In this document: positions 1 through 64,000 of the stretch, in pieces | How the letters are laid out: each line of letters starts with the position of its first letter | How positions within the stretch are numbered: the first letter of the stretch is position 1 | Made by a program: the position numbers and the translations under genes | DNA from: a virus | Taxonomy: Duplodnaviria > Heunggongvirae > Uroviricota > Caudoviricetes | IMG/VR virus record: IMGVR_UViG_3300028601_000019 | Span: 68,130-132,129 of that record | Reading direction: 5' to 3' (one strand) | DNA length: 64,000 bases | Notes under the pieces: model-generated | Databases searched by the model: none | What the model was told of the DNA's origin: nothing | What the model saw: only the letters and a program-made list of their open reading frames with translations

Positions 1-2
1 AT

Positions 3-398
3 ACAATCTTAGGCAATAAAACCCTTTTTACAGATATTTCTAATTCAAACGCATATCATCTTCATACAAACGAAGATGATCCAAAGATTGTAGACAATAT
101 ATTTAACGATTTTTGAATAAAAAAATATAGTACTCAACAATGCATAGCATTTACTGTTAAGGGGCATGAGAAAAGAAAATGTGGAGAAATAATTGAAGTA
201 AACTGACCAAGTATATGGGCCGATGAGATATATAATAAGAATCTACAGGGTAAATATCTTATTAAAAGCATTACTCATAGTTTTGTTCCGCATAGCAGGC
301 CAGCCTTTTCTCAAAAAATGGTGTGTATAAAAAATGGATATGAAGAAAGCGATGTTAAAGAATTATTGGATTCTGTTAATAAAAATGTGTCGAATTAG
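3..398 (+). CDS. Baseplate hub / gp27-like protein, 3' part (code 4, 2 in-frame TGA)
   Basis: Frame open from the window edge to TAG 396-398 if TGA 114 and 204 are Trp. Ends with GHEKRKCGEIIEVNWP...GKYLIKSITHSF and lies directly before gp5. Confidence 0.6.
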
Positions 399-406
399 GA
401 GTTATT

Positions 407-2152
407 ATGATTAGAAATGATCCTGCTGAATTTCAGCCAAGTCCCGAAAAAATACATGGCATTTGAAGGGGTGTCATTGAGAATAATAAAGACCCAGAAA
501 AAAGAGGAAGATGTAGAATTAGAGTTTTCGGCATTCATACTGATATAAAAGAAAAATCCCAGTTTGAAGGCATTCCTACTGAAGAACTTCCCTGAGCAGA
601 ACCGGCCTACTCATTAATGGAGGGTGGTGTATCTGGATTTGGTTCTTGATGTGTTCCTGTTCAAGGAAGTCAAGTTTTCTTATTTTTTGAAAATGGTCAT
701 ATTTTAAAACCTCGATTTTTCGCGTCAATACCTGGCGTTCCAACAGACCCACAATTTGATGATGATGCTAAAACCGGAGCCCAAGATTATAAGGGCAGAA
801 TGAGAGAGCAGGCCAAAAAATTACATGATAGAATTCAAGCTCATTCAGATGATATTGAATTCCTTAATAGTAATGAGCTTGGATCACTTAGTAAAAGATG
901 AGAATCTGGTAATGCTGGACCATATGCCATTTCAAGTGGAGAAAATGATCCTGGGGGTGTGTCATATGGGTCTTATCAATTTGCTTCAAAAAGAGGAACT
1001 GTAGAACCTTTTGTAGCTACACTGCCCCCAGAAATTCAAGCAAATTTTGCTGGACTTACTCCAGGTACTCCTGAATATAACACAGCATGAAGAGAATCAG
1101 TTAATCAGATGGGGGCAGACAATTTCTATCAAGCTGAACATGCTTATGTAAAAGCTAATTATTATGATTTAGCTGCTAATAATATTAATAAATCTACCAG
1201 CATTAATGCTAATGAACGTAGCGCAGGTGTTCAAGACATGATTTGATCTATGAGTGTTCAACATGGTCCATCTGGTGCTAACAGAATTATGAAAAATGCT
1301 GGCGTTACTAATGATATGACAGATGAAGAAATTATTAATAGATGCTATAAAGAAAGATCTAATGTAGATAAATATTTTTCAAGTAGTCCTGCATCTACAA
1401 AAAATAACTTAACTCAAAGATTTCAAGCAGAACATAAAATGGCATTAGCTAAGGCCAATGTTGAAAATCCTCCAGCAGAGGAAGTTATTCCTCCAAACTT
1501 GGCCGCTGCTTCTGTGGATGATCTTGCTAAAGATACAGCTTTAACTGATTCAGAATTTAAACAATCATTTCAAGAGGGGTATGAAAAAGATACTTCTTCT
1601 GTTGGTGGGTTTGAAGACCCAGATGGTTCATATCCTACTGTTAAAAGACTTAATGAACCATCTGCGCATAGATTATTTAGAGAAGAGGGCACAGATACAA
1701 TTCTTGATATTAAAAAGGAAAATATTAAAAGGGGTGTAGACCTTGCTCAAAATAAAGGAACATGAAACGAACCAACCCCGGCCTATTCTCCAGAATATCC
1801 ACATAATACAGTAATTGCAACACACTCAGGAATTGTTATTGAAATTGATAGTACTCCGGACAAGCAAAGACTTCATATTTTTCATCCTTCAAATACATAT
1901 ATAGAAATAGATTATGAAGGAAACTTGGTTATTAGAAATTCAGGTAATAAATATGAAATAACAGAACAAACGAGTAACACTCTAATAGAAAGAGATAAAA
2001 ATGAAACCATTAACAATAATAAAACTTCATTTATAAAAGCAAATGAATATGTTCAGGTAGGTGTTAATAAGAAGGTTGTAATCGGTGGCAATTATGATGT
2101 TGAAGTTACAGGTGTTTGCAATTTAAAAGCTGCTACAATTAATTTAAATTAA
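407..2152 (+). CDS. 5: Baseplate central spike gp5-like: OB-fold + lysozyme-like (VgrG3-type) domain + beta-helix, 581 aa, code 4
   Basis: One frame joined through 7 TGA (464, 593, 647, 899, 1088, 1244, 1763). Motifs WRGVIENNKDPEKRGRCRIRVFG, IPTEELPWA, WNEP..YPHN..HSG, and terminal KAATINLN. Confidence 0.92.
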
Positions 2153-2162
2153 GGAATGGAAT

Positions 2163-2864
2163 ATGGCAACATTATCACCTTGTGAATCTTTAAATACCAA
2201 AATAGATTCCTTATTAATGGACTTTAATTTGTCTACATCAAATGTTTATTCTGCTGTTGGTACTTTAAATGATACTTTAGATACTATGAAATCACAAGCA
2301 GGAATAACAGATCTTGAAGATAAAATTAATTCTTCAAGAAATACAGCATCTTCCGAATTAGGAAATATTATAAACCCACCATATAATTTGGCCGGTAGTT
2401 GTTTAGACTCAATAAGAAGTTCTGTTTATGATGTTTTAAACAAAGCATCTGAATATTCATCCAATGCTTTTGGAAATATAGATGGAATTGCAAATGTATC
2501 GACTTTAATGAGTCAGTTAGGCAATGTTAAGTCATTGGTTAATGATCTCGGAATAGGAAATCTTTTACAAAAAATTGACCAAACACTGGGGTGTTTGGCT
2601 GATAATAATGATTGTATTCCAATAGATAAAATTGATACTGTGTTGGCTTCAATATCAAATACTTTAGACACTACAGGACTAGGTGATACTGGGATGTTCG
2701 ATGTTTCAAAAATACTTGATAATATACCAGATTTTAATTCTGTACTTAAACAAAATATTTTGGATTTAGATGTAGCATCAAATTTATTAGCAGATCAAAG
2801 TAAAGTTTCTATAGAATCCTCTTTAAAAACAGCATCTAAATATTATGATTCTTCTAAATGGTAG
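2163..2864 (+). CDS. Hypothetical virion protein, 233 aa
   Basis: Intact ORF between gp5 and gp25 with an upstream RBS (aaggaa). Confidence 0.75.
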   Translation: MATLSPCESLNTKIDSLLMDFNLSTSNVYSAVGTLNDTLDTMKSQAGITDLEDKINSSRNTASSELGNIINPPYNLAGSCLDSIRSSVYDVLNKASEYSSNAFGNIDGIANVSTLMSQLGNVKSLVNDLGIGNLLQKIDQTLGCLADNNDCIPIDKIDTVLASISNTLDTTGLGDTGMFDVSKILDNIPDFNSVLKQNILDLDVASNLLADQSKVSIESSLKTASKYYDSSKW

Positions 2865-2870
2865 GTAAAA

Positions 2871-3245
2871 ATGGCAATTTGAAAAGATTTTGATATAGAA
2901 ATGACAAAAAAGAATGATGGTGATATTCTTGAAATGACTGATGAAGATGCAGTTAAAAACTCATTAAGTAATATTTTTAGAACAATGAGAGGATCGCGGA
3001 GAATGGTCCCCCTTTTTGCAATAAATATATATAATTATTTGTTTGAACCTTTGGATGAAATAACTGCACTGGAAATAGGAAATGAAATTTTTACATCTAT
3101 AACAAATTGAGATTCTAGAATTGAATTATTAGATCTTCTTATAGCTCCTAATTATGATAACAATTCTTATGATATTTCAATACAATATAAAGTAAAAAAC
3201 TTTCTAAACATTCAAACATATACAAATAACTTATATAAATTATAG
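2871..3245 (+). CDS. 25: Baseplate wedge gp25-like, 124 aa, code 4
   Basis: AVKNSLSNIF..RGSRRMVP..LFEP and ITN-W-DSRI (canonical WEPRI position is TGA 3108). Confidence 0.9.
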
Positions 3246-3253
3246 GAAATATA

Positions 3254-5041
3254 ATGAACGAACTAAATCCAACATATCTGGAAGCAGATTTCAATTCACT
3301 TAAACAAAAGTTTATTTCAATCCTTCAAAATAATGACACTTTCAAAGACTATAATTTTGAAGGGTCAAATATTACAATGTTGATAGAGCTTTTGTCATAT
3401 CTATCAGAGCTTAATACATACTATGTTAATAAGCTTGCTAAAAATATGTTTTTAGATACTACTGATGTATATGAAACGGCGTCTTTAATGGCTAATCTTA
3501 GAGGCCACTATCCAAAAGGTTATATTGCTCCAAAAGTTAAATTAATTATTGATGTTACAGTTGATGAATTTTCTGTAAGTATTCCAAACCCCGGAGATCA
3601 ACTTTATATTCCTAAATATTTTCCATTTGAAACTGGTTTACAATATAATGATGAAGACATCTTTTATATTACACCCAAGGATTATACATTTTCAATTCCT
3701 GTAACAGCTACTGATACATATCAGATGGAAATTGAATTGAAACAAGGTGTTATTGAAACTCTTTCCTATACTGGGGAAGATGTAATTAACAATGTAATTT
3801 ATCTTCCTTTTTATTCTTTTGACCATGACACTGAGCCGTATGATGAAGAAAGCTCTATTGTTCTTTATGTTAATGGTGAACCATGAACACGGATAGAGAA
3901 TTTTATTGATGATTATTCTAATCTTGAAGATAATGATAAGGTATACAGATTTGAATATAACAAATTCCAGCAATACTGCATAAGATTCTCTACTGCTCAT
4001 TCTATTCCTAAAAGTTCTGACCAGATAAGAATCTTGGCTCTAAAAACTTTGGGCGATGGTGGTAATATTGGTGCATTTGTAATGAGTGAATTTGAAAACA
4101 TTCAAAATCTTCCTTCTTTAAATGGGAATACGTTTGAATTTACAGATAACTATTTCATTAGAAACATTACTAAAAACTATGGGGTTTGGGCATCAAGAAT
4201 TTCTATTGAAAATAGGGAAACTTCATACAGTTCATCAAGTCCAGAAACGATTTCTGAAATTGTTAATAGCTCTACAGGAGTTCTTCAAAGCCAATATAGA
4301 AATGTTACACGAACAGATTATAATAAGTTTTTAGAAACATATCCAGATGTAGTAAAAGCTAATTCATGAGGAGAGAGTGAGGTTAACCCTTATAACACTC
4401 AAGAATATAATAAAATCTATCTATCAGTTCTACCAAATAGATGGGATAGTTCTACTATTTTAGTAGACGAAGATAGTTGGGTTATAACTCCAGGGCTTAC
4501 TGCAAGTATTGATATTCCATCTGAATATACTTCATTATTTACACAAAAATTAAAAGAATATTTAGAACCTAAAAAATATTTAAATTCATTTGAAACCTTT
4601 GTTCTTCCAGAACTAGTATATTTTATTTTAAGAATAGGAATCAAAGTTAAACGACTATATAATTTTACTACAGTTAAAAATGATGTAGAAGCAAAACTAC
4701 AATATTATTTTGAAAACTATAATAGAAACTTTAATGAAGTTATAGATTTTAAAGATATTTTTAATTTTATAATGGATATAACTAATGTTTCTTCTACTAA
4801 TTCTTTTACAAATATTAAGGGTATTGAAAACTTGGTTATTAGAGATATAATGACATTTACTCCTTCTATTACAGCAGACAAAACAGTTATATATGAGCCA
4901 AATGAAATGAAATTATATCCACAATATACTCAAGAAATAGGATCTATTTCAAATGACAATCTTTTAAGACCTATTAAATTAGGTTTTAATCAATTTCCAA
5001 TATTGATTCCAGAAGGATGCCAATATGAGAACGAGGGTTAG
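3254..5041 (+). CDS. 6: Baseplate wedge gp6-like, 595 aa, code 4
   Basis: DFNSLKQ...DYNFEGSNITMLIELLSY, VNGEP-W, ANS-W-GESE (TGA 3884, 4367). Three track ORFs share one frame. Confidence 0.9.
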
Positions 5042-5043
5042 TA

Positions 5044-7788
5044 ATGTACGGTAAATTTTCAGAAATTCCTTATTTCTTAATAACAACATATTTTTCTTCA
5101 CTTGCATTTATAGATAAAGATGCAAGTGAATTACATTCTATGGTAATTGGGCCAAGAAGAACTATTGTTACTAAAGGTGCTCCTGTTCAAGAAATGTTTG
5201 TTAAAGATGAGCAATATGGGTATAGACAAGTTTGGTTAACTCCTGTTGCAACAAATAACAATGAATTTAGTGTTATAAAAAGTAATATAATTACAACACC
5301 ATCTACCACATTTACTGAAATATCTGGTGATTCATATTATTTTAAAATTTATGACATTGTGTCAGAATCAAATTTTATTGAAGATGGTGATGAAATTTAC
5401 ATTAGAAAGGATAGCCCTTTTTATTTTTGAATTCAAGATAAAGCAGAAGATCTATTTGAGGATTTATATTCTAAAGAATTTATTCTTAGAAATTTTATTA
5501 ATACAGATAAAGATTTTATCTATTTTGGAAAAATTTATAGTAAATCATACCAGAATGATCTTTTTATGATTGAATATTACAACATAAAAGATTTCATGGT
5601 TGATATGGTTCCTGTACACCAACAAACCCCAAAGTTCAAAGAGTTTTTAACTTTGTTTGGCGATATGATATTCAATGAGATATATTCTCTACAAAAAAAT
5701 ATTTTTTCAATTTTAGATCCTTTTAGTATTGATGACAGATATTTAAATCATCTTTCATCTTTATGTGGGATTTCGATTGATGATTTAGATTTAAATTTGA
5801 TAAACAAAAGAACTTTGGTTCATGAGTTGATAAATTTATTAAAATCTAAAGGATCATTTTTAGCATTAAGATATCTATGAAAGTTGGTCACAAACAACAC
5901 TTTAAATATTATAAATTTTTATGAAATTTGACATGATAAGACTATTGAAGGAAATGTTGCTCTTTTAGATAGGAAAGAGATTCCTTGATATGGTTATTAT
6001 AATGTTGAGAAAGAAGACATTGATGAATATATTACTCAATGGACAGATAAGTATCAAAGTTTTCCGTATCCAGAAAATTTAGATACATATACTTTAGCAA
6101 CACAATATAAAGTAGAGATTGATCTAACTAAAGAGCCTATTCATCAAAATGAAATTTTCAATGAAACTCTTGCAAACAGAATTTACGAATATTGGGAAAT
6201 TTATAGACCTATTAATAGGGTAGCAAACTATAATGTGTTTGTAAGCCCTATTACTGACTTAACACTAAGAAATATAAGTCTGTATAATACAGAGAAAGAG
6301 GCATATCTTCTTTCTAAGTCATATTTGCAAAATATTTCAGAACCCAACACATCTATTAGAGTTTTTAGAGTTACTATTGAAGATGGTTTTGAATATATTA
6401 TAAATCATAACTTGAATAGCAAATATGTTCTTATTCAACTATATTCATTTGATCTTAAAATGGTAATTCCTGAGCATGTAGAATATATTGATAATAACAA
6501 TCTTAAGATTAAATTGAGGGGGGCACAAACAGTATTCGCTCTTTTAAGAAGACCAAAATTTAATGCTGTTCGTCCATGAGGAACAGAAGATTCTGGAATG
6601 GATACTATGTTTTATGTATCCGACTTCGTAGAAAATCAATACTTTATAATGCCAGATACATTTCAGATTATAGATGAAGTTGAGTATGTTATTGATCCAA
6701 CTAACGAAATGGTTGCTTCATTGTCAAAATATTCATCCGTTCATTTACAAACTAATGTAAGTGATACATGGAATGTTGGCCACAGTTTAATTGGAAATTT
6801 CTTTGTTTCTGTTTATGATACAAGCAATAAGAAAATTATTCCAAAATCAATTTATATTGTGGGTCCAAATCAGGTTTCTATTGAATTTGAAGAACCATCA
6901 ACAGGATATGCTGTATTAACAAATTCTGATGATACGTTAACATTCTTTTCTATGTCCCCAGTTACAGAAATGGAATTTGAACATGGACTAGATTCTGAAT
7001 TATTGAATGTTCAAGTATATGATCTTTCAAATAATGTTGTTTTTCCAAAAAATATAATTTATTTAAATTCAAATAACATAAGAGTTGAGTTTGACGATCC
7101 AGAAGAAGTATTTGTTGTAGTTAAGGTTGCAGATAATAACCCATCTAAATATAAATGAACTATAACACATAACTTAAATAGAAGAGAAGTTTTGACACAG
7201 TTTTCTAATGATGATGGTGTTCAACTTGTTCCTGTTGGAGTAAATTTAGCAGATATCAACGAAGTTAAGACAACCAATAGTGGTGGTGTTGCACTCATGA
7301 CAAATTATGATTATCTTCATAATCAACCAACATCAAGTACTGAATGGGTTGTAGAGCACAATTTTGGTCATATTGGTGCATTGGTAAATACATATGACTT
7401 TGAGAACAATAAGTTATATCCAAAAGAAATAAGATTAGTTGATGATACAAAACTTATTATTTCTTTTGAAGATGCTAAATCTGGATATGCTGTTGCTGTG
7501 TCAATTGGTAGTGTATACTTTAGTAAGATTATTAAAATAACAAAAGTGCGATTTTCTAATAGTGATAGATCCCAAACTATAACAAAAGATATTACAGAAT
7601 TCTGAGACAATGATGATTATATGTTCTTCAGATTAGACTTACCTAAAGAAGTTGAATTGAGTATAAATAGAATTGAACTAATGACAATAGAAGAGGAAGT
7701 AATGTTTGAAACAAATTGCTCTACTATTTTTAAATCTAAGAATTTTTCATTAAGTTCACTCTACAGAATTTTTAAAGGAGTTTTATAA
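5044..7788 (+). CDS. Large baseplate wedge/structural protein with repeated H-N/G-L/F beta modules, 914 aa, code 4
   Basis: Five track ORFs in one frame joined through 7 TGA. It has a gp7/P2-gpI-like segment (ILDPFSIDDRYLNHL...KSKGS) and repeats YIINHNLNSK, WNVGHSL, FEHGLDS, WTITHNL, WVVEHNFG. Confidence 0.75.
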
Positions 7789-8688
7789 ATGAGATACCAT
7801 TTTTGACAGTTTTTAATAAACCAAGAGGGTCAACCAATTAATGATGCTGATATTTCAGTATATGCGGCCGGAACTACCACACCTGTTGTAGTTTATTTGG
7901 GTGAATTGTCTTCTGAAACTGCTAATGTAGCACCACAAGTTAAAACAAATTCCAATGGGTTTTTTGAGTTTTGAATAGGTGATGAAGAAGAAGCAATTGG
8001 ATATACAAGAGGAACTAAATTTAAGATTTCTTGAAATAGAACAGGAATTGCATCTGGAACGATTGATAACATTGAGGTTTTTCAAACTACGGAGGGTGTA
8101 GATGAAACAGATGCCGATTCTACATTTAAAAATAAATTGATAAGTAATGCCTTGGCTTATCAATTTGATACTCATTCTAAACATGATGTTCTTGATGATG
8201 GGTATCCAATTCACGGACTTATGATGGTGGATACAAATTCAACAGAAAATGTTTTTAATAAGGTAATAAGTAACAAATTAGCTAATGAATGGGAAATTCA
8301 TAAAAATTATGAATTTGATTCATTTTCTCCATCTGTGTTAGATAATTCTGCTCATAACCTTCAACCAATAAATTATAATTCTACAGATTCTAAATTTAAT
8401 AAATTAATGGCAGATAATATATTATATGACCTTAAAGCCTCTATAGATCTTTTAGGTGCATATACAGAAACTATCGAAGTTACTGGATGAGTATTGAATG
8501 GTGGAAGTGGAAATTATGAATATAATATTATTCATAATTTAGATTGGGATTTTCCTGCTATTGATTGTTGAGACATAGATTCAAGAATGGTCTATGCCCC
8601 AACAAATATTTATTCTGAAGATGCTAATATAATAAAAATTGAAAATCAAACCCCTCAACGATTAAAAGTAGGAATTTCAAGGAGATAA
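7789..8688 (+). CDS. Virion structural protein, 299 aa, code 4
   Basis: ATG abuts the previous TAA. Open through 5 TGA. Contains a C-terminal IIHNLDW module. Confidence 0.7.
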
Positions 8689-8689
8689 T

Positions 8690-9565
8690 ATGGAATTTTA
8701 TGGAATTGAAATGAAAGGACCACTGTATTTGGAGATTTTTGATATAAAACCAGAATTCCAAAATGAAGATTCTGGTAGATTAATATATGTTACATCAGAA
8801 GAAACTTTATATTATGGCGGCAAAACTATGTGATTAATTCCTGGAGAAAAACTTGTCGCCACACTACAACAAGTTTTGGATGGGGTACTTGATAATAAGT
8901 TTATATCACCCCTTAAATTAAATCAGATTAAAGCATTAAACACAGATATTAATGAAGGAATAGATAATGTAAAATATGTAACCCCTGCTGGGCTAAGGTC
9001 TTTAAAGGCTTCTATAGAGGAATCTTTTGAAGGAATAGATAATGTAAAATATGTAACCCCTGCTGGGCTAAAAAATTATACAGATAACAATCCAGGAATT
9101 TTACCTGGAACTATTATTTATTATGCAAATAATACTCCACCAAGTGGATATTTAAAAGCAAATGGTGCTGCCATTTCTAGGTCTACATATTCAAATTTAT
9201 TTGATGTTATAGGTACTACATTTGGAGTAGGGGATGGGACCACAACATTTAATCTTCCTGATCATCGTGGTGAGTTTGTTAGAGGATGGTCAGATGATAG
9301 AGTGGATTTAGATAGTGGAAGAGTTTTTGGATCATTACAAGAGGATGCTCTTAAAAAAATCACAGGAACATTGTGGGGTTATACTGGGTTTGATGGGGTC
9401 TATGCAGATGGGGCCTTTAGATTTGTGTATTCAAGATCTTCTGGGGGTCAAAGTGGTATTTCTTTTAAACATGGCACATTAACATTTGATAGTTCAAGAG
9501 TTGTTCCAGAATCAGATGAAACTAGACCACATAATATTGCTCTTTTAGCATGTATTAAATATTAA
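8690..9565 (+). CDS. Tail fibre with phage tail collar domain, 291 aa, code 4
   Basis: PGTIIYYA...GYLKANGAAISRSTYSNLFDVIGTTFGVGDGTTTFNLPDHRGEFVRG. The N-terminal anchor is joined through TGA 8831. Confidence 0.88.
8953..9071 (+). repeat. Exact 44-bp direct repeat (75-bp period) in the tail fibre gene
   Basis: tgaaggaatagataatgtaaaatatgtaacccctgctgggctaa at 8953-8996 and 9028-9071, encoding EGIDNVKYVTPAGL twice. Confidence 0.95.
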
Positions 9566-9590
9566 ATTTGTTTCAAATTAAATAATTAAG

Positions 9591-10145
9591 ATGTTTATAT
9601 TTAAATATGATAAATTAACAAAAATATATATTGGAAAAGAGGAGGCAGATGAATCACCATTGGAACATGGGGTATATCTCCTTCCTCAGTTTGCAACCTT
9701 TTTAGAACCTCCAGAATGTGATAATGAATATGAAATTGTTGTGTGAAATGATGATTCTTGAAAGATTGTACAGTTGGAAGAAGTTTATAGTTTGAAAGAT
9801 AAAAAAAGAGAATGATTTCAAATTCTTTTAAACATATATAATTTTAAACTTTCGAATATCAAATGACATGAGTTTTCTTTTAACTACAACAATGTTTTAA
9901 AATCGATAGTTGAGAATATGTTCTTAAAGGTTGATGAAATATTTTTGGAATCGAATAATCGAGGTCTTATAAAGATAAATTCTTACACTTTTAATTCAAT
10001 AGTAGAAGAAGTAATGCAATATAAGAGAAAATTAGATGAATGAAGATTCTCTTTAGAGAAAAATATAAATAGTTATAAGACGATAAAAGAATTAAATGAT
10101 TTTTATTTAAGATTAGAAGAACACCAAAACTCTGATGAGATTTAA
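9591..10145 (+). CDS. Tail fibre assembly protein (Tfa-like), 184 aa, code 4; absent from the ORF track
   Basis: YIGKEEADESPLEHGVYLLPQFATFLEPP...VV-W-NDDS-W, with 5 TGA. Confidence 0.8.
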
Positions 10146-10227
10146 CAAGCACATCTTTCAAATTTCATCACTAATCTTAAATATCATAAACAAAAAAGCT
10201 TATTTAAAGAAATAGAGAGGATCAAAC

Positions 10228-10560
10228 ATGAAATTTCATGGAATTGATATGCGTGGTAAATTCGTTGTTCAGCGATTATCAACTATTCCTACATTTGTGT
10301 CAACAGATAAGGGAAGATTGATTTATGTTGAAGATGAAGACGAATTTTACTTTGGTGGAACTTCCGAATGAAAAAAGGGCGGCGGTGGTTCTGGGGCTGT
10401 TGGTGGTGGGGATGATTTACTTTTTTATGAAAATGATCAAACAGCCACAACAGACTATACTATTACAGCAGGAAAAAATGCAATGACTACTGGACCAGTA
10501 TTGATTGATGATGGTGTAAACGTAACAATTCCTGACGGTTCACGTTGGGTTATTCTATAA
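10228..10560 (+). CDS. Tail fibre adaptor, 110 aa (anchor domain + FYEN..TITAGKNAMTTGP module), code 4
   Basis: N-terminus is paralogous to that of 8690. One TGA at 10369, followed by a Gly-rich linker. Confidence 0.75.
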
Positions 10561-10570
10561 GGAGTTATAA

Positions 10571-11707
10571 ATGAGTAAAATATCATTACACGGTAATGCT
10601 GCTGGAACAGCTACATTTTCTCTACAAGCTCCAGCAACATCTGTAAATAGAAATATCTTTTTACCAGATCAAGACGGTACTCTAAGTACGTCTGATAAAA
10701 CAATGCTACCTGTTGGAGCATTGATTTGGATGACTGGCACAACTGTTCCAACAAGTTTTGTAGCTGCTCAAGGTCAATTACTACAAAGAGCAACATATCC
10801 AGATTTATGGGCGTATGCCCAAGCAAGTGGCAATATTGCTGCTTCTGATGTAAGTTGGGTAGAAGGTCAATATAGTCCTGGCGATGGAAGCACTAATTTC
10901 CGTGTTCCTAAATTTGATGATAGATTCGTTCGTGGTAAGTCGGCTACTAGAGCTGTTGGTTTGGTGGAAGAGGATGAATTTAAGAGCCATACACATAGTT
11001 ATGCTGGTGCTACTGGTGCTCCTACTACAGGATCAAATATGATGACCGCATCGTATGGTACTCCAGGAGCATGGGTTTCTAATGCTACTGGGGGTGACGA
11101 AACCCGCCCCAAAGCCCTCACAATGCTTGCATGTATTAAGGCATATGATTTTATAGACGATCCAGAAGTTATTACTGCTGCAAACGTATTAACAGATATA
11201 ATAAATTTAGAAACTAATAAATTAGACAAATCTGATAATATTGTATTAGGTGCAAGTGTAACTGCAAGTGGAACTGCTGTTGATTTTGAAGATATTCCTG
11301 CTGGTGTTAAGAGAGTTACCGTGATGTTTGATGGGGTTAGTACGAATGGAACTAGTATAATGTTGTTACGCCTAGGCGCTGGTAGTGTTGAAGTATCAGG
11401 ATATGCTGGGGTGGGTGGGTATCTGAGTGTAGGTAATGGTGCTGGGGCCATGATTATGACTAATGGATTTGGGTTTAATACCTCGAACCTCGCAGTCGTT
11501 ATTCACTCTGGTTCTATTACACTTGACTCTTTCGGAGGTAATACGTGGGTAGCCTCTGGTGTAGTGGGTAGGGAGGATTCCGGGACAATTCACTTTTGTG
11601 GAGGCAAGAAATCCCTCTCCGCGCCACTAGATCGCATCCGCATCACCACAGTAAACGGAACCGACACATTTGATGCTGGCACAATTAGTATTAGTTGGGA
11701 ATTTTAA
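10571..11707 (+). CDS. Tail fibre / receptor-binding protein 1 (collar-like domain + conserved C-terminal module)
   Basis: PVGALIWMTG...GDGSTNFRVP and terminal LDRIRITTVNGTDTFDAGTISISWEF. Confidence 0.8.
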   Translation: MSKISLHGNAAGTATFSLQAPATSVNRNIFLPDQDGTLSTSDKTMLPVGALIWMTGTTVPTSFVAAQGQLLQRATYPDLWAYAQASGNIAASDVSWVEGQYSPGDGSTNFRVPKFDDRFVRGKSATRAVGLVEEDEFKSHTHSYAGATGAPTTGSNMMTASYGTPGAWVSNATGGDETRPKALTMLACIKAYDFIDDPEVITAANVLTDIINLETNKLDKSDNIVLGASVTASGTAVDFEDIPAGVKRVTVMFDGVSTNGTSIMLLRLGAGSVEVSGYAGVGGYLSVGNGAGAMIMTNGFGFNTSNLAVVIHSGSITLDSFGGNTWVASGVVGREDSGTIHFCGGKKSLSAPLDRIRITTVNGTDTFDAGTISISWEF

Positions 11708-11731
11708 ACAAAAAGTCAAGGAGACATATAA

Positions 11732-11986
11732 ATGCAAATTACTAAAGTAAACGTAAGAACTGGCGAAGTTATTAAGAGAAACATGACCCCAGAAGAAATT
11801 GCTGCTCTTCCAAAAATTTCTGAAGAACAGAAAGCTAAAGAAGAACAAGAAAGAGTTAACCAAGAATCACTTGCTTACTTAAAAGAAACAGATTGGTATG
11901 TTATTAGATTTCAAGAAAATGGAACCCCTATTCCAGAAGATGTATTAGCAAAAAGACAAGAAGCAAGAGATAAGGTAATAAGATAA
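11732..11986 (+). CDS. Tail fibre assembly chaperone-like protein
   Basis: YLKETDWYVIR...P..V...RQEAR, typical of small fibre chaperones. Follows a fibre gene. Confidence 0.65.
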   Translation: MQITKVNVRTGEVIKRNMTPEEIAALPKISEEQKAKEEQERVNQESLAYLKETDWYVIRFQENGTPIPEDVLAKRQEARDKVIR

Positions 11987-12207
11987 TGGCTGGTATATTA
12001 AACGTAGACGAAATTGCAGACTCAACGGGTACAAGACCCGTTTTGTTTGCAAGAGGCGTTCAAAGTTCATTTTATGAAACTAAGGCAACTATTGATTATA
12101 GTCATGCAATTACTGCTGGCCATAATGCAATGACTGTTGGGCCAATTACTATTGCAGATGGAATTACAATTACTGTTCCGGACTCTAGTGTCTGGACGGT
12201 GGTTTAG
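11986..12207 (+). CDS. Second adaptor module (SFYE..ITAGHNAMTVGP)
   Basis: Paralogous to the C-terminal half of 10228-10560. Confidence 0.7.
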   Translation: MAGILNVDEIADSTGTRPVLFARGVQSSFYETKATIDYSHAITAGHNAMTVGPITIADGITITVPDSSVWTVV

Positions 12208-12216
12208 GGAGAATAT

Positions 12217-12792
12217 ATGCCTACTAAAATACAAGGTGGAATAGATAAGGTCCAAGATGGTGTAGTTGGTCTATCTGACTGTGACACAGAATTATATGGA
12301 AAGATTACTGCTTTAACTACTATTAATCTAGGTGAAGCAAAGACTGCAAGTGGAACTGTTGTTGATTTTACTGGGATTCCTGCTGGTGTTAAAAGAGTTA
12401 CGGTGATGTTTGATGGTGTTTCTGTTAGTGGTACAAGTTTTCCATTGTTTCAGCTAGGCGATAGCGGTGGAATTGAAAACACAGGGTATGTTGTAACAAC
12501 TTCTGTTAATGTAGTTGGAACAGCAGAAATAACAAGCACCGCTGGTTTTCCTTTATATTCAAACTATGCAGCTAATACCATACAAGGTGCAATTGTTTTT
12601 TGTTTAGTAAATGATACAACAAATTCTTGGGTTGGTAGTGGTAGTTTTGGTGTTCAAGGTGGCGTTACTTCTTGTATTTATTTAGGCGGTCGCAAATCTC
12701 TCTCCAATACCCTAGACCGCCTCAGAATCACCACAGTAAACGGCACAGATGAATTTGACGCTGGCACAATTAATATTAGTTGGGAGTTCTAA
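12217..12792 (+). CDS. Receptor-binding protein 2
   Basis: SGTVVDFTGIPAGVKRVTVMFDGVS...LDRLRITTVNGTDEFDAGTINISWEF. Confidence 0.7.
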   Translation: MPTKIQGGIDKVQDGVVGLSDCDTELYGKITALTTINLGEAKTASGTVVDFTGIPAGVKRVTVMFDGVSVSGTSFPLFQLGDSGGIENTGYVVTTSVNVVGTAEITSTAGFPLYSNYAANTIQGAIVFCLVNDTTNSWVGSGSFGVQGGVTSCIYLGGRKSLSNTLDRLRITTVNGTDEFDAGTINISWEF

Positions 12793-12795
12793 CAC

Positions 12796-13236
12796 ATGGC
12801 AAGTATTATAAAGGTAGATAGAATTTTAGATTCAACTGAAGTTGGTGCTGTAGATATTCCAGGTGGTGTTGAAACTACTCAGTTAGTTGCAGATACATGG
12901 AAGAGCCAAGATGGAACAGAAAATTATAAATGCAAAGCTTTCGTAAACTTTGATGGAACTACTACTCCACCAAATATTAGGGCATCTGGGAATGTTAGTA
13001 GTGTTGCAAGGATTGATGTTGGAAGATATGAAATTAATTTTGCAAATGATATGGAAGACACTCTTTATACTGTTGTTTCTAGCCATAATAGTACAAATGG
13101 AAGTAATTTTAGTTATGGGACTTATATGGTAAAATCTTTTAGATATACAACATCTAAATGCAGAGTAGTTACACAACAATCGGGAGCAAATGCATATTAT
13201 AATTTTAGTGAAGTATATATAGCAATCTTCCGCTAA
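12796..13236 (+). CDS. Tail fibre-tip-like protein
   Basis: CKAFVNFDG...IRASGNVSSV...GRYEINFANDMED..Y.V motif, within the fibre cassette. Confidence 0.6.
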   Translation: MASIIKVDRILDSTEVGAVDIPGGVETTQLVADTWKSQDGTENYKCKAFVNFDGTTTPPNIRASGNVSSVARIDVGRYEINFANDMEDTLYTVVSSHNSTNGSNFSYGTYMVKSFRYTTSKCRVVTQQSGANAYYNFSEVYIAIFR

Positions 13237-13261
13237 ATAAGTTACATAAGGAACCAAAAAT

Positions 13262-13459
13262 ATGAAATGTATTATATATCCAACAAATGATTCAATAGCG
13301 GTAATGGCTCCTTCTGGTGTTCTTTCTGTAGAAGAAACATCACTAAAAGATGTTCCAACAGGTGTTCCATTCTTTATAGTAGAACACACAGAACTTCCTA
13401 TAGAACCACAAGAAACGTGGGAAGTAGACTTTAGTAATCCAGATGGATACGGAGCTTAA
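13262..13459 (+). CDS. Small tail-fibre-associated chaperone-like protein
   Basis: IIYP...KDVPTGVPFFIV...ELP...WEVDF. Confidence 0.55.
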   Translation: MKCIIYPTNDSIAVMAPSGVLSVEETSLKDVPTGVPFFIVEHTELPIEPQETWEVDFSNPDGYGA

Positions 13460-13672
13460 ATGAAAATTACAATAAACAAAGATAAGTTAAACGAAATGAA
13501 AAGACAGGAAGTTATTTCAAATCGTTCTCAAGCATATATTAAAGAATCTGATCCATTAAAAGTAGAAGCAGAATATGATGCTATGAAAAATGAAACAGAT
13601 CCAGACTATACTAAATGGGTGGAAAAGGTTGCTGAAATAAAAGCAAGATATCCATTCCCAGAGGTGGTTTAA
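13460..13672 (+). CDS. Small tail-fibre chaperone-like protein
   Basis: R..AY..ESDPL...W......IKARYP motif. Confidence 0.55.
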   Translation: MKITINKDKLNEMKRQEVISNRSQAYIKESDPLKVEAEYDAMKNETDPDYTKWVEKVAEIKARYPFPEVV

Positions 13673-14272
13673 ATGTCAATAAGTTTAAAAGCTAATTCAG
13701 ATGGTAGTTCAGAAATACTAAATGGTGTTGCTACTGCTATTAAGATAAATGCAGATAATAGTTTAGAGAATCCTACAATAGATGGGAAATTAGATAAGAG
13801 TGAAAACATTGTATTAGGCGCAAGTGTAATAGCTTCTGGGGTTGCTGTAGATTTTACTGGGATTCCTGCTGGTGTTAAAAGAATTACAGTGATGTTTGAT
13901 GGTGTAAGTACTAGTGGGACGAGTGATATGATATTACGTATAGGTAGTGGAAGTATAGAAAAAACTGGATATGCTGGATATGTTGCTAGGATTGGTGGAA
14001 CTAATGCATTTCAAATTATGACAACGGGGTTCGACCTTCAAGAATCTTGTGCTGCTACATACTTACATGAAGGTAAAAGTGTGCTAGAACGTCTAACAAC
14101 TTTGGATTGGAGTTGTGTTAATTTTATGACTGCAAACAATCAAAATGCAACAGTGAATCTTGGTGTTGGGTCCAAAACACTTACAGGAACACTTGACCGC
14201 ATCCGCATCACAACAGTAAACGGCACAGACACATTTGACGCTGGTACAATTAATATAAGCTGGGAGTTCTAG
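13673..14272 (+). CDS. Receptor-binding protein 3
   Basis: Third copy of the DFTGIPAGVKRITVMFDGVS...ISWEF module. Confidence 0.7.
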   Translation: MSISLKANSDGSSEILNGVATAIKINADNSLENPTIDGKLDKSENIVLGASVIASGVAVDFTGIPAGVKRITVMFDGVSTSGTSDMILRIGSGSIEKTGYAGYVARIGGTNAFQIMTTGFDLQESCAATYLHEGKSVLERLTTLDWSCVNFMTANNQNATVNLGVGSKTLTGTLDRIRITTVNGTDTFDAGTINISWEF

Positions 14273-14275
14273 CTA

Positions 14276-14327
14276 TGTGTTAGATTTAGTAATCTATAAA
14301 TAATAGAGCAATACTAAATCTAACACA
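14276..14327. terminator. Perfect 16-bp inverted repeat between convergent operons
   Basis: tgtgttagatttagta (14276-14291) and tactaaatctaacaca (14312-14327), with a 20-nt spacer. Confidence 0.7.
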
Positions 14328-14337
14328 TGAGGTGTCT

Positions 14338-14616
14338 TTAGTTTTTTGGTGGTCTTCCTGGCTTCCGTTTAGATTCTTCAGAATTTTTAACATCTTTTAA
14401 GGGATCTTGCTTTACATGGGGCTTTACATTTTGAAAAAGATTTTTAATAAATGTAGATGTCCCATGTATTTCACAAACATCTTCTGTTGAAATGACTCTA
14501 AATGGTGCTTTTAGATGTTCTTCAAGAAAGTTAATCCCATCATTTGTATCTTTTGCAATAATATTGCATTTCCAATTTACTTCATTCAACATATATTCAA
14601 TTCTAATAACTTTCAC
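14338..14616 (-). CDS. Hypothetical protein with C-terminal AT-hook-like KRKPGRPPK
   Basis: Intact ORF downstream of the clamp gene. Confidence 0.6.
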   Translation of the reverse strand: MKVIRIEYMLNEVNWKCNIIAKDTNDGINFLEEHLKAPFRVISTEDVCEIHGTSTFIKNLFQNVKPHVKQDPLKDVKNSEESKRKPGRPPKN

Positions 14617-15372
14617 CTAAACCTCCAATTTTGATGTTAAGTAATAATTTTCAATATCTTCAGAATCCTTATTTGCTCTGGTACATGTCATAAGACCCAT
14701 ATCTTTTTCTTTAACATAGATGAAATTCAAGACATAAGAAACATCATTATCAAGTACAGAAAAAAGATTCATCATATTAGAAAAATCAAAACAAATTGAG
14801 ATATCTTTAGATTCTACATTTTCAGCAATATCAAATGAAAGACCATTAGAGAATTTGTTCTTCTTATCAGTAGTTTCCATCTGTAAAATATTATTTATTA
14901 CATTAAAATAAATCTTTCCAAACTTATTACCAATTTTCTTAATTTTATTAAAGGTATCTAAAAATTCATCATTAACATCAATGGAGATAAAAGGTGTAAA
15001 TTTGCCTTTTGGCTCTGATGCTCCGAATTTCGCAGGAATTTCAGGTTCACAAAAGAATAAGTTTGACTTCTGTTTTCCATTCTTTAAAACGAGCTTTTCA
15101 TCTCTAACCAATAGTTCTGCTTCTTCAGAATCTATAAGATTTAAATATGGAACCAGTGAACTGTTTGGATCAATAAAGTTAAAAGATAGTGTTTCTTTAT
15201 TTTCTCTAAAAATATCGTTTCTAATATCCAAACACGCAATTGCATCATTAGACTTGGTAATCATTTTCGATACTACTCGATCTGGAGTAATATCACAACT
15301 AAAAGAATTGATGGAATAGTTGAGTGTTGCCTTCTTTAACAAAGTATTGAATTTTTTTACATTAACAATCAT
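14617..15372 (-). CDS. 45: Sliding clamp (gp45-like)
   Basis: About 250 aa, next to the clamp-loader genes, matching T4 gene order 44-62-45 components. Confidence 0.65.
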   Translation of the reverse strand: MIVNVKKFNTLLKKATLNYSINSFSCDITPDRVVSKMITKSNDAIACLDIRNDIFRENKETLSFNFIDPNSSLVPYLNLIDSEEAELLVRDEKLVLKNGKQKSNLFFCEPEIPAKFGASEPKGKFTPFISIDVNDEFLDTFNKIKKIGNKFGKIYFNVINNILQMETTDKKNKFSNGLSFDIAENVESKDISICFDFSNMMNLFSVLDNDVSYVLNFIYVKEKDMGLMTCTRANKDSEDIENYYLTSKLEV

Positions 15373-15396
15373 AAGAGCTCCTTAACATTTTTTCTT

Positions 15397-15425
15397 ATTT
15401 TAAACATATTAAAATACAATGTAAA
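15397..15425 (-). promoter_or_regulatory. Early-type promoter TTTACA-N17-TAAAAT
   Basis: Exact 17-nt spacer, upstream of the clamp gene. Confidence 0.6.
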
Positions 15426-15764
15426 CTAAAAGAAATCTTTAAAAAGTTTGATTTCTTTCTTTGAAAGATTATATTTTGTTTTTAATGATTCTTTATTAGT
15501 ACTTTCTTTTTCATTCTTTTCTTTTTTAGTAAATTTAATAAATCTTTTCTTCTTTGAAATTTTATCAAAATAATATTCATAAATTGCTTCCGATGGCATA
15601 TTAAAGATAAATGGATTTATTCTATTAACTACTTCAATACAATCTGATGCATGACTTAACCAAAGACTCACCATATAGCCAGAGAAGTCTTTTTTGTTAA
15701 TTTCAATTCTCTTCTTTTCATTGATGGAATTAAGAAAATCGAAAATTGTCTGCTTTTCATCCAT
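15426..15764 (-). CDS. 62: Clamp loader small subunit (gp62-like)
   Basis: IFDFLNSINEKK...YMVSLWLS...VNRIN...YEYY...I.KKKRFIKF. Confidence 0.75.
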   Translation of the reverse strand: MDEKQTIFDFLNSINEKKRIEINKKDFSGYMVSLWLSHASDCIEVVNRINPFIFNMPSEAIYEYYFDKISKKKRFIKFTKKEKNEKESTNKESLKTKYNLSKKEIKLFKDFF

Positions 15765-16654
15765 TATAGAATACCTTTCTTTATCATTTCAAAGAAGAAT
15801 GCCATAAAGTTAATTTCCTTAATAGCAACAAAAGAATCCCTATAAAGATATTCACCAAGAGCAATTACAAAATCACCTGGACTCTTTGTTTCTGGGGCTT
15901 TTTCATAAAGATAATTATAAAATGCAGGATAGTCAACACCTTCAGAACGAAGAGTTTTTCTAATAGAATCAATATCTGCTTCTTTCATCAGTTTATAAAT
16001 GCTTTCAAAAACATCAGAGGTTGTTGAAATTTTAACGGTGTCAAAAATACCATTTACACAGTTTAATTGAAGAGTATTGACAATTTGACGAATATCAGGA
16101 TAATGAGCCTTAATAATCTCAACTACACCAGATTTATTTTTAACCTCAATGTTTTCAGCTTTAAGAATTTTGAAACAAAATTTAAGAATTTGATCTTTAG
16201 GTGGATTATTTAGATCAATTGTTTGACATCTAGATTTAAGCTCATCAATGATCTTTTGAGGATAGTTAGCAAGAAAGAAAAATCTACAGTTCTTCTGAAC
16301 AGATTCACTCAAATCTCTAATTGCTGCTTGAGCATTTTGAGAAAGGAAATCCGCTTCATTAAGATAAACTATTTTTTTCTCTGTAAATCCTAAAGATGTC
16401 GCAAAAGATTTAACTGTGTCACGAACAACATCAACAGAATTTTCATCAGAAGCATTCAACTTAATAGAATCATATCCTGTTTCTTTAAGAAGAATATCCA
16501 TAAAGGTACCTTTACCGGTACCGGGCTTTCCAGCTAAGAGGATAGTGGGGCACTCCTTAATAACCTTTTTAAGAACATTTTTCTTTTCATCAGATAGTAT
16601 CATCTCATCTAATGATTGTGGTGCGTATTTAAAACACCAAATTTCTTGTTCCAC
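15764..16654 (-). CDS. 44: Clamp loader large subunit (gp44 / RFC-like AAA+)
   Basis: WCFKYAPQSLDEMIL, GKPGTGKGT, LNASDE, SRC motif. Confidence 0.92.
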   Translation of the reverse strand: MEQEIWCFKYAPQSLDEMILSDEKKNVLKKVIKECPTILLAGKPGTGKGTFMDILLKETGYDSIKLNASDENSVDVVRDTVKSFATSLGFTEKKIVYLNEADFLSQNAQAAIRDLSESVQKNCRFFFLANYPQKIIDELKSRCQTIDLNNPPKDQILKFCFKILKAENIEVKNKSGVVEIIKAHYPDIRQIVNTLQLNCVNGIFDTVKISTTSDVFESIYKLMKEADIDSIRKTLRSEGVDYPAFYNYLYEKAPETKSPGDFVIALGEYLYRDSFVAIKEINFMAFFFEMIKKGIL

Positions 16655-16657
16655 AAA

Positions 16658-16945
16658 TTACTCCTTATTAAAATCTAACATTTTTGAAACACTTTCATCT
16701 ACGGGTTTAGATGGGTTTAAATGAATTTCCTTTGCTACTTGAATATTGAATCCTTTATTAATAGTAACACAGCTTCCTTCATTGTAAACTACAATATTTT
16801 TTGCCAGCTTAATGCCAATGGTATTCTCATCAATATCTACTATTTTATCTATAATATCAAGTAATGCCAATTGTATTTTATCCATTTTTTTAACAAGCTC
16901 AGTTCTTTCAAATGTTGAAAGTGCACTATATTCTTTTCTAGTCAT
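16658..16945 (-). CDS. Hypothetical protein downstream of PAAR
   Basis: Intact ORF. Its C-terminal beta-rich stretch IQVAKEIHLNP resembles the gp5 terminus. Confidence 0.6.
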   Translation of the reverse strand: MTRKEYSALSTFERTELVKKMDKIQLALLDIIDKIVDIDENTIGIKLAKNIVVYNEGSCVTINKGFNIQVAKEIHLNPSKPVDESVSKMLDFNKE

Positions 16946-16947
16946 AA

Positions 16948-17232
16948 TTAATCTCCTGCAAAAACATTACTACTTCCTTGAATCATTGTGGATCCGCAAC
17001 TAACCGAATCCCCTATTCTGCAAACGCCCCTTGAATTAACAAAAACTGTAAGACTTGAAGAAGAAGCTACACCGTCATGGCAAGATTCGCAACAATGGGT
17101 GATCCAGTGATCCCCTAACCTATGTGTCCCTTTGTTATTAACAATAACGTTTGAACTTGCTTCATCATTCGGTCTTGATGGTCAACATCCATGACCAGAA
17201 CAAACATCTCCAAGTCTTACAACTCCGGGCAT
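16948..17232 (-). CDS. 5.4: PAAR spike-tip protein (gp5.4-like), 94 aa, code 4; absent from the ORF track
   Basis: MPGVVRLGDVCSGHGC-W-PSRP...HRLGDHWITHCC..CH...TVFVN...RIGD...GSSNVFAG, with TGA at 17182-17184. Confidence 0.92.
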
Positions 17233-17233
17233 T

Positions 17234-18292
17234 TTATTTAAGCTCCCTATTAAAAAGTTTTAAATGTCTATTAAACCATTTTAATTCATTACCTTCAAAT
17301 CAAAGATCATGTTTCAAGGTTTCATAATCTTTCTTTCATACTTCTCTTTGTATATCAAGATTATAAGCATGATTTTCTATATGTGTAATAAAATCACTTG
17401 CTGACTTAGCTTTTAAAGTAGCATTTTTATATGGTTCAATATCTTGAAAGATTCCACAGATGCCAGATGCGACATATTCTTGAAACTTAATATTAGATTT
17501 TGACTTATTAAAATCATTCACTTCTAATGGTGCAATAGCTAAATTAGGGGCAATATTTTTAATAAACTCCGGATACTCGAAATATGATTGCCATCCATGA
17601 ACATATACCTTTTTATTGTCTTTGAGTTCAAAGGGGGCACCACCAATAAAATGTCAATCAAAACGATCTACAGTACTTTTAATATAATCAATGAGTTCTG
17701 ATTGAAAATCTCCACCAGGCCCCTTTTGATTAAAGTGTGTAGATGATCCAGGATAAAGAATTTTTGGTTTAATATATGTTTTTGAAAGATCGAATTTTGG
17801 TTCTTTTCATAAAAATTTTGGAATATAATTTGGAACAACAGAAATATTGGAGTTATACTTTAAAAGTCTATTTCTCAAAAATTCTGTAGATACTGTGATT
17901 CCATCTACAGTTGACAATGCTTCTTCAATATATTTTGCTCTTTCCATATAATAAGATGACGCTATATTGATTTCTGGAATATCAAATACAAAATCATCAT
18001 AATCTGCAATAACAGGAGCCTGTCTAATTCTATGTTTAATATCTTTAATCATTTTTGCATGTGATTCTTCTGCAGGTCGCTGAAATTTTACAAAAAACAT
18101 ATTTTCATAAAATTTAGGATCGGAAATATATGAATATCCATATGTTGAAATAAAAGAAGCTGCTTTGTATCTAAAACTGGTCATCAAAATAGAAGGAATT
18201 CAGGTTCTAATAATCCCACACCCACCACAATCAGCACCTCAAGTGTGAAACATAAATTTACCCTGAGGTTTTATAGTGATTTTTTTAGACAT
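17234..18292 (-). CDS. GT-B glycosyltransferase, 352 aa, code 4 (6 TGA)
   Basis: ADCGGCGIIRT-W-IP, ADYDD, DGITVSTEFL, VVPNYIP, LAIAPLEVNDFNKSKSNIKFQEY. Confidence 0.8.
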
Positions 18293-18521
18293 TTAAACCT
18301 TCTTTCATAACTACAGATTTAATGTAAGCATCTTGCACACTTTGAGCATCCTTAAGTTCCCCAAGAAGAACTTTATAATCATAAATTACTTCTTGTTTGG
18401 TGTAGACTTCTCCATTTGGGCCAAACAAAACATTCTGGCCCTTCTCACAAAAAGCACACTTTTTATCTTCCATCATAAAATCAGGTGGAAGAAATTCTCT
18501 ACATTTTACACAAAGTCCCAT
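18285..18521 (-). CDS. Small Zn-finger protein (CxxC...CxxC)
   Basis: CVKC...CAFC. Confidence 0.6.
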   Translation of the reverse strand: MGLCVKCREFLPPDFMMEDKKCAFCEKGQNVLFGPNGEVYTKQEVIYDYKVLLGELKDAQSVQDAYIKSVVMKEGLNV

Positions 18522-18533
18522 TAAGTTTTCTCC

Positions 18534-18911
18534 TTATCTACATTTTCTTGAAAGATTACTATCAACATAAAAAAGCATGTGTTCCAACTTTTTATAATGT
18601 TTACACACAGTTACAAACTCTTTGCATTCTAAATCATACACGAAAGCCATTCTGTAGCTTAGCAGATTATCCCAGGAGCCTTTTCTTTCAAAGAACATAA
18701 GGTACTTTGACAATCTACCAGGAACGCTCAGAAGATGATCTATGATAGTAGGAATGCCTATTACATCTTTAAAAGTTTTAAATTCAATATCATTTCCATT
18801 ACAACACAAATCAAAATAACACTTATCTGAATAATCACAGTTATATTTTAAAGATCATAAATTTAGATAATGATGCTCTATTGCTTCACCATCAATAACA
18901 GATATAAACAT
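18534..18911 (-). CDS. Hypothetical protein, 125 aa or longer, code 4
   Basis: Track ORF extends through one TGA to ATG 18911. The frame stays open further upstream (see frameshift finding). Confidence 0.55.
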
Positions 18912-18925
18912 TTCATCTTCTGTTC

Positions 18926-19045
18926 TTAATTTACCATAAAAAGTTTTCTTATTATATAGTTTGGAGTTTTTAAACTTTTATCAATTTGTCATTGTTTAAC
19001 TCATGGAGTAAAAAACTCCTCATGCTTGTCAACAAAGAAATCCAT
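18926..19045 (-). CDS. 39-aa ORF coupled to the gp52 stop (TAATG), 2 TGA
   Basis: MDFFVDKHEEFFTP-W-VKQ-W-QIDKSLK; may continue by a -1 shift into 18534-18974. Confidence 0.4.
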
Positions 19046-20352
19046 TAGAACTTTTCCTTTAGACAAAACTCTTTAAGATCTTCTAAGTCTTTAATGTATA
19101 ACTCTTCTTTAGTTATATTTTCAAAGTATTTTCGTTGTTCTAAAAATCCCTTAATCTTTTCTTTCAATTCTTCAATAGTATCCCTATTTATATTAGAAAT
19201 GCTCATCTTGAGAAATTTCTCAAGATTTTCTTCAGAAAAATCTTTTGAAAAATCTAACCAAATCTTATCTTTTTTCTTATTCTTAAAATCATATTCCATG
19301 GCTGCTTTAATAAACTTAATCTTTTCCATATTGAAGCTAATAAGATCAGTATACTCTTGAATCCTTTTAAGACGTCTCTTCTCAAAAATCTTAATTCTAA
19401 AATCTACAAAATAATTAATAATCTCTTTTGGAGAATTAAAGATTTTAAGATTTTCATTTTCGTCAATGCATGTGAGATTATAATTAACATTGTTATAAAG
19501 TTTAAGATGTTTGATTGGATCTTCCCAAACTTTAGATTTTTTGGGAAGGGAAACAACAATGTCCCATTCTTCTTTAGAATTGTCAGTAAACCCAGTAATT
19601 AGATTTTTATCAATAAGAGTATTCAAATATGAAACATACTTTTCCCGATCATATGATGTTGGAATCTCTGTAATATGAATCTTAGTCTCATTGATCTTTC
19701 TAAAAATCCCGGTTTGAATAAGATTTCCTTCTTCATCTTGAATTAAAGCACCCCTATACCCTTTACAGAAGGGGTAGATGTCCTTGCTGGTGCCCCCGGA
19801 TAAGATCTTAATAGACTCATCAATTAAATCAAAAATATTGAAGCTGGGAATATCACACGCAAATCCTACAGCAATACCTTTAATACCATTAAGTAAGATG
19901 GTTGGAACAATTGGTAAATAATAAAGCGGCTCAGGATTTTCTGGATCGGGGTTCTTTGGGCATAGGTCAAAATCCTTAAAAAGATATGGAATGACTTTTG
20001 CTGCTTTTACATAGGTGTATCTTGTAGCAGATGGTTCATTAATAAATCTGTTTCCAAATGCACCTTTCGAATCCAACAAAGGAACATTATTGGATCCAAC
20101 AAATGTCTGTGCCATTAGTGATGCGGCAGATCCACCTGCACCATCACCGTGATTATAACCGGCCTTAGAAATTAGATTTCCTGCAAGAGAAGCAGTTTTA
20201 ATAAATTCCTTCTGATCTTTGATTAGGAAAAAGATTTTTCTATGAACAGCTTTGAAGCCATCTGCAATTCCAGGAACTGCCCTGGAGTAAAGAACATATT
20301 TTGAATAACTTTTGTATTCATCATTAATAAATTCTGTAATATTTTTCTTCAT
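19045..20352 (-). CDS. 52: Type II DNA topoisomerase, GyrA/ParC-like subunit (gp52)
   Basis: RAVPGIADGFKAVHRKI, YNHGD, SATRY active-site Tyr, PTILLNG..GIAVGFA. Confidence 0.95.
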   Translation of the reverse strand: MKKNITEFINDEYKSYSKYVLYSRAVPGIADGFKAVHRKIFFLIKDQKEFIKTASLAGNLISKAGYNHGDGAGGSAASLMAQTFVGSNNVPLLDSKGAFGNRFINEPSATRYTYVKAAKVIPYLFKDFDLCPKNPDPENPEPLYYLPIVPTILLNGIKGIAVGFACDIPSFNIFDLIDESIKILSGGTSKDIYPFCKGYRGALIQDEEGNLIQTGIFRKINETKIHITEIPTSYDREKYVSYLNTLIDKNLITGFTDNSKEEWDIVVSLPKKSKVWEDPIKHLKLYNNVNYNLTCIDENENLKIFNSPKEIINYFVDFRIKIFEKRRLKRIQEYTDLISFNMEKIKFIKAAMEYDFKNKKKDKIWLDFSKDFSEENLEKFLKMSISNINRDTIEELKEKIKGFLEQRKYFENITKEELYIKDLEDLKEFCLKEKF

Positions 20353-20387
20353 ATATGTAATATATCCTATTATCATTTAAAAGTAAA

Positions 20388-22193
20388 CTAAGCAAGAAGC
20401 CATTCTTTTCTTGGTTGAGAATCTTTACCAAATGCCATATCCAATGTTTGTCTGGAGAATTCATCTTCTTCAACTGTAATTAAAGTATCTAGCATCTTTC
20501 GATATGCTTTTTTGTCCAAGGAACCGAGCCCTTTGTTGTGGGATGTCACTTCTAGAATTTCAAAATCAGGGTCATTTTTATAATCTGTAAGACTAAAAAA
20601 CTCTTTAACTACTCTAGTTTGTGGATGTTTAGCCACTACAATCGGAGAAATAGCCTTTAAAAGTTTTCCTTGTCTAATCATCTCTGGCCAAAATGTATAA
20701 AATAAATTTATCAATGTACATGCGATAGAGTTTCCATCTTCATCAGCATCAGACATAATTGCTACTTTTCCAAAATTCATATCATCAATAGATGGATCGG
20801 AAAGTTTAAGATTCAAAGCTGCTAAAATATCAATAATCTCAGCATTTTGCATAAGCTTTGAAAGCGGTGTATCTTGAGGAGAAATGACCTTGCCTCTAAG
20901 TGGATAACCACCCTCATTTGGATTTCGTACTTCAATAAATGTACTCAATGCTGAATTTCCCTCTGCAAGAAAAAGTATTGTATCTTTTCTATTTGGTGTA
21001 TTTGCATCGATTAATTTAGCAATTTTTTTCTTTGAAGCAAATGTTTCTTTTGATTTAAGCTCTTTTCGCTTCTTTAGTTCTTCTTTAATTTTAAATGTCT
21101 CAATGATGGGAAACATCATTTCATCATTTTTATAAAGCTTCTTGGCAATAACATTAAAATCAATGTCATTAATAAGGTCTTGAACTTCTTTAGTTGTATT
21201 GATTAGATTTTCTTTTGTTTGAGAATCGAATCTTGGAGCAGTAAAATTCCTAAAGTTAATGATATAACATGTTTTATTTTTAATATCAAGAGGTTTGATT
21301 TCTTTATATTTCTTACCAATAATATCTCTTAAAGCATATGTTATTTTGTTTACAATAAGATCTACATGGTTGCCGCCGCGCTTTGTATTAAGGCCATTAA
21401 CAAATGATACTTGCTCATATTCACCAGGATAAACTGATATATCAATATTATCATATGTGAATGTTTCAAAATTAGTTGAGTAAAGTTCACAATACTTTTT
21501 AAAATTGTTATTAAGCTTTTTTCCATTGATATAAAATGAAATTTCCGGAAAACAAATAGAATAATCTGTAATTGTTTTGATGAGATAATTTTTATGAATC
21601 TCATCAATTTCTGTCATAGAAAATCTATGAAAATCTGGCCAATATTGAACAAAAGTGCCATTTCCTTCTTTATTTTTGATGTCATACTTAATATCAGAAC
21701 CGTTATCTCTGCAAGTAAGTTTGGTTATCTTTCCACTATTAATAGTTTCAACATAGAACTTAGTACTAAAAATTTGGGTTAAACTTGCACCCACACCATT
21801 CTGGCCAATAGAAGTAGAATCATCTGAAAAATTGCTTCCTGTTTTAAGATTAGTAAAAACAGCAACAGAAGCAGGAACATCAAGTCCTTCAACCATTTTT
21901 GATGAAATGCCTCTTCCATTGTCCCTAACTGAAATATTATCTTTAGCAATATCAATTTTTATAATATTAGCAAATTGACCCTTAGTCTTAAGATTTTCAT
22001 CCAAAGAATTTGAAACAATTTCCTTAAAGGCTGTAATAAAGCCAGGAACATATTCAAATTCCTTCTTAACAAAGGAATCTTTCTCAAGAATGTATTCTTC
22101 AACAATATTCTTTTTTGTTGACCCCAGATACATTGCAGGTCTTGTGAGCACATGTTCAATATCGCTTAAAGCAATAATCTTCTCTTCTTTCAT
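20388..22193 (-). CDS. 39: Type II DNA topoisomerase, ATPase+TOPRIM subunit (gp39/60 fused)
   Basis: EHVLTRPAMYLGS, EIVSNSLDE, GQNGVGASL, LAEGNSA, PLRGK, SDADEDG, KGLGS. Confidence 0.95.
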   Translation of the reverse strand: MKEEKIIALSDIEHVLTRPAMYLGSTKKNIVEEYILEKDSFVKKEFEYVPGFITAFKEIVSNSLDENLKTKGQFANIIKIDIAKDNISVRDNGRGISSKMVEGLDVPASVAVFTNLKTGSNFSDDSTSIGQNGVGASLTQIFSTKFYVETINSGKITKLTCRDNGSDIKYDIKNKEGNGTFVQYWPDFHRFSMTEIDEIHKNYLIKTITDYSICFPEISFYINGKKLNNNFKKYCELYSTNFETFTYDNIDISVYPGEYEQVSFVNGLNTKRGGNHVDLIVNKITYALRDIIGKKYKEIKPLDIKNKTCYIINFRNFTAPRFDSQTKENLINTTKEVQDLINDIDFNVIAKKLYKNDEMMFPIIETFKIKEELKKRKELKSKETFASKKKIAKLIDANTPNRKDTILFLAEGNSALSTFIEVRNPNEGGYPLRGKVISPQDTPLSKLMQNAEIIDILAALNLKLSDPSIDDMNFGKVAIMSDADEDGNSIACTLINLFYTFWPEMIRQGKLLKAISPIVVAKHPQTRVVKEFFSLTDYKNDPDFEILEVTSHNKGLGSLDKKAYRKMLDTLITVEEDEFSRQTLDMAFGKDSQPRKEWLLA

Positions 22194-22232
22194 CTTAACC
22201 TCATTAAATTTAAAAGGTAGCAATCAATTAAA

Positions 22233-22261
22233 ATTCTAATCAAAAGCTACCTTGTTGTAAA
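22233..22261 (-). promoter_or_regulatory. Early-type promoter TTTACA-N17-TAGAAT
   Basis: Exact spacing, upstream of gp39. Confidence 0.65.
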
Positions 22262-22279
22262 CATTTATTTATTGTTTAT

Positions 22280-22771
22280 TTAATCAATTTCCAAAATTTC
22301 AAAGGTTGAATTATGAATTCCATAAATGTCTATATAGTCTTTACCTTTTTCAACTGCAATAGTTTCTTTTAAAATCTTAGTGAGTGTGAAACAATTTTCT
22401 TCAAACTTGTCTCCAGTAAAAATTTCTAAAGCTTCAGTTATTTGAACCATATCATCATAATGAGATTGATTCATATCCTTAGTTAGAAATGTGTTAATAA
22501 ACAATCTATCTTTTGAATATGTAGCAATCATTTTAAAGGTTTTGAAAACTACGGCATAAACGCCGTACTTCTTATTATCCTTTCTAAGAACATTGATGAA
22601 TTTCTTCAAATAGTCATATACATCCTTCTTAGACATATTGATTCTCTTAAGTCTAGAATCCATACTATGTTCTTCACCAGCTTTACCAGTATTCCAAAAA
22701 ATCTTGACATTTTTATAAGGGAACTTGAACATTGGTTCATGCCCCTCATTTAGAAAGTTTAAAAAATTCAT
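22280..22771 (-). CDS. Hypothetical protein
   Basis: Intact ORF with RBS (ggag) and an upstream TTTACA-N17-TAAATA motif at 22805-22833. Confidence 0.7.
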   Translation of the reverse strand: MNFLNFLNEGHEPMFKFPYKNVKIFWNTGKAGEEHSMDSRLKRINMSKKDVYDYLKKFINVLRKDNKKYGVYAVVFKTFKMIATYSKDRLFINTFLTKDMNQSHYDDMVQITEALEIFTGDKFEENCFTLTKILKETIAVEKGKDYIDIYGIHNSTFEILEID

Positions 22772-22906
22772 AATTCACTCCAGAAGGTTATTTAATGAAT
22801 TTTTTATTTATTCATTATCTACAGACTTGTAAACAATTATTTTACAAGAGGGAAGTGCCGTTCGTATACATGAAGTATATAAATATTATAAATTAAGGAG
22901 TAAATA

Positions 22907-23689
22907 ATGTATCTTAAAAAACTATCTCAATATTGCGACACAAAATCAAAATATTTTTTATGATATTCAAATCTTATTAATAAGAATTATCATACAAATG
23001 ATTTTGTAAATTCTATAAGAAAGCAAAAATTAAAATTAAATGACAATATTATATATGAAGCTCATCATATTTTGCCGGGGTGTATATGCACACAAGAAGA
23101 AAACAAAGATATAAGAAATATTGTTTTTCTTACTCTACGAGAACATTATATTGCACATATGATATTAAGAAAGGCTATTATATATAAACCTTTACAAGAA
23201 AAAATGAATAATGCTTTTTATTTTATGTCAAATAAATTAAAATTTACTAGCTCAATCATTTATAAAAAATCAAAAATATCAGCAATAGCTAAAAATAAAA
23301 AAATACTTAAAGGCAAACCATCAGTTTTAAAAAACAAAACATATGAAGAAGTTTTTGGAGAAGAAATAGCAAAAAAACTTAAAAAAGAAAAATCAATTTT
23401 TTTTAAAAATAGAAAATTTTCGGAAATTACTTTACAAAAAATGAAAGATAATCACGCGGATTTTTCTGGGGCCAAAAATCCGCGCGCATTAAAAGGTAGT
23501 CTTATTGATAACAATGAAAAAGAAATATTTGAATTTAAAACACTTATTGAATTATCAGAATATTGCAAATCAATTGGTTTGCCTTTTAGAGGGTTAAAAT
23601 CTAATAAATGAATTTATACCCCAAACATTACTGCTAGAAATAAACAATTTAAAAAATTCTTAGGATTTAGTGTAATTTTTGTCGATTAA
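22907..23689 (+). mobile_element. Free-standing HNH homing endonuclease (Mob-like, NUMOD3-type tail), 260 aa, code 4
   Basis: YEAHHILPG...NIVFLTLREHYIAHMIL, YEEVFGEE, HADFSGAKNP. TGA at 22961 and 23609. Antisense to its neighbours; strong RBS aaggag. Confidence 0.85.
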
Positions 23690-24337
23690 ATAAAAATGTC
23701 TTGAATATACATGAAGTGAACCAACTTGATGGATGAGATTTCCGATTGTAAGATCTGGATAATCAAACTTTAAATCTTCAACAAGTTTATTTTGTACATG
23801 TCTTGCCCAATACAAATCGTTCTTTACACCAAAAATCGAATCTGCAGATCGCTGAGATAATACATATACAAGCTTATCATTCCTAATAAGTACCTGGACA
23901 CAATTGGTGCACATGAAATCGCTCATACCATTTTGATTGTATTCCCATTGCATTGACGGTCTATTATAAATCATCATTGCTCTTCGTGAATCTTTATCTC
24001 TGCGCAGTGTTCTTATACAGTTCTTATATTGTTCGCCATTTTCTTTAGAATAAATTACCCAACCATAATTAGAATTAATATAACCATCTTTATCACATAC
24101 TTGTCGCCAAATCTGTGGTGTCTTGGGCAAATCATATACATTTAAGGATTGTGATTCATACCACTCTACTTCACGAGCAGCATACTCCATACTAAGAGTA
24201 CCAAAGATAACTTCTTCATCTGCAATATATGATTCACCAACTAATTCAATTGTCTTTACACCGGTCTTATCAATAACAAATTCTTCATTCTTAAGCTTTT
24301 CAATAAAAGCATTTCTAATATCTTGCATTCGTTTCAT
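23660..24337 (-). CDS. 42: dCMP hydroxymethylase (T4 gp42-like)
   Basis: Close motif match to T4 gp42: DKTGVKTIE, INSNYGW, DSRR.M.IY.RPSMQ..YN..GMSDFMCTN, GSLHVYSRHF. Has Asp (KNDLYW) at the dCMP-specificity position where ThyA has Asn. Confidence 0.9.
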   Translation of the reverse strand: MKRMQDIRNAFIEKLKNEEFVIDKTGVKTIELVGESYIADEEVIFGTLSMEYAAREVEWYESQSLNVYDLPKTPQIWRQVCDKDGYINSNYGWVIYSKENGEQYKNCIRTLRRDKDSRRAMMIYNRPSMQWEYNQNGMSDFMCTNCVQVLIRNDKLVYVLSQRSADSIFGVKNDLYWARHVQNKLVEDLKFDYPDLTIGNLIHQVGSLHVYSRHFYLIDKNYTKS

Positions 24338-24339
24338 AT

Positions 24340-25020
24340 TTAACCTCTAAGTCCTTTTATAATAATATTTAAAGCTTCTATATAAGTAGTGCTTAGAACA
24401 TCATTATAACAATCTAATTTTTCTTCGATATCATTAAGAATTTTCTTTGCTTTTTCCTCAATATCATCTTCTTTTAAGAAACAAAGAATTTCGTCAAGAA
24501 TCTTTTCTGGAGCCTTACTATTAACATCAATAGTAAGTTTATTTTTTATACTAGTCATAAACATAGCTTCTTCAAATTTCGATCTTTCAAAAATCTTATC
24601 TTCTTTTTTGGTAGAAAGTGATAGCCCGTCGTCTCTACTTAAAACATTATCAATATTAGAATCTTTAAGAAAAATTACATATACATTATTCCAGAATTCA
24701 TGAATTCTAAATTTTTCTTCAAGTTTCCAAATATAAGAAGGATCATATCCCCGATATCTAGAATATACGTTTTCCCCAAGATGAGATCTATCACAAATAA
24801 CATTAATATTCTTGTCATAAAAATATTCAAAAGTTTCAAACATTTCAGTATAGAGCTTTTGAGATAACTTTTGGGCTTCATTCTTATCTAGACTCTTAAC
24901 ACCAGAATAGTGAAGAACATGAGCAGTCTGATTCTGTTTACTCCAAAAGTTAAAAAGAGCTTTAACATTGGTAGTTTTGAAACAGTTGTCAAGACCTTCG
25001 AACAATACAATTTTAGACAT
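24340..25020 (-). CDS. Thymidylate-kinase-like dNMP kinase
   Basis: FEGLDNCFKTT P-loop and ICDRSHLGE.VY motif. Confidence 0.8.
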   Translation of the reverse strand: MSKIVLFEGLDNCFKTTNVKALFNFWSKQNQTAHVLHYSGVKSLDKNEAQKLSQKLYTEMFETFEYFYDKNINVICDRSHLGENVYSRYRGYDPSYIWKLEEKFRIHEFWNNVYVIFLKDSNIDNVLSRDDGLSLSTKKEDKIFERSKFEEAMFMTSIKNKLTIDVNSKAPEKILDEILCFLKEDDIEEKAKKILNDIEEKLDCYNDVLSTTYIEALNIIIKGLRG

Positions 25021-25049
25021 TAAAAACTCCTATGGGATGTATAATTTTC

Positions 25050-25078
25050 ATCATACATCCCTTTAGATTAGTTGTAAA
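25050..25078 (-). promoter_or_regulatory. Early-type promoter TTTACA-N17-TATGAT
   Basis: Exact spacing, upstream of the kinase-gp42 pair. Confidence 0.65.
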
Positions 25079-25082
25079 CTAT

Positions 25083-25574
25083 TTAGATTCCAGTTGATCC
25101 AAATCCACCAGATCCTCGATCAGTTTCATTCTTTTCATATTCACTTGGTTCAATTTCTTCAGGCATAGAACAATCAATTGGAATAAGAACAAATTGAGTA
25201 ATCTTTTGCCCAAACTTAATAATCTGTTCAACTTTAGATACATTAACTAGATTGAGATGGATCTCGCCACGATAACTTTGGTCAATGACTTTAGCTAATA
25301 GAGTAAGGCCGCACTTAGAGGCAATTCCAGATTTATCAAAAGCAATAAGAGCATGATTATCTGGAAACAGTGTTTTTACTCCAGCAGGAATAAGAATCCT
25401 TGATAGAGAAGGAAGAAAAATTCCATCCTTAGTAATATAGATGCCTGGATTCTTTTCCTTTAGTTCGGCCATAAATTCTTTAGATCATTCAGGGATGAAA
25501 AAATCAATGCCAGCATCCGTCTGGTTTGCCCTACAGGGACTTTTAACATTTCTCACCTTACAAAATTTAAACAT
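25083..25574 (-). CDS. dut: Trimeric dUTPase, 163 aa, code 4
   Basis: Motif I (DAGIDF) lies upstream of TGA 25485-25487; KSG, VIDQSYRGEI, KITQ and RGSGGFGSTG lie downstream. Confidence 0.92.
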
Positions 25575-25603
25575 CTTTACTCCTTATAAACCATATTATT
25601 CAT

Positions 25604-25813
25604 TTATTTAAATTCAAAGTATTTTTGTGGGCTCAACAAAAGTGAATTTAACTCAACATCTCCATGAACGTGCTTATATGTCATTGCAGAATTAAAATCT
25701 TCAAGAGCTCTTTCCTGATCTTGATTACTATTCAATGATTCGTAATTAGTCTCAGCAACTAATCTGCGGCTTGCACCTTCTCTGCTGAACCTCATAATTG
25801 TTTTAGATTCCAT
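25604..25813 (-). CDS. Hypothetical protein, 69 aa
   Basis: ATG at 25813 overlaps the ThyX end. The longer track start is likely spurious. Confidence 0.5.
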   Translation of the reverse strand: MESKTIMRFSREGASRRLVAETNYESLNSNQDQERALEDFNSAMTYKHVHGDVELNSLLLSPQKYFEFK

Positions 25814-26345
25814 ATCTTTTAAAAAATCTTGTTTTTGGTCCGGCCCAAACAACACCATCTACTCTTCCACAAATTCGTGGTTCATGACAATATCCACCCC
25901 GATAAATACATTCAGGAACTAAGAACTTTGGAAGTTCATCATCCACCAATACAATAGCATCTACAATTAGGTTGAATACTTCTCTGGTTTCATCTGAGGC
26001 TTTGTAGCATAAACGCTTTTTAGCCATATTAATAAGTGTTTGCGCGTTTAGAATCATCGTATGATTTACAGGGGTATTGCGATTTGCAACTTCTGTTGCT
26101 CCACGATCTTGTCTCATTGTCTGAACAAAGTGTTCTACACCAATCTTATGTCTAACAAAGTGAACCGACACAAAACTTGGAATGCCTTCCATTTTAATAA
26201 CAAAAATCTGTGATCGAATCGGAGAGTGTTCACAATTATAAATTCCTGCAAGAGACATTTTAGATTCTACAGGATTGTTCATTGTCGATTCGCAAGTCGT
26301 TCGAAGAAGATCTTCATTAGACATTTTTAAACATGTTACTTTCAA
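25803..26345 (-). CDS. thyX: Flavin-dependent thymidylate synthase (ThyX/Thy1 family)
   Basis: EHSPIR, VSVHFVRHK.GVEHFVQ..R.DR, LINMAKKRLC, VPECIYRGG.C.E. Confidence 0.8.
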   Translation of the reverse strand: MKVTCLKMSNEDLLRTTCESTMNNPVESKMSLAGIYNCEHSPIRSQIFVIKMEGIPSFVSVHFVRHKIGVEHFVQTMRQDRGATEVANRNTPVNHTMILNAQTLINMAKKRLCYKASDETREVFNLIVDAIVLVDDELPKFLVPECIYRGGYCHEPRICGRVDGVVWAGPKTRFFKRYGI

Positions 26346-26347
26346 TT

Positions 26348-26605
26348 TTAATCCTCCAACGCTTTCATAATCTTATGATAATTATTTTGTAATGTTTCAA
26401 GATATTTTTTATAGCCAATATTAGTAATAGTTACAGATTCTTCTAATGTTTTAACAATTTCCATTGCCATAAGTGAATCCAATTTGTCAGAAAGATTTTT
26501 AGCATCTGAGGGAGATGTTAAATCTCCCTCAATGGCTACTGTAACCTTTACAGGAGCAAATGGAACTGTTGGAATTCCAATTGATCTTTCAAGCTTTACA
26601 TTCAT
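26348..26605 (-). CDS. Hypothetical protein
   Basis: Intact ORF in the operon. Confidence 0.6.
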   Translation of the reverse strand: MNVKLERSIGIPTVPFAPVKVTVAIEGDLTSPSDAKNLSDKLDSLMAMEIVKTLEESVTITNIGYKKYLETLQNNYHKIMKALED

Positions 26606-26607
26606 GA

Positions 26608-26817
26608 TTAATCCTTTTTTACTGGCTTACGCACATACGACTTAAATGGATTGTCTGTATGCTCAAGGCCAACAATGTTAACTTCTTCTTTCATATCTTT
26701 TTCAAGAAAAATTTTCTTGCAATCAATACACTGATAAGTGGTAGGATTGTTAGACTCAACTGCACGAAATTCCTTAAAGTTAAAACACTTACATGTATTC
26801 ATTGATAAACTCCTCAT
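26608..26817 (-). CDS. Small Zn-ribbon protein
   Basis: CKC...YQCIDCK. Confidence 0.5.
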   Translation of the reverse strand: MRSLSMNTCKCFNFKEFRAVESNNPTTYQCIDCKKIFLEKDMKEEVNIVGLEHTDNPFKSYVRKPVKKD

Positions 26818-28681
26818 AGGTTGTAATTTTAATTCCAGACTTCTTTGCTTTTTTCATTTTAGAAGAACTCGATTCCAAATCATCACAAATAAGAATCTCT
26901 GTTGATGATGAAAACTCAATAATTTCAAATCCTTTCTTGATAAACATTTCTTCAAGAACTTTTCTTGGATGTGGACCTTTGCCGGTAACAGTAACCTTTA
27001 CGAAATCTTTGCTTTCCTCACTTAGAGATTCTTTCTCATTAAATGTTAATCCAAACTCTTTTAATAAAATATAAAGGTCTCTTACACGATCAAGGTTTTC
27101 CTTAACTGATGTAAGAATAGATATACCAAACCCGTCAGTATTTGTAAACAATTTTTCATCAAGATTAAAAATTTTCTCAAATTTTTCTTTAGATGTTAAT
27201 GATTTATCAAGACTATTAATAAACTTAACAGAATTCCTCTTTCCCATGTTTGGAATGGCACAAGCAGCAAGAAGAATTTCTGGTTCAACATTTGTAATAG
27301 CCTTTTTAATTTCAAAAACAATTTGAGAAGCTTTCTTTTCGCCAAAACCATCCATACTAGCAATTGTATGTTCATTCAATAAGAAAATCTCATGAAGTGA
27401 CGTTACCATAAGATTTCTAAAAGTTTGTGCAGAAATGTTCTCAGCGCCAAGAGTTTTGAAGAAATATTCACTGAACCCAATAAACTGCTCAGGGCATCCA
27501 AATGAATTTTTACAAATTAGATCAACACCTTCTTTAACAAGTTGTTCACCACAAGATGGGCAATCAATAACCCATGAAGGACCATTAGCTGGTTTATCTA
27601 CTGAAAGAATATAGGGAATTATGTCACCTGATTTAACAATTTTAACTTTAGCTCCTGAACCTACTTTATTATTAAAAACATAATCGAAGTTGTGGCATGT
27701 TGCCTTTGAAACATTACTTCCATCAATGGGGATAGGTTCTTTGAAAATGGCAAGAGGAACAACACGCCCAGTTCTTGATACATTCCATTCAATATAATCA
27801 ATCTCTGCTTCTACACCTTCAGCATTAACCTTGAACGCTACTTTCTTTTCTGGCCGTTCTACATTTTCTCGTTTATAGTCAATGGGAGCAATTACAAGAC
27901 CATCAAGATCATATCCATAATCTTGTTTCATTTCCATTAAAATAGTCTTAAGTTCATCAACACCGAATTCCGATCCCATTTGATAATCAACCGGCGTTAA
28001 TCCCATATCTGCAATATCTGAAAAATCTTCTGTCAAAAGTTTATTGGGTGAATTGATATACTCATGAAAGAAAACCCTAATATATTCACAATTTTCAACA
28101 CCATCTCGATTAAGAATCCCTGATACACCATTACGAGCATTTGCAAACCCAAGAGAAGATGCAACACTTCTTGTCAAAAGTGCTTCGCCCCTAAGTTCAA
28201 CAAGTTCCTTTTTAGAAATCTTTTTAGGAAGAAAATGCTTTGCCTTATGGGTTAAATCAAATCCCTCTAATCCATCTCCACGAGAAGTTGCAAGACTAAG
28301 TTCTCCATTTTCATATGATACAAAAAGGGCGGCCCCATCAAGCTTGGGCATAATAACATAAAGTTGATCTTTTGGAAATTTAGAAAGAAAAGAATTAATA
28401 TTGTCTGGCTTGAATTTCTTCAATGATCCAAGAACATATTTGTGCTTCACTTTTTGTGATTTTTCAACCATGGCCCCAACCATATTAAAATAAGGATTGT
28501 TAGGGAATTTCTTTTGTGCAAATTCCTTAAGTTCATCATATACATCATCATCCATTATGGTTTGACCAGACGATGAATTATAATATGCCTTATCTGCTTC
28601 TGTTAGAAGTTGAATCAGAGATTTTTCTGACATAGCTTCTACTTCAAATTTTTTATTCTCTAAATCTTCTTTTGTATACAC
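26789..28681 (-). CDS. ligA: NAD-dependent DNA ligase
   Basis: ADKAYY, MDDDVYD, PKLDG, RGDG, ELRGE, NARN, DGLVI, AFK, Zn finger CPSC...C...C and a BRCT-like end. Confidence 0.95.
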   Translation of the reverse strand: MYTKEDLENKKFEVEAMSEKSLIQLLTEADKAYYNSSSGQTIMDDDVYDELKEFAQKKFPNNPYFNMVGAMVEKSQKVKHKYVLGSLKKFKPDNINSFLSKFPKDQLYVIMPKLDGAALFVSYENGELSLATSRGDGLEGFDLTHKAKHFLPKKISKKELVELRGEALLTRSVASSLGFANARNGVSGILNRDGVENCEYIRVFFHEYINSPNKLLTEDFSDIADMGLTPVDYQMGSEFGVDELKTILMEMKQDYGYDLDGLVIAPIDYKRENVERPEKKVAFKVNAEGVEAEIDYIEWNVSRTGRVVPLAIFKEPIPIDGSNVSKATCHNFDYVFNNKVGSGAKVKIVKSGDIIPYILSVDKPANGPSWVIDCPSCGEQLVKEGVDLICKNSFGCPEQFIGFSEYFFKTLGAENISAQTFRNLMVTSLHEIFLLNEHTIASMDGFGEKKASQIVFEIKKAITNVEPEILLAACAIPNMGKRNSVKFINSLDKSLTSKEKFEKIFNLDEKLFTNTDGFGISILTSVKENLDRVRDLYILLKEFGLTFNEKESLSEESKDFVKVTVTGKGPHPRKVLEEMFIKKGFEIIEFSSSTEILICDDLESSSSKMKKAKKSGIKITTYEEFINEYM

Positions 28682-29281
28682 TTATTCATCCTCTTTAAAA
28701 ATTTTACCCATGACATATAAGTCGTATTGTTCTTTATTATACACCTTTCGAAAATCATTGTAAACTGTTATAATCTGAGTTTTGGGATCAGTAAGAAAAC
28801 TATAAAGCAAATGTTCTGCTTCTTTAGCGTTTTTAAACTCAATCTTAGATGCTAAAATTTGTTCTTCGTAATTTCTTACTAATGTTTTCCATCCTTTTAT
28901 AAGGTCGATCATTTTTTTATCATACAATTTATAAGCTGTAGTTTTAATGTACACAATCTTTTTTGTATACATAGGAACATAATAATATAATTCTTTTTGT
29001 TGATTATCATTTATCAAAAGATACTCATCAATCAATGTATAGTCAAATGGTTTAACTCGTACTCCCCTTTCATTTACATATCTAATATATTCATCAACTG
29101 TAAATATTACATGGCTTCCAGGTTCTTTCCTATACCTATCCACAATATATCTTTTCATTGGCATATTTTGTACAACAAAGGCAACACTATAGCCCTCATT
29201 TAAAAGCGATGATGCTTTCCTTACTAATGATTGTGTTTTACCTGATTGTCTTGGTAAAATTTCTAAATTACATTTCTCCAT
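28682..29281 (-). CDS. Small P-loop protein with terminase-like Walker A (LPRQSGKT) and IDE Walker B
   Basis: Motifs seen directly; only 199 aa. Confidence 0.55.
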   Translation of the reverse strand: MEKCNLEILPRQSGKTQSLVRKASSLLNEGYSVAFVVQNMPMKRYIVDRYRKEPGSHVIFTVDEYIRYVNERGVRVKPFDYTLIDEYLLINDNQQKELYYYVPMYTKKIVYIKTTAYKLYDKKMIDLIKGWKTLVRNYEEQILASKIEFKNAKEAEHLLYSFLTDPKTQIITVYNDFRKVYNKEQYDLYVMGKIFKEDE

Positions 29282-30218
29282 AAAAATTCCCCCATTGTTT
29301 GTTTATTTGCCTTTGAATTGCTTCCAGAATAGAAATTGTATTATTTAAAACAACATGGTCGCTTGGTCTTAGCGTTCCTTCTATTGCTCTTTCTATTGCT
29401 TCAATATTTCCTTCACATGAATATGGTCTGGGGTCTGTTTTATTAGGACCGTATAAGATTTCTATCGTTACTTTCATTTTTATTCTCTTCAATAGAATTT
29501 TTAATTTGTTTTTCTTTCCATCTAACCCCATTAAAAAATCCATCTATAAAGGTACTTCTGTCTGCATCAGGTTCAAAATCATCACAATAAATATCATATG
29601 AATAGTGGGCAGATTTTTGGATGTTTGATGTATTTTCCACATCAACATGTTTTGTCTTCTTTTTCAAAGATTTAATTTGATCTTCAAGATCTTCAATTTT
29701 ACATGCCATAGCATATACAAACTTATCTCCACAAAGATCTTTCCAAGGTTCACCATATCTTAGAACGTATTGCCTACCATTATCCATGACATAGGTGTAC
29801 TTGTCGTCATCAAGATTAATTTTCATCATAGCATTTAATCCTTCATATCTTTCAAAATTTTAGAGATATCAATATTCATCTTAGTAAGAAGTTCCTTCAT
29901 ATGATAGTTTTCTTTTGCCAACTTATACATTGTTCCAGGCAAAACATCCCAATCTAATTCTCTTGTATTTTTTGGAAAGAATGGTTCAATATTTCTAACG
30001 ATGGATGCATACAAAGCATTTCCAGGAACATAAGCATTTTTTACTTCTGTTTTGTAATAGTCAACATCTTCTTCAAGAGTTTTGATTTGTTCTCTTAGTA
30101 AGCTCATAACTTCATCTGCTTCTCTTCTTTTATAAACCCCGTTTCCATTATCAAGATAGTACGCAGTAGGATATACAAACACATTTCCCATTTTTATTTC
30201 CCCTCTAGTTTCCAACAA
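29268..30218 (-). other. Three small hypothetical genes (about 29268-29477, 29443-29829, 29835-30191)
   Basis: Abutting same-strand ORFs ending in TAA. Confidence 0.55.
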
Positions 30219-30760
30219 TTTTCATACCCAGTTTCAACCAACTCACGACACCGTATAGAAGATATAATACCTTCTCTGTTAGAAAAGTAAACCATGTTCA
30301 ATCCAAGAAACTTAAGAAAGCTTTGACACATTGGGCAAGGATAAGCAAGAGAAAAGTTTCCAGACTTGTTAATTCTTACAACAAGGATATTTGCGCCCTT
30401 TGCCTTAGACCAATCTTTTAAAGAAAGAATGGCTGCTTGTTCAGCATGGATTGTATTATCAAAATTCTTATACTTAGGGTGAATTCTTCCATTACCTCTA
30501 ATCTCATTGCAACCAGAAGACAAAATACGGCTACCCTTAAAGATAACTGCCCCCATCTTATATGGATCATAAGTTGAAGAGTTTGCTTCTTCTATTGCTC
30601 TTTCTATTATTCCTAAATGCATATTTTTCTCATTGTCATCACTAAAATCACAAACATATTCTTTTTTGAAGAAATCATATTTGTGATTCTTAAAATATTC
30701 TAAGGTTATAAAATCACAAACATATTTTCAATCAGTTTCATGTTTCATACAACTTCCCAT
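30194..30760 (-). CDS. Zn-dependent CMP/dCMP-type deaminase; 46-aa N-terminal extension through one TGA
   Basis: HAEQAAI and PCPMC motifs. ATG 30760 abuts the upstream TAA and is in frame with ATG 30622. Confidence 0.8.
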
Positions 30761-31285
30761 TTACCCTTTTTGCCCAGATAAAATTTCAAAGAAAAGATTA
30801 ACTACCTTACATTCAAGATCATATTTGGTTCCAAGATTTTCAATAACAAAATCATACTTGAAATTTTTAACATTTCTATCTGCGTCATTACTGAATGACT
30901 TTACATTAGTCCTTTCAACGAGGATTGTAAACACTTTTGTTTTGGATTGTGAAAGAATATCCTTAAAAAGTTGAATTTCTTTAGGTTCACGAATATGAAA
31001 GAATCCAAGATATGGACCCTCAAATGTTGAAATTTGAGAAATCATATAATTTATTGAATGATCATAATGCTTACTTGCCAACATTTTTAATTGGTGAAGA
31101 AATTCTCTGTCAGAATCATTTTTTGCACCTGTCCAACCCAAAATTTTGGCAGCTTCCCTAACCTTATCAATAGATGAAACATTATAAACATTATAATGTT
31201 TCAAAAAATTATTATATACCAAATCAACAACAGTATCCTTTCCAGAAGTCCCAGAACCATTGATTATAAAAATAAAATTTTCCAT
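30761..31285 (-). CDS. Deoxynucleoside monophosphate kinase-like protein
   Basis: INGSGTSGKDT, IDKVREAA..LGW.G.K...DREFL, HIREP.E. Confidence 0.75.
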   Translation of the reverse strand: MENFIFIINGSGTSGKDTVVDLVYNNFLKHYNVYNVSSIDKVREAAKILGWTGAKNDSDREFLHQLKMLASKHYDHSINYMISQISTFEGPYLGFFHIREPKEIQLFKDILSQSKTKVFTILVERTNVKSFSNDADRNVKNFKYDFVIENLGTKYDLECKVVNLFFEILSGQKG

Positions 31286-31887
31286 TAGCTAACCCTTGTT
31301 TTCATTTCTTTATTGATTGCCCATAGCATCGAATCAATCTTTTTCCGTTCTCTTTCGTAGTGATGCCCCCAAAAATCAAGCATGTCAAGAACAGACACAT
31401 TCATTGATTCCTCTTCAATAATTTCTTGCAATATTCCCATATCATAATATGCAGATCTTGAACATGGTCTATTTTGATCGACATTATAATGTTTATTAAT
31501 TGTAACAAAACCTTTCCCGTCACCATCAACATCAACAATCATTTCAATTAAAACTTTGCTCATACACACTCCTTACATATTTTTGACATTTTTAATAGAT
31601 TTCAAAAGAATTCGTTTTTCTACGCCATAAAAATTAATAAAGGCACATCTCTCATTAGTCTTAATGAGATCATAATAAAATCCTCTATAATTAACTTGCT
31701 TAGAACCAAAGTATTTATGATTTTGCATAAGATTTAATCTTTTAAATCCATCAAGAAAATTTTCTTTTGTACTTGATGTTTTAACTCTGATATCTTTTAC
31801 CTTTGTTTTCCAAAAATTAACTTCGAAATAATCAAGATCATTATTTCGAGTTCGGAAAATTTCAAACTTTCCAGAGAGATTTTCCAA
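31285..31887 (-). other. Two hypothetical genes (31285-31569, 31573-31887)
   Basis: Abutting intact ORFs. Confidence 0.55.
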
Positions 31888-31915
31888 AGAACTTTTAATT
31901 GTAAAAATTCCGTTT

Positions 31916-32230
31916 TTATCAGTATTTAGATTTTTTTACAAACCAAGCTTCATGAGTTCCTTTACTATCAGTAAATCGAACTTTCATTCCAGGTTTAAAC
32001 TGTCTGCGATGAAAAATAAAATTAAAAGTAATCCAATCAATACTAGATTTAGATTTTGTCGAATCAGATTTATCGGAAGATCCCTTGATTAATCCCCATT
32101 GAATGGCTAATCTCATGAGTTCAGAAGGATTATTTTTATTTGACATGATTTGACTAATCTTGACACCAGGATCCTTGACAGTAGGATTCAGATCAGGATG
32201 AACCAATCTAATCAATTCCTTATAATTCAT
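31916..32230 (-). CDS. J-domain-like (HPD) protein; ends TGA-TAA
   Basis: YKELIRLVHPDLNP. First gene behind promoter 32268-32296. Confidence 0.55.
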
Positions 32231-32267
32231 TTTAAACTCACTTGTTAATTGTTGATTTGATGAATTT

Positions 32268-32296
32268 AGATTAACAAAAAACAGAAACATTGTACA
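32268..32296 (-). promoter_or_regulatory. Early-type promoter TGTACA-N17-TAATCT
   Basis: Exact spacing, with a TG extension before the -10 box. Confidence 0.65.
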
Positions 32297-32451
32297 CAAT
32301 TATTTTTCATTGTTTACCCAATCAATAATACCCATTAATCTATACCCTCCGTACTAAGTTAATATATTAACTATCATATTCCTCCGGAGTTGTAAACAAA
32401 GAAAATGAAAATAAGTAAAATTTTTGTTGTCTTATGAAACAAGTCCTAGAA

Positions 32452-32630
32452 ATTCAAGATTCTGGCACTTCCGGATACTGCCAATAATATCAATAACTTA
32501 GGGACTTTGAGTTTTCTTAGTTTTCCTAATGAATCTAAATACTTAGAAGAAATCCTCAAAAAACATATGAATCTGGTGTATAATTATATTGATTTTTTGT
32601 AGGATTCATAAATGTTAATTATTATAATAA
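32452..32630 (+). repeat. Copy 1 of a dispersed ~180-bp non-coding element
   Basis: Shares a 40-bp identical core (32514-32553) and several other blocks with the inverted copy at 52300-52476. Confidence 0.9.
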
Positions 32631-32644
32631 CATAACTTTCTTTG

Positions 32645-32673
32645 TTTACAAGCTAAATTTTCTAAGTTAAATA
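32645..32673 (+). promoter_or_regulatory. Promoter-like TTTACA-N17-TAAATA for the helicase operon
   Basis: Exact spacing, 41 nt before ATG 32715. Confidence 0.55.
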
Positions 32674-32714
32674 GTAATAATGAATTTGAATATCAACGGA
32701 GGAGATCCCTATTA

Positions 32715-34043
32715 ATGTCAGTTTTATCGCCAGAATATTTAGAAAAGGTAATTTTAAAATCATTTACTGAAGATAAGCATTTTTGCACTCTACTCTCAAC
32801 TGAAGGAGAAGAACGATATTTTGAAAATGTCGAAGCATCTGAAATTTTTACTATTGTAAAAGAATACTATCATAAGTACATAGATCTTCCAACAAAAGAT
32901 GTCATTATTAATTCTTCCAAAAAGTCTAAAGAAGTTGCTAAGTATTTGGAAGACATTGCTAGTGTTGAAACTTCAAATGATATGTTTCTATATGAGCAAA
33001 CCGAAAAATGGCTTAAAGAGTCAGCGTTCAAATACGCCATTATGGACAGTGTTGATCTTGTTAAGAAAAAAGATGATATTACAAAGGCCCGAGAATATAT
33101 TGAACAGGCTTTAACCAAAACATTAAAAAAGCAAATTGGTTTGGACTATTGAGGAGATTTATCTGAAAGATTAAAAAGGATGTTTTCTGCAGAAAATCAG
33201 AGAATTCCAACATATTATCCTCAACTAGATGAATTTATGAATGGTGGGCTGCCGCCATATACTCTTTCTGTTATATGTGCTGCTATGCATTCAGGTAAGA
33301 GCAATTTGATGGTGAATATGGCTACTAGACAGATGATGCATGGTCATAGTGTCATGTATCTTAGTTTGGAAATGGCTGAAGATGAACTTGCAAAACGCGT
33401 AGATGCTCAATTAACTAAGTTAGATATCAATAGAATTTACGATACAAAAAAGAAAGAATTTCTTACTAATTTAAAGAATGTTAAAACAGGGCAAGAAGGA
33501 AGATTGTTGTTTAAACAATTTCCTACTGGAACAGCAAGTGTTAATGATTTTAGAAGTTATTTGTATGAACTTCAAATGCGTAATATTAACATTGATTGCA
33601 TTTATGTAGATTATCTTAATATTATGAAGCCAACTTCCTCTAGTGGCGATGGCAATCTTTATACAGATGTAAAGAAAATAGGAGAAGAACTTAGAGCGTT
33701 AACATATATATTTAAATGTCCTTGCGTTACAGCTACCCAAACTACCCGTTGTTTAGAAATTGGTTCCTCTGTCACTATATTATCTGACGGCATTGAAAAG
33801 GATATAGAAATAAAGAATATTAATTATGGGGATGCTATAAAAACAGATTGTGGATTTAATGTAGTAACACAGGTTTTTCCAATAGAAAAACAAAAAACGT
33901 TTAAGGTAATATTAAAAGATGGAAACTCAATATCATGCAGCAACAAACATCTTTTTCCTGCCTATGATAAATATGGTAATTTCATAGATAATATGAATAT
34001 GTATGAAATCAAAAGCAGAGGATTATTTTTAATGACTGAGTAG
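32715..34043 (+). CDS. 41: Replicative helicase gp41 N-extein (345 aa) fused to split-intein IntN, code 4
   Basis: Two track ORFs joined by TGA 33150. Walker A AMHSGKS, YLSLEMAE, IYVDYLNI, GEELRAL, TATQTTR, then intein Cys1. Confidence 0.92.
33750..34040 (+). mobile_element. Split intein N-part (97 aa, gp41-1-like)
   Basis: CLEIGSSV...GFNVVTQVFPIEKQKTFKVILKDGNSISCSNKHLFP: blocks A and B with the TxxH-equivalent SxxH. Ends at TAG 34041. Confidence 0.9.
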
Positions 34044-34406
34044 CCGTTACACATTCTTTTGAAAATTTATGTAGGTATTCCGGGTTCAAAAGAATTTTAT
34101 TTAAAAGAAGAATCTTTTAGATATTTCTATGATTTCACCATTCCAAGATTAAAAATTTGTATAGAATATAATGGTGAACATGTTCATCCAAACCCAGAAT
34201 GATTAGAAGAAGATATTGAAAGATGAAATAAATGACGACATTTTTATTCACATAGCTCTTCTGATGTTATATATAAAAAAGATAAAAATAAAATTGATGA
34301 AATTATTAACTGCGGCTATAAAACACTAATAATATGATTTGAGACTAATATAGACAAAAATATTTATCTATGTAAAAAATTTATATTAGATAATCTAAAC
34401 AAATAA
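34044..34406 (+). mobile_element. Vsr-like (PD-(D/E)xK) homing endonuclease between the intein halves, code 4 (4 TGA); absent from the ORF track
   Basis: YFYDFTIPRLKICIEYNGEHVH...W...K.....GYKTLII-W. No ATG; the candidate start is TTG 34059. Confidence 0.8.
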
Positions 34407-34422
34407 AAAGGAGACTTTATTA

Positions 34423-34827
34423 ATGGGTAAATTTGTGCAGATTTCAGAAATTGAAGATATAGGTGAATGTGAAACTATAGATATAACAACATCTGGAAAT
34501 AATTTGTTTTTTGCAAATGGAATTTTAACACACAATTCCGGGATAACATCACAGATAGGTGAAATTACTTTTGCAATGTTATCGGAGTCTATTGGAACTG
34601 CTGCAACCGCAGATTTCATTATGGTTCTTGGTAATGATAGTGATTCACTTGTATATCAAAATGAAATTTTTTATAAAATACTTAAGAACAGACTTGGCGG
34701 CAGAGTAGGAGAAATTTCCAAATTTTATCAAGATGATAAGTCTTTAAAAATGTATGATTCTGTTGAATTAGATAATTGGATTTCAGATGCATCTATTTCT
34801 GGTGCATGTGTAAATATGGCAAATTAA
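34423..34827 (+). CDS. 41: Split intein IntC (38 aa) + helicase gp41 C-extein (96 aa)
   Basis: Own RBS (aaggag). TIDITTSGNNLFFANGILTHN/S, then SESIGTAATADF and KILKNRLGG. Confidence 0.92.
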   Translation: MGKFVQISEIEDIGECETIDITTSGNNLFFANGILTHNSGITSQIGEITFAMLSESIGTAATADFIMVLGNDSDSLVYQNEIFYKILKNRLGGRVGEISKFYQDDKSLKMYDSVELDNWISDASISGACVNMAN

Positions 34828-34855
34828 AAATAAATAAAATAAAGGAGAATATATT

Positions 34856-35908
34856 ATGACAGAAGAACAAACTATCCCACTAACAGGCACAAAGGTTCCA
34901 GTAAACTTTGTATATGAAAATGAAGAAGGCAATGAAGAAGAATTTTCTATTGAATTAGATTCACAAGTTTTTTATATTCTTTGCCAAGAAGCAATGAAAC
35001 GTGGTGTTCGTGTTGAAGAGTTTATTTTAGATTCTTTAATGGAATCTATGGAGGAATTTGATGGAGAGCGTAGTTAATATAAAGGATGTTATTCTTACTT
35101 GAATTTCTAAGAATAAAAGATATGCTACCAACAATTTAAAGCAGCATAAAGATATTTTTGATATTTTATTTTATTTGCTTTTGGAAGAATTTATCAATAA
35201 TGCATCTGAAGAGCAATTAGAATTAATGATTGACTCTGTGTGTGTAAAATATCAAAAAGATGCTATTTGTGAATCAACGATTGAGCAATTTAAAGAGATT
35301 ATTATGAGAAATAAAAAGCCAGTGACGGAAATTGTTTAGTGATAATTATATTACAATTTATTTCTATGTTTCTTATGATGTTAACATTACAGGGATCCTA
35401 TAATATAATGTTTCTAGGTATTGGTAAAGAACATTTAAATACTATTGGATTGTTTTTTATTACTGCTGTTTGTCTTTTCGCTTTAAGTTTATAAATTGTA
35501 CCAGGAGAATATATGGGAAAAAATGAGAATATTTTGGTTTCTTTCACATTCGAAGAACAAGAACAACATTTTAAAATTAAAAAGAATAAGTTAAATATTG
35601 GTGAAGAAATAGTAAAGTTTATATGTTATTTAGAAGATTATAAAATGTTGGAATATTTTACAAAATTAGTGCGTAATAAACAATTAAACTTTAAAGAGGC
35701 ATTTTGTATAACCAATTTAAAAAAAGATACTTTAGTTGAAGAGATTTTTAATAGGGGCGAAGAAAATTTTGTTTGCGAATATGTTTTAGATTTTGACTGT
35801 GAATATCTATGTCATATAAAAACATCTTTATTGGGGTTTAGAAACTATACTGCTTATCCATTTGAACAATTGGCAGAGTATCCATATTCAGAAAAATTTC
35901 AGGAGTAA
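34856..35908 (+). other. Hypothetical genes 34856-35077, 35061-35339 (1 TGA, missing from the track) and 35513-35908
   Basis: Abutting ORFs in the helicase operon. Confidence 0.55.
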
Positions 35909-35914
35909 TTTGTT

Positions 35915-36838
35915 ATGTCTACTATTATGTTCGATTTTGAAAATTTGGCTTTAAGATGTTTTTATGGAAATTCTGATGTTGAACCAGAATCTGAATGCCC
36001 AAATTATGATTATTGGGAATATATTACTTTCAACTCTATCTATAGAATGCTTTTCAAAGAGAGAATTCATGAAGTTGTTTTGGCTTTGGATTCCAATTCT
36101 TGGCGAAAAATTGTTTACCCTCATTACAAAGCACATCGAAAAAAGAAAAAAGAAGAGTCTAAAGTTAATTGGAATTTATATGCAGAAAAGAAACAAGCCT
36201 TTTTAAACAAGGTTCAAGAATATCTCCCCTTTAAGGTTATTTCTGTTAATAGAGCAGAAGCAGATGACATCTTAGGAACTCTTATAAATCATAAGAAAAC
36301 AGAAAATGCCATTATTGTTTCAATGGATGCCGATTATCTTCAACTTTCCGATAAATGTAGGATATATAGTCCTATCAAAAAAGAATATGTAAAAGTTTCT
36401 AATGTTGAAAAATTTCTTCTTTATACCTCTTTATGTGGTCAAAAGAAAGATAATATTTTTAATGTAAAAACTCCTTGGGATTGGCCTGAAGAGCGCAAAA
36501 AACCACCTTTTGGTGAAAAGGGAATTGATAAACTTATTTTAAATGATGAATTAGATAAGTTTCTTGATACTCCGATTGAATATGAATTTAAGGATGAAGA
36601 AGAAAAGGTGATTTATGCTTCAAAAGTACTTCCAAGAGAAATGTATAACATAAATAGAAAGTTAATTGATTTTACTTTTACACCCAAAGTAATGGCAGAT
36701 AAGACTATTGATACATATGAAAATTATAATATGAATTCTAGTCCTGATAAGTTATATGAATTTTTCAGAATTCAAAATTGGAAAGAAGCTTTAGAAAATT
36801 TTACTCAAGTAGAATCTAAACTTTTAGAGTTGTACTAA
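35915..36838 (+). CDS. rnh: T4 RNase H-like 5'-3' exonuclease
   Basis: FDFENL, LALDSNSWRK..YP.YKAHR, AEADDILG, IVSMDADY.QL, GQKKDNI. Confidence 0.88.
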   Translation: MSTIMFDFENLALRCFYGNSDVEPESECPNYDYWEYITFNSIYRMLFKERIHEVVLALDSNSWRKIVYPHYKAHRKKKKEESKVNWNLYAEKKQAFLNKVQEYLPFKVISVNRAEADDILGTLINHKKTENAIIVSMDADYLQLSDKCRIYSPIKKEYVKVSNVEKFLLYTSLCGQKKDNIFNVKTPWDWPEERKKPPFGEKGIDKLILNDELDKFLDTPIEYEFKDEEEKVIYASKVLPREMYNINRKLIDFTFTPKVMADKTIDTYENYNMNSSPDKLYEFFRIQNWKEALENFTQVESKLLELY

Positions 36839-36839
36839 T

Positions 36840-37193
36840 ATGGAAATTTCTCTTGCTATTGTAGGTTCCAGAACATTTAATAACTATAAAATGTTATGTG
36901 GCCTCATTAAAATTCTTGAAAGGAAATATACAATAAAGAAAATTGTTTCTGGTGGAGCACAAGGAGCAGATTCTTTAGGTGAAAGATATGGCAAAGAAAA
37001 TAACATTGAAACACTCATTTTTCCAGCAGATTGGGATAAACACGGTAAGGCGGCAGGATTCATAAGGAATAAAACTATTGTTGATAATAGTGATGTGGTT
37101 CTTGCTCTTTGGGATGGTAAGTCAAAAGGTACACAACACACTATTAACATTGCAAAGGACAAGAATAAAAAGGTTTACATTAAGGAGTTTTAG
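36840..37193 (+). CDS. SLOG-family (DUF2493/YspA-like) protein
   Basis: IVGSRTF, IVSGGAQGADSLGERY, FPADWDKHGKAAGFIRN, WDGKSKGT. Confidence 0.85.
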   Translation: MEISLAIVGSRTFNNYKMLCGLIKILERKYTIKKIVSGGAQGADSLGERYGKENNIETLIFPADWDKHGKAAGFIRNKTIVDNSDVVLALWDGKSKGTQHTINIAKDKNKKVYIKEF

Positions 37194-37580
37194 ATGTATA
37201 TTGTTGTAGATTATAAGACAAACAACAGAGTCAAAGAAAGTTTCTCAACTTTTATGGAAGCTTTTAAAGTATATAATGAAATTAATAACCCAACTTATAA
37301 AATTGAATTTTGAGATTTTGAAGATAAAACATGTAAGCTTGTGTGAACAAATTCATATGAAGAATATCTAATTTAAGGGGATTTTATGAACAGATTGCTT
37401 TGTAAAGATTGCGTCAATTTTCTTATGCATAAAAAGAATTTATGTCATTGCGATTATGAACATTGGACTGATGTGCCATATAAGGATGCTATACTTTTTT
37501 GTGCAGAGATGTTTGAATGTTCTAATCATGAAGTTCTCTATATTAACAATAAAAAGGTAAAACTAGAAGTTCACGAATAA
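37194..37580 (+). other. Two small genes: 37194-37376 (2 TGA) and 37386-37580 (Cys-rich)
   Basis: ATG 37194 abuts the previous TAG; open under code 4. Confidence 0.5.
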
Positions 37581-37582
37581 TA

Positions 37583-38587
37583 ATGTTAGATTTACAATTT
37601 GTTTATATTTTCATATTAGAAAATTATCCTAATGTAAGTGTGTCTCGAAATGGGACACACTTCAATTTTAGGTGTCCTTTTTGTGGTGATTCAGAAAAAT
37701 CGTCAAGAAAAAAGCGTTTTCATGTTCAATATGTTTCTGATGAAACTATTTTTTTCAACTGTTTCAACTGTCCTGCTTCTGGAAATTTTTATGATTTGTT
37801 CGCTTTTAATCAAGGAATTTCTTCTGAAGAAGCATATAAAAAACTTAGAAAATTTAATGAGGAAGGAATCAAGAAAAGCCTTACTTCTAAAAATGAATTT
37901 CATAAAAAAGAAATAGATTATTCCAAATATGAAAATTTTAATAATTTTTTAAAGAAGGATTGCTTGTCTATAGATTCTATTCCTTCTTCATATTATCAGA
38001 CTCAGCTTTTAGAATATTTGAAAATGTTTAAAGAGTCTAGAAAAATTTCTTCTGATCTTTTTGTATGTCATTCTGGAACTTTTAATAAAAGAATAATCAT
38101 ACCAATTTTTGAAAATGATATATGTATATTCTTTCAGGGAAGAAGAATTTTAGAATCTCAATACCCAAAATATTTAAACCCAACCGTAGAAAAAGAAAAC
38201 ATTATTCTTAATAAGGGAAATTTTGATAAGGAAAAGTTCATTATTATTACTGAAGGTATTTTAGACGCTGATTCTATTGGAAAACAAGGAACAACGTGTC
38301 TTGGTGCAAATATTAGTGAATCTTTCCTTACTGAACTATTTAAACACACAAACTGTGGTGTAATTCTTGCGTTAGATAATGATAAAACAGGGCAAGAACA
38401 GCTTTATAATATTTTTAAAAGAAGCGAATATAATAAAAAACTAAAATACTTTACTCTTAATAAAGAAAAAGATTTAAATGAGTTCAAAATCAATAATCCT
38501 CTTATAGATATCTATAAATACGTTATAGATAATGCTTTAAGTTATCTAGAAGCATATACACAATTAAGCATAAGGGGAAATTTTTAA
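37583..38587 (+). CDS. 61: DNA primase (gp61-like)
   Basis: Zn finger CPFCGDS...CFNC, RIIIP, FQGR, KYLN, ITEGILDA, ALDND. Confidence 0.92.
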   Translation: MLDLQFVYIFILENYPNVSVSRNGTHFNFRCPFCGDSEKSSRKKRFHVQYVSDETIFFNCFNCPASGNFYDLFAFNQGISSEEAYKKLRKFNEEGIKKSLTSKNEFHKKEIDYSKYENFNNFLKKDCLSIDSIPSSYYQTQLLEYLKMFKESRKISSDLFVCHSGTFNKRIIIPIFENDICIFFQGRRILESQYPKYLNPTVEKENIILNKGNFDKEKFIIITEGILDADSIGKQGTTCLGANISESFLTELFKHTNCGVILALDNDKTGQEQLYNIFKRSEYNKKLKYFTLNKEKDLNEFKINNPLIDIYKYVIDNALSYLEAYTQLSIRGNF

Positions 38588-39054
38588 TGATAATTTCTAA
38601 ATATAAAGAAGATTATATAGAGGTAGATGAGCACTGACTTCGAATTAATGAGGATGTAATTCAGAAAAAAATTCATCTTGTAAAATTAGATTTTAAATAT
38701 CCAACAGAAGAAAAATTAGATCAGTTACTATATATATTACCCAAAACAAATAGATTTATTATAGAAAACAATGTTCGTTTTTACAATGACTATTTCAAGA
38801 AAACAAAGAAAAAATTCTATGTAGAAAATTCATTTAAAGATCAAAAAAGGTTTATTTCCTTTTTAAGAAAGAATAATAAAATCCTTTTAGATTTTACTAA
38901 AATAGATTCATTAAGTTTAAAACATATTTTGTTAGAATTAAATTGAGAAGATCTATTAAATAATATTGAAATCTTAAAAATATCTTTTGTTGATTTTGAG
39001 CTATATAGATCTCGATTTTCTCAATGAGATGGCAATATTATTATAATGGAATAA
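38587..39054 (+). CDS. Hypothetical protein, 155 aa, code 4 (3 TGA); absent from the track
   Basis: TAATG-coupled to primase; open only with TGA = Trp. Confidence 0.65.
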
Positions 39055-39056
39055 AC

Positions 39057-39851
39057 ATGGAAAAAATAGCCTTTGGACCATATTTAGGAGATTTTAGATG
39101 TGAAGTCTTTTATTTTTTACCTTATATTAGATGAGTTAAAGATGTTTTGTCGCCCAAAGAAATTTATATCTCTTCTCATTTTAATAGAAAATTTTTATAT
39201 CATGGGTTAGCAACAGAATTTTTTCCAATAAATCCTATGATAAGCGCAGATGAAATTTCTCAAAAGAATCATTTTAACAAAAATATATATAAAACTCACT
39301 ATAATGTATTAGAAAAAGATTTTAAATCTAATTTTGACGAAGACAATATACAATTTTATAATTTTGAATATAATAAGTATAAAATGCCGTGTTCTATGTT
39401 TCAACTTAAATTTGATAGGCTGAATTTTGATATCAGATATAGAATGGAGGATAAGATTTTATTTATTCCGGATAGAAATGAAAAAGAATCTTATCTGGGT
39501 GGTGTATTATCTTATTTGACAACTATTTTGGGTAATAAATTGGTTGTTGCAGGAGATTCCAAAACTCATTTAAATGATAAAAATGTTCTATTAAATAGCA
39601 TTAATTATCATGATATAGTATATAAAGAGTTAGTAAATTATATATCATCCTGTAAAGCAGTAATTTGCCCTGCTTCTGTTTGAAGCGGTATTGCAAATTT
39701 ACAAGAAAGACCTATATTATCATGAGGAAATAGAATTTCAGAATATAAAGATGGTAAATACTATTTTAATAATAAAAAAGGAAAATTTTACCCTAAACTT
39801 GAACTAAACAATCTTATAAAGTGTATAGATAAATTTTTGGAGGAATTGTAA
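39057..39851 (+). CDS. GT-B/GT9-like glycosyltransferase, 264 aa, code 4 (3 TGA)
   Basis: FGPYLGDFRCE...PYIR-W and CKAVICPASV-W-SGIANLQERPILS-W-G. Confidence 0.55.
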
Positions 39852-39854
39852 AAC

Positions 39855-40139
39855 ATGTTAAAAATCCATGATGCGTATTGCCTTTGCGGCTATGAAGATG
39901 AAATTTTTTGCGAAGATGATAATTTTGGTTTGTGTCCAATTTGTGGAAAACAACTACTAAAGGCCTTTTCTACCTTCAATTTTGAATTGAAGTATAATCC
40001 AAAGAAAGATAAAGTAGCATGGGCATCTTCTAATTATGAAGAATCTCAATATTGAAAAGCAGTAAAAGAAGAAAAATTTACTACTGGGAAAACACCTTCT
40101 CATCCTGGATCGTGTGATCATCCCGTTACAAGGAAGTAG
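39855..40139 (+). CDS. FmdB-like Zn-ribbon protein, 94 aa, code 4
   Basis: C.CGY.DE...CPICG and ESQY-W-K. Confidence 0.6.
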
Positions 40140-40145
40140 AAAACT

Positions 40146-41324
40146 ATGAAGAGAAATATTTTATTACTTGGATCTAATGGTTATATAGGATGGGCCCTAC
40201 TTCAAAGGCTCATTAAGAAGGGTTACAATATTTTTTGTGTTGACAATAGATTTAGAGAAAAAGCTGTTTCGTTAGAAATGGGTTCATGTTCTGCAATTAA
40301 AACATTAACAATTTCTCAAAAATATGTGTGGCTAGAAAACTTTAAGAATGTGTCTTGGTATGAATTTGATTATGTTAAAAATGAATCTGGATTGAAACAA
40401 TTGTTTAAAAAATTTAAATTTGATACAATAATCAATCTTGCTCATCAACCATCCGGTCCATATAGCCAAAAATCTTGTGAAAACTCCAAGTTTACAATCA
40501 AAAACAACATTCTTGGGACCAACAATGTTCTCTGGCTAATGAAGCAATATTGTCCAAATGCTCACTATATAACTATTGGATCAACAGGAGAATATAGCCA
40601 CAATTTAGATATTCCTATTGAAGAGGGATACTTTACTATGGAAGGGGCTACTGATAAGTCCATATTTCCTCGCAGAACCAATTCAATTTATCATGCAAGT
40701 AAAATTTCAAGCACATATATAACAGACACTCTTGCAAGAATGTGGAGTCTCAAAACTACAGATATAATGCAAGCTGTTGTTTTTGGTTCATATACGGATG
40801 AAATTGATGAAAGCAAACTTTATACGCGTTTAGATACTGATGCTGCTTTTGGAACCGTATGTAATAAGTTTATGGTTCAAGCTATCTTGGGTATGGATTT
40901 AACAGTTTATGGTATGGGTGATCATAAGAGAGGATTTATTGCTCTCAATGATTCTATTCAGGCTCTGATGATTGCTATTGAAAATGATTCTGAAAATGAT
41001 TTTTATGAAGATTTTTCGCCAAGAGTTTGGAATCAACTTTCTTTTTGGATTTCAATGAATGACCTTGCATATACTGTTAAAAGAATAGCTATGAAAGAAT
41101 TTAACATTAATGTTAATGTTGAACATATAGAAAATCCTAGGCACGAAATTACAGAGGCCCCAAAGCACTATTCATACAAAACAGATATTCTACAATCTTA
41201 TGGATATGAACCAACAAGAACTTTAGAACAAGAACTTGCTTATACTATGAGAATTCTATATAATAATAAAACATATTTAAAAGGTCTCGAAAATAATTTT
41301 AAAAATCATATAAGGTTTAAGTAA
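40146..41324 (+). CDS. sqdB: UDP-sulfoquinovose synthase-like extended SDR (SqdB/SQD1/Agl3 family)
   Basis: GSNGYIGW, VDN, Q.S.PYS, NN..GT.N, GSTGEY, IPIEEGY, YHASK, TRLD.D..FGT, LTVYG.G...RGFI, NPR.E. Confidence 0.82.
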   Translation: MKRNILLLGSNGYIGWALLQRLIKKGYNIFCVDNRFREKAVSLEMGSCSAIKTLTISQKYVWLENFKNVSWYEFDYVKNESGLKQLFKKFKFDTIINLAHQPSGPYSQKSCENSKFTIKNNILGTNNVLWLMKQYCPNAHYITIGSTGEYSHNLDIPIEEGYFTMEGATDKSIFPRRTNSIYHASKISSTYITDTLARMWSLKTTDIMQAVVFGSYTDEIDESKLYTRLDTDAAFGTVCNKFMVQAILGMDLTVYGMGDHKRGFIALNDSIQALMIAIENDSENDFYEDFSPRVWNQLSFWISMNDLAYTVKRIAMKEFNINVNVEHIENPRHEITEAPKHYSYKTDILQSYGYEPTRTLEQELAYTMRILYNNKTYLKGLENNFKNHIRFK

Positions 41325-42589
41325 TGATTTATTGTTTTAACAGTGATAATATTCTAATATCAAAACATGAAACATATGATAATACTGCATTTAATATGTT
41401 AAAGTTTTGTTTTAATGATAAGCGAATTTCATCTTTTATTATTACAGAACATAATAATGACATTAAAGATATAGATTTTGTTTATATTTCTATTAAAAAA
41501 TCTTCTGGGATATTTTTTGATACAGAATATCTTTTTATTAGATCATGCGACTTTGAAAGATTGTATAGATTAAAGTTTTCATCATATAAAGAATTCTTGA
41601 TTTATATTAAAAAACACCAAGAATTTACTTGAAAGAAAAATGATTTTAAATTAGAAGAAGATAAAAAGTATATAAATTTTTATGGAATAACTAATACACT
41701 CGGCATGCCTAATAGGGGCCCTATTATACAAACACAAAATAAAATATATTATTTTAAAAGAGATATATTAGATTTTAAAATTGGTATTCAAAATAAACAT
41801 GAATACTGTCATTGAAATCATATTTTAAACCCCGATTGCAAACGCATAAATTCATCTAATGTAAGTGTGGGACCGAATATTATGATGTTTGATAATAAAA
41901 ATGATTGATGAAAACATCTCAATATTGTTACTGATTCTAATTGAATGAAAGAATACTTTATAAATACATTTAAAATAAAAGAATCTCAATTAAGTGTAAT
42001 ACCGATTTATGTTACTGAGGATTTTTACGAAGCAGAAATCAATTCAAACAAAAATATTGTAGGTATTGTTGGATATCCAAGACATGATGATATTAAAAAT
42101 ATGTTGTCTTTAGTGGAGATATGTAAAAGATTTCCAAATATGAAATTTGAATTGCTTTCAAGCAGAAGCAAAAATCAGTTCCCCAATGATATTCAAAACA
42201 TTAGAAATCTTCAATTTTTTAATGTTCCTCATAAAGATACAATAGAAATTATGAAAAGATGAGGAATGTATATTGGATTAAGTAAAAGGGAACGTGGGCC
42301 AGCAGTATTACAAGAACTAAAAGTTTTAGGTATTCCTACAATTTGCCCAAATCATACTGGGTATAAAGAATTTAAACCATTTATTGCGTTAGATATTGCC
42401 CCACTTCTTGAACATAAAACAAAAGACTTAGATTTATATTCTGATGCAATAGAATATGTTCATAATAATCATGAACAATGTATAAATAAAACACAAGAAG
42501 ATAGAATAAAATTTTGAAATGAAGAAAAATCAACAAAAATTGTTTCTAAAAAATGGGAAGACTTTTTTAGAAAATGCTTAGGAGTATAA
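41324..42589 (+). CDS. GT4-like glycosyltransferase, 421 aa, code 4 (7 TGA, including tandem TGA-TGA)
   Basis: Three track ORFs in one frame. VGPNIM, VTDSN-W-MK, ERGPAVLQELKVLGIPTI (ExxxxxxxE motif). Confidence 0.8.
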
Positions 42590-42591
42590 CA

Positions 42592-43221
42592 ATGAAACTA
42601 GAAAATAACATTTGACATAATGCTTATTCAAATGATCCAGAAAAATATGAATTTTTTAAATCTCAATTGCAGAAACTTAAAGAATCTAGAGAATGGATTT
42701 TAGAAACTCTTTTATCTTTAAAGAAGGTCAAAACTGTTTTAGAAATTGCTACAGGACCTGGACTTGATCTAGAGTATTTACATGATAAATTTGAAGATCT
42801 CCCCTTTAAATATACTGGTGTTGATTATACACCCAAATTTATTGAAATACTAACAGATAAATATCCTCAACATACTTTTATAGAAGCTGATGCAATGGAT
42901 TTGCCATTTGAAGATAATTCATTTGATGTTGTTTATACTAGACACTCTTTAGAACATATGAATGATCCGCATAAAGAGCTCGATGAAATTTTTAGGCTTG
43001 CCAAAAAATATGTTATTATTGGTTGGTTTAGATTGGTAGATTCCCCAACTTCCTTACAAATTAAATCAAGCATTAATGGTGAATTCCCTATGAATGATTT
43101 GAACAGAGAAGAATTTACAGAAAGAGTTTTGGACTGGGGAACTATTGAAGATACATTTACAATCAAACATAATGAATGCTGACTAGTTAAAAAACATACT
43201 AAGAAAGGGAAGAAGAAGTAA
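42592..43221 (+). CDS. Class I SAM-dependent methyltransferase, 209 aa, code 4 (2 TGA)
   Basis: VLEIATGPG, GVDYT, ADAMDLPFEDNSFDVVY.RH.LEH. Confidence 0.88.
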
Positions 43222-44024
43222 TGAAACTTGAATCTGTTCTTGTTACTGGGTCTGATGGATATATTGGAGAAAATCTAGTTAGGTTTTTAGAATCTAAAGG
43301 TGTTTTTAAAATTTATAAAATTGATAAGAAAAGCGGAGTAAGATTAGAGGATGTTGATGTTATTCTAAGGTGTGATTTGATTGTTCATCTTGCTGCTGAA
43401 TCTGGAATTCCTAAATGTGAAGAAGATCCTAAAGAAGCTATTCTAAGTAACATCTCAGCATCCTTCAATATTTTAAATTTAGCATATAAGAATAATATCC
43501 CTGTTATCCTGGCGTCCTCTCAGGCAGCTAAGAACCCTTCTAGTTCTCTTTATGCTAGTACCAAATATGCTATGGAAATAGAAGCTCTTAGATTAAATGA
43601 TAAAGGCGCAAATAATAAAATTCTAAGATTCTCTAATGTTTTTGGTGGTTACAAATATATTGAAAAGAAAAATTCTGTTTTAGCTTGTTTCGCAAAGGCG
43701 TTTTTAAATGGTGAAGAACTCAAGATTCATGGCTCTGGAAAACAAGAAAGAGATTTTATTCATGTTGATGATTTATGTAAGGTTATCTTTCAAATTGGTT
43801 CTCAGATTGATAAGATTAAGGAATCTATTATAGATGTGGGAACTGGTTATCCAATTTCTATTATAAGTATTGTTGATTATCTCAGACTGGATTATGAATA
43901 TAGTAATGAGCGTGATGGTGGAGAAACGTGTAACTTTGCTGACACTTCATTTTTAGAAAAGTATGGATTTGATGTTCCATCTATAAGTAAGCTCTATGAA
44001 TTTTTAAATACACTTCAAAAATAG
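43221..44024 (+). CDS. NAD-dependent nucleotide-sugar epimerase/dehydratase
   Basis: VTGSDGYIG, VHLAA, YASTK, RFSNVFG, RDFIHVDD. Confidence 0.88.
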   Translation: MKLESVLVTGSDGYIGENLVRFLESKGVFKIYKIDKKSGVRLEDVDVILRCDLIVHLAAESGIPKCEEDPKEAILSNISASFNILNLAYKNNIPVILASSQAAKNPSSSLYASTKYAMEIEALRLNDKGANNKILRFSNVFGGYKYIEKKNSVLACFAKAFLNGEELKIHGSGKQERDFIHVDDLCKVIFQIGSQIDKIKESIIDVGTGYPISIISIVDYLRLDYEYSNERDGGETCNFADTSFLEKYGFDVPSISKLYEFLNTLQK

Positions 44025-44047
44025 AAAGGGGTATTTGACCCCTTTCT
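44023..44047. terminator. Hairpin between convergent genes
   Basis: agaaagggg-tatttga-cccctttct. Confidence 0.7.
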
Positions 44048-44700
44048 TATAGAAAATCCCGTAATACTCTTTCCCTTTTAACATTATAATCTTCGGCGCT
44101 TCTTGTACTTATAGAATCTTTTGATGCATATGCAGTAAAAAATCCTTCACATGATTTCCCTATATATCCTCTCTTCAAACATTTTAAAAGAAAGGCCCAA
44201 TCTAACAACCTCACATATTGATCATCTGTCACTAATCCAACGTCATTTATTACTTTACTCTTGAACATTGAATTAGATGAAATATAATTTCCTTTCTTAA
44301 GTTTTTCTTTATTAAATTCAATAGCAGGAAAAGAGTTATTTATTGCTCCTTTATATTCAAAAGAACAATAGGTATATGCTATATTGTTATTTTTAAAATC
44401 TTCTTTTTTTAAAGAATAATGCATCTTTACTAATGTACCATCTTTCCATTCTGTATCATTATCAATTTTGATTACATATGGTGCAAGTAATTTTAATTCT
44501 TTTAATGTATTAAATCCTTCGGAAAAATTCCCCATAACATTCATGTTGGATTCAATAGAAATCCAGTTAAATGGAATTTCACAATCTTTCACTGTTCTTA
44601 GAGTTTCATTAGAAATTTTATCCCCACACTTCAGTGGAGTAACAATGCTGAAGTGTGGGGATTTTTCAAGTTGAATAAAGTTGATAATTGTATTATTCAT
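44047..44700 (-). CDS. GT2-like glycosyltransferase
   Basis: SIVTPL, KIDND (DxD), YISSNSMFK, LLDWAFLL. Confidence 0.7.
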   Translation of the reverse strand: MNNTIINFIQLEKSPHFSIVTPLKCGDKISNETLRTVKDCEIPFNWISIESNMNVMGNFSEGFNTLKELKLLAPYVIKIDNDTEWKDGTLVKMHYSLKKEDFKNNNIAYTYCSFEYKGAINNSFPAIEFNKEKLKKGNYISSNSMFKSKVINDVGLVTDDQYVRLLDWAFLLKCLKRGYIGKSCEGFFTAYASKDSISTRSAEDYNVKRERVLRDFL

Positions 44701-45109
44701 CACTACTATAAATTTGATCTGCAATTAGCTGCAAACGTTCATATAGTTCAATTTCATGGGGTTCAATTTCATTAACAGAAAGTAGAGAAAATTTCTTGAT
44801 TTTGATTTTATCATCGTAATCCACAGTCTTTAGAAGAAGCTTAATAAGTCCATCTTTATCCTCTGCACTAATGTTATCCATAACAGTTTGGTCAAAGATT
44901 AGAACAATGTCATATCCATTTTCATGTCTTTCATCGATAGATAAATAAGACATGAAAGGATTCAATGCCTTAACTTCCCCAATGACATATTCGCCATTGG
45001 ACTTCTTTTTACGATTACGAGCACAAATAAGTCAGTTTAGATTCATTAGATGTGGATATTCCTTGGACAAGATCTCATCAAAAATTTCACAGTTGTACGA
45101 TTCAAACAT
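44693..45109 (-). CDS. Hypothetical protein, 138 aa, code 4
   Basis: The track ORF extends through TGA 45032-45034 to ATG 45109, which has RBS aaggag. Confidence 0.7.
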
Positions 45110-45140
45110 TTTTAATTCTCCTTATGAGGTATTTATTTTT

Positions 45141-46247
45141 ATGAATTTATTAAGTATTATTGGAAAGATAATTTTACATATAATCCTCCTACCAGTTAAA
45201 ATTTTAGTATCTGTTCTTTTTAACTTTTTGTATTTACCTTCAGTTAAATTCGATTCAAATATATATTACACTACTCCTACAGTAGATGTAAACAAAAGAG
45301 CCGAAGAAATAAAAAATTCTTTGAACATAAATGCATATATTAATGATGGCGATGGTGCAAAATTTTTGGGTCTTGCATACACATCGTGTAAAGACAAAAG
45401 ACTTTGAGATGAAGTATCAACTCTTCTGTATGGACTTTCATATATACTTCGGGTTCCTTGGTCAGAAAACTACGATCAAAAAGTTTTTTCTGGTGATATG
45501 TGAGCAGGAATGTTTCCTGCTATATTGACAGCTTTAGAAAATAATCATATGTCAAATTGACATAAAAAGCAAGTCTTAAGCATTATAGAAAACACCATTT
45601 TTAATGGAAAATCTTTTGTTTTTAAGCATCCCATTGATGATGATCAAGATCGTGGTTTTATTTTCCCCTTTTGGTCAATGGGATCTAATTTTTTTGATGT
45701 AATATCAATGTGTTTAATAGCTGAAAAGTTAAATGGTGGAGTTAAATATAAAGTCTTAAGATACATTTTTACCATTATAGGATTTCCATTGATGTTCTTT
45801 TTAAGACAAGGGATATTTATTAAAGATGTTTATGCATTAAATTTTTTCACGGAACACTCTGCGCTTGTTAAAGCGTATTATGTATATAAGTTTTGTGGAT
45901 ATAAATTTTTGAAACGCCCAATTGTAAGGCATTGTGAAGATAATCCTTGATTTTTAGATTCTGCTAAATTTTTACAAGATTTAACAGGAAATTCTTCATA
46001 TGATATGTTTTTAAATGATTATCTCAACACAACCAACTTAGAAAACATTGAAAACATTCCATGGACATTTAAACATACATATTTTTCATTAAAAGGATTT
46101 GAAAAGAAAGATACTTATTCACTTTATTCTTTACCATATAGATTTAGAATGGGATCTAAATATTTAGATGATGATAAGCCTATGGAACCAAAAGGGGAAA
46201 AGAAATTACAATCAACTGCCGATTTCATTCATTTTTATAATTGATAA
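45141..46247 (+). CDS. Unknown membrane-associated protein, about 368 aa, code 4 (4 internal TGA + TGA-TAA end)
   Basis: Three track ORFs share one frame. RBS gaggt; hydrophobic N-terminus and a central hydrophobic segment. Confidence 0.7.
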
Positions 46248-46252
46248 GATAT

Positions 46253-46268
46253 GGGGCTATTTAGCCCC
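46253..46268. terminator. Short GC hairpin between convergent genes
   Basis: ggggct-attt-agcccc. Confidence 0.5.
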
Positions 46269-46735
46269 TAATCTAGTACAACCAATTCAAGTTCTTGTAC
46301 CCCAAAGTCCTTTGCATCTACAACTTTTCCAACCATTATATCTATCTTATTTGTGAATCTTTCATTCATCAAATCACTAACATATTTAATACCATGACCC
46401 TTTACATATACTTTTTTCCCAAGCATCCAGATAAGGTCTTGAGAAACGGCTATATGCCATCCTGGTCGTGGCCTAACCATTAATGCAGTATTATTAAAGT
46501 CATCATTACACTCTTCTTTTCTTGGCGTATATGCAGTGGCCTCTACTTTAAATGAAAATCTTTTTTGTAAATTTTCTGCGTATTGTGTAATAGCTTTGTT
46601 TTCTTCTCTTAGAATATACAGTTCTTCTTTTAAGTGTTGTATTTGCATTGCGTTGTTTTGTGTGGAATCAATTGCAGTATAGCCGAAGTATGTAAGAGAA
46701 AAGAAAACTATTACCCCTAAAATAACCTTATTCAA
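46268..46735 (-). CDS. 3D-domain cell-wall hydrolase-like protein with N-terminal signal anchor
   Basis: VEATAYTP, IAVSQD, KVYVKGHG..YVSD, KIDIM. Confidence 0.8.
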   Translation of the reverse strand: MNKVILGVIVFFSLTYFGYTAIDSTQNNAMQIQHLKEELYILREENKAITQYAENLQKRFSFKVEATAYTPRKEECNDDFNNTALMVRPRPGWHIAVSQDLIWMLGKKVYVKGHGIKYVSDLMNERFTNKIDIMVGKVVDAKDFGVQELELVVLD

Positions 46736-46745
46736 AACACTCTCC

Positions 46746-47432
46746 TTAAGTTTTCAAAATTTTATGATAGGTTTGATTACTTCTCAAATAACTTAAACAT
46801 GAGAAATATGTATCATCTATTTTACCCTCTGTAAATATATGAAAGTGACCAAAAACACATAACGATGGTTTGAATTTATCTATAATGATATCAAGAGCAT
46901 ATGTTGATGGGTCAGTGCTTCTTTCATTCATCCAATGAAGTTTTTCACGAAGTTTTGGTAAAAATCTTCCTGGGGATGTATGACTTACAAGAATATCAAT
47001 TTTTTGAGATTCAATATTATCGAACAAAAAATTCATATCTTTGTTTGTTATGATCTCTTGAGGAAACCAATCGACAAAAGTTTTTCTCAAATTTTTATCT
47101 GTAGATTCAGCACCACCACAAAACATAATCTTTTTTCCTTCGATCTTTTCAATTGCACCAAATGTTGCTAAGAAAACATTGGGCTGAAGCTCATGTAATT
47201 TTCCTAATTCATATCTATCAATAATTGACCATTCTTCATGGTTTCCAGGAATCCAAATAAGCTTAGAATCATGGGGAAGTTTTATATTTGGGATAGGCTC
47301 ATTTTCCCAAAAATATGCAACATCACCACAAATAATAAATGTAAGTGGTTCTTTATGTTTAGAATAAAATTCATTCATAAAGGAATTCAGTTTCCCAAAT
47401 TCCCCATGAATATCCCCAATAAAAACAATCAT
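46746..47432 (-). CDS. Calcineurin-like metallophosphoesterase
   Basis: GDIHG, CGD, PGNHE, VSH, FGHFH. Confidence 0.88.
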   Translation of the reverse strand: MIVFIGDIHGEFGKLNSFMNEFYSKHKEPLTFIICGDVAYFWENEPIPNIKLPHDSKLIWIPGNHEEWSIIDRYELGKLHELQPNVFLATFGAIEKIEGKKIMFCGGAESTDKNLRKTFVDWFPQEIITNKDMNFLFDNIESQKIDILVSHTSPGRFLPKLREKLHWMNERSTDPSTYALDIIIDKFKPSLCVFGHFHIFTEGKIDDTYFSCLSYLRSNQTYHKILKT

Positions 47433-47434
47433 CT

Positions 47435-49296
47435 TTATTCCTTATCGAAAAATAAAATTAGAAATGATGCAAAATCACTTTTAAGAGTAATTTTTTGAGG
47501 TTCTTCAATTCTTTTAGAAAGAGTTATAATATTATTTAGTTGAATAAGTTCTTCTTTCCAATAGGTAACAACTCTATGGTGTAGTTCTTCACCTTCCCTC
47601 TGATAATAGGTAGTAGCTTTAAGGGCCTCTTTCTTTGTCATAGGTTTGGACCAAGGAAAAAATCCTTTTCTTTTATTCATAAGTTTTTCAGCCTCATTAA
47701 ACCACACCTTAATTGCACGTTTCAACAAATGCTTTTTACATTTTTTTGCTGCTTTAGCACACTTATGAAGATCAAGCTCTATTGAAAACTCTTCAAATAA
47801 GCTACTCATTTTCATCCTCTACTGTTTTTAAAAATTCTATATATTCATTAATATGATCACGTAACTTACAAACTTGATTTACCCATTCTTCATGAGACAT
47901 TTCATATGTTCTATGAAGTCTTGCTCGTTCATGACAACTTGAAATTTCAAGAAAGCTTACATTTCCACCTTTTTCATCTTTACTCCATTTTATATCACCA
48001 TAAAATGAACAAACTGTAGATGTACTTGGCTCGTTTTCATCTGTTAAGAACTCTTTTTTTACCCATCTTTTACATTTACTCGACACCAAACACCTCCAAT
48101 ACTAGATCTTCTGCATCTTGCATTATGTCAAATTCCTTACTACTTGAATATCCCATTGCAGGAATATTTACAGCAAATTCCACAGTTGCTTTCGCTAAAG
48201 CCATAGATGATGCATATTGATTCCACCTATCTAATCCAACAGCAGTATGCCCACAACAAACATAAGTTATGATTTTATCATTATCATGTAACATTAGTAA
48301 ATTAGGATTGAATCCACATATTGGACATTTTATAAGATCGTTCATTTATTCCCCTTCATTGTCTGCAAACCCTGTGGTATATCCCTCTTCATACCCTTCA
48401 TCATATGCCTCTTGATGAAGATTCTCACACCACTCTGTAAACTCATCTAAAGATATTTCAATTTCTCCAAAAGAGTCGTATACTCGTTCCACTTCTTTAT
48501 AATCTAACATCCTTTGTTCTCCATTTGTTTTGCATTATTAAATCCTCGTTCATAACCAGCTTCAAATCCTTGGTCATACGCTTTTCTATGAACTTCTTTT
48601 AGTTCATCGTAATAGTCCATTTCTGCTTGGCCATACCCATCTGAATAACCATATTCATGACCTTCATCATACCCTTCATCAAATTTTGATTCTAGCCGAA
48701 TATTTATATCATCCATTAACTCATTACATTTCTTTTGTGTTAAGTTACTTATTACATTATTATACCAATATTCAAAACTTTCAAAATCAATATCCCCTCT
48801 TCTAATGAGGTCAAGAATTTCAACCAATGGCTTTTCATATAAGTTGTATTTATTCATTTTAATAATCCTCTTGAATTTTAAAAACAACACCCAAACAAAA
48901 ACCCCCATCATCTTCATAAATCCTAAAAACTTCATGTGGCCATGACCAATCAAACACCCAATCGAAATATTCACCATTGAAAGTTGTACACCAATGAGAA
49001 TCTAATTTACCAATGGCATTATATTTGTTTTCGAAATATTCTTCCATTTCTTCCTCATCATCATGGTCAACATCATCCCACGATTTCAAAGGACCATTTG
49101 GAGAAAACCAAAACATTTCAAGATCTCTATTTCTATAAAGCTCATCATTAAAATAGCCTCTAAGTTCAATACAATCATCGGAATGACCAAAAACAACTAC
49201 CCATCTATTTTCTTTAGCAAGCCGTTCTTCTTCCTTTGTTAGTTCTTTGCCCATTTCCCGACCATCAAGACTTTTAGCAAACTCTTCCATGTTCAT
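47435..49296 (-). other. Array of six small early hypothetical genes
   Basis: Abutting ORFs. Two carry (Y/F)xxG acidic repeats (YDEGYDEGHEYGYSDGY). Confidence 0.6.
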
Positions 49297-49305
49297 ATTT
49301 TTCTC

Positions 49306-49905
49306 CTAATGATAATCTACACTAAAAATTTCTTGTTTGTTCATATATTCTTTGATATCATCAACAGACCAAATTCCCTTCTTTCGTTCTGTATAGAATC
49401 CATCCCAACCCACATCAAGGATTCTTCCCTTACCTTTGTAAGCCATGTGGCAATGCCCATGAATATGTCCAACACCCTTTGCAACTGTTGACCATGAAGC
49501 AAGAGGATAATGAGAACATACCAATGGATACATTTTTGTATTCTTGGTTTCAACAGGGAATTTTTTCTCAACAATATGAGTAGTGGATACGTCAAAATCA
49601 TTCAATTCCATCTTTGATCTATATATGGAAATTTCCCTTAGAAAATTTGGTTTATCGTGATTTCCGGGAATTACGTTAAAAGACTTGAAGTTTAAACGAT
49701 TGAGGAATTCATTTGCCTTTTCAAGTGTTTTCCATTCGCCCATGAAAACATCACCAAGAACATATACATCATCATCGTTTGTAATGTTAAGGTTCCATCT
49801 TGTTATAATAAAATCATGCATGTCTTCCAATGAAGAATGTGGTCTAAAGGCAATAGCACATCTTTCATGTCCAATATGTAGATCTGAAGTAAAAAAAGTA
49901 GTCAT
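49306..49905 (-). CDS. Calcineurin-like metallophosphoesterase
   Basis: TSDLHIGH, LGD, PGNHD, SHYP, HIHGHCH. Confidence 0.88.
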   Translation of the reverse strand: MTTFFTSDLHIGHERCAIAFRPHSSLEDMHDFIITRWNLNITNDDDVYVLGDVFMGEWKTLEKANEFLNRLNFKSFNVIPGNHDKPNFLREISIYRSKMELNDFDVSTTHIVEKKFPVETKNTKMYPLVCSHYPLASWSTVAKGVGHIHGHCHMAYKGKGRILDVGWDGFYTERKKGIWSVDDIKEYMNKQEIFSVDYH

Positions 49906-51026
49906 TATTCTTTTTCCTCTAATTGTTTAAGCAATCTATAAATCCATTCGTTCATTATAGTGGCAGCACCATAACACCCTTCATTAATTAGTTCATCAGC
50001 CACCTTTTCTAAAGATTCGTTTCCATCCCATTTTTTAAAGACAGATAACCATGCATTTGAACCTCCAACCAATAATTTCCCATGAATACATGGATCAAAT
50101 TCAACACCTTCTGATTTGCAATATGGATTACAACATTTATTGTATTTTGACATCCAAACGTAATGGCATTTTTCACAAAACCATTCTTTCATTATTCAAT
50201 CCCTAATTTTTTTAATGTTCTTTTAGCAATGTTTATCATACATGTGGAAGATACAGACCACATAATATCACCGGGAATTTGTAAAACACTTGCAACCTGT
50301 TTAGTTAGAATTATTTTCTTCATCCCAAGATTCTTCATGTATTTTCTGAGCATCCAAAATGATATCAGCAATAACACAAAGCTCAACACCAGTAAACAAC
50401 CTTTCCAATAGATTCATAGTACTACGAAACATTTTCTTTCTCCTTGATATTTTTAAAAAATTCTTTTACTTTTTCTTCAATAATATCTGAACATTCATCA
50501 GTATAAAATCCATCATTACATGTATCACACCAATAAACTTCTGCTGGCTCAGAAAACTTATGCCCTTTGTATTCGAATTCCTCTTGGATCTTCTTTAAAT
50601 ACATTCTATCAGATTCACAAAGAAGACATTTACAACCATTATAAAGCATGTTTCTTTTCATTAAAACTCAATCCTCATAGATTTTGAAGACACAATTTCT
50701 GCTGAGTAAAGATGCTCAAAATATCCACACCAAAACGGCACAAAAGCATATGGAGTTCTGTCATCAGTAAGAAGCTCCAATTTCATAGCATAGTTGTCTG
50801 GATGGCTGTATTTACCACTATAAACACAACCAACAGGCATATCCTTTACCCAATTTTTACCATTACTATAATCAAAAGTCTGATACTTTTCATAGTGATT
50901 CTTGATACGCTGAAGATTTTCTTCTAATACATCAAGATTTTTCCATTCTCCTTCAAGATCTTGAGTTTCTTCATATGAGTTAAAAGAATCTCCGGTTCTA
51001 TATTCTATTCTAATTGTATATCCCAT
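49905..51026 (-). other. Four small early genes, including a YgiT/MqsA-type Zn finger (50422-50661)
   Basis: CLLCES...WCDTC; abutting ORFs. Confidence 0.55.
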
Positions 51027-51223
51027 TACTTGCCCCCATTATAAATGCATGTTGAAGAAACAGAAGTCCCCCACATTCCAACAGTAATTGTAAGAGACAA
51101 TGTATTATTTCCTTCAATACAATGTTTTTCAAATTCTTTTTTGGCTTGTAAAGCATCTTTTGTATTTCCAGAACAACCAACCAAAAGAGATATAAGAAGT
51201 AAACAACCAATAATCTTCCTCAT
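51026..51223 (-). CDS. Small lipoprotein
   Basis: MRKIIGCLLLISLLVG-C lipobox. Confidence 0.65.
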   Translation of the reverse strand: MRKIIGCLLLISLLVGCSGNTKDALQAKKEFEKHCIEGNNTLSLTITVGMWGTSVSSTCIYNGGK

Positions 51224-51669
51224 TAAAAAATATCCTCTACTTCTGGTTGATGATAAATTGTTACATCCCAAGAAGGATCAACATCTTGCCAACGTGCTTT
51301 CATTTTTTTCATTGTTTCTTCTGGTACATTATGAATAGTTTCATATTGAGTATACATATTAATGATGATTATATTGAGATTTGGAAAGATTTCTTTCAAC
51401 GCAACATATCTTTCCATTTCCCAATTGGTTGTAAACGTGTTGGAGACAATTACATCCATTCCACCTTTAAGAGCTTTCATTGTGCTATAATAACACCAAT
51501 TATGAGCATCTTTGATTCTATCAGCATCAAATTCATAACCATTTGGGGTTTCATAAAACATATCTGTTTCAAGTCTTTCATACATGAAGTGATTCTTTTC
51601 TTTGATTTTCTTAGCGAAAGTAGACTTACCAGACCCCGGAAGACCACGAACTAAAATTAATTTACTCAT
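51223..51669 (-). CDS. P-loop kinase (AAA_33 / polynucleotide-kinase-like)
   Basis: LVRGLPGSGKSTFA, ETD, VIVSNTF, HNVP. Confidence 0.85.
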   Translation of the reverse strand: MSKLILVRGLPGSGKSTFAKKIKEKNHFMYERLETDMFYETPNGYEFDADRIKDAHNWCYYSTMKALKGGMDVIVSNTFTTNWEMERYVALKEIFPNLNIIIINMYTQYETIHNVPEETMKKMKARWQDVDPSWDVTIYHQPEVEDIF

Positions 51670-52236
51670 TATAAAACTCCAAAATACATTGTTTGAAAAT
51701 ATCTGGTGAAACCATAATGCTTTTTCCCTCTACTGTTTCTGGAAAAGACAAATAATATAATCTGTCTTGATATTCATAAAGTTTTTCAAGACTTTCTTGT
51801 ACTTCAGCCACCGTCGTATCTTCATATTTTATCTTAACAACTTTTCCATAAGGCATTGTAATTTCAAGAATTATCATATTAGCTACCTATTCCTCAATTC
51901 CACAGTGTTTAAGAATTTCTTCTGCCAATCTATAATCAATAATTGAGTTAATATCAAAATCAATTCCATCAAGGTCATCGATCACTTCATCAATCCAATC
52001 TTCCATTTCCTTAATCATATTCTTTCCTAATATACTGGGTTATCATGTTTTTCAAACTGGGGATAGGGAACCTCAATACACAGTTTGGGGTCTACTCCAT
52101 GCTTCTTCATATAGTCAACAGTTTTCTTCTTACTATTGTAAAGAAGAACAAAACCATAAGATCTACCATCATGAATTATTTCATAACCATACATCTTCAT
52201 GATAATCTCCAAATAAATTGTTGTTTTGTTAAGATC

Positions 52237-52265
52237 AGAATAACAAAACGATGAGCATTTGTACA
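52237..52265 (-). promoter_or_regulatory. Early-type promoter TGTACA-N17-TATTCT
   Basis: The -10 box and leader (52214-52242) are identical over 29 bp to 62001-62029. Confidence 0.75.
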
Positions 52266-52299
52266 TATAAAATTTAAAAAATAAATCTAATTAAACAAA

Positions 52300-52476
52300 C
52301 TACTTATTATAAATAAGAAAATCCTACAAAAAATCAATATATTTATACATCATTTTTTGAAGGATTTCTAGAATTTCTTCTAAGTATTTAGATTCATTAG
52401 GAAAACTAAGAATTTGGAGGATTTCTAAGTTATTGATATAATTAGGCTTCCTAAAATCATCAAGAATCTTGAGTTT
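52300..52476 (-). repeat. Copy 2 (inverted) of the dispersed ~180-bp non-coding element
   Basis: Core 52373-52412 is the exact reverse complement of 32514-32553. Confidence 0.9.
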
Positions 52477-52483
52477 TCCAGAC

Positions 52484-53333
52484 TTACCAAACATCTTCAG
52501 AAAATAAAATTGTTAGATTAGAGGCTCTATCCAAAAGTTGATTTGCTTCACGAGCAATCTTCTTTGCTTCCTTTCTATCAACAAAAGGTCTAAGATTTGT
52601 TTCAAATCCTTGCTCAGTTTTACTATTCATTTCCAAAGAAAACATCGTTTCTGGTATGATTCTAAAAACATTATGGTGTCTTGCTGGGGCTGGCAATGAC
52701 CAAATTTCACCAGTTTCCTTATGTCTAATAGCCGCTGCTAAAATTCTTTCTTGCATTACCAACCTCTTGTTGAAAGATAAATCTTGGCATCTAGCCCAGT
52801 AATTCTTTTAAAATTTTCTTTAGCTACTTTAATAGGAAGTTCTAAAACATCAAGATTAATCTCTGTAGCATTATAATCTTCACTATTTTCAATCACAATT
52901 CCCCAAAGACTATGTTCTGTAGGTGCATCATAATATGGTTGAATACACTCAATGTTTTCCACTTCATCAAAATCTTTAGGTAGATACTCACTCCAAAGCC
53001 CAACAACAATAACAGCACTATAATCAATACCCATTATTATCTTCTCCTTACAAGTTTCCTCATATAAGTTTCTCCAGTCTTTACATACTCTGTCCTGAAC
53101 TCAAGAACTTCTTCTTCCTTTTCATAAATTTCAAATTCATCAAAAAGTTTTTTGTGATAACCAACCAACTCTTTACACGCTAGTAGATAAAAGTTTTCAT
53201 CCAAAACCAAATCTTTATGAAACAGACAGATGTCAATCAGACGATAAACATAGTTCTCCAACTCAATATGAACCAACTCAACATCAATGTCGAACAGATC
53301 TTCAAGTTCTTTACAAATTCTCTTAATGTCCAT
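52484..53333 (-). other. Three small early hypothetical genes
   Basis: Abutting intact ORFs. Confidence 0.55.
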
Positions 53334-53335
53334 AA

Positions 53336-53725
53336 TTACTCCAAAAGTCGTAGTTTATCTGTAATACCAATAAATTCATCATTCCAACACGGACCAATGC
53401 CCACACAAGTATATGTAGGTTTATCAAAGAATGTTAATCCACGATCCTCTACGAGAAAACATGGAAGCCTTCTATCCAATGCTTTTTCATATACATCAAG
53501 CAATTTCTTTTCAGACTTAACATATACAACAATCTTTGTAAAAATACCGTCTAACCAATCTTCTCTTGCAGAACCAATAGGTAAGTTAATAAAGATTGTA
53601 TCTAAATTTCTTGTAGTAGTATCTAAAAGAGCACCCATAGAAGCGTGAGCCACTTGTGCTGCTAGTTTTCCAGTAGGCATATTCAAAGATTTATTAACAA
53701 CAATAACTTGTTTAGTTTCCAACAT
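53336..53725 (-). CDS. pth2: Peptidyl-tRNA hydrolase, Pth2 family
   Basis: KQVIVV...MPTGKLAAQVAHAS, KIVV, DRGLT, TCVGIGP. Confidence 0.9.
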   Translation of the reverse strand: MLETKQVIVVNKSLNMPTGKLAAQVAHASMGALLDTTTRNLDTIFINLPIGSAREDWLDGIFTKIVVYVKSEKKLLDVYEKALDRRLPCFLVEDRGLTFFDKPTYTCVGIGPCWNDEFIGITDKLRLLE

Positions 53726-53980
53726 TACTAATCCACCTCAATTGGTTGAATGATTATTTCCCACGCATAAGAACAAAAATCCTGAGCACTATAAGTTCCG
53801 TCTTTTCTTTTAAAAATTTCACTATGTTTTTTATGAAATGTTTCTAAAATTTGTTGTTGGACAAACGCAAGAGAATCTTCCAATGATTGTTTGTATCCAA
53901 GTTCAACAACGTGAATGTCATCTGGATCTCTCCATGTATCTGCCGCATTCATCTGTTTGTAAATTCTATAGACTATCATC

Positions 53981-54262
53981 TTATTCTCCCTCATATTCCC
54001 ACAATACAGCGTTACAATACGCATGAACAGCACCCAAAGTCAATCCAGTATCATGATCATGATGAAGATGAATTGGATTTTTAAAAAATCCATCTGGGTA
54101 AAGATGTTCATGAATTTTTAATTTTAAAACTTCAATAGGTGGCTCTTCATCAAGTTTTCCGCCACAATGACAACATTTTCCCTTTTGAAGATGTACATAT
54201 TCTTCCCTCACAAGACGCCTGAAAGAAGGATCAAGAGTTTCATAATTAACTGGTAATTTCAT
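53981..54262 (-). CDS. Endonuclease VII-like HNH domain protein
   Basis: Q..KCCHC...HLHHDHDTG...GAVHAYCN. Confidence 0.75.
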   Translation of the reverse strand: MKLPVNYETLDPSFRRLVREEYVHLQKGKCCHCGGKLDEEPPIEVLKLKIHEHLYPDGFFKNPIHLHHDHDTGLTLGAVHAYCNAVLWEYEGE

Positions 54263-55353
54263 TATGCATCTTCCCCCTGCTTGGAAGTTAAAAATTTGTT
54301 ACTCACAACTTTAAAACTAAAGTCTACATCATGACACTTTAGAACCCAACCTTCTACCCACACTTTATTATTTAATGTGGACTTATGTTCTACCATTTGC
54401 AATAGCTTTTCAGCTGTATGCGTTTCATCTAATATAAATATAGCATTTAAAATTGGAATATGATTATCTGTTTCATTCCCAATATTTGCAATACCCCACA
54501 TACAAAACCTTTCATATGGAGTTAAATATCTTTGCTCAGTAATATCATAAATATCAAATAATTTAAAATGTTGTCCTTTTAAATTATACATATTTCCATT
54601 AATTCCCTCGCCAACTATTTCACCCTGAAGAGCATAAAATTTTCCACTAATAATTTGAAATTTTCTAAGAATTATTTCAATATTTGATTCTCTTGCTACT
54701 TTCCAATATGTATTAGTTTCTGCTTCTTTTAATTCTCTATTTCTTGAACATACACCAAAAACAATTTCATCATCTATGTTGTTAAGATAAAAGGTTGAAC
54801 TTGTTCCATGAAGTTTTTCAGTAATTTCAAAAGATTCTCCATAGTAATTCGGAAGCACCCTTGTAAGGTTTTGAACTCTTTCCTGGTCCGTCTTCGGAAT
54901 GAAGGAAGGAAAATCACCCTTAACCACTCCACGAAGTTCAGCAGAAATAGGAAGTTCCCACTTCTGAATACCAAGAATGTTGGTTAGGTCTGTTCCCTCT
55001 CTTAATGGCTCATAAGGAATCAAATCAACAATATCATTAAGATAATGTATTGATAAAAGAAGTCCTTGGCTGTATATACCTTTCATCCGTTTTGTCTTTA
55101 ATCTCTGGCCCTCCACCTCATTATACACTTTAGGGAAATGGCCATCTTGGGTCAAAAATGGAGCAATAGTGTGAGGAACCCACGAATCAATTTCTATATA
55201 ACAAGCCAAATCACCCTTGTTCATTTCCCCTTTCTTTCCAACAAGAGTCCACCCGCCCACCTTATAAAGGTCAATACGATCAGCACCTTCTATAGGCTGA
55301 ACATCATCAATTTTAACCACATAAGCCATAGCTCTTTCGCCATTAATTAACAT
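54262..55353 (-). CDS. RNA ligase (DRB0094/Rnl2-like)
   Basis: IEGADRI, YIEIDSWVP, FPSFIPKTDQER, TEKLHGTS, LQGEIVG, EGWV, FKVVSN.FL. Confidence 0.85.
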   Translation of the reverse strand: MLINGERAMAYVVKIDDVQPIEGADRIDLYKVGGWTLVGKKGEMNKGDLACYIEIDSWVPHTIAPFLTQDGHFPKVYNEVEGQRLKTKRMKGIYSQGLLLSIHYLNDIVDLIPYEPLREGTDLTNILGIQKWELPISAELRGVVKGDFPSFIPKTDQERVQNLTRVLPNYYGESFEITEKLHGTSSTFYLNNIDDEIVFGVCSRNRELKEAETNTYWKVARESNIEIILRKFQIISGKFYALQGEIVGEGINGNMYNLKGQHFKLFDIYDITEQRYLTPYERFCMWGIANIGNETDNHIPILNAIFILDETHTAEKLLQMVEHKSTLNNKVWVEGWVLKCHDVDFSFKVVSNKFLTSKQGEDA

Positions 55354-55365
55354 AATTTATCCCTC

Positions 55366-56136
55366 TTAAGAATCGTTTGTACTTCGTTGAGTTTTAAATA
55401 CCTCTATAGCAACATCTATAGAGTTGATATCTTTAAGATGACTCCAATACATTCCATCTGGATATTTTGTATGTTTTCTATAAAAAGTAAAGCCGTTAAT
55501 AGTTTCATCTTTCTTTGCTACATATCTTGTACCAAGAAATGTAAATTCTTTTTCTTCTACAGGTCCTATACCACTTTCTCTTGATTCAATGTCTTTGAAA
55601 ATGTAATCAATAACCAAATCTGAATTAACAAATTCCTCATTAATAGTAACTTTACACTCTGTCAACATTTTTTTAATTTCATTCTCAAGATGTTTTGATT
55701 CTGTAAAAGAATGAACCCGACCTTCATTTTCAAAATTGAAACTTTCGTTTAAATTAATGAAATAGTTAATGTTTGGATAATTATGAAATGTTGAAGTCAC
55801 AAGATTTTTAAAATGTTCTATATCGTAAAAGCTGTCTTTTTGAAGATAAGTATTTGAAAGAATAATAGGGCTATCCATAATAACATAGTCATAAGAATCT
55901 TTTAATCTAAAAAGTTTTCTGTTCTGATTGGCAAAGATATGAAGTTGGTCTTCTTGAATGAGTTTAAATCTTTCTTCAAAGACACATTCCTTTGCATACT
56001 CTTGAACAAATTCAACAGAAAATCCGTTGATTTTCATCATATAAAACAGCCCTGAAGCAAGTGTAGATTTACCAACTCCAGGAGCACCAAAAATATTGAT
56101 TACATTTTTAAGCTTCATCGTCTTCCTCATATACAT
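55366..56136 (-). CDS. AAA_28/NadR-like P-loop protein
   Basis: IFGAPGVGKST, EYAKE, MDSP. Confidence 0.75.
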   Translation of the reverse strand: MYMRKTMKLKNVINIFGAPGVGKSTLASGLFYMMKINGFSVEFVQEYAKECVFEERFKLIQEDQLHIFANQNRKLFRLKDSYDYVIMDSPIILSNTYLQKDSFYDIEHFKNLVTSTFHNYPNINYFINLNESFNFENEGRVHSFTESKHLENEIKKMLTECKVTINEEFVNSDLVIDYIFKDIESRESGIGPVEEKEFTFLGTRYVAKKDETINGFTFYRKHTKYPDGMYWSHLKDINSIDVAIEVFKTQRSTNDS

Positions 56137-58062
56137 CTACCCATGTTTCTACTTTCATTGTTTTGGCAATAACCTTACCACAATCTACACAATATGCCTC
56201 TTTCCATGTAATTGGACTAGACATATGCCCCTCTTCAAAGAAGCTCTGATTTCTAATCTGCGTTCTTTTATGAGAGCATATCTTTTGGAAAATTTTAGTT
56301 TCTTTATCTAGTTCATCTTTTAAAACATTGTACTTTTGATTAAACTCCACTTCAAGCCTATTCATCTCAATGGCCAGCATTTTAATTTTTGTTTTATTCA
56401 ATTTCCACTTCCTTCTTAATGATATAACTCCCATTATGAACAAACCCCTTATATGATGTTCCTGTTAATGATGAAGTTGTTTGAACTGTATAATCCATTA
56501 GTAACTTTACAGTTCTGGAAAACTGATCAAAGTCAATTTCATATTTTTCAAAAAACAAATAATCAACCTCTCCACCATTTATTAATTCATGTGCTTTATC
56601 TTCATCTCCATCAGCAAGAATCAAAGCGGCAAGCTCTTCATATTCAAAATAACTAGGCATCTATTTTTTCTCCTTAAGCAACTTTTTATAATGAGTAGCC
56701 TCTAGCCATCTTTTAAAAAGAAGCCTATAATATCTTGTTGGCAATATTTCCATTCCACCCGTATATACATTTCCAAAAGCGTATGGATAGTTGTTTATCC
56801 AAATTTTAATATAAAAATCATCACATTTAAATCCCAATGTAGGATATGAAAATACAACATCACATTTACCATCTTCATACATCAGAACCAAATTTTTCAA
56901 CATTTTATTTGTTTCTTTTGAGGACCACTTATTTGACACCCACATTCTTGGGCTTAAAATAACATTAATAAAATAGTCTAAAAGTTTACACCCCTTCACA
57001 AACTTATCTAAACCTTTCTTTTCTTTCCTCTTAAACATAATTTAACTCCTAAACAAGTTTCCCACATAGTTTACATTTAAAAATATCAACGCCTTTATGA
57101 TAATCTTCACTATGGAATTCGGTTTCTTCATGAGGGCAAAGATAATCACTCAAAAATGACAATTGATTTTTGTGTTCTTGTTTTATAAGTTCCCTATTAT
57201 TAATACAAGATCTAAGACATTTTATCCTTGGTTCATTATTTTTAGCGGTTTTATATAGTGCCTCTAAAATAATAGTGTTTTCATACCCACTATTCTTAAG
57301 TTCCATATAAGACCTTTCAAGATTTAAAAGAGCTTCAAGTTCTTTTGTATCCCTTTCAATGTTTTCTTGATCGTTTTGAATGTTACTTTTCAACATATAA
57401 TAACACTCTTTAAATTTCTTTTCGTATGGGTTCATATTATCCTCTCCAATGTTGTTCTTGAAGCTCTTCTTTTTCTTTATCAGTCATTAGCTCATTTTCT
57501 TCAAACTTTCTTATATCTTCTACAAGCTTTTCAATATATTCTGTCTCATAGTTTTCATATCCTATCATCTCAATTCTAAAAAGCTCATCAAGAGCTTCTT
57601 CATATTGTTCCATTGATTCAATCATTAGCTTTTCCTCTCAAGGTTCCTTATATTTCCCATAATTTCATTGATATCAACCTGCTTTGGTGGCTCAAAAGAA
57701 GGCATTCCCTCTTTATCAAGGAATCTTTTAAATAAGATACGTGCATATCTAGTTGGTAAAGCAGCACGATTTAGACGCAATTTTTCATGTGTAAAAACTT
57801 GTCCATAGGAATAAGGATAATTTGCAGTCCAAATAAAAACTTCAAATGATTCATCATCATAAAATTTTGTTGAGAACTCCATAACCTTTATTTTAAGTTT
57901 ACCCTCGTGATATTTTTTAACTAATTCATCAAGAAGGACATCTGCGTTTTTAATAGGGGGTTCTAAAGACAACAATGTAGAGGGTGAACAAATTACACTT
58001 AAAAAATAATCCAAAGTTTTGTTGAATCTAACATAACGATAAAGTCCATTCACATTTTTCAT
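56108..58062 (-). other. Array of six small early hypothetical genes; 56661-57038 and 57625-58062 are paralogous
   Basis: Shared IW.(N/A)NYPY(A/S)(F/Y)G...LPTRY.R.LFKR motif. Confidence 0.6.
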
Positions 58063-58071
58063 TTAAAACTC

Positions 58072-59019
58072 CTAATCAAAGATTTTATCAATAATTGTAG
58101 ATACATAAGCAGAATCAATTTTATCAACATCTGTCTTAGATAGCGCATCTACAAGCTGATGTAAGTAAGCTGCGTCTACGCCTGTCAAACTCTCTCTTAT
58201 CACATCATGATCCTTCAAGTCCATCTCGCTAATTTGCCACATGATCTTAAGCTGTTGCCCTGCACTAATTCTCCATCCACGTTCAATAAACTTCTTCATC
58301 CTAAAGATTGAGGCAATAGGATATAAACTTCCACGATAAATCAATGTCCTACTTAAGAGACATTCTAAAGCTTCTGGATCAAGATGTAAATAATTTTTAT
58401 CATAATCATAGTAGTTACAAGCATGTTTAAAATCATAGTTTGAATGAATTTCATCAGGATTTCCATAAAATCTAATAACAATTTGCATCTTATCACTTAA
58501 AGTAATAGCATTTTGAGAAAGAAAAATTGGCCTATATCTTGGTTTGGAATCATCTTTGATTTCTTCAGCGAGTGTGGATGCAAATTCTGTTGCATCATCC
58601 ATTCCTCTCAATTCATAATAGTCATATTCACTTTGGGTTTCTGAAGCAACTCCAGCAGACTTCATATAAATAGTAATTCTTTCTTCTTCAATTCCCTTGA
58701 TGTTCTTAATTGTTTCTTCTTTTACTTCTGGCTTGTAAGAAATTGTCATATCTTCAAATTTTTTACCATTAAGCTCAATGAATTTCTTTACATAGTATTG
58801 AGCAAGGGCTTTTGTTGCTTCCTTGGTTTTAAGGTACACGTCGTAGTCGTTCACACGTTCACCCAGTAACATTGAGGCTATTGCCCCACCAGTAACAATA
58901 GTATTCTTAGCAACTACTTGCCTAAGTTCCTCATCATCTATAGACTTAATCCAATCTTCAATTTTCTTCTTTAGATCAATCCTGATACCATTCTTCTTTC
59001 TTCCATACCTAATTTCCAT
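58072..59019 (-). CDS. Pol-beta-superfamily nucleotidyltransferase-like protein
   Basis: VTGGAIASML...VNDYDVY (GG..DxD) followed by SQNAIT and YDF.H. Confidence 0.65.
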   Translation of the reverse strand: MEIRYGRKKNGIRIDLKKKIEDWIKSIDDEELRQVVAKNTIVTGGAIASMLLGERVNDYDVYLKTKEATKALAQYYVKKFIELNGKKFEDMTISYKPEVKEETIKNIKGIEEERITIYMKSAGVASETQSEYDYYELRGMDDATEFASTLAEEIKDDSKPRYRPIFLSQNAITLSDKMQIVIRFYGNPDEIHSNYDFKHACNYYDYDKNYLHLDPEALECLLSRTLIYRGSLYPIASIFRMKKFIERGWRISAGQQLKIMWQISEMDLKDHDVIRESLTGVDAAYLHQLVDALSKTDVDKIDSAYVSTIIDKIFD

Positions 59020-61082
59020 TATTCTTTCTCCTTCATTCCATGTACGTTAAGAGTAGCAACACAACTGCAATACTTTAATTCACCACCATCAGCAAAAAGA
59101 TAATAGAAATCATCTTCTGCCCAAAGGATACCATCCAAAATCCATTCCCTTTTATTATTATCTACAAAAGTTTTTCCAATCTTATCTTTGGTTTCCTTGA
59201 TTATTTCTCTCCAATTGCCTTCACAAACACATGGAGCTACACCTTTTGGTAATTCAGATGTACGATTAGAAAATTCAGTACAAATAGGGCACTCAATTGG
59301 TTCACCTTGAAAATTACTATCACTTCCACTACAATGATTAATATGGGCAGAAAGTTCATCATATGTCAAATTTTTAATAAGTGGGCACCATGATGGAGTA
59401 ACACAATCTGCTCGTTTATGATGTGGTCTGCAACTCCATGTAATAGGTCTATATTCCCATACATGATTATCTGCCCATCTGTGTTGACAATGAACATTTT
59501 TTGCCAATGTGCAAAGAACAGCCTGATCATCGTCACAAAATGAATCTGTTGGGTCTGGATCATGCTCTACACGATGATGTGGGCAATCCATACAATTTTT
59601 ATATAGTTTCATTATCTAATTACCTGTGCCCTTACTGTTATATCACAGTTTCCTTGTTTATCGTAAAAATATGATACATGTTCACATCTTCCTTCATAAT
59701 CTACTGTTTCAACAATATCCCCTGGTCTTGGTATACTTTCACTATTGGTTTGAAATACTCCAACATTATAATTTCCTTCATAAAATCTAATGTTCATTGT
59801 CCTTCTCCATTCTTTTTTGAATTGCATGTTCACGAAAAGCAATCATTGCCCCCACAATACCAGCACAAATAATAACTACTAAAAATATAATCCAAGATAG
59901 TAAATTAAGAAAAGGAATACTAGTAAGAATTGCGAATAAGATAATTAGTGACGAATCATCTTCACCCCAATATGGTCTTCCAGTTACAAATTGCCAACCT
60001 ATAATAAGCAACCAAATGATTCCAATGATAGATACACCAAAAGATATAAATTCCATTAATTTTCACCATTTCCATATTTTTTACAAAGTTCCTTAAAAAG
60101 AGCAAATTCCCGTTCTTCACTCTCTTCTTCCAATTGCTTTTTGCGTTCCTCTTCTAATTTAAGCCTTAAAAGCAGTCTTCTTTCCTCTTCCTCTTCCATC
60201 TTTATAACCCCTTCATAAATATCTTTACCAAACAAGTCAAGCATATTATTTTCAAGTTTGAAAATTGATTTTAATTTAATTTCATTACCATTTCTAAAGA
60301 CTAACCCAGAGCAATCTTTAATAAGATCGTCATAAGTTTCATATTCTTCTATTCTATCTTCCCACCATGCCCCATTATCATATCGATTATAAACTGCATA
60401 AAATAAAATATAAGACATTTTACCCTCGCTCATTAAAAATTTCGTCGCTTTTGTTTGAGATTTCTTGGTAGAATTCTGCCATAAGCTCACTAATCTTTTC
60501 AGCTTTTGCTTTCAATTCTGGTTCGTCAAGATCTACAACACCATGCCCTAAAATGTGATCATCCCACATACAAAATATTACATGAGTTGTATGTATTACT
60601 TCATGATATCCAAACTTATCATTATACATTTTATACCTCTTTCCAAAAGGTTACAAAAACACTTGTATATGTATTAAATTCAAACTCTTCTGGCGAATCT
60701 TTTGTTTTTTGGTACTGATTTCCATCCATACCATTAACAATGGGAAAAATAGAAATAATTTTAAGATCATCATTTTCAAGTTGCCAAGATTCAAACTCTT
60801 TTGGCGTGTCAAACACCCTATACGAAACAATTTTCATGTTTAATTATCTCCTACAACTAGTTCATTCCAAACTTCAATTGCTCTTGCAAGCATCTTTTCA
60901 TTATATTCTTCAGTAGTTAATGTTCGAGGCCCGATATTATTAACTGGGGTAAAAGTTTTTTTACTTTTTATTTCACATTCCTTACACATGATTCGAATAT
61001 GAACAATCATATTCTTTCGATTTCGATTTTCTACTACAACAGGATACTCATTTCCACAGTTTGGGCAGCATTTCATTTCCAT
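59019..61082 (-). other. Array of small early genes (Cys-rich 59019-59612, membrane protein 59787-60056, Zn-ribbon 60840-61082)
   Basis: Abutting intact ORFs. Confidence 0.55.
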
Positions 61083-61118
61083 GTTAATCCCTCTTAGTTA
61101 AGATTATTTATAAAAATT

Positions 61119-61147
61119 ATTCTACATACACTATCGATCAATGTAAA
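61119..61147 (-). promoter_or_regulatory. Early-type promoter TTTACA-N17-TAGAAT
   Basis: Exact spacing, directly after a terminator. Confidence 0.7.
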
Positions 61148-61148
61148 T

Positions 61149-61176
61149 AAAAAAGGAACCTTCGGGTTCCTTTTTT
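61149..61176. terminator. Rho-independent terminator
   Basis: aaaaaaggaacc-ttcg-ggttcctttttt. Confidence 0.9.
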
Positions 61177-61540
61177 AACAATTTATTTTGTTTGGCGAGA
61201 ACCCCATAGGCCTTGCTCGATCCTCTGGTTCATCCTCGTATTCATCTGCTGGTCCTTCTTCTGTTCCAACACCATCTCCGCAAGTATTGTACCCCATAAC
61301 ATTATCTTTTGCTCCACGTTCCGCATCCATAACCTTCTCATAATAATCATTTAACGTCTCATGAAGACCCTGAACATCTGAGACAAGATTCTTATATTCA
61401 TTATAAACGAGCCATTTTTCTGTGCCATCAAGTTTTAGAATCAAATAATGTTGTTTTTTACTAATGGTTTTAACACTATATGATTCTATTTTTCCTAAAA
61501 GAAAAGAGTGTAGATTATTGTCATAAAATTGAAAAAACAT
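61175..61540 (-). CDS. Hypothetical protein with acidic tail
   Basis: Intact ORF. Confidence 0.6.
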   Translation of the reverse strand: MFFQFYDNNLHSFLLGKIESYSVKTISKKQHYLILKLDGTEKWLVYNEYKNLVSDVQGLHETLNDYYEKVMDAERGAKDNVMGYNTCGDGVGTEEGPADEYEDEPEDRARPMGFSPNKINC

Positions 61541-61576
61541 AAAACTCCTTTAAACTTTTATTTTTATTTATGAAAC

Positions 61577-61596
61577 AAAAAAGGGCCCGAAGGCCC
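61577..61596 (-). terminator. Rho-independent terminator with cUUCGg loop
   Basis: Minus strand reads gggcc-ttcg-ggccc-tttttt. Confidence 0.9.
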
Positions 61597-61601
61597 AGAA
61601 T

Positions 61602-61982
61602 TTAGGAGTTTATCATAAACATTGTTGCCTTTCGCCCACGCTTTCCATTTTCAACCTTTTCAACATTCTTGAGAATGTTATCATTCTTGCATTCCATTAC
61701 GGCGCGATGGACAAGATATGGAGAAACCGAAAGCTTTGTTGCAACATCAACAATAGAAAATACTTCAAAATTCTTCGCCATAGTCACAATTTCACTCTTA
61801 ATGAAATTATGAAGATCATTGCGAGAAGTCTTCTGAATCTTCTGCTTGGGAATCCGATTCTTCTTAACAGAGGATGGTACACAATTTGAAATTACGTTGA
61901 CTACAAGTTCTTCAACACGCGCCTTTCCAATACGGTTGTTCTTAGCAAAGTCGTTGATCAGGTTGATAATGTTGGTGTTCAT
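61602..61982 (-). CDS. Putative DNA-binding (winged-helix-like) early protein
   Basis: SIVDVATKLSVSPYLVHRAV and basic GKRGRKA. Monocistronic unit between a promoter and a terminator. Confidence 0.5.
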   Translation of the reverse strand: MNTNIINLINDFAKNNRIGKARVEELVVNVISNCVPSSVKKNRIPKQKIQKTSRNDLHNFIKSEIVTMAKNFEVFSIVDVATKLSVSPYLVHRAVMECKNDNILKNVEKVENGKRGRKATMFMINS

Positions 61983-62023
61983 GGTGTTTCTCCATTTGGT
62001 TAAATTGTTGTTTTGTTAAGATC

Positions 62024-62052
62024 AGAATATCAAAAGCCAAAATAAATGTACA
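62024..62052 (-). promoter_or_regulatory. Early-type promoter TGTACA-N17-TATTCT
   Basis: Exact spacing; leader shared with the 52237 promoter. Confidence 0.75.
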
Positions 62053-62078
62053 CAATTATTTTCAAAAAATTAAAATTT

Positions 62079-62384
62079 TTATCGCCAAGGATATGCAGAA
62101 TAAGCCTTCAATCCAGTTGCAGGAGAAATTCTACTTGGACGATCAGAAAGTTCAAGGTCGGAACGATCAAATTCATAATACTTATTTTCACTCATATCAT
62201 AGCAAACTAATCCGGAACAATCTTCATAAAACTGTCTACATTGGATCTTATCTTCTGTTATTGAAAAGGCAATCTTCTTTCCATTCTTAATAAAGACATT
62301 TCGCCGGCCATCTTGCTCGTATTGATTTTCTTCAAGAAAATCCTTAAAAATAATTCGACTAAGGTTGTTGTTTCCAATGCTCAT
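62079..62384 (-). CDS. Hypothetical protein
   Basis: ATG 62384 follows the upstream gene's stop. The longer track start is likely spurious. Confidence 0.55.
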   Translation of the reverse strand: MSIGNNNLSRIIFKDFLEENQYEQDGRRNVFIKNGKKIAFSITEDKIQCRQFYEDCSGLVCYDMSENKYYEFDRSDLELSDRPSRISPATGLKAYSAYPWR

Positions 62385-62385
62385 T

Positions 62386-62743
62386 CTAATTCTCCTTTTT
62401 AGTAAAATACATCTTTGCTTGCTGTACATTACACTTATACAGCTTTCCATCAATATCCTTAAAAACAAAAGGATATTTGTAAGAACTTTTATGATACTCA
62501 ACAAGGGTTTTTCCACAAGGACTAGAAACCTGAAGATTATAGATATTCATTACAGATTCTAGCATAGAAGAAATTCCAGATTCAGATTTTATTTTTGAAA
62601 CAAGCTTAACAGAAAATTCGTCATCATTAAAGGTAATGGTTCCAAGATTAAAAGAAACCCCTTTCGTCTCCGAACTTTTTGAGAAGAGCATCAAGTTCGG
62701 TTCTAATGGAATTAAGATTGGATTTATCAAATTTCGTAATCAT
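62386..62743 (-). pseudogene. Gene apparently frameshifted near 62660 (or an assembly indel)
   Basis: ATG 62743 (RBS ggag) gives MITKFDKSNLNSIRTELDALLKKFGDE and then stops, while KGVSFNLGTITF... continues in the +1 frame. Confidence 0.5.
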
Positions 62744-62789
62744 AGTTAGTCTCCGAGTTTGTTAGATGTTTATTTGTTCCGTTAAGATT

Positions 62790-62818
62790 AGAATAACAAA
62801 ATCGCCATTTCATGTAAA
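62790..62818 (-). promoter_or_regulatory. Early-type promoter TTTACA-N17-TATTCT
   Basis: Exact spacing, with TG extension. Confidence 0.75.
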
Positions 62819-62826
62819 CAAAAACT

Positions 62827-63778
62827 TTAGTCATTTTGAAAATAAGTTGGCTCTGGTAGTGCAATCTTAAAATTCAGGAGATCCTTGAATTTACAATGAT
62901 AAACCTGTCTAACTGAAACGCCTCCAAATCTATCAAAATCATTACAAAAATTTACAAAGAAAACTAAAGGCTCATCAAACTCCAGAGTGAATTCACCATC
63001 TTCAATATAAAATGCCCCATACTCTTCTTCAAATACAACTTCATCAACGCCATAAGAGTTATAAACTGCATCTTTCATTAGCCGTGTAGTTGTAGAAACA
63101 AAATATTCTTCACCATCTTCGTCAAACATATCTTTAACAAGATCTTTTTTAATGTAGTCTCCAAAGTGAGAAACAAGATCATCATAATCTTGACAAACGG
63201 AATTCATCATCTTTAACATATCTTCTTTTGAACTAACAAGAAAGAACAATGGAAGACCAAAGAAATCTTGGTTAGTTTTAAACTCAGTCTCTGATAACAT
63301 CTTATTGATTAACATGATAAAATCTCCTTAAAAAATGAATAAAGTAATTTTCCACAATAGAAAAAGAAACTATTGAAGAAGATAAAGAATGACGTATATT
63401 TTAAAGTTTCGTTAAATTCAAAAGTTTTAAATGGAAAATAATCTCTTACACTAAAAAAGGTGAACCCAGCGCCAATACAAGTAAACAAAACGGTATCTTT
63501 AGATACAAGAAATGGTCCAATGTTTAAAAGTAAAACAAAAACACCTATAAAAATTATCATATATTCTCCTATTTTAGCCTTTTAAAATTTAATAAAAAGA
63601 AATCTTTATGCTCCTTTTGAAACTCTTTAATAAATGCAGCAAGATTTTCACTCACTTCCAAATCATATGTTGTTTCAACAATTCTCCATGATCTAATGGC
63701 ATTATTGTTTTTATCCACCCATTCAAAAGTCACATACCAAACATATTTGTTCAAAAACTTTTTTATTCTTTGAAACAT
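62827..63778 (-). other. Three small early genes (62827-63315 acidic, 63309-63560 membrane, 63569-63778)
   Basis: Abutting intact ORFs. Confidence 0.55.
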
Positions 63779-64000
63779 TCTAATAACCTCACTTTAGCGT
63801 CTGAGTTCATTTTTTCAAAACATTCTTGAAGAGTCTTTCCTTGTCTTAGAGCAAACATGATTCCAGAATATGGAAGATCTTTTACTTTAAGAGCATAGTC
63901 CTTTTGAGTAAGTTCCTCGGAGGAAATGCACTCAAATTTAAAATGAATGGCTTCTACCATGACACCATATGCATCAATCCAAGGATCAAAGTACTTTTTA
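63763..64000 (-). CDS. C-terminal part of a probable T4 Rnl1-like RNA ligase (truncated by the window edge)
   Basis: TQKDYALKVKDLPYSGIMFALRQGK resembles phage RNA ligase 1 C-termini. The catalytic domain is not visible. Confidence 0.4.
   Translation of the reverse strand, partial: KKYFDPWIDAYGVMVEAIHFKFECISSEELTQKDYALKVKDLPYSGIMFALRQGKTLQECFEKMNSDAKVRLLECFKE

Follow-up and report, generated by a model that had tools for sequence, protein, structure and literature searches.

Sequence comparisons confirm the predicted translation of UGA as tryptophan (genetic code 4) in many genes of an uncultured T4-like phage, and we consider it likely that this ~166-kb myophage itself alters the meaning of UGA during infection. 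The window analyzed here, a stretch of 64,000 nucleotides, comes from a 164,754-bp contig (G000; GC 31%) of a landfill metagenome. All core markers tested are present and identify a T4-like myovirus with a Straboviridae-type core: two PF07068 matches (a gp23-type major capsid protein and its gp24 paralogue), a contractile sheath matched by PF04984, T4-type baseplate domains of gp5, gp25 and gp6 (PF06714, PF04965 and PF21379, respectively), a gp44-type clamp loader (PF21328), and topoisomerase II (phrog_551 and phrog_543). CheckV puts the completeness of the contig at 69%; because the recoded relative G001 joins its two ends collinearly through a bridge of ~1.5 kb, nearly all of it nrdD coding sequence (a 671-aa NrdD ORF and the beginning of the following gene), we regard the genome as essentially complete at ~166 kb.

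Across the whole genome the code-4 ORF set holds 272 in-frame TGA vs. 428 TGG, so that TGA makes up ~39% of the tryptophan codons, and a TGA stop codon is never needed. Some 40% of the genes use TGA, including those for baseplate, fibres, terminase, sheath, glycosylation, homing endonucleases and TnpB, together with a few replication and nucleotide-metabolism genes that have one TGA each. Between positions 3 and 46247 of the window, TGA occurs in 28 of 65 ORFs (83 TGA vs. 98 TGG). The baseplate, tail and glycosyltransferase genes of this part, with and without TGA, are:

3..398, plus strand: 3' end of a tail/baseplate gene (phrog_350 tail protein, E 1e-30), 2 TGA in the window; the entire gene (G000 67298-68527) encodes 409 aa with 5 TGA
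407..2152, plus strand: gp5-like baseplate hub/spike (PF21277, PF06714, PF04717, PF22178), 7 TGA and 0 TGG, with TGA at 593 (IPTEELP-W-A) and 1763 (GT-W-NEP)
2871..3245, plus strand: gp25 baseplate wedge (PF04965), 2 TGA, at 2880 and 3108 (ITN-W-DSRI)
3254..5041, plus strand: gp6-like baseplate wedge (PF21379), TGA at 3884 and 4367 (ANS-W-GE), 3 TGG
5017-7788, plus strand: baseplate/fibre gene, 8 TGA
7789-8688, plus strand: baseplate/fibre gene, 5 TGA
8690-9565, plus strand: baseplate/fibre gene with a tail collar domain, 1 TGA
9591-10145, plus strand: fibre-assembly-like gene, 5 TGA (VV-W-NDDS-W at 9744 and 9759)
10571..11707, plus strand: late-type tail fibre gene (PHROG tail fibre families), 0 TGA and 6 TGG
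16948..18292, minus strand: PAAR spike tip and glycosyltransferase genes (PF05488; phrog_7162), the former with 1 TGA at 17182-17184 (GHGC-W-P), the latter with 6 TGA and 2 TGG

Every in-frame TGA that a preliminary description of the sequence had offered as an example is present at its position, and its tally of 32 in-frame TGA in 1-10371 becomes 33 in 1-10560 upon recounting of the plus-strand genes. Its proposal that read-through yields full-length genes is likewise borne out: for the whole contig, code 4 gives a non-overlapping coding density of 0.92, code 11 one of 0.81, and controls in which TAG or TAA is taken as a sense codon give 0.85 and 0.88, respectively; the mean gene lengths are, in this order, 201, 146, 148 and 166 aa. 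Pfam domains and full-length homologues run across the TGA codons, as in gp5, where PF21277 covers residues 158-342 and crosses three of them. In the late block TGG alone accounts for 0.60% of residues and TGG plus TGA for 1.48%, the value for the TGA-free early block being 1.61%.

The identity of the inserted residue was addressed by masking TGA as X before alignment to the standard-code relatives L011 and G005. The 42 masked sites aligned with L011 include 18 TGG, 5 TAC, 2 TTT and 2 Gly codons; in G005 the 45 sites paired with TGG form the biggest class, and cysteine (TGC) stands opposite a masked TGA at most once in these two relatives. TGG is thus the most frequent partner and glycine stays at background level, in line with the original assignment. 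The close relatives L001 and L002 pair the window's TGA with TGG at 14 sites, with TGA at 11 and with no other codon, TGA and TGG swapping between gp6-like proteins that are 72-79% identical, and G001 contributes 67 TGA and 45 TGG. Tryptophan or another aromatic residue occupies all seven TGA columns among 13 full-length gp5 homologues, one of which (P0010) is encoded in table 11, and each of five terminase TGA columns is tryptophan in 69-114 of 120 homologues. The preliminary view of these positions as family-conserved tryptophans holds for the nearer relatives; in the wider family some of them are better described as conserved aromatic, with Tyr in both gp25 TGA columns of T4 gp25 structures and Phe in the TGA column of PAAR structures. 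Overall, the alignments place TGG or an aromatic residue in the TGA columns and almost never glycine.

It is accordingly exceedingly improbable that TGA here stands for glycine (code 25, of a Gracilibacteria/Absconditabacteria host) or selenocysteine, or that it reflects pseudogenes or sequencing errors. Code 25 hosts are low-GC and found in anoxic waste habitats, and coding density does not distinguish code 4 from code 25, but TGG is the dominant class opposite the masked sites, close relatives exchange TGA and TGG, intact domains and homologues cover the sites, and independent assemblies repeat the very same ones. Code 25 was rejected because glycine codons occur opposite TGA only at background level, at 2 of 42 sites in L011 and in none of the classes listed for G005.

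The use of TGA is partitioned between gene classes, taken as early or late on the strength of their strand, their gene content and the promoter motifs. The early block (G000 114397-133010), whose 33 genes include an RNA ligase, an AAA_33 kinase and two metallophosphoesterases, has 0 in-frame and 436 off-frame TGA alongside 75 TGG, as opposed to 75 TGA and 51 TGG in the baseplate/late block (G000 53121-80921), where TGA provides 60% of tryptophan codons (Fisher p = 4.6e-21). TGA is absent from the early block in either role, sense or stop, and the lack of TGA stops is not a composition effect, since the standard-code relative G005 ends 54 of its 277 genes in TGA. The T4-type late-promoter motif TATAAATA occurs in 44 copies, 18 of which precede a start codon by no more than 80 nt, and the starts so preceded include those of the major capsid protein, the gp24-like vertex protein, the sheath and the tube. 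TGA-bearing genes in the early region are few and mostly lie behind such promoters: in this minus-strand region TGA is present in all three genes with TATAAATA, as well as in a fourth gene directly downstream of one of them. Further genes of the window, up to the start of the TGA-free block, are:

19045..22223, minus strand: topoisomerase II subunits (phrog_551, phrog_543), TGA-free, 6 TGG
25083..25574, minus strand: dUTPase (PF00692), one TGA at codon 30, also TGA in G001
26789..28681, minus strand: NAD-dependent DNA ligase (phrog_3869), TGA-free
32715..34043, plus strand: DnaB/gp41-type helicase (PF03796), one TGA at codon 146 (33150)
34059..34406, plus strand: Vsr-like small ORF, 4 TGA and 0 TGG, end GYKTLII-W-FE with TGA at ~34335
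38587..44024, plus strand: sugar-modification gene run, TGA-rich genes interleaved with TGA-free ones
44952..46247, plus strand: 431-aa ORF of unassigned family, 5 TGA and 3 TGG, last TGA user ahead of the early block
46268..64000, minus strand: start of the early block, which runs on to G000 133010; no in-frame TGA in minus-strand genes, which end only in TAA or TAG

Within the sugar-modification run, a TATAAATA motif precedes position 38587 by 74 nt, and the TGA-rich genes are 38587-39054 (3 TGA), 39024-39851 (3 TGA), 41324-42589 (7 TGA, 1 TGG) and a methyltransferase at 42574-43221 (2 TGA), interleaved with the TGA-free 40146-41324 (0 TGA, 7 TGG) and 43221-44024. The Vsr-like ORF matched no Pfam family at E<=0.001. 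The partition is not clean in either direction. On the one hand, one TGA must be read as tryptophan in the replicative helicase and another in the dUTPase: helicase codon 146 is TGG in both G001 and G005, with a TGA at codon 99 of the G001 enzyme, and the dUTPase, whose PDB alignment begins at residue 50 (chain residue 32), would under table 11 be short of ~30 N-terminal residues. On the other hand, TGA is missing from the late genes of the major capsid protein, the gp24-like vertex protein, the tube protein and one tail fibre.

Together, the TGA-free early block and the late promoters ahead of TGA genes argue that the host would not read TGA as tryptophan at the start of infection and that the code is switched thereafter. 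A host natively using code 4, whether a Mollicute or an undescribed walled bacterium, would require neither a switch nor phage machinery, and such a host would accord with the low GC of the phage (31%), with the absence of a suppressor tRNA, RF1 or TrpRS from an essentially complete genome, with the TGA in helicase and dUTPase, both likely needed before late transcription, and with the near-exclusive use of TGA, sheath and major capsid protein included, in the relatives L009 and L016. We nevertheless judge it unlikely: AT pressure should have converted the early genes as well, yet 33 consecutive ones hold 0 TGA vs. 75 TGG; the TGA genes of the early region mostly follow late promoters; and TGA is not the main tryptophan codon in all gene classes, as native code-4 usage would have it (0 in early genes, 60% in late ones). 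A wall-less host is in addition unlikely because gp5 bears a VgrG3-like lysozyme-type domain (PF21277, peptidoglycan-hydrolase-like); of the two peptidoglycan hydrolase domains previously credited to the phage, this one is upheld and the second was not confirmed among the scanned proteins. No T4-like phage of 166 kb is known to infect Mollicutes.

The relatives form a graded series, from standard-code phages of GC 35-62% (L011, whose gp5 translates under table 11, has a GC of 62%) through the half-converted phage studied here (GC 31%) to near-exclusive TGA users of GC 24%, and this series fits an AT-driven drift from TGG to TGA after UGA has ceased to act as a stop. At its far end, the L009 sheath (GC 24%) has 11 TGA and 1 TGG and the L016 major capsid protein 4 TGA and 0 TGG; TGA is here nearly the sole tryptophan codon even in abundant proteins, a pattern that resembles native code-4 usage as judged from the sheath and capsid genes only.

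A search for dedicated machinery, of the kind that the preliminary description had proposed for the rest of the genome, came back empty for all three of its candidates (tRNA-Trp(TCA), an RF1-like gene and TrpRS). ARAGORN found seven tRNAs on the contig, none with a UCA or CCA anticodon, Rfam at E<=1 added no UCA/CCA tRNA on the whole contig, and six-frame searches gave no match to PF00472 (RF-1) or PF00579 (TrpRS). A phage suppressor tRNA may have been missed, either in the unassembled ~1.4 kb or in a form that escapes ARAGORN and Rfam, which would make the code switch one of ordinary mechanism. Borges et al. suspect that suppressor tRNAs of non-canonical form go undetected (bioRxiv 10.1101/2021.08.26.457843), the CheckV estimate leaves the contig incomplete, and odd tRNA-like genes are indeed present: a class II Leu(CAA) tRNA (only 33 bits), a degenerate Ala(UGC)-like gene, and a 66-70-nt cloverleaf-like element in two copies. 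We hold this possibility to be rather doubtful, however, as the triplets at the anticodon position of these genes are CAA, UGC and UUG, not UCA, compensatory changes in the Leu(CAA) anticodon stem flank a conserved 7-nt loop, the bridge across the contig ends in G001 is almost wholly nrdD coding sequence, none of the 10 tRNAs of G001 has UCA, and an intergenic hairpin scan of the contig found neither a YU-UCA-R loop nor an anticodon-arm-like UCA hairpin.

We therefore favor a code switch effected by the phage in the course of infection. At its start the host would terminate at UGA, or at least not read it as tryptophan; the phage would then change the meaning of UGA, and TGA would double as a timing lock for later genes. 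The switch would most likely go through an early protein of the phage, by which host RF2 is disabled or out-competed and UGA falls to host tRNA-Trp(CCA), or else through a decoding RNA of so unusual a form that tRNA finders miss it. The earlier suggestion that the phage may impose the code thus gains indirect support from the TGA-avoiding early block, the late promoters and the gp5 wall domain, though not from any suppressor tRNA, RF1 or TrpRS gene. Indirect signs of a standard-code host are the TGA-free early genes, the wall-degrading domain of gp5, and strong Shine-Dalgarno sites with TTTACA/TATAAT-type (sigma-70-type) early promoters; the latter two signals argue against Bacteroidota. Two scans of genome contigs for a host, one with a sugar-modification enzyme as query and one with TnpB, returned no match.

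Phages that read TGA as tryptophan in standard-code hosts have already been described (bioRxiv 10.1101/2021.08.26.457843); what is new here is a T4-like, environmental case. For the code-4 clades 'Agate' and 'Jade', Borges et al. proposed a timing-lock model (bioRxiv 10.1101/2021.08.26.457843; Nat Microbiol 2022), with recoding concentrated in late genes, low-GC relatives, and TGA suppressor tRNAs that could be detected in just 35% of the code-4 phages (bioRxiv 10.1101/2021.08.26.457843). Our phage shares with them in-frame TGA aligned with tryptophan, low GC, the lack of TGA stops, recoding mainly of structural and late genes next to a standard-code-compatible early/replication set, close standard-code relatives, and the frequent absence of a detectable suppressor tRNA. 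It differs in being T4-like (gp23/gp24, gp5/gp6/gp25, a gp44-type clamp loader and TATAAATA late promoters), in its landfill and wastewater habitat as opposed to the animal gut, in lacking suppressor tRNA, RF1 and TrpRS on an essentially complete genome, and in major capsid and tube proteins that remain free of TGA. Blockwise recoding of TAG (or TGA) is described for crAss-like and Lak phages (Yutin et al. 2021, PMC7886860; Mgcod, bioRxiv 10.1101/2022.06.29.495998), which likewise divide their genomes into standard-code-compatible and recoded parts for which a temporal code switch has been proposed, but mostly reassign TAG to Gln, usually with a suppressor tRNA and in Bacteroidota hosts. Phages of Mycoplasma and Spiroplasma, whose hosts natively use code 4, also combine TGA as tryptophan with low GC; they need no TGA-free gene class, in contrast to the strict TGA-free early block seen here, and the present phage is far larger, T4-like, and equipped with a peptidoglycan-hydrolase-type domain in its spike. 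With T4 and other T4-like myoviruses of standard code it has in common its core genes for virion and replication, the late-promoter motif, a set of genes for RNA repair, homing endonucleases, and early genes on one strand with late genes on the other, whereas in T4 TGA is a stop only.

The contig that holds the 64-kb window (G000:C1:68130-132129), a single IMG/VR virus contig of 164,754 bp and 31% GC (G000; positions so marked are those of the whole contig), is T4-like in gene content: it encodes two gp23-family capsid genes, a contractile sheath gene, baseplate gp5, gp25 and gp6, a PAAR spike tip, tail-collar fibres and a large terminase, together with topoisomerase II, NAD ligase, primase, helicase and a gp44-type clamp loader for replication. 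Window 1-10400 has no megablast match among GenBank phages, the atlas neighbours of the ligase are viral for the most part, and a sequencing-run search finds near-identical DNA to the window in two landfill metagenome runs and small shares of it in activated-sludge, wastewater and soil runs. CheckV puts the completeness of the contig at 69%. Both contig ends are collinear with G001, a recoded relative of 133 kb and ~75-80% nucleotide identity, where 1.5 kb lies between them; as this bridge is taken up by a 671-aa NrdD ORF, the first 230 codons of which are located at the G000 contig start, and by the beginning of the next gene, the genome is ~99% present. The break itself (G000:C1:1-692 and the end, 163538-164754) falls inside nrdD, the anaerobic ribonucleotide reductase gene, which in the related sequence L109 consists of two NRDD parts separated by an inserted 428-aa gene. 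The terminase (G000:C1:6448-8439, minus strand, outside the window; 663 aa) contains a ~50-residue insert (~85-133) missing from most of 120 homologues, and the terminases of some relatives feature intein or LAGLIDADG domains (PF14890, PF14528).

When genes are re-called under different codes, with coverage taken as a greedy non-overlapping ORF set over the whole contig, code 4 (TGA as Trp) accounts for 92% of the sequence vs. 81% for the standard code 11, and the control codes with TAG or TAA as sense reach 85% and 88%, respectively. Mean gene length rises from 146 aa under code 11 to 201 aa under code 4, and Pfam domains extend across TGA codons. The TGA sites that the preliminary description had offered as examples are all present where it named them:

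gp5: TGA at 593 and 1763
gp25: TGA at 3108
gp6: TGA at 4367
Fibre-assembly-like ORF: two TGA-coded Trp, at 9744 and 9759
PAAR: TGA at 17182-17184, minus strand
Vsr-like ORF: TGA in GYKTLII-W
dUTPase: TGA as codon 30

Plus-strand genes of window 1-10560 contain 33 in-frame TGA codons, and window 3-46247 holds 83 TGA vs. 98 TGG over 65 ORFs, 28 of them with TGA. The Vsr-like ORF (34059-34406, four TGA) lies 3' of the helicase and is followed by a 134-aa ORF (window 32715-34827).

So that the encoded residue was not presupposed, TGA was masked as X ahead of alignment. Opposite the window TGA codons, L001 and L002, relatives with 72-96% protein identity, have only TGG or TGA. The relative L011 (GC 62%), with a gp5 homologue (P0010) readable under table 11 and two genes that end with a TGA stop, has as partners at 42 masked sites TGG (18), TAC (5), TTT (2) and only two Gly codons; Gly at the TGA columns, which had been named beforehand as the outcome speaking against Trp, is at background level. 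Genome-wide, TGG is also the dominant partner, with 45 masked sites, in G005, a standard-code relative of 171 kb. At all seven gp5 TGA columns, 13 full-length homologues have W or an aromatic residue, and for five terminase TGA columns W is present in 69-114 of 120 homologues. T4 gp25 has Tyr at the matching residues and solved PAAR proteins have Phe, and the gp25 and PAAR sites are conserved aromatic positions with Trp in nearer relatives. The Trp content of late proteins moves from 0.60% to 1.48% once TGA is counted as Trp, next to 1.61% in TGA-free genes. Masked alignments, homologue columns and Trp content together bear out the proposed code 4 and show that TGA is read as Trp in G000; code 25 (TGA as Gly), selenocysteine and pseudogenes were rejected. 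The base after TGA differs mildly from that after TGG (A, 45% vs. 33%; chi-square p = 0.01), with no excess in G000 of the C expected after leaky stops. TGA also lies closer to the 5' end of G000 ORFs than TGG (p = 0.0007), a bias that weakens when every ORF is trimmed of its first 10%, is absent in G001 and is probably a start-calling artefact.

The usage of TGA over G000 genes is strongly bimodal, and the codon is shown to be partitioned. The minus-strand early block (G000 114397-133010; window 46268 onward) comprises 33 genes with 0 in-frame TGA, 75 TGG and 436 off-frame TGA, whereas the baseplate/late block (G000 53121-80921) has 75 TGA and 51 TGG (Fisher p = 4.6e-21 vs. the early block). 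Since a code-4 ORF would read through a TGA stop, the zero count also means that no early gene stops at TGA, as against 19% of G005 genes. The partition is no simple early/late split: the genes for the major capsid protein (0 TGA, 4 TGG), a gp24-like protein (0, 3), the tube (0, 5) and one tail fibre (0, 6) are TGA-free, and the helicase and dUTPase each require one TGA. At helicase codon 146, where G000 has TGA, G001 and G005 both use TGG, and the TGA of G001 stands at codon 99 instead; the TGA of dCMP deaminase lies upstream of its Pfam domain, and a downstream start is possible. Abundant virion proteins avoid TGA in G000 and its 89%-identical relatives but not in L009 and L016, two further related phage sequences, and such avoidance was rejected as a rule for the clade.

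Accessory genes of G000 differ in their Trp codons. All three TnpB-type (Cas12f1-like_TNB) genes (G000:C1:5048-6409, 36846-38027 and 161639-162820) have in-frame TGA (3, 1 and 1, respectively), and these mobile elements are thus written in the altered code of the phage. Within the sugar-modification run at 38587-44024, transcribed in one direction, neighbouring genes have opposite Trp codon usage (40146-41324, 0 TGA and 7 TGG; the next gene, 41324-42589, 7 TGA and 1 TGG), which suggests that they were gained at separate times or from separate sources.

There are 44 copies of the T4 late-promoter motif TATAAATA; 18 of them have a start codon within the next 80 nt, among them copies ahead of the major capsid protein, gp24-like, sheath and tube genes. 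In the extended minus-strand early region the motif stands at three genes, all three with TGA, and a fourth TGA gene lies directly downstream of a gene bearing the motif. Early promoters are of the TTTACA/TATAAT type and AGGAG ribosome-binding sites are frequent, features that argue against a Bacteroidota host and indicate no specific one. Neither the SDR/epimerase-like enzyme nor TnpB, used as leads to the host, has a match in bacterial genome contigs, and the second of the two peptidoglycan hydrolase domains earlier ascribed to the phage is absent among 50 window proteins scanned. Pfam scans of 20 TGA-free early window proteins return an RNA-repair-type set along with many members of no known family, and no obvious relatives of release-factor, termination or tRNA-modification proteins. 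The former include, all in the TGA-free early block:

46746-47432, minus: calcineurin-like phosphoesterase
49306-49905, minus: second calcineurin-like phosphoesterase
51223-51669, minus: AAA_33 kinase, weak KTI12/PSTK-like match
54262-55353, minus: RNA ligase

A phage-borne tRNA-Trp(TCA), RF1 or TrpRS, which the preliminary description had suggested seeking in the rest of the genome, was searched for genome-wide and is absent from G000. ARAGORN reports seven tRNAs (Arg-CCU, Met, Pro, Thr, Tyr, Leu-CAA and a degenerate Ala-UGC), Rfam at E ≤ 1 adds no further tRNA over the whole contig, an ad hoc scan of G000 detects no YU-UCA-R loop in any intergenic hairpin, and six-frame searches reveal neither an RF-1 domain nor a class Ib synthetase. 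None of the ten tRNAs of the recoded G001 has UCA; the standard-code G005 carries tRNA-Trp(CCA). These searches show that G000 lacks the known code-change machinery.

Several candidates were rejected along the way. Relaxed ARAGORN settings (-ps80, mitochondrial mode) add nothing but low-scoring predictions within coding sequence, tca 'tRNAs' at 123819, 30186 and 138879 among them, and these were treated as false positives; the low-scoring Leu(CAA) tRNA has retained a normal loop of 7 nt, and G000 and G001 differ in its stem by compensatory changes; and the acceptor stem of the Ala(UGC)-like gene at 155927-155999 is broken. A 66-70-nt cloverleaf-like repeat, with two identical 70-nt copies (G000 29983-30052 and 33718-33787), was dismissed as a UCA decoder: its central loop contains CCUUGAA, or UUCAAGG when read from the opposite strand, and its side loops measure 3 nt; close to these elements lies a tandem duplication (32267-32883; 300 nt, period 317 nt). 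Separately, ~64 kb ahead of the window, G000:C1:3950-4640 (minus strand; L003:3950-4640:-) is a conserved stretch of ~650 nt located 3' of the terminase and a 143-aa gene; it is free of ORFs, and stop codons interrupt all six frames. Alignment with G001 and L109 reveals long blocks that are invariant and a long stem in which a compensatory change has occurred; Rfam gives no match to the stretch at E ≤ 1, and its nhmmer matches fall only in TGA-recoded close relatives, with none in the standard-code G005.

Across the clade, conversion of TGG to TGA shows graded stages that track GC content (62%, 35%, 31%, 24%):

L011: GC 62%, no sense TGA
G005: GC 35%, standard code
G000 and G001: GC 31%, TGA 27-39% of Trp codons
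L009: GC 24%, sheath with 11 TGA and 1 TGG
L016: major capsid protein with 4 TGA and 0 TGG

An IMG/VR search for relatives of L009 returned distant matches only. The usage in L009 and L016 looks like that of a native code 4, and thus keeps alive the explanation that the host itself reads UGA as Trp. For G000 we consider a native code improbable, as a complete lack of TGA in early genes, despite AT pressure and its use in late genes, is hard to reconcile with a host already reading UGA in this manner.

Rather, we infer a standard-code host and a temporal switch of the code, where UGA would be a stop at phage entry and Trp later in infection. A temporal model of this kind has been put forward for gut phages with code 4 or code 15, and a TGA suppressor tRNA is detectable in only 35% of code-4 genomes (bioRxiv 10.1101/2021.08.26.457843); the missing machinery in the remaining ~two thirds of code-4 phages is left unexplained by published surveys. 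Relative to the code-4 gut phages, we read G000 as a T4-like, environmental member of the same known kind. The earlier proposal that the phage imposes the code was right as to the code itself, and imposition is likely, though no mechanism was found. As a tentative possibility, the lineage may make UGA mean Trp without a suppressor tRNA, release factor or synthetase of its own, through a TGA-free, unannotated early product that reprograms the host, a type of switch not yet described. Such a product might inactivate RF2, leaving host tRNA-Trp(CCA) to read UGA, or might alter the anticodon of host tRNA-Trp. The switch may further be incomplete, which would account for the avoidance of TGA in the major capsid and tube proteins, the most abundant of the virion.

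In practical terms, default table 11 annotation breaks ~40% of G000 genes, e.g., those for baseplate, terminase and glycosylation proteins, which makes the correct translation table a prerequisite for working further with the sequence. With these findings, TGA-to-Trp recoding reaches a T4-like backbone and an anoxic waste habitat outside the gut; they also provide a nearly closed genome and a second recoded relative, both without any known code-change gene. The graded clade series is useful for the study of stop-codon capture. Finally, the early, middle and late programmes of T4-like phages are well understood, and the compact TGA-free early gene set of a T4-like genome is therefore a practical place to seek the missing factor.

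Follow-up and report, generated by a model that had tools for sequence, protein, structure and literature searches.

The replicative helicase of an uncultured T4-like phage is encoded in two pieces, separated by exactly 787 bp that carry the two halves of a gp41-family split intein and, between them, a truncated endonuclease gene. We infer that the helicase is very probably rebuilt from these pieces by protein trans-splicing. The locus lies in the window, the 64,000-nucleotide stretch of DNA analyzed here, which is part of a 164,754-bp IMG/VR record. An earlier note on this DNA had placed a natural gp41-type split intein at this locus, and this reading is borne out by intein-free alleles, matches to solved inteins in the PDB, a full set of catalytic residues, and purifying selection. 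The features of the locus are collected in Table 1.

Table 1. Features of the split helicase locus, with positions counted from the first nucleotide of the window.
Feature	Position	Strand	Remark
N-extein, helicase residues 1-345 (DnaB_C/gp41-type)	32715..33749	+	ends TATQTTR
IntN, 97 aa, Cys1 first (CLEIG), ends LMTE, plus TAG stop (34041-34043)	33750..34043	+	
Truncated homing-endonuclease ORF, 115 codons, TTG start, TAA stop	34059..34406	+	
Shine-Dalgarno sequence AAGGAG, 9 nt 5' of the IntC ATG	34408..34413	+	direct sequence reading
IntC, 38 aa, block-F Asp20, terminal His37-Asn38	34423..34536	+	
C-extein, Ser+1 then helicase residues 347-441 (96 aa), TAA stop	34537..34827	+	
Entire insert (IntN, endonuclease remnant, and IntC), 787 bp	33750..34536	+	missing in intein-free alleles

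The N half of the helicase runs from TATQTTR directly into the 97-aa IntN (33750-34040) and its TAG, and a separate gene in a different frame, behind its own AAGGAG, encodes the 38 residues of IntC followed by Ser+1, all as the earlier note had described. The N-terminal gene (32715-34043, 442 aa) is open only when the TGA at 33150-33152 is read as Trp; translation with table 11 interrupts the N part of the helicase at this codon. The middle ORF has four TGA codons, which are all of its Trp codons, and each stands where the family consensus has Trp; this agrees with the recoded genome of the earlier note, here with TGA read as Trp. No tRNA genes were found in the window. The N-extein matched Pfam DnaB_C (E = 1.4e-21, residues 164-348) and PHROG 19, the DnaB-like replicative helicase (E = 1.9e-64, residues 2-345, unbroken through the TGA codon), and the C-extein matched profile positions 519-580 of PHROG 19. 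The C-terminal gene (34423-34827, 134 aa) opens with IntC, which ends in ILTHN, and continues with SGITSQ and the C end of the helicase; its start lies 380 nt past the IntN stop. The middle ORF shares the frame of IntN and begins 15 nt past the TAG. Same-strand split-intein halves on separate genes, with an endonuclease-family ORF between them, though a truncated one, reproduce the fractured-gene layout of Dassa 2009, as had been proposed. The 165-kb record (estimated to be 69% complete) yielded a single gp41-like helicase locus, so the phage probably depends on the split helicase.

The boundaries of the insert could be placed exactly by comparison with alleles that lack it. Three viral contigs (L002-L004) encode an uninterrupted 441-aa helicase that reads TTR-QGVISEIGEISFAM (TTR-QGVISEIGE) across the site, with no insertion; in their best segment they show 84% identity with the N-terminal protein, rising to 87% across the N-extein. 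Joining the window's exteins at TTR|SG gives 345 + 96 = 441 aa, the length that had been anticipated. This joined protein equals the L004 helicase in length and aligned to it gap-free with 381 of 441 residues identical (86%), made up of 301 of 345 in the N-extein and 80 of 96 at the C end. Removal of the element hence yields a contiguous homologous host protein, as is expected of a class-1 split intein. Moreover, a natural empty site was present in a contig from a sediment metagenome (run X4), which links 33749 to 34538 with one G between. The junction in this contig reads Arg-Ala(GCC)-Gly, with a +1 codon that differs from the window's. Since exactly the 787 bp from 33750 to 34536 are absent from the X4 contig, the ends of the insert coincide with the predicted splice junctions.

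The best PDB match of both intein halves was the gp41-1 intein 6qaz, for IntN with E = 3.6e-12 and 25 of 54 core residues identical, and for IntC with E = 2.2e-6 and 20 of 33 identical; both halves also matched 6riz, likewise a gp41-1 intein entry. The residues that define a class-1 intein are in place. The nucleophile Cys1 of IntN (residue 346) directly follows TATQTTR, the block-B motif S64-N-K-H67 aligns to CSEEH of gp41-1, and IntC has the block-F Asp20 and ends in ILTHN ahead of Ser+1. Four IntN sequences were recovered from loci and aligned, and C1, S64, and H67 do not vary among them. For the C half, a database search yielded 42 relatives; across the 36 C halves that were aligned, D20 and N38 were invariant. 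The junction reads THN|SG in 28 of these 36 (window included), all with Ser+1, and TKN|S in the remaining eight, which occupy a second site about 17-20 residues downstream. Relative to L005, a contig from another sample with the same split, synonymous sites were near saturation (pS 0.61-0.62), whereas dN/dS was as low as 0.24 (IntN) and 0.03 (IntC), values similar to those of the exteins. Both intein halves are under purifying selection.

Other searches reached less far. Against GenBank phages, blastn of the locus gave no match, tblastn of IntC (48 aa) a single weak match, and tblastn of IntN six distant matches. The Pfam intein model stayed below its cut-off on both halves, and a word-index search with IntN retrieved the window's own protein alone. 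A predicted IntN-IntC complex was also cited for the gp41-family reading: it scored an ipSAE of 0.89 (best control, 0.00), with at least 97% of contacts common to the runs and a partner pLDDT of at least 82, and it resembles the solved gp41-1 intein, so that the prediction may reflect memory of the gp41-1 structures. Among 80 solved complexes 58 attained this ipSAE mark, compared with 2 among 110 mismatched pairs.

Next, we placed the intein among its characterized relatives. The earlier note had proposed an alignment to the gp41-1 to gp41-8 inteins and had stated a close resemblance to gp41-1 in sequence and arrangement; the comparison covered gp41-1 and, by hand count, gp41-8. The best PDB match and the layout agree with gp41-1; the identity, however, is moderate at the 25/54 and 20/33 given above, and the insertion point lies elsewhere. 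The native junction of gp41-1 is SGY|SSS (PMC6823396; PMC7090010 supplement) and that of gp41-8 is LNR|SAY (PMC7090010 supplement), and the integration point of gp41-8 differs from that of gp41-1 to gp41-7 (Dassa 2009, PMC2677866). Upon alignment with T4-type gp41 and with the gp41 of Prochlorococcus phage P-RSM4, which reads TQTTR-SGF-GS at the site, TTR|SGI of the window falls three residues upstream of the gp41-1 position and is of the R|S type, as in gp41-8. An assignment of the window intein as a gp41-1 allele at the same insertion point was rejected on account of this displacement of TTR|SGI from SGY|SSS.

The window intein shares with gp41-1 the Cys1, HN, and Ser+1 chemistry, the position at which the fold is split, the fractured-gene layout, and a host gene for a T4-like phage helicase. 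By contrast, its IntN of 97 aa has a longer C-terminal tail, and residue -1 is Arg; because of these two differences, no splicing rate can be derived from gp41-1. The gp41-8 intein likewise splits a DnaB/gp41-type helicase in nature, and a free-standing endonuclease gene lies between its halves. It has Arg(-1)/Ser(+1) as in the window, and to judge from this junction motif the two may share an insertion point. Its IntC ends in LFFANGILTHN, a motif identical in the window. A hand count on a machine-read sequence gave about 23 of 54 identical residues between gp41-8 and the window in the IntN core and 20 of 33 in IntC. The two differ in the length of IntC (38 aa in the window, 45 aa in gp41-8 as printed) and in the endonuclease, which is truncated in the window, unlike at the gp41-8 locus. 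Judged from these counts, the window intein appears about equally distant from gp41-1 and gp41-8 (~45% in the IntN core, 61% in IntC).

A cultured counterpart was found in Shigella phage ESh36 (GenBank ON528746, Tequatrovirus), a T4-like phage in which the annotation divides the helicase between two 'DNA primase/helicase' CDS. A 333-aa ORF lies between these halves, on which a related IntN and an IntC with the end GILTKN|S are found. The ESh36 insertion (AE|C ... TKN|SAGLPATADF) is about 17-20 residues downstream of the window's, at the second site that eight of the 36 aligned metagenomic C halves occupy as well. ESh36 uses the standard genetic code, whereas the window phage reads TGA as Trp. 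Within about 20 residues of the helicase, this intein family is inserted at three different points or more.

We then considered the ORF between the halves, which had been described as an intervening endonuclease. It does belong to the EDxHD/Vsr-like family, first described in the fractured-gene paper (Dassa 2009, PMC2677866), but it consists of the C-terminal catalytic domain only, and the N-terminal region is missing. A phmmer search against 1.84 billion representatives returned 738 homologues. In most of the 150 homologues listed, the domain forms the C-terminal ~110 residues of proteins of 240-560 aa, and the 240-450 residues that precede the catalytic domain in most homologues are absent from the middle ORF; about one in ten of those listed is likewise short. 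Within the 573-aa gene that stands at the same place in L005, the ORF aligns only to residues 450-566 (46% identity). Its AF2 model (pLDDT 93.8) has a Vsr-type fold, with 3r3p, the catalytic domain of I-Bth0305I, as the best structural match (Z 8.1, rmsd 3.3, 84 of 97 aligned, 24% identity) and Vsr as the second (Z 7.1), both matches having required VIA re-alignment. Plain Foldseek with this model gave no match at E <= 0.001 (top, Vsr, E 0.05), phmmer of the ORF against the PDB gave chance-level matches, and the family profile matched 3r3p (E 0.06) and Vsr (E 1.3) weakly. Pfam had no family for the ORF, nor for four full-length homologues. Eight residues (E17, D30, F31, E41, G44, H48, W64, and K83) were invariant in 36 sequences, and all eight are kept in the middle ORF. 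The prototype EDxHD homing endonuclease I-Bth0305I (PMC3239194) is intron-encoded and has a large N-terminal region, whereas the window ORF is the catalytic domain alone.

The same site is seen in several states among relatives, and these form a natural series: empty (L002-L004 and X4), with a full endonuclease (L005), with the catalytic domain only (the window), with a shorter remnant (L008), and with none (L009). In L005, where the split site is the same and the C half is 84% identical to the window's, a 573-aa gene with 13 TGA codons and a 53-aa ORF lie between the halves. L008 has a shorter, start-less endonuclease piece that begins IIEYNGE after the same post-stop sequence, and L009 has a 45-nt spacer. 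Two further loci have ORFs of 407 and 447 aa between the halves. Absence of the endonuclease gene is also known from gp41-7, a fractured gp41 locus (Dassa 2009, PMC2677866); in such a cycle of endonuclease decay the window would be an intermediate, with the catalytic domain retained as an intact open frame.

We consider the middle ORF probably to be a decaying remnant of an endonuclease gene. The gene presumably once spread the element and later lost its entire N-terminal part, a region that probably serves in DNA recognition in relatives. Because only a 115-aa EDxHD/Vsr-like nuclease domain is left, the element has most likely become fixed in this lineage and lost its mobility. It is possible, though less likely, that the ORF instead encodes a working minimal protein made of the nuclease domain, acting for example as a dimer or together with a full-length paralogue encoded elsewhere, and that the element is mobile or the nuclease domesticated. 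The 115 codons have stayed open in DNA of only 22.6% G+C, with the four TGA codons on consensus Trp positions, all eight invariant columns kept, and a confidently predicted fold; an open frame in such AT-rich DNA and the kept invariant residues fit a long-dead pseudogene less well. In isolation, the I-Bth0305I catalytic domain forms a stable dimer (PMC3239194), a full-length paralogue of at least 395 aa is encoded in the same genome, near the end of the record, and short forms also make up the tenth of listed homologues noted above, although many of the short entries in the database may be pieces truncated by short contigs. Against a functional minimal nuclease are the loss of the large N-terminal region, the pattern of progressive endonuclease loss in L008 and L009, and the TTG start without a Shine-Dalgarno sequence; on this last point, the full-length L005 gene, which starts 17 nt past its IntN stop, also has no Shine-Dalgarno sequence. 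We noted that MKIY, at the TTG start of the middle ORF, is also the L005 endonuclease's own start. As full-length relatives read E-IYVG-I at the domain boundary, this match may be a coincidence or may stem from a microhomology-mediated deletion.

A joint reading, with the pair as an uncharacterized fast orthogonal gp41-family intein of the Arg(-1)/Ser(+1) type and the 115-aa ORF as a functional minimal EDxHD enzyme, is improbable. If it were true, the all-TGA Trp codons would tie expression of the minimal nuclease to the recoded infection phase of the phage, and a mobile-element gene would have adapted to an alternative genetic code and would also be confined by it. Few protein-ligation tools are as fast as the split inteins of the gp41 family, and there is demand for orthogonal pairs (PMC7090010). 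The window pair is a reasonable extra candidate for such use, given just ~45% (IntN core) and 61% (IntC) identity to gp41-1 and gp41-8, and is one of dozens visible in metagenomes. The locus itself belongs to the already well-known fractured-gene class (Dassa 2009), whose elements it matches throughout, and it leaves current understanding unchanged. What is new is the sequence itself, the endonuclease state with the catalytic domain only, and the TGA = Trp setting with all-TGA Trp codons; here a mobile element that itself uses TGA resides in a phage with TGA as a Trp codon.

With regard to how the helicase is made, we propose that the insert is a mobile element, composed of a split gp41-family intein and a free-standing endonuclease gene, seated after the Arg of TQTTR. 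The helicase pieces would be translated separately, probably off one transcript, with the IntC gene using its own strong ribosome-binding site. No terminator-like site was found between the helicase halves, and promoter-like sites in 32400-35200 occurred at the chance rate (19 observed, 18.7 expected). IntN and IntC would then join into a single HINT fold, and canonical class-1 trans-splicing would proceed with formation of a thioester at Cys1, attack by Ser+1, and cyclization of Asn38, so that the helicase would emerge as an unbroken chain of 441 aa, joined at TQTTR-SGITSQ. It is conceivable that no splicing takes place and that the intein halves just hold the helicase pieces together non-covalently, or that the gene is dead. 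Split-intein halves do bind tightly by themselves, and the predicted complex speaks to association rather than chemistry. This alternative is nevertheless very unlikely: all residues that the splicing chemistry requires are kept, with C1, S64, H67, D20, and N38 invariant in the alignments, the dN/dS of IntC is as low as 0.03, the characterized relatives gp41-1 and gp41-8 splice efficiently (PMC7090010), and the record yielded just one helicase locus. Trans-splicing is thus the reading that we retain, with the chemistry inferred from these residues and relatives.

Lastly, we checked whether the split could have arisen during assembly, as the earlier note had cautioned. Contigs from two landfill-metagenome runs of different studies (depths 37 and 9.6) match 32700-34850 with zero differences; either run may be the source of the record, and this agreement therefore shows the reproducibility of the assembly only. 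In relatives from other samples, namely the independent assemblies L005, L008, and L009 and, over 34341-34586, X3, IntN ends at the same stop and the IntC gene has a start of its own. A wastewater contig covers the stretch in which the middle ORF ends and IntC and the extein follow. One might suspect that a single continuous ORF with an intein was broken by an assembly or frameshift error, given a metagenome assembly in which the endonuclease ORF is in frame with IntN and only a TAG stands between. Such an artefact is hardly credible, since both runs and the relatives reproduce the split, and IntC lies in another frame, behind a TAA stop and its own AAGGAG.

Inteins of one family interrupt gp41-type helicases at no fewer than three points lying within about 20 residues, judging from the alignment of 36 C halves (A1), Shigella phage ESh36 (L016) and a relative without the endonuclease (L009). 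With a slash marking the insertion point, these are R/SG; SGY/SSS, which is the gp41-1 point in the literature; and SE/S.G..ATADF, where the intein has Lys instead of His as its next-to-last residue (TKN). The replicative helicase gene also carries an in-frame TGA at Trp146, and helicase can therefore be produced only once TGA is decoded. This TGA, in the context LDYW or LNYW, is common to the helicase genes of three relatives, namely L004 (uninterrupted helicase), L005 (same split, full-length endonuclease gene) and L008 (shorter endonuclease remnant). The acidic ORF of L005 has no counterpart in the window.

Elsewhere in the phage genome, the P-loop region of the large terminase appears to contain a mini-intein that is contiguous and about 150 aa long, with candidate boundaries RQSGK/CVSWDT and VKSHN/STT. 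The Pfam Terminase_6N match begins only at residue 235 of this protein, and the intein model matches it weakly. Another weak match (E 0.027), to the Pfam intein splicing domain, was given by a free-standing ORF that has no obvious exteins and no terminal Asn.

Lastly, the same genome encodes a full-length EDxHD/Vsr-like endonuclease paralogue, whose N-terminal part contains YGEEEG-type repeats and whose catalytic domain is 47% identical to that of the window's remnant. A TnpB-like ORF adjoins this paralogue, and the free-standing intein-like ORF sits next to the other TnpB copy of the genome.

Locations of the features described; L010, L014 and L015 are stretches of the whole phage record (G000:C1) outside the window.
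Feature	Length	Location	G000:C1 position	Strand
Trp146 TGA codon		window 33150-33152		
Free-standing ORF	143 aa	L015:1399-1830	about 4637-5068	(-)
Large terminase	663 aa	L014:94-2085	about 6448-8439	(-)
Acidic ORF, between full-length endonuclease gene and IntC	53 aa	L005:3837-3998		
Endonuclease paralogue, near record end	at least 395 aa	L010:1477-2664	about 163538-164725	(-)

Follow-up and report, generated by a model that had tools for sequence, protein, structure and literature searches.

Plant SQD1 (PDB 1QRR and 1I24), bacterial SqdB and Sulfolobus Agl3 are homologous over their full length (about 390 aa) to an extended SDR encoded by the T4-like phage of IMG/VR record IMGVR_UViG_3300028601_000019, and have in common with it the GxxGxxG NAD site, the Ser/Thr, Tyr-His-x-x-Lys and Gly-Glu-Tyr elements, and the IEEGY and RLD..D..FGT motifs. 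In the phage enzyme, His/Glu/Arg of the H-F-G-E-Q-R-S segment are replaced by Asn/His/Pro and T-M-G by S-T-G, three of these changes falling at positions essential in Agl3; it belongs to a separate, phage-restricted clade, and its setting is neither that of a sulfolipid nor that of an archaeal N-glycan.

Phage gene clusters that hypermodify DNA with glycans include the T4 alpha- and beta-glucosyltransferases that act on hmC, the arabinosyl-5-hydroxycytosine systems of RB69, DLP3 and HY126 with their UDP-arabinose genes, and the 5mYOX/ThyS-associated arrangement of a glycosyltransferase plus partner sugar epimerase. The present phage resembles these in being T4-like and hydroxymethylase-bearing, with several soluble transferases and nucleotide-sugar SDRs located amid replication genes. 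In contrast to them, it combines an SQD1-type enzyme, a GT9-like transferase and a sugar methyltransferase, all unreported in those clusters; the gene for its canonical beta-glucosyltransferase lies outside the cassette, whose own coding is of the late type. Chloroviruses and mimivirus encode nucleotide-sugar pathways that include methylated sugars, and mycobacteriophages glycosylate both capsid and tail. These virion-glycosylating viruses likewise express, late in infection, a methyltransferase and several transferases together with sugar-nucleotide SDRs of the cytoplasm, but they rely on RmlB-type 4,6-dehydratases where the phage uses an SQD1-type enzyme. In the phage, neither a glycosylated virion protein nor an acceptor tag was identified.

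From the Cariaco Basin, a Mu-like viral contig with a putative UDP-sulfoquinovose synthase as auxiliary gene has been reported (PMC7785012). That virus, from anoxic water, also carries an SQD1-family gene, read as glycosylation-related, but there just one gene of a Mu-like element was described, with neither residue analysis nor cassette, whereas here a recoded T4-like phage carries a conserved multi-gene cassette. An earlier reading of the present DNA from sequence only had stated that no such phage pathway was described; this holds in that no pathway has been characterized, but a putative viral synthase gene was already on record.

The locus lies in a 64,000-nt window, the whole stretch of DNA analysed. 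We consider it probable (roughly 0.6) that in this uncultured T4-like phage, recoded from TGA to Trp, it serves as a conserved glycosylation cassette, cytoplasmic and for the most part late-coded, operating by the mechanism proposed below.

Organization of the cassette

Read with table 11, the region 38587-44700 breaks into fragments; with table 4 it forms a single tight run of ORFs. The features are as follows.

38513..38520, + strand: TATAAATA box of T4 late-promoter type, in the 3′ end of the TGA-free primase gene, 67 nt upstream of the first TGA-containing gene
38587..39054, + strand: 155-aa protein of unknown family, 3 TGA; its start overlaps the primase stop (TAATG)
39057..39851, + strand: compact GT-B protein, GT9-like, 3 TGA; 264 aa from the second ATG, the long ORF opening at 39024
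39855..40139, + strand: Zn-ribbon protein, 94 aa, 1 TGA; CxC...CPxC, with an N-terminus that looks FmdB-like by eye
40146..41324, + strand: SQD1/SqdB/Agl3-like extended SDR, 392 aa, 0 TGA and 7 TGG
41324..42589, + strand: GT4-like GT-B glycosyltransferase, 421 aa, 7 TGA, with an extra N-terminal domain of ~115 aa
42592..43221, + strand: class I SAM-dependent methyltransferase, 209 aa, 2 TGA; ATG after AGGAG, the ORF opening at 42574
43221..44024, + strand: second nucleotide-sugar SDR, epimerase/reductase type, 267 aa, without any Trp codon
44023..44047, no strand assigned: 10-bp GC-rich, terminator-like hairpin between convergent genes
44047..44700, − strand: GT2-like (GT-A) glycosyltransferase, 217 aa from the ATG, the ORF opening at 44724; 0 TGA and 3 TGG
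23660..24337, − strand (context): gp42-type dCMP hydroxymethylase, TGA-free (E 2.2e-74 to T4 1b49)

Under TGA=Trp this gene run agrees almost to the letter with the one first proposed, as do the TGA counts and the TAATG couplings; such stop/start overlaps join the primase to the 155-aa gene, the SDR to the GT4-like gene and the methyltransferase to the second SDR. All the predicted neighbours of the SDR (SAM methyltransferase, second sugar SDR and GT4-fold, GT9-like and GT2-like transferases) are present. The proteins of the cassette (38587-44700) contain no transmembrane-like segments, and no lipid-carrier transferase, flippase or export component is encoded within it. On these grounds the cassette is most simply regarded as cytoplasmic.

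Genetic code and probable timing of expression

The phage origin proposed for this DNA is supported by the IMG/VR record, its T4-like character and its use of TGA for Trp. The reassignment is demonstrated directly by alignment of TGA codons with Trp in homologues: codon 130 of the SDR gene in a 73%-identical relative (Trp in 120/120 homologues), the TGA codons of the GT9-like gene, three in number (12-13 of 13 standard-code relatives have Trp), and TGA 147 of the 155-aa gene (Trp in 10/10). TGA is absent from the early and replication genes, structural genes are TGA-rich, and the 155-aa, GT9-like, Zn-ribbon, GT4-like and methyltransferase genes together contain 16 TGA versus 6 TGG. The description of the run as a late operon is thus apt for most of its genes, which bear the TGA signature and the first of which is preceded by a TATAAATA box, but it fails for the cassette as a whole because the SDR and GT2-like genes are TGA-free here. 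The box occurs 14 times in the window versus 13.4 expected, which is not significant by itself. It is found 34-83 nt 5′ of the orthologous start in 6/6 recoded relatives and in 1/8 standard-code ones, and partly overlaps conserved Tyr-Lys-Tyr codons, so that its conservation may be coding-driven.

The 7 TGG and lack of TGA in the SDR gene, confirmed by codon count, had been taken as a mark of recent acquisition from a code-11 donor, and do contrast with the TGA preference of its cassette neighbours. Import from a standard-code cell is nevertheless very improbable, given that related phages have 58-82% identical orthologues at the corresponding position, the copy in one of them (L002) having 4 TGA and 3 TGG at aligned Trp sites. 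Moreover, the GC content of the gene is unremarkable, TGA is likewise lacking in the GT2-like gene and in every early gene, and the clade hardly occurs in cellular genomes. Its distribution was surveyed with clade-specific peptide patterns in IMG/VR contigs and in 185,579 GTDB species, one genome per species. The clade, recognizable as N-L-A-H-x-P-S / G-[ST]-[TA]-G-E-Y, was found on 34 IMG/VR contigs, many >100 kb, and at three confirmed GTDB loci on short MAG contigs, one of them 72% covered by viral-contig matches. It is therefore almost confined to phage contigs; in the tree it is monophyletic (99% SH-aLRT) and apart from the Arg-type SQD1-like clade.

The SQD1-like enzyme and its product

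The SDR matches NF041015 over its full length with 317 bits, against an equivalog cut-off of 575, and its closest solved relative is SQD1 (1qrr, E 9e-58), the next PDB family following at 1e-7. The full-length match and the lead of fifty orders of magnitude over other solved SDRs identify it as a genuine member of the SQD1/SqdB/Agl3 branch of nucleotide-sugar SDRs, within an almost phage-only subclade. The motifs pointed out in the earlier reading (YHASK, IEEGY, RLDTDAAFGT and HQPSGPYSQ) were all found, including the His of YHxSK and the absence of the Arg. The catalytic set (Ser/Tyr/His/Lys plus Glu-Tyr) is invariant in 120 homologues and, since Ser146, Glu149, Tyr150, Tyr182, His183 and Lys186 are kept, C4 oxidation and 5,6-dehydration are probably retained.

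Addition of sulfite is more doubtful. The Agl3 mutants H95A, R101A and M145A are inactive (PMC4388408), and the corresponding positions of the phage enzyme are occupied by Asn97, Pro102 and Thr147, and across the clade by Asn, Pro and Thr/Ala; the signature of UDP-sulfoquinovose synthases, [ST]MG (PMC8987622), reads STG. The proposal of UDP-sulfoquinovose as product is thus consistent with the family and the catalytic set, but besides the Arg two further Agl3-essential positions are changed, making this product possible rather than established. We regard it as a tentative assignment, clearly short of even odds, that would require sulfite addition to survive the Asn/His/Pro/Thr replacements.

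A 6-deoxyhexose pathway, in which the SDR would be a UDP-glucose 5,6- or 4,6-dehydratase that no longer adds sulfite, the 267-aa SDR would reduce or epimerize the keto intermediate and the methyltransferase would methylate the sugar, much as giant viruses have glycans with methylated deoxy-sugars, is somewhat unlikely. It would accord with the release of UDP-glucose-5,6-ene by Agl3 when sulfite is withheld (PMC4388408), with retention of the dehydratase pair Glu-Tyr while sulfoquinovose-signature residues are replaced, and with translational coupling of the second SDR and methyltransferase downstream. No sulfite-supplying gene was found in the phage, nor any PAPS reductase or sulfotransferase of phage origin in 164.7 kb. 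Against this pathway, His183, IEEGY and RLD..D..FGT are kept, which ordinary 4,6-dehydratases lack, and the second SDR is missing from most SDR-clade loci (13 of 42 loci). Furthermore, in other jumbo phages the same SDR clade is located in glycan islands, a setting that also favours a glycosylation role for the present cassette; these islands include GT4 and GT-D genes as well as methyltransferases and sulfotransferases, the last showing that such phages make anionic sulfur-containing glycans.

Transferases and putative tailoring enzymes

The fold assignments first made from sequence for the three transferases were upheld by structural comparison. The GT9-like protein (orthologues 262-267 aa) has no Pfam match by sequence, and the AF2 model of its orthologue P0135 (pLDDT 86) retrieves WaaC/WaaF/GT9 at E 1e-5 with Foldseek and aligns to GT9 enzymes including TibC with Z 14.2/14.1/13.6/12.1, compared with <=11.2 for other GT-B proteins. 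The GT4-like protein matches PF00534 below the cut-off (E 0.002) and has no NCBIfam match; an orthologue model (pLDDT 88) aligns over residues 116-425 with PimA (Z 25.3) and 7qsg (Z 24.6), and generic GT4 enzymes (Z 22-25) match it better than the DNA transferases HY126 GT (Z 18.6) and T4 alpha-GT (Z 17.1). It evolves fast, sharing 45-46% identity with its orthologues where the SDRs of the same loci share 73-82%, and only 14 homologues were found among 5.8 billion proteins. The GT2-like protein, sub-threshold against PF00535 (E 0.011-0.086), reaches TM 0.78-0.84 to PF00535 clusters in an atlas structure search, and carries the motif R-L-L-D-[WY] along with an invariant DxD pair, D88 and D90. 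The methyltransferase (PF08241 1.4e-19, PF13649 2.6e-17) has orthologues of 210-211 aa, and the second SDR (PF01370 5.5e-32) has as best PDB matches generic NDP-sugar epimerases, reductases and dehydratases (6dnt, Cap5F, WbgU and PglF-like; 1e-14 to 1e-9).

As the transferase matches mix protein, lipid, small-molecule and DNA transferases, the folds do not discriminate the acceptor. The ranking of WaaC/WaaF as best matches of the GT9-like model, and the presence of WaaG and WaaB among those of the GT4-like model, could suggest host envelope remodelling, in which the three transferases would act at the cytoplasmic face on LPS core or an envelope precursor, for superinfection exclusion or to keep progeny off debris; LPS cores are assembled by GT9, GT4 and GT2 families that are likewise soluble or peripheral. 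This is improbable, in that the phage appears lytic and T4-like, leaving late-coded transferases short of time to alter the surface, neither the 155-aa nor the GT4-like family occurs outside phages, and lipid-carrier and export functions are missing.

Conservation among phages

The full gene order recurs at 7 recoded loci and the core (primase/155-aa/GT9-like/Zn-ribbon/SDR) at >=14 standard-code phage loci, giving at least 21 phage loci for the core, so that the arrangement is far beyond chance. The 155-aa gene is always directly 3′ of primase and 5′ of the GT9-like gene (23 phage loci), and its product has no Pfam, NCBIfam, PHROG or PDB match, either as a single sequence or as a profile. The Zn-ribbon gene is kept in 26 loci, in some up to 5 kb from the SDR, and the GT2-like gene in 16, directly overlapping the SDR stop in several. 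The functional linkage of the upstream genes may simply reflect inherited T4-like synteny.

The sequence-only reading had pointed to an SqdB-SqdX-type pairing, and the GT4-fold gene is indeed directly 3′ of the SDR gene, as in cyanobacterial sqdB-sqdX. The survey does not sustain that pairing: the GT4-like gene, which has no sequence-level match to a named family, accompanies an SQD1-family gene in 7/42 loci only, all in close relatives, and the partners that persist are those encoded upstream, namely the 155-aa, GT9-like and Zn-ribbon proteins. A sulfolipid auxiliary pair making sulfoquinovosyl diacylglycerol, and so sparing phosphate in the host membrane, is accordingly most improbable; in addition, the GT4-like protein has its extra N-terminal domain, the SDR falls outside the Arg-type clade, and the methyltransferase and two further transferases would be superfluous for a sulfolipid.

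Possible DNA modification and the acceptor

The gp42-type protein retains Asp at both diagnostic sites (criteria from PMC13326640). The phage also encodes dNMP kinase-like and dUTPase/dCTPase-like proteins and a T4 beta-glucosyltransferase homologue, and the cassette lies 3′ of primase, within the replication cluster. These features would suit a true UDP-sulfoquinovose pathway for DNA, in which this sugar and a methylated sugar would be added to glucosyl-5-hydroxymethylcytosine to give a sulfonated, nuclease-blocking glycan. Phage DNA-glycan clusters with several transferases, or with a transferase plus partner sugar SDR, are established (10.1101/2023.12.21.572611; PMC13326640), the GT4-like fold is common to HY126 GT and T4 alpha-GT, and Pro is common at the Arg101 site across the SQD1 family, suggesting that the Arg may not be universally needed. 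Such a pathway is nonetheless unlikely. The dedicated beta-glucosyltransferase is TGA-free, of the early type, in contrast to the TGA-rich GT9-like and GT4-like genes, and the better match of generic GT4 enzymes and the three changed Agl3-essential residues also argue against it. Among module-bearing phages, a gp42-like gene is found only in a close relative, the others having a dUMP-type TS homologue or none. We know of no DNA transferase with a GT9-like fold.

For the acceptor in general, a virion protein ranks first, with rather less than an even chance, and no Ser/Thr-rich tags were found on virion proteins; phage DNA, by extension of glucosyl-hmC, is a less likely second, and host LPS core an unlikely third.

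Proposed mechanism

In the cytoplasmic glycosylation cassette that we favour, the SDR would bind NAD+ and a UDP-hexose, carry out the C4 oxidation and 5,6-dehydration of its family and release a C6-modified UDP-hexose; if this is not UDP-sulfoquinovose, it could be a 5,6-ene- or 6-deoxy-type sugar or one with another C6 substituent. The soluble transferases, GT9-like and GT2-like clade-wide and GT4-like in this lineage, may then assemble a short glycan that the methyltransferase would O-methylate and the second SDR tailor by epimerization or reduction, on an acceptor probably produced inside the infected cell, late in infection. The phage thus carries conserved genes for soluble enzymes that make and transfer sugars, centred on a phage-restricted homologue of the synthase for the sulfo-sugar donor UDP-sulfoquinovose.

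A conserved glycosylation cassette among replication genes

The genes at 38587-44700 of the window form a real, conserved phage glycosylation cassette. In order they encode a 155-aa protein, a GT9-like protein (264 aa), a Zn ribbon, a 392-aa SDR of the SQD1/SqdB/Agl3 type (40146-41324), a GT4-like protein (421 aa), a methyltransferase and a second SDR (267 aa), facing a convergent GT2-like gene. Each gene named in the sequence-only reading is present, with the TGA counts and TAATG overlaps which it reported, and improved starts were obtained for the GT9-like gene (39057, because its orthologues are 262-267 aa long), the methyltransferase (42592, with AGGAG before the ATG) and the GT2-like gene (44700). 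The source record, from IMG/VR, is 164.7 kb long (estimated 69% complete); the window covers bases 68130-132129 of it and is AT-rich (∼30% GC). The cassette is surrounded by T4-type replication genes encoding a DnaB-type helicase, a 5′-3′ exonuclease/RNase H, a SLOG/YAcAr protein and a DnaG-type primase, with topoisomerase II subunits, a clamp loader, an NAD ligase, a dUTPase/dCTPase-like gene, a kinase-like protein (phrog_761) and a weak ThyX-like match (PF02511) also nearby. Features at the downstream end of the cassette are as follows.

44023-44047, no strand assigned: strong hairpin between the convergent genes
44693-45109, minus strand: 138-aa gene, no family
44952-46247, plus strand: 431-aa ORF, 5 TGA, a single strongly hydrophobic segment, no family

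The last two overlap by 158 nt and are conserved in close relatives only; the start of the longer one probably lies further downstream, since its orthologues are of 370 aa.

Table. Genes accompanying the SQD1-family gene at 42 loci that carry one
Primase: 21 loci
155-aa gene: 23 loci
GT9-like gene: 26 loci
Zn ribbon: 26 loci
GT2-like gene: 16 loci (overlapping the SDR stop in several)
GT4-like gene: 7 loci (close relatives only)
Methyltransferase: 12 loci
Second SDR: 13 loci

The GT4-like gene is the fastest-evolving member of the cassette (45% identity where the SDR has 82%), and one relative lacks the GT4, the methyltransferase and the second SDR but has kept the SDR with the three genes upstream of it. 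These observations, together with the locus counts, indicate that the stable partnership is between the SDR and the GT9-like and/or GT2-like protein, not between SDR and GT4. The SqdB-SqdX-type pairing proposed from the sequence alone is therefore not sustained, as the GT4 accompanies the SDR at only 7 of the 42 loci, has no NCBIfam match and reaches 18 bits against PF00534, below the cut-off of 26.4. Some of this conservation may reflect a T4-like gene order that was inherited, and not a functional link. In T4-like phages this SDR branch travels with GT9-fold and GT2-fold transferases and two unknown small proteins.

The SDR and its altered active site

Along its whole length the SDR matches NF041015, the UDP-sulfoquinovose synthase model of NCBIfam, at 317.5 bits, which is below the 575-bit equivalog cut-off; that cut-off is narrow, with ten other family members scoring 347-519 and only one of the eight control genomes that match the model passing it. 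Its best relative of solved structure is Arabidopsis SQD1 (E 9e-58), the next family following at 1e-7. The NAD motif reads GSNGYIG (GxxGxxG) and the catalytic set comprises Ser146, Glu149-Tyr150 and Tyr182-His183-Ala-Ser-Lys186, as in an extended SDR with His after the Tyr. The Tyr, His and Lys of the triad are invariant across 121 sequences, in which the NAD motif, Ser146, Glu149-Tyr150 and the family-specific IEEGY and RLD..D..FGT segments are invariant or nearly so. Judged by sequence, membership of the SQD1/SqdB/Agl3 superfamily branch is solid.

Identity of function is not solid, and the active site is changed. The SQD1/Agl3 segment H-F-[GA]-E-Q-R-S-A-P is N-L-A-H-Q-P-S-G-P in this SDR and G-T-M-G-E-Y is G-S-T-G-E-Y, and all 120 of the closest database homologues differ from SQD1/Agl3 at these sites, nearly all of them alike. 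The [ST]MG signature of the UDP-sulfoquinovose synthase class (review, PMC8987622, Table 1) is absent; the SDR reads S-T-G-E-Y and its clade [ST]-[TA]-G, with Met in one of 121 sequences. In Agl3, Ala mutants of His95, Arg101, Met145, Tyr182 and Lys186 are inactive (PMC4388408). Tyr182 and Lys186 are retained in the SDR, whereas His95 is replaced by Asn97, Arg101 by Pro102 and Met145 by Thr147. Two of these changes call for caution, in that Pro at the Arg101 site is frequent among representatives of the wider SQD1 family and His to Asn is a usual variation at that SDR motif position. UDP-sulfoquinovose is thus a hypothetical product, and one weakened by the three active-site changes. As the SDR gene contains no TGA it is directly expressible in E. 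coli, making sulfite addition versus a new product immediately testable.

Many SQD1-like homologues in the databases (P0150, P0151, P0152 and P0155, of 733-1164 aa) are interrupted by inserts of 340-770 aa, which can be recognized as inteins at more than one site from the Hint/intein-splicing and LAGLIDADG domains that they contain.

Distribution of the SDR clade

When 114 family members were placed in a tree (quick method, midpoint root), sequences with the Asn/His/Pro set formed a monophyletic clade (99% SH-aLRT) of 15 rows that includes the window SDR. Separate from it is an Arg-type clade (96% SH-aLRT), which we take to hold the SQD1-like enzymes. The comparison with SqdB/Agl3 by HMM and phylogeny, suggested in the sequence-only reading, upheld family membership but placed the SDR below the equivalog cut-off and outside the Arg-type clade.

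A search with clade-specific peptide patterns through 185,579 prokaryote species, one genome per species, returned three loci (L009, L010 and L011), each on a contig of 6-11 kb from a MAG named as Parcubacteria, Woesearchaeota or WOR-3. One of them, L010, carries the primase module and is 72% covered by viral-contig matches; its gene content suggests that a piece of phage DNA was probably sorted into this MAG. An alignment-based scan of IMG/VR detected 34 contigs, of which 29 hold the Asn/His/Pro clade or a truncated copy and several are longer than 100 kb; the alignment was required, a scan of IMG/VR with the SDR as a single sequence giving no match. Searching 50,697 GenBank phage records by tblastn yielded only distant generic epimerases (≤28% identity), so that the clade is missing from the isolated phages of that collection. 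Some of the large contigs had looked cellular (one is annotated 'Patescibacteria'). Beside the SDR gene, however, these contigs encode DNA polymerase A, a clamp loader, ribonucleotide reductase, ThyX, QueC and MazG, for which reason they resemble jumbo phages. The same SDR clade occurs in larger sugar islands on L006 (JGI 3300025117 contig, 156 kb), L007 (205 kb) and L008 (60 kb), which include GT4, GT-D and GT32-like genes, a pair of methyltransferases and as many as three genes of the sulfotransferase family; the identical protein of such a contig bears the NCBI label 'Patescibacteria group bacterium'. The larger jumbo-phage islands would suit the assembly of glycans that are decorated and in part anionic. 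The family of the 'plant sulfolipid' enzyme includes a sizeable, nearly all-viral branch whose active site is altered.

Folds of the neighbouring proteins

For window proteins whose genes contain TGA, homology searches and folding were carried out with orthologues. The 264-aa GT9-like protein has no Pfam, NCBIfam or PHROG match at E 0.01 (the GT9 sequence family in Pfam being PF01075, Glyco_transf_9) and is ∼60-80 aa shorter than GT9 enzymes. An AlphaFold model of an orthologue (56% identical, pLDDT 86) shows a compact GT-B fold closest to GT9 heptosyltransferases, with Z scores of 14.2 (3tov), 14.1 (1psw), 13.6 (2h1f) and 12.1 (the protein-heptosylating TibC), against ≤11.2 for other GT-B proteins, and Foldseek relates it to GT9 at E 1e-5. 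In the model it behaves like a GT9-fold protein, and membership of the GT9 family is putative. In the modelled GT4-like orthologue (pLDDT 88), residues 116-425 make up a GT4 catalytic body (PimA, Z 25.3), preceded by an unmatched N-terminal domain; generic GT4 enzymes reach Z 22-25, compared with 18.6 for the HY126 GT and 17.1 for T4 alpha-GT, both proven DNA transferases. Neither T4 beta-GT nor alpha-GT is among the best 30 Swiss-Prot fold matches of the GT9-like and GT4-like models. The GT2-like protein (217/225 aa) is represented by an Atlas model with a GT-A fold (TM 0.78-0.84 to PF00535 clusters); D88 and D90 of its DxD are invariant and its PF00535 match is only sub-threshold (E 0.011-0.086). 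The methyltransferase and second SDR are clear by Pfam, but generic.

No membrane-spanning segment was detected in the cassette proteins. The 155-aa protein and the Zn ribbon, searched singly and as profiles, have no match in Pfam, NCBIfam, PHROGs or PDB; some faint similarity to Ku_PK_bind (E 0.008-0.03) was judged to be noise. A predicted complex of the 155-aa and GT9-like proteins (standard-code orthologues with their own alignments) scored 0.00, which is uninformative either way.

Genetic code and timing of expression

The region is fragmented under table 11 and reads as a continuous operon under table 4. In the 73%-identical SDR orthologue of L002, a recoded relative, the TGA at codon 130 corresponds to Trp in all 120 database homologues; the three TGA of the GT9-like gene align with Trp columns in 12-13 of 13 standard-code relatives, and TGA 147 of the 155-aa gene with Trp in 10 of 10. 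This alignment to conserved Trp columns identifies TGA as Trp, not Gly or stop. Genome-wide, 278 in-frame TGA serve as Trp codons, with structural genes rich in TGA and probable early/replication genes having none, the pattern of code 4 type recoding. Seven tRNA genes (Arg-CCT, Met, Pro, Thr, Tyr, Leu-CAA and Ala) lie in the 164.7 kb of this ∼69% complete record, and no suppressor tRNA with a UCA anticodon is among them.

Within the cassette, the 155-aa, GT9-like, Zn-ribbon, GT4 and methyltransferase genes together use 16 TGA and 6 TGG, resembling structural genes, every Trp codon of the SDR and GT2-like genes is TGG, and the primase directly upstream has no Trp codon. The TGG-only state of the SDR had been interpreted as recent import from a code-11 cell. 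That idea fails, since the clade is nearly phage-only and occurs in both recoded and standard-code phages; because the L002 orthologue has four TGA, the TGG-only state is, at the level of codons, a detail of this lineage. A T4 late-promoter-type box is situated in the 3′ end of the primase gene, 67 nt upstream of the 155-aa gene.

38513-38520, plus strand: TATAAATA, late-promoter-type box

It has a similar position in 6 of 6 recoded relatives. The box overlaps conserved codons. Its motif shows no enrichment over the window (14 occurrences versus 13.4 expected), so that only position and conservation suggest a late promoter. Late expression is plausible for most of the cassette, the greater part of which follows, in this recoded phage, the late coding style that contains TGA.

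Probable hydroxymethylcytosine and candidate acceptors of the glycan

The phage encodes a 225-aa thymidylate-synthase homologue that matches T4 dCMP hydroxymethylase (gp42) at E 2.2e-74 and retains Asp at both sites distinguishing hydroxymethylases from thymidylate synthases and 5-hydroxy-dCMP synthases (PMC13326640). On this evidence 5-hydroxymethylcytosine is very probably present in the phage DNA. Among the relatives, whose records are fragments, a gp42-type hydroxymethylase was found in a close relative only. Two standard-code phages that carry the module, G004 and G006, have a different thymidylate-synthase homologue (L047:1075-1878 and L048:1039-1896) with the motif PPCL...FRSWD...GFPAN and Asn at the base-selecting site, which is dUMP-type, not gp42-type. 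Other genes outside the cassette are listed below.

G000:C1:146125-147237 of the source record (77996-79108 on the window scale, outside the window), minus strand: T4 beta-glucosyltransferase homologue, 370 aa (PF09198, 79 bits), TGA-free like early genes
17234-18292, minus strand: glycosyltransferase, 352 aa, 6 TGA (phrog_7162, E 3e-25)
22907-23689, plus strand: homing-endonuclease-like gene, 2 TGA (phrog_655)

T4 alpha-GT (PF11440) has no match in the genome record. The 352-aa glycosyltransferase, without a Pfam or PDB sequence match, sits among TGA-free topoisomerase and clamp-loader genes and is a fourth candidate transferase of the phage. The homing-endonuclease-like gene, with TATAAATA upstream of it at 22878, directly adjoins the dCMP hydroxymethylase gene, which is TGA-free and runs on the other strand.

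A virion protein is the acceptor that we tentatively favour, at somewhat less than even odds. Known acceptors of the GT9 fold are found in LPS cores and autotransporter proteins, and the late-type coding of the cassette, unlike the TGA-free beta-GT, argues against DNA or for a protein target; on the other hand, no virion protein of this genome carries a Ser/Thr-rich, mucin-like (Ser/Thr/Pro) tag. Extension of the glucosyl-hydroxymethylcytosine glycan of the DNA comes second and is somewhat less likely. The genome encodes both hydroxymethylase and beta-GT, the cassette is located in the replication cluster, and there are published precedents for DNA-glycan clusters with several GTs or with a GT plus partner SDR, although the GT4-like model is fitted better by generic GT4 enzymes than by DNA transferases and in the fragments examined from more distant phages with the module, the gp42-type enzyme is lacking and either a dUMP-type homologue or no homologue is present. 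The GT9/GT4/GT2 trio mirrors LPS-core assembly, which makes the host LPS core a further, rather improbable, candidate.

It may be proposed more specifically that the phage-only SQD1 branch, with its Asn/His/Pro/Thr set, makes an undescribed sulfonated or C6-substituted sugar that is installed together with a methylated sugar on the glucosyl-hydroxymethylcytosine DNA of T4-like phages; we assign this a probability of roughly 0.15. If that proves true, a sulfonated or C6-substituted glycan would for the first time be known from a nucleic acid, together with a GT9-fold DNA glycosyltransferase. Genes for sulfite supply or sulfation (PF01507, PF13469) were not found in the 164.7 kb.

Relation to known systems

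Among enzyme families SQD1/SqdB/Agl3 comes nearest, and among systems phage DNA-glycan clusters and the virion glycosylation encoded by viruses. From the Cariaco Basin one putative UDP-sulfoquinovose synthase of a virus has been reported (PMC7785012), and a literature search retrieved no paper on the SDR clade, its altered active site or the cassette. How phages conceal DNA or virions from the defences of bacteria is determined by the sugar cassettes that they encode, and new glycosylation enzymes can be drawn from such cassettes.

Follow-up and report, generated by a model that had tools for sequence, protein, structure and literature searches.

The 64,000-nt window analyzed here, which is the whole stretch of DNA under study, belongs to a 164.8-kb landfill contig of a T4-like phage that reads TGA as Trp. 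The phage encoded the gene set of a T4-like myovirus, including a gp23-type capsid, gp20 portal, gp17 terminase, and gp5/gp6-type baseplate proteins, together with a gp43 polymerase, a gp44/45 clamp system, gp32, and TATAAATA late-promoter boxes. The contig ends were bridged by a relative, so the genome closes to within ~1.5 kb and is essentially complete. Nucleotide searches among cultured phages found no close relative, and the nearest capsid protein was 37% identical. TGA encodes Trp in this genome. In the terminase gene (TerL), seven in-frame TGA codons aligned with W in 69–114 of 120 homologues (~90 of 120 overall), as its TGG codons did, and in the TGA-using genes TGA and TGG were interchanged with those of the relative G1 at 56 of 178 conserved Trp sites.

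Baseplate and tail genes requiring TGA as Trp occupied 407–10145 on the plus strand, among them the baseplate hub (407–2152, plus strand; seven TGA and no TGG) and a gene with eight TGA codons (5017–7788, plus strand). They were followed on the same strand by a tail-fibre cassette (10571–14272) of late function that was nevertheless TGA-free (0 TGA, 15 TGG), with its GC raised to 0.36–0.38. The replication and nucleotide-metabolism block on the minus strand (14617–31285) was mostly TGA-free, including the clamp, clamp loader, topoisomerase II, gp42-like enzyme and its kinase, NAD ligase, and dNMP kinase. The exceptions were a PAAR spike tip (16948–17232), a glycosyltransferase with six TGA codons (17234–18292), a small gene (18534–18911), a dUTPase (25083–25574), and one further gene (29835–30251). 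In the mixed plus-strand block at 32715–46247, TGA-free genes for RNase H, primase, and two epimerases lay beside recoded neighbours, such as those at 41324–42589 (seven TGA) and 44952–46247 (five TGA). Two genes ended with TGA directly followed by TAA (31916–31921, minus strand; 46242–46247, plus strand). A preliminary description of this DNA had pointed out both of these ends and had listed ligase, topoisomerase, clamp and loader, RNase H, gp42, and its kinase as TGA-free; the gene names and the absence of TGA proved correct.

The rest of the window (46268–64000, minus strand) was a code-neutral block of ~45 tightly packed early-type genes, in which Trp was encoded by TGG only and the stops were TAA or TAG only. 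The TGA-free block ran on past the end of the window, reaching approximately position 149,200 of the genome. Over 35 kb of the block, TGA was confined to the genes for the GH108 endolysin and its neighbour, which form a lysis cassette behind a TATAAATA box. The downstream end of the block was marked by a GC-rich, terminator-like hairpin (46253–46268, minus strand), next to which, in order of coordinates, lay minus-strand genes for a peptidase-like protein with a weak match to L-alanyl-D-glutamate peptidase (46268–46735) and a metallophosphoesterase (46746–47432); a second metallophosphoesterase lay at 49306–49905. The minus strand further encoded an AAA_33 P-loop kinase resembling polynucleotide kinase (51223–51669), the peptidyl-tRNA hydrolase PTH2 (53336–53725), an ATP-dependent RNA ligase with seven TGG and no TGA (54262–55353), and a Gad2-like nucleotidyltransferase (58072–59019), assigned to this anti-defence family by language-model and structure look-alikes and 85% identical to its G1 counterpart. 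A sigma-70-like promoter (62790–62819, minus strand), consisting of a T-run, TTTACA, a 17-nt spacer, and TATTCT, was one of ~25 intergenic copies of its family and the only intergenic copy within the block.

Codon use in the TGA-free block

Code-4 calling between 46268 and 64000 yielded 39 minus-strand genes with 4,933 codons, 87 TGG, and two apparent TGA codons, both inside spurious 5′ ORF extensions; the apparent in-frame TGA of the PTH2 gene sat upstream of the ATG, in the ribosome-binding site. Five further small genes, missed by the gene caller, contributed ~8 TGG and, when read from their true starts, no TGA, which gave at least 87 TGG in the called genes and ~95 with the five additional genes. 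The called genes stopped at TAA (27) or TAG (12) and never at TGA. Genome-wide, the 234 genes called under code 4 ended with TAA (176) or TAG (58), a count from which TGA stops were excluded by construction; in the block, minus-strand ORF end coordinates were identical under codes 11 and 4, so that none of these ORFs ends on TGA. The preliminary description had reported more than 80 Trp codons, all TGG, and stops of TAA or TAG, and had regarded the early block as translatable under either code. Our counts, with no genuine in-frame TGA, agreed on all three points.

The minus strand of the block held 545 TGA trinucleotides in all, and those out of frame within called genes numbered 468 (364 in frame +2 and 104 in frame +1). 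The remainder of the genome contained 231 TGA and 338 TGG codons, a significant contrast with the block (p = 1.4e-18, Fisher test). In the standard-code relative L060, which has the same GC, four of 24 stops (17%) were TGA, and against this expectation the absence of TGA among the 39–45 block stops was also significant (p below 1e-3).

Distribution and conservation of TGA among genes

Among the 98 genes with at least three Trp codons, 45 lacked TGA compared to 12.5 expected, and none fell between 0 and 20% TGA, showing two sharply separated classes, TGA-free and TGA-bearing. The preliminary description had stated that structural and glycosylation genes prefer TGA. This was true of the baseplate, portal, terminase, and sheath genes (the tail sheath had four TGA) and of one glycosyltransferase, but not of the tail-fibre cassette, the two epimerases, a beta-glucosyltransferase, or the capsid, vertex, and scaffold genes, which were TGA-free despite their TATAAATA late-promoter boxes. 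The endolysin gene also carried TGA. On the replication and recombination side, TGA occurred in the genes for gp32, a helicase, a gp47-like exonuclease, dUTPase, and gp41, where it was conserved. Scoring TGA against function gene by gene, as had been proposed, thus gave bimodal classes and TGA in structural and lysis genes, with exceptions in both directions. The partition is gene by gene and not a clean division into early and late, timing classes here being inferred solely from gene content and promoter-like motifs.

Assignment to promoter classes separated the TGA classes only weakly, and a generic sigma-70 promoter scan performed no better than on shuffled sequence. The base following TGA showed only a weak excess of A (p = 0.06). 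An apparent clustering of TGA near gene 5′ ends disappeared when conserved Trp sites alone were considered (p = 0.11 and 0.98) and was an artefact of over-long ORF starts.

Of the sites encoded by TGG in this phage, G1 had TGA at five of 122 within the TGA-free class and at 16 of 66 within the TGA-bearing class (p = 6e-5). All 11 Trp sites of the DNA polymerase were TGG in both phages. The identity of the TGA-free genes was kept in a relative at ~75% protein identity, and a third lineage showed the same gene-specific TGA pattern. Since the same genes are TGA-free in two related lineages while TGA and TGG swap freely elsewhere, these codon comparisons show purifying selection as the force that maintains the TGA-free class in the three lineages.

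Search for a UGA decoder and the host

The preliminary description had invoked a phage factor that installs UGA decoding. We found no tRNA(UCA), release factor, or TrpRS encoded in the genome, closed as it is to within ~1.5 kb, which speaks against that part of the claim. No tRNA(UCA) was detected in the phage genome (G000) or in G1 by ARAGORN, by Rfam, or by a custom scan that looked for a UCA anticodon arm together with a T-arm and an acceptor stem, the custom scan giving zero hits in both, and neither PF00472 nor PF00579 was matched, so neither a release factor nor a TrpRS was found. Relaxed ARAGORN runs (-ps70/75/80, intron, and mitochondrial modes) produced hundreds of hits, nearly all within coding sequence, with no credible tRNA(UCA) or tRNA(CCA) among them. 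Rfam, applied at the gathering and E ≤ 5 thresholds outside the window and at the gathering threshold within it, added no tRNA-like gene.

Several candidates were rejected. A 66-nt cloverleaf had the loop CCUUGAA and no UCA anticodon. A low-scoring tRNA-Leu(CAA) was considered as a one-base-shifted UCA, but its register is fixed by a 6-bp stem covarying between two phages, and its A73 fits Leu. A deaminase of the CDA fold (30194–30622) scored below the tRNA-deaminase cut-off and lay within the nucleotide-metabolism cluster; it probably acts on dCMP or cytidine. A gene taken for a tRNA methyltransferase (genome 156832–157668) turned out to encode a generic class I methyltransferase.

The phage encodes an endolysin with GH108 and PG_binding_3 domains, a VgrG3-like lysozyme domain in the gp5 hub, and an L-Ala-D-Glu-peptidase-like protein. 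These peptidoglycan hydrolases argue for a walled host, so a wall-less code-4 host (Mollicutes) appears unlikely. In a screen of >250,000 genomes, the only bacteria in which UGA was found to encode Trp were Mycoplasmatales, Entomoplasmatales, and insect endosymbionts (Shulgina and Eddy, PMC8629427). Related contigs occurred in two MAGs: one, from Bacteroidia, contained a 1.6-kb contig with 90% capsid identity, and the other, Izimaplasma HR2, contained a 53% relative. Both MAGs have prfB, although the host link is weak, with one or two small contigs each. We infer that the host uses the standard code.

Interpretation and comparison with known systems

This TGA→Trp T4-like lineage keeps its early-type gene set code-neutral, along with the core replisome and the most abundant head genes. 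In the reading we favour, to which we give a probability of about 0.58, the code-neutral genes would be the ones whose products are needed as infection begins, when release factor 2 still stops at UGA, or at maximal output. The other genes, comprising baseplate, portal, terminase, lysis, homing endonuclease, and some replication and recombination genes, would be fully translatable only after UGA is read as Trp. UGA decoding could come from a component of the host, from host machinery that a phage protein modifies, or from an unrecognised RNA. The temporal early/late switch suggested in the preliminary description survives in part: the block is code-neutral and the layout fits the published model, but the late capsid, vertex, and scaffold genes are TGA-free. 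Moreover, because gp32, the helicase, the gp47-like exonuclease, dUTPase, and gp41 have conserved TGA, a strict switch from early stop to late readthrough would block replication proteins. As a tentative proposal only, the lineage may get UGA read as Trp without a suppressor tRNA of its own, with low decoding efficiency explaining why the capsid avoids TGA. Host release factor 2 might be neutralised, so that the ordinary host tRNA-Trp(CCA) wobble-reads UGA, or a host tRNA might be altered by an early TGA-free enzyme, such as the class I methyltransferase, CCA-adding enzyme, CDA-fold deaminase, or PTH2.

A reading we consider unlikely is that UGA can be read throughout infection, slowly or incompletely, through near-cognate host tRNA-Trp(CCA) with weak release factor 2 or through a virion-borne factor acting from time zero. 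Under this reading, the genes that avoid TGA would be those needing fast or very high expression, and no timed switch would be involved. This would suit the avoidance of TGA by the most abundant late proteins (capsid, scaffold, and vertex) in three lineages, the TGA in replication proteins such as gp32, and the lack of an encoded inducible decoder. It would also suit the TGA share of 63% of Trp codons even in TGA-using genes, below the 73–89% A-ending share of other two-fold purine-ending pairs. However, the early block avoids TGA completely (0 of ~95), even in tiny accessory genes, not all of which are likely to be strongly expressed; the distribution is bimodal and not graded; the tail sheath has four TGA codons; and TGA is used by the lysis cassette lying within the early block. 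It is more doubtful still that the host itself uses code 4 and needs no switch, the TGA-free genes being shaped by a different constraint, for example exchange with phages that use the standard code. The phage's lack of a tRNA(UCA), release factor, and TrpRS would then be expected, as would the absence of TGA stops from the code-4 calls. Against this are the peptidoglycan wall implied by the endolysin, the gp5-hub lysozyme domain, and the peptidase-like gene, whereas the bacteria known to read UGA as Trp are either Mollicutes, which have no wall, or tiny endosymbionts of insects; the prfB genes of the two weakly linked MAGs; DNA polymerase and other core genes of vertical descent, which selection holds at TGG; and the otherwise equal codon usage of both gene classes.

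Very improbable is the notion that local GC, or a recent transfer of early genes from phages with the standard code, produced the partition as a side effect. T4-like phages do have plastic early regions, and GC3 was slightly higher in the early block (0.23 versus 0.18–0.22), as was the G-ending share of the two-fold Lys, Glu, Gln, Leu, and Arg codons (0.29 versus 0.19–0.26 in late blocks). All other codon families were nearly identical between the two classes. If Trp behaved like other purine-ending pairs, TGG would make up ~29% and not 100% of Trp codons (0.29^87 ~1e-46). A standard-code donor would have brought 17% TGA stops instead of none, and the same genes remain TGA-free in the relative at ~75% protein identity. 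GC content and codon usage do not account for the TGA split, and neither local GC nor acquisition age, which the preliminary description had named as competing explanations, is retained for the block as a whole; they could still apply to the tail-fibre cassette with its raised GC.

Other recoded phages already show this layout, in line with the agreement with published proposals noted in the preliminary description, and it fits the model of Borges et al. (bioRxiv 10.1101/2021.08.26.457843). [quoted passage not shown] Those phages are gut clades, whereas ours is a landfill T4-like myovirus without a code change module (tRNA, RF1, TrpRS), with a TGA-free major capsid gene and several recoded replication and recombination genes. 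A suppressor tRNA often goes undetected in them as well, being found in only 35% of code-4 phage genomes, and an essentially complete genome without a decoder gene sharpens the question of how about two-thirds of code-4 phages get UGA read as Trp. The dual coding of crAss-like phages (Yutin et al., PMC7886860; Mgcod, bioRxiv 10.1101/2022.06.29.495998) likewise combines standard-code parts with reassigned-stop parts. It is block-wise and belongs to another lineage, whereas here the split is per gene, with TGA-free and TGA-rich genes alternating within operon-like runs (32715–46247). UGA=Trp bacteria share the reassignment and low-GC genomes (PMC8629427), but they possess tRNA-Trp(UCA), have no release factor 2, and carry TGA in genes of every kind, while the phage keeps about half of its Trp-rich genes TGA-free.

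That recoded phages divide their genomes between code-neutral and recoded genes has been published before, but experiments supporting it are few; a cultured host would make the codon-level timing of expression directly testable. The T4 programme runs from early sigma-70 promoters to late TATAAATA promoters, and T4 has a tRNA cluster and tRNA repair by RNA ligase and polynucleotide kinase. Our phage resembles T4 in gene content and order, in the TATAAATA boxes before capsid, vertex, scaffold, baseplate, and endolysin genes, in early-type small genes on the opposite strand, and in tRNA-repair-type genes. T4 uses the standard code throughout and times its genes by transcription, with no partition at the codon level. 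This genome adds a T4-like, non-gut example, in which the well-understood T4 promoter classes can be compared with codon choice, and the comparison gives no clean early/late split.

Genome structure and the meaning of TGA

The window covers bases 68130-132129 of a single IMG/VR virus contig of 164,754 bp, recovered from landfill metagenomes. The contig carries a T4-like set of structural genes (gp23-type capsid and vertex proteins, portal, large terminase, baseplate hub and wedge) and replication genes (clamp, clamp loader, topoisomerase II, NAD ligase, DNA polymerase, gp32), and the closest cultured phage capsid shared only 37% identity. CheckV estimated a completeness of 69%, which looks wrong for this contig. 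The contig ends (genome positions 1-712 and 163474-164754) were joined by positions 47480-51463 of G1, a related IMG/VR contig, with a gap of ~1.5 kb within one 671-codon ORF, and the segments absent from G1 were found in the phage contig. Because G1 spans both ends and its missing parts are present here, the genome is essentially complete at ~166 kb, and these joins indicate that it is circularly closed or permuted.

Under code 11 many long genes were broken up, while under code 4 the same genes were intact. Seven in-frame TGA codons in the terminase gene matched W in most of 120 homologues, just as TGG codons did, so TGA encodes Trp, not Gly, in this genome. The large terminase (6448-8439, minus strand, of L007, a piece of the genome outside the window) also had ~190 additional N-terminal residues compared to the usual 515-residue homologues, and inteins are present in many of its database homologues.

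TGA avoidance and two classes of genes

A home-made caller, built on a self-trained codon model and set to code 4, gave 234 genes, whose starts are approximate. Between window positions 46268 and 64000, the 39 called minus-strand genes comprised 4,933 codons, with 87 TGG and two apparent TGA codons. Both TGAs were located in 5' extensions of ORFs, one of them being part of a GAGGTG ribosome-binding site immediately 5' of the ATG of a peptidyl-tRNA hydrolase (PTH2) gene. Five small genes overlooked by the caller added ~8 TGG, and any TGA lay upstream of the start in each; for 50422-50661, the alignment to the relative started precisely at an internal ATG. The called genes ended on TAA (27) or TAG (12), and the ends of minus-strand ORFs coincided under codes 11 and 4, therefore TGA ends no gene in this region. 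The preliminary description, which had reported more than 80 Trp codons, all TGG, and TAA or TAG at every stop inspected, was thus borne out, with no genuine in-frame TGA. The coding strand contained 545 TGA trinucleotides in total, 468 of them out of frame inside called genes, and the remainder of the genome used 231 TGA vs 338 TGG (Fisher p = 1.4e-18). TGA avoidance in this block is real and strongly non-random. Past the window edge, the TGA-free run went on until roughly genome position 149,200, and in these 35 kb the sole TGA-bearing genes were those of a two-gene lysis cassette.

A per-gene census across the genome showed that the phage genes form two discrete classes, TGA-free and TGA-bearing. 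Among the 98 genes with at least three Trp codons, 45 had no TGA (12.5 expected), none fell between 0 and 20% TGA, and 0 of 20,000 simulations approached the observed distribution. Local GC does not explain this usage: the remaining codon families were nearly identical between the two classes, and in the other two-fold codon pairs ending in a purine, G took a share of 0.29 in the early block vs 0.19–0.26 in late blocks, so that TGG would be expected at ~29%, compared to the 100% observed, had Trp followed these pairs. Nor does the age of gene acquisition, since the same genes were TGA-free in relatives. G1 (133 kb) was collinear with the phage save one large inversion, with protein identities mostly of ~45–93%, and had the same TGA-free and TGA-bearing gene sets. 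In TGA-using genes, the choice between TGA and TGG differed at 56 of 178 conserved Trp sites; sites with TGG in the phage read TGA in G1 at 16/66 positions in TGA-bearing genes vs 5/122 in TGA-free genes (p = 6e-5), and all 11 DNA polymerase Trp codons were TGG in both. A third lineage, L058 (terminase identity 75%), also required TGA as Trp, with TGA at 0/4 Trp codons in capsid, 0/2 in scaffold and 2/3 in gp32, and seven TGAs in terminase. Because G1 and L058 show the same gene-specific pattern, the TGA-free state is maintained by selection rather than produced by acquisition age. A more distant relative (L060, 50% identity, equal GC) used the standard code, with 4 of 24 stops being TGA and 96 TGG; the recoding thus originated inside a standard-code clade. 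The G1 inversion breakpoints, relative to genome positions 20471/20535 and 59046/59517 (L007-L009), were at divergent late-promoter regions, and the inversion is either real or an alternative assembly.

Early and late genes

In favour of a split between early and late genes, the early block encoded functions of early type: an RNA ligase, a P-loop kinase, phosphoesterases, a Gad2-like anti-defence nucleotidyltransferase and PTH2, of the archaeal/eukaryotic type (53336-53725, minus strand), which could be relevant should translation stall at UGA or ribosomes fall off there. This block and other TGA-poor stretches were marked by a sigma-70-like promoter family of ~25 intergenic sites (for example, window 62790-62819, minus strand, and genome 135073, 147731 and 16505), in which a T-run and TTTACA are separated by 17 nt from a TATTCT-like box, with AATCTTAAC often coming next; early transcription in this lineage probably starts from these promoters. 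The block also contains a hairpin (61148-61177) formed by a perfect 13-bp palindrome between runs of A and T, which would serve as a bidirectional terminator.

The T4 late-promoter consensus is TATAAATA. A GH108 endolysin gene (genome 135529-136095, one TGA) and its neighbour, inside the early block and downstream of such a box, were TGA-bearing, as were the PAAR spike tip and glycosyltransferase genes within the replication block. The proposed early/late partition held only in part, however: capsid, vertex and scaffold genes had late boxes yet were TGA-free in three lineages, and gp32, a helicase, a gp47-like exonuclease, dUTPase and gp41 genes contained conserved TGA. Assignment of genes by nearest promoter motif separated the classes only weakly. 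A tail-fibre cassette (10571-14272, plus strand) had no TGA and a raised GC of 0.36–0.38, and may represent a host-range cassette that was exchanged recently; three of its genes carry the same C-terminal module, phrog_29482. TGA content was highest in homing-endonuclease-like and zinc-finger mobile genes. The TGA-rich C2H2 zinc-finger family (6119-6733 and 13538-14725, both minus strand, of L012, another piece of the genome; 17274-18560 in L058) behaves like a mobile element, with one copy interrupting nrdD, which encodes anaerobic ribonucleotide reductase, in L058 and one at a contig end, where the assembly breaks.

UGA decoding, host code and the switch model

The preliminary description envisaged a temporal switch, in which a code-11 host translates early genes, and late genes become translatable once a phage factor has installed UGA decoding. 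No such factor emerged: there was no UGA-reading tRNA among the seven phage tRNA genes (Arg-CCU, Met, Pro, Thr, Tyr, Leu-CAA, Ala) or the ten of G1, and no release-factor domain or class Ib synthetase in the phage genome. ARAGORN at relaxed settings added nothing, and neither did Rfam (E<=5 for sequence outside the window, gathering threshold for the window itself) or a custom search for UCA anticodon arms. An incomplete genome cannot account for this, because the genome is essentially complete; the result is also not unusual, since a suppressor tRNA was detectable in only 35% of surveyed code-4 phages (bioRxiv 10.1101/2021.08.26.457843).

The tRNA cluster adjoined genes within genome positions 156832-159624 for a TGA-free class I SAM methyltransferase (L012:6832-7668, minus strand; labelled 'tRNA methyltransferase' in PHROG) and for a complete CCA-adding enzyme that includes an HD domain (L012:8239-9624, minus strand), which together with the RNA ligase and kinase of the window form a large tRNA-maintenance set. 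A 142-residue CDA-fold deaminase overlooked by the gene caller (30194-30622, minus strand), in a nucleotide-metabolism cluster, probably acts on dCMP or cytidine. No link to UGA decoding was found for the four tRNA-directed early genes (CCA-adding enzyme, class I methyltransferase, PTH2 and deaminase).

The GH108 and PG_binding_3 endolysin, the gp5 hub with its lysozyme-like domain, and a peptidase-like gene together imply that the host has a peptidoglycan wall. A screen of >250,000 genomes found bacterial UGA=Trp limited to Mycoplasmatales, Entomoplasmatales and insect endosymbionts (PMC8629427), and prfB was present in both MAGs holding small related contigs (Bacteroidia and Izimaplasma HR2), whose link to the host is weak. 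The host likely uses the standard code.

The temporal switch is plausible but unproven. It must allow for the lack of a detected phage-encoded decoder, and is amended by the finding that the code-neutral set, readable under both codes, extends to genes for the core replisome and for the head proteins of highest abundance. A mixed reading fits best: genes whose products are required ahead of efficient UGA decoding, or regardless of it, would avoid TGA, and every other gene would drift towards it. The claimed agreement with published proposals stands, as recoded phages are described as carrying a gene set compatible with the standard code (bioRxiv 10.1101/2021.08.26.457843), and such a set is present here.
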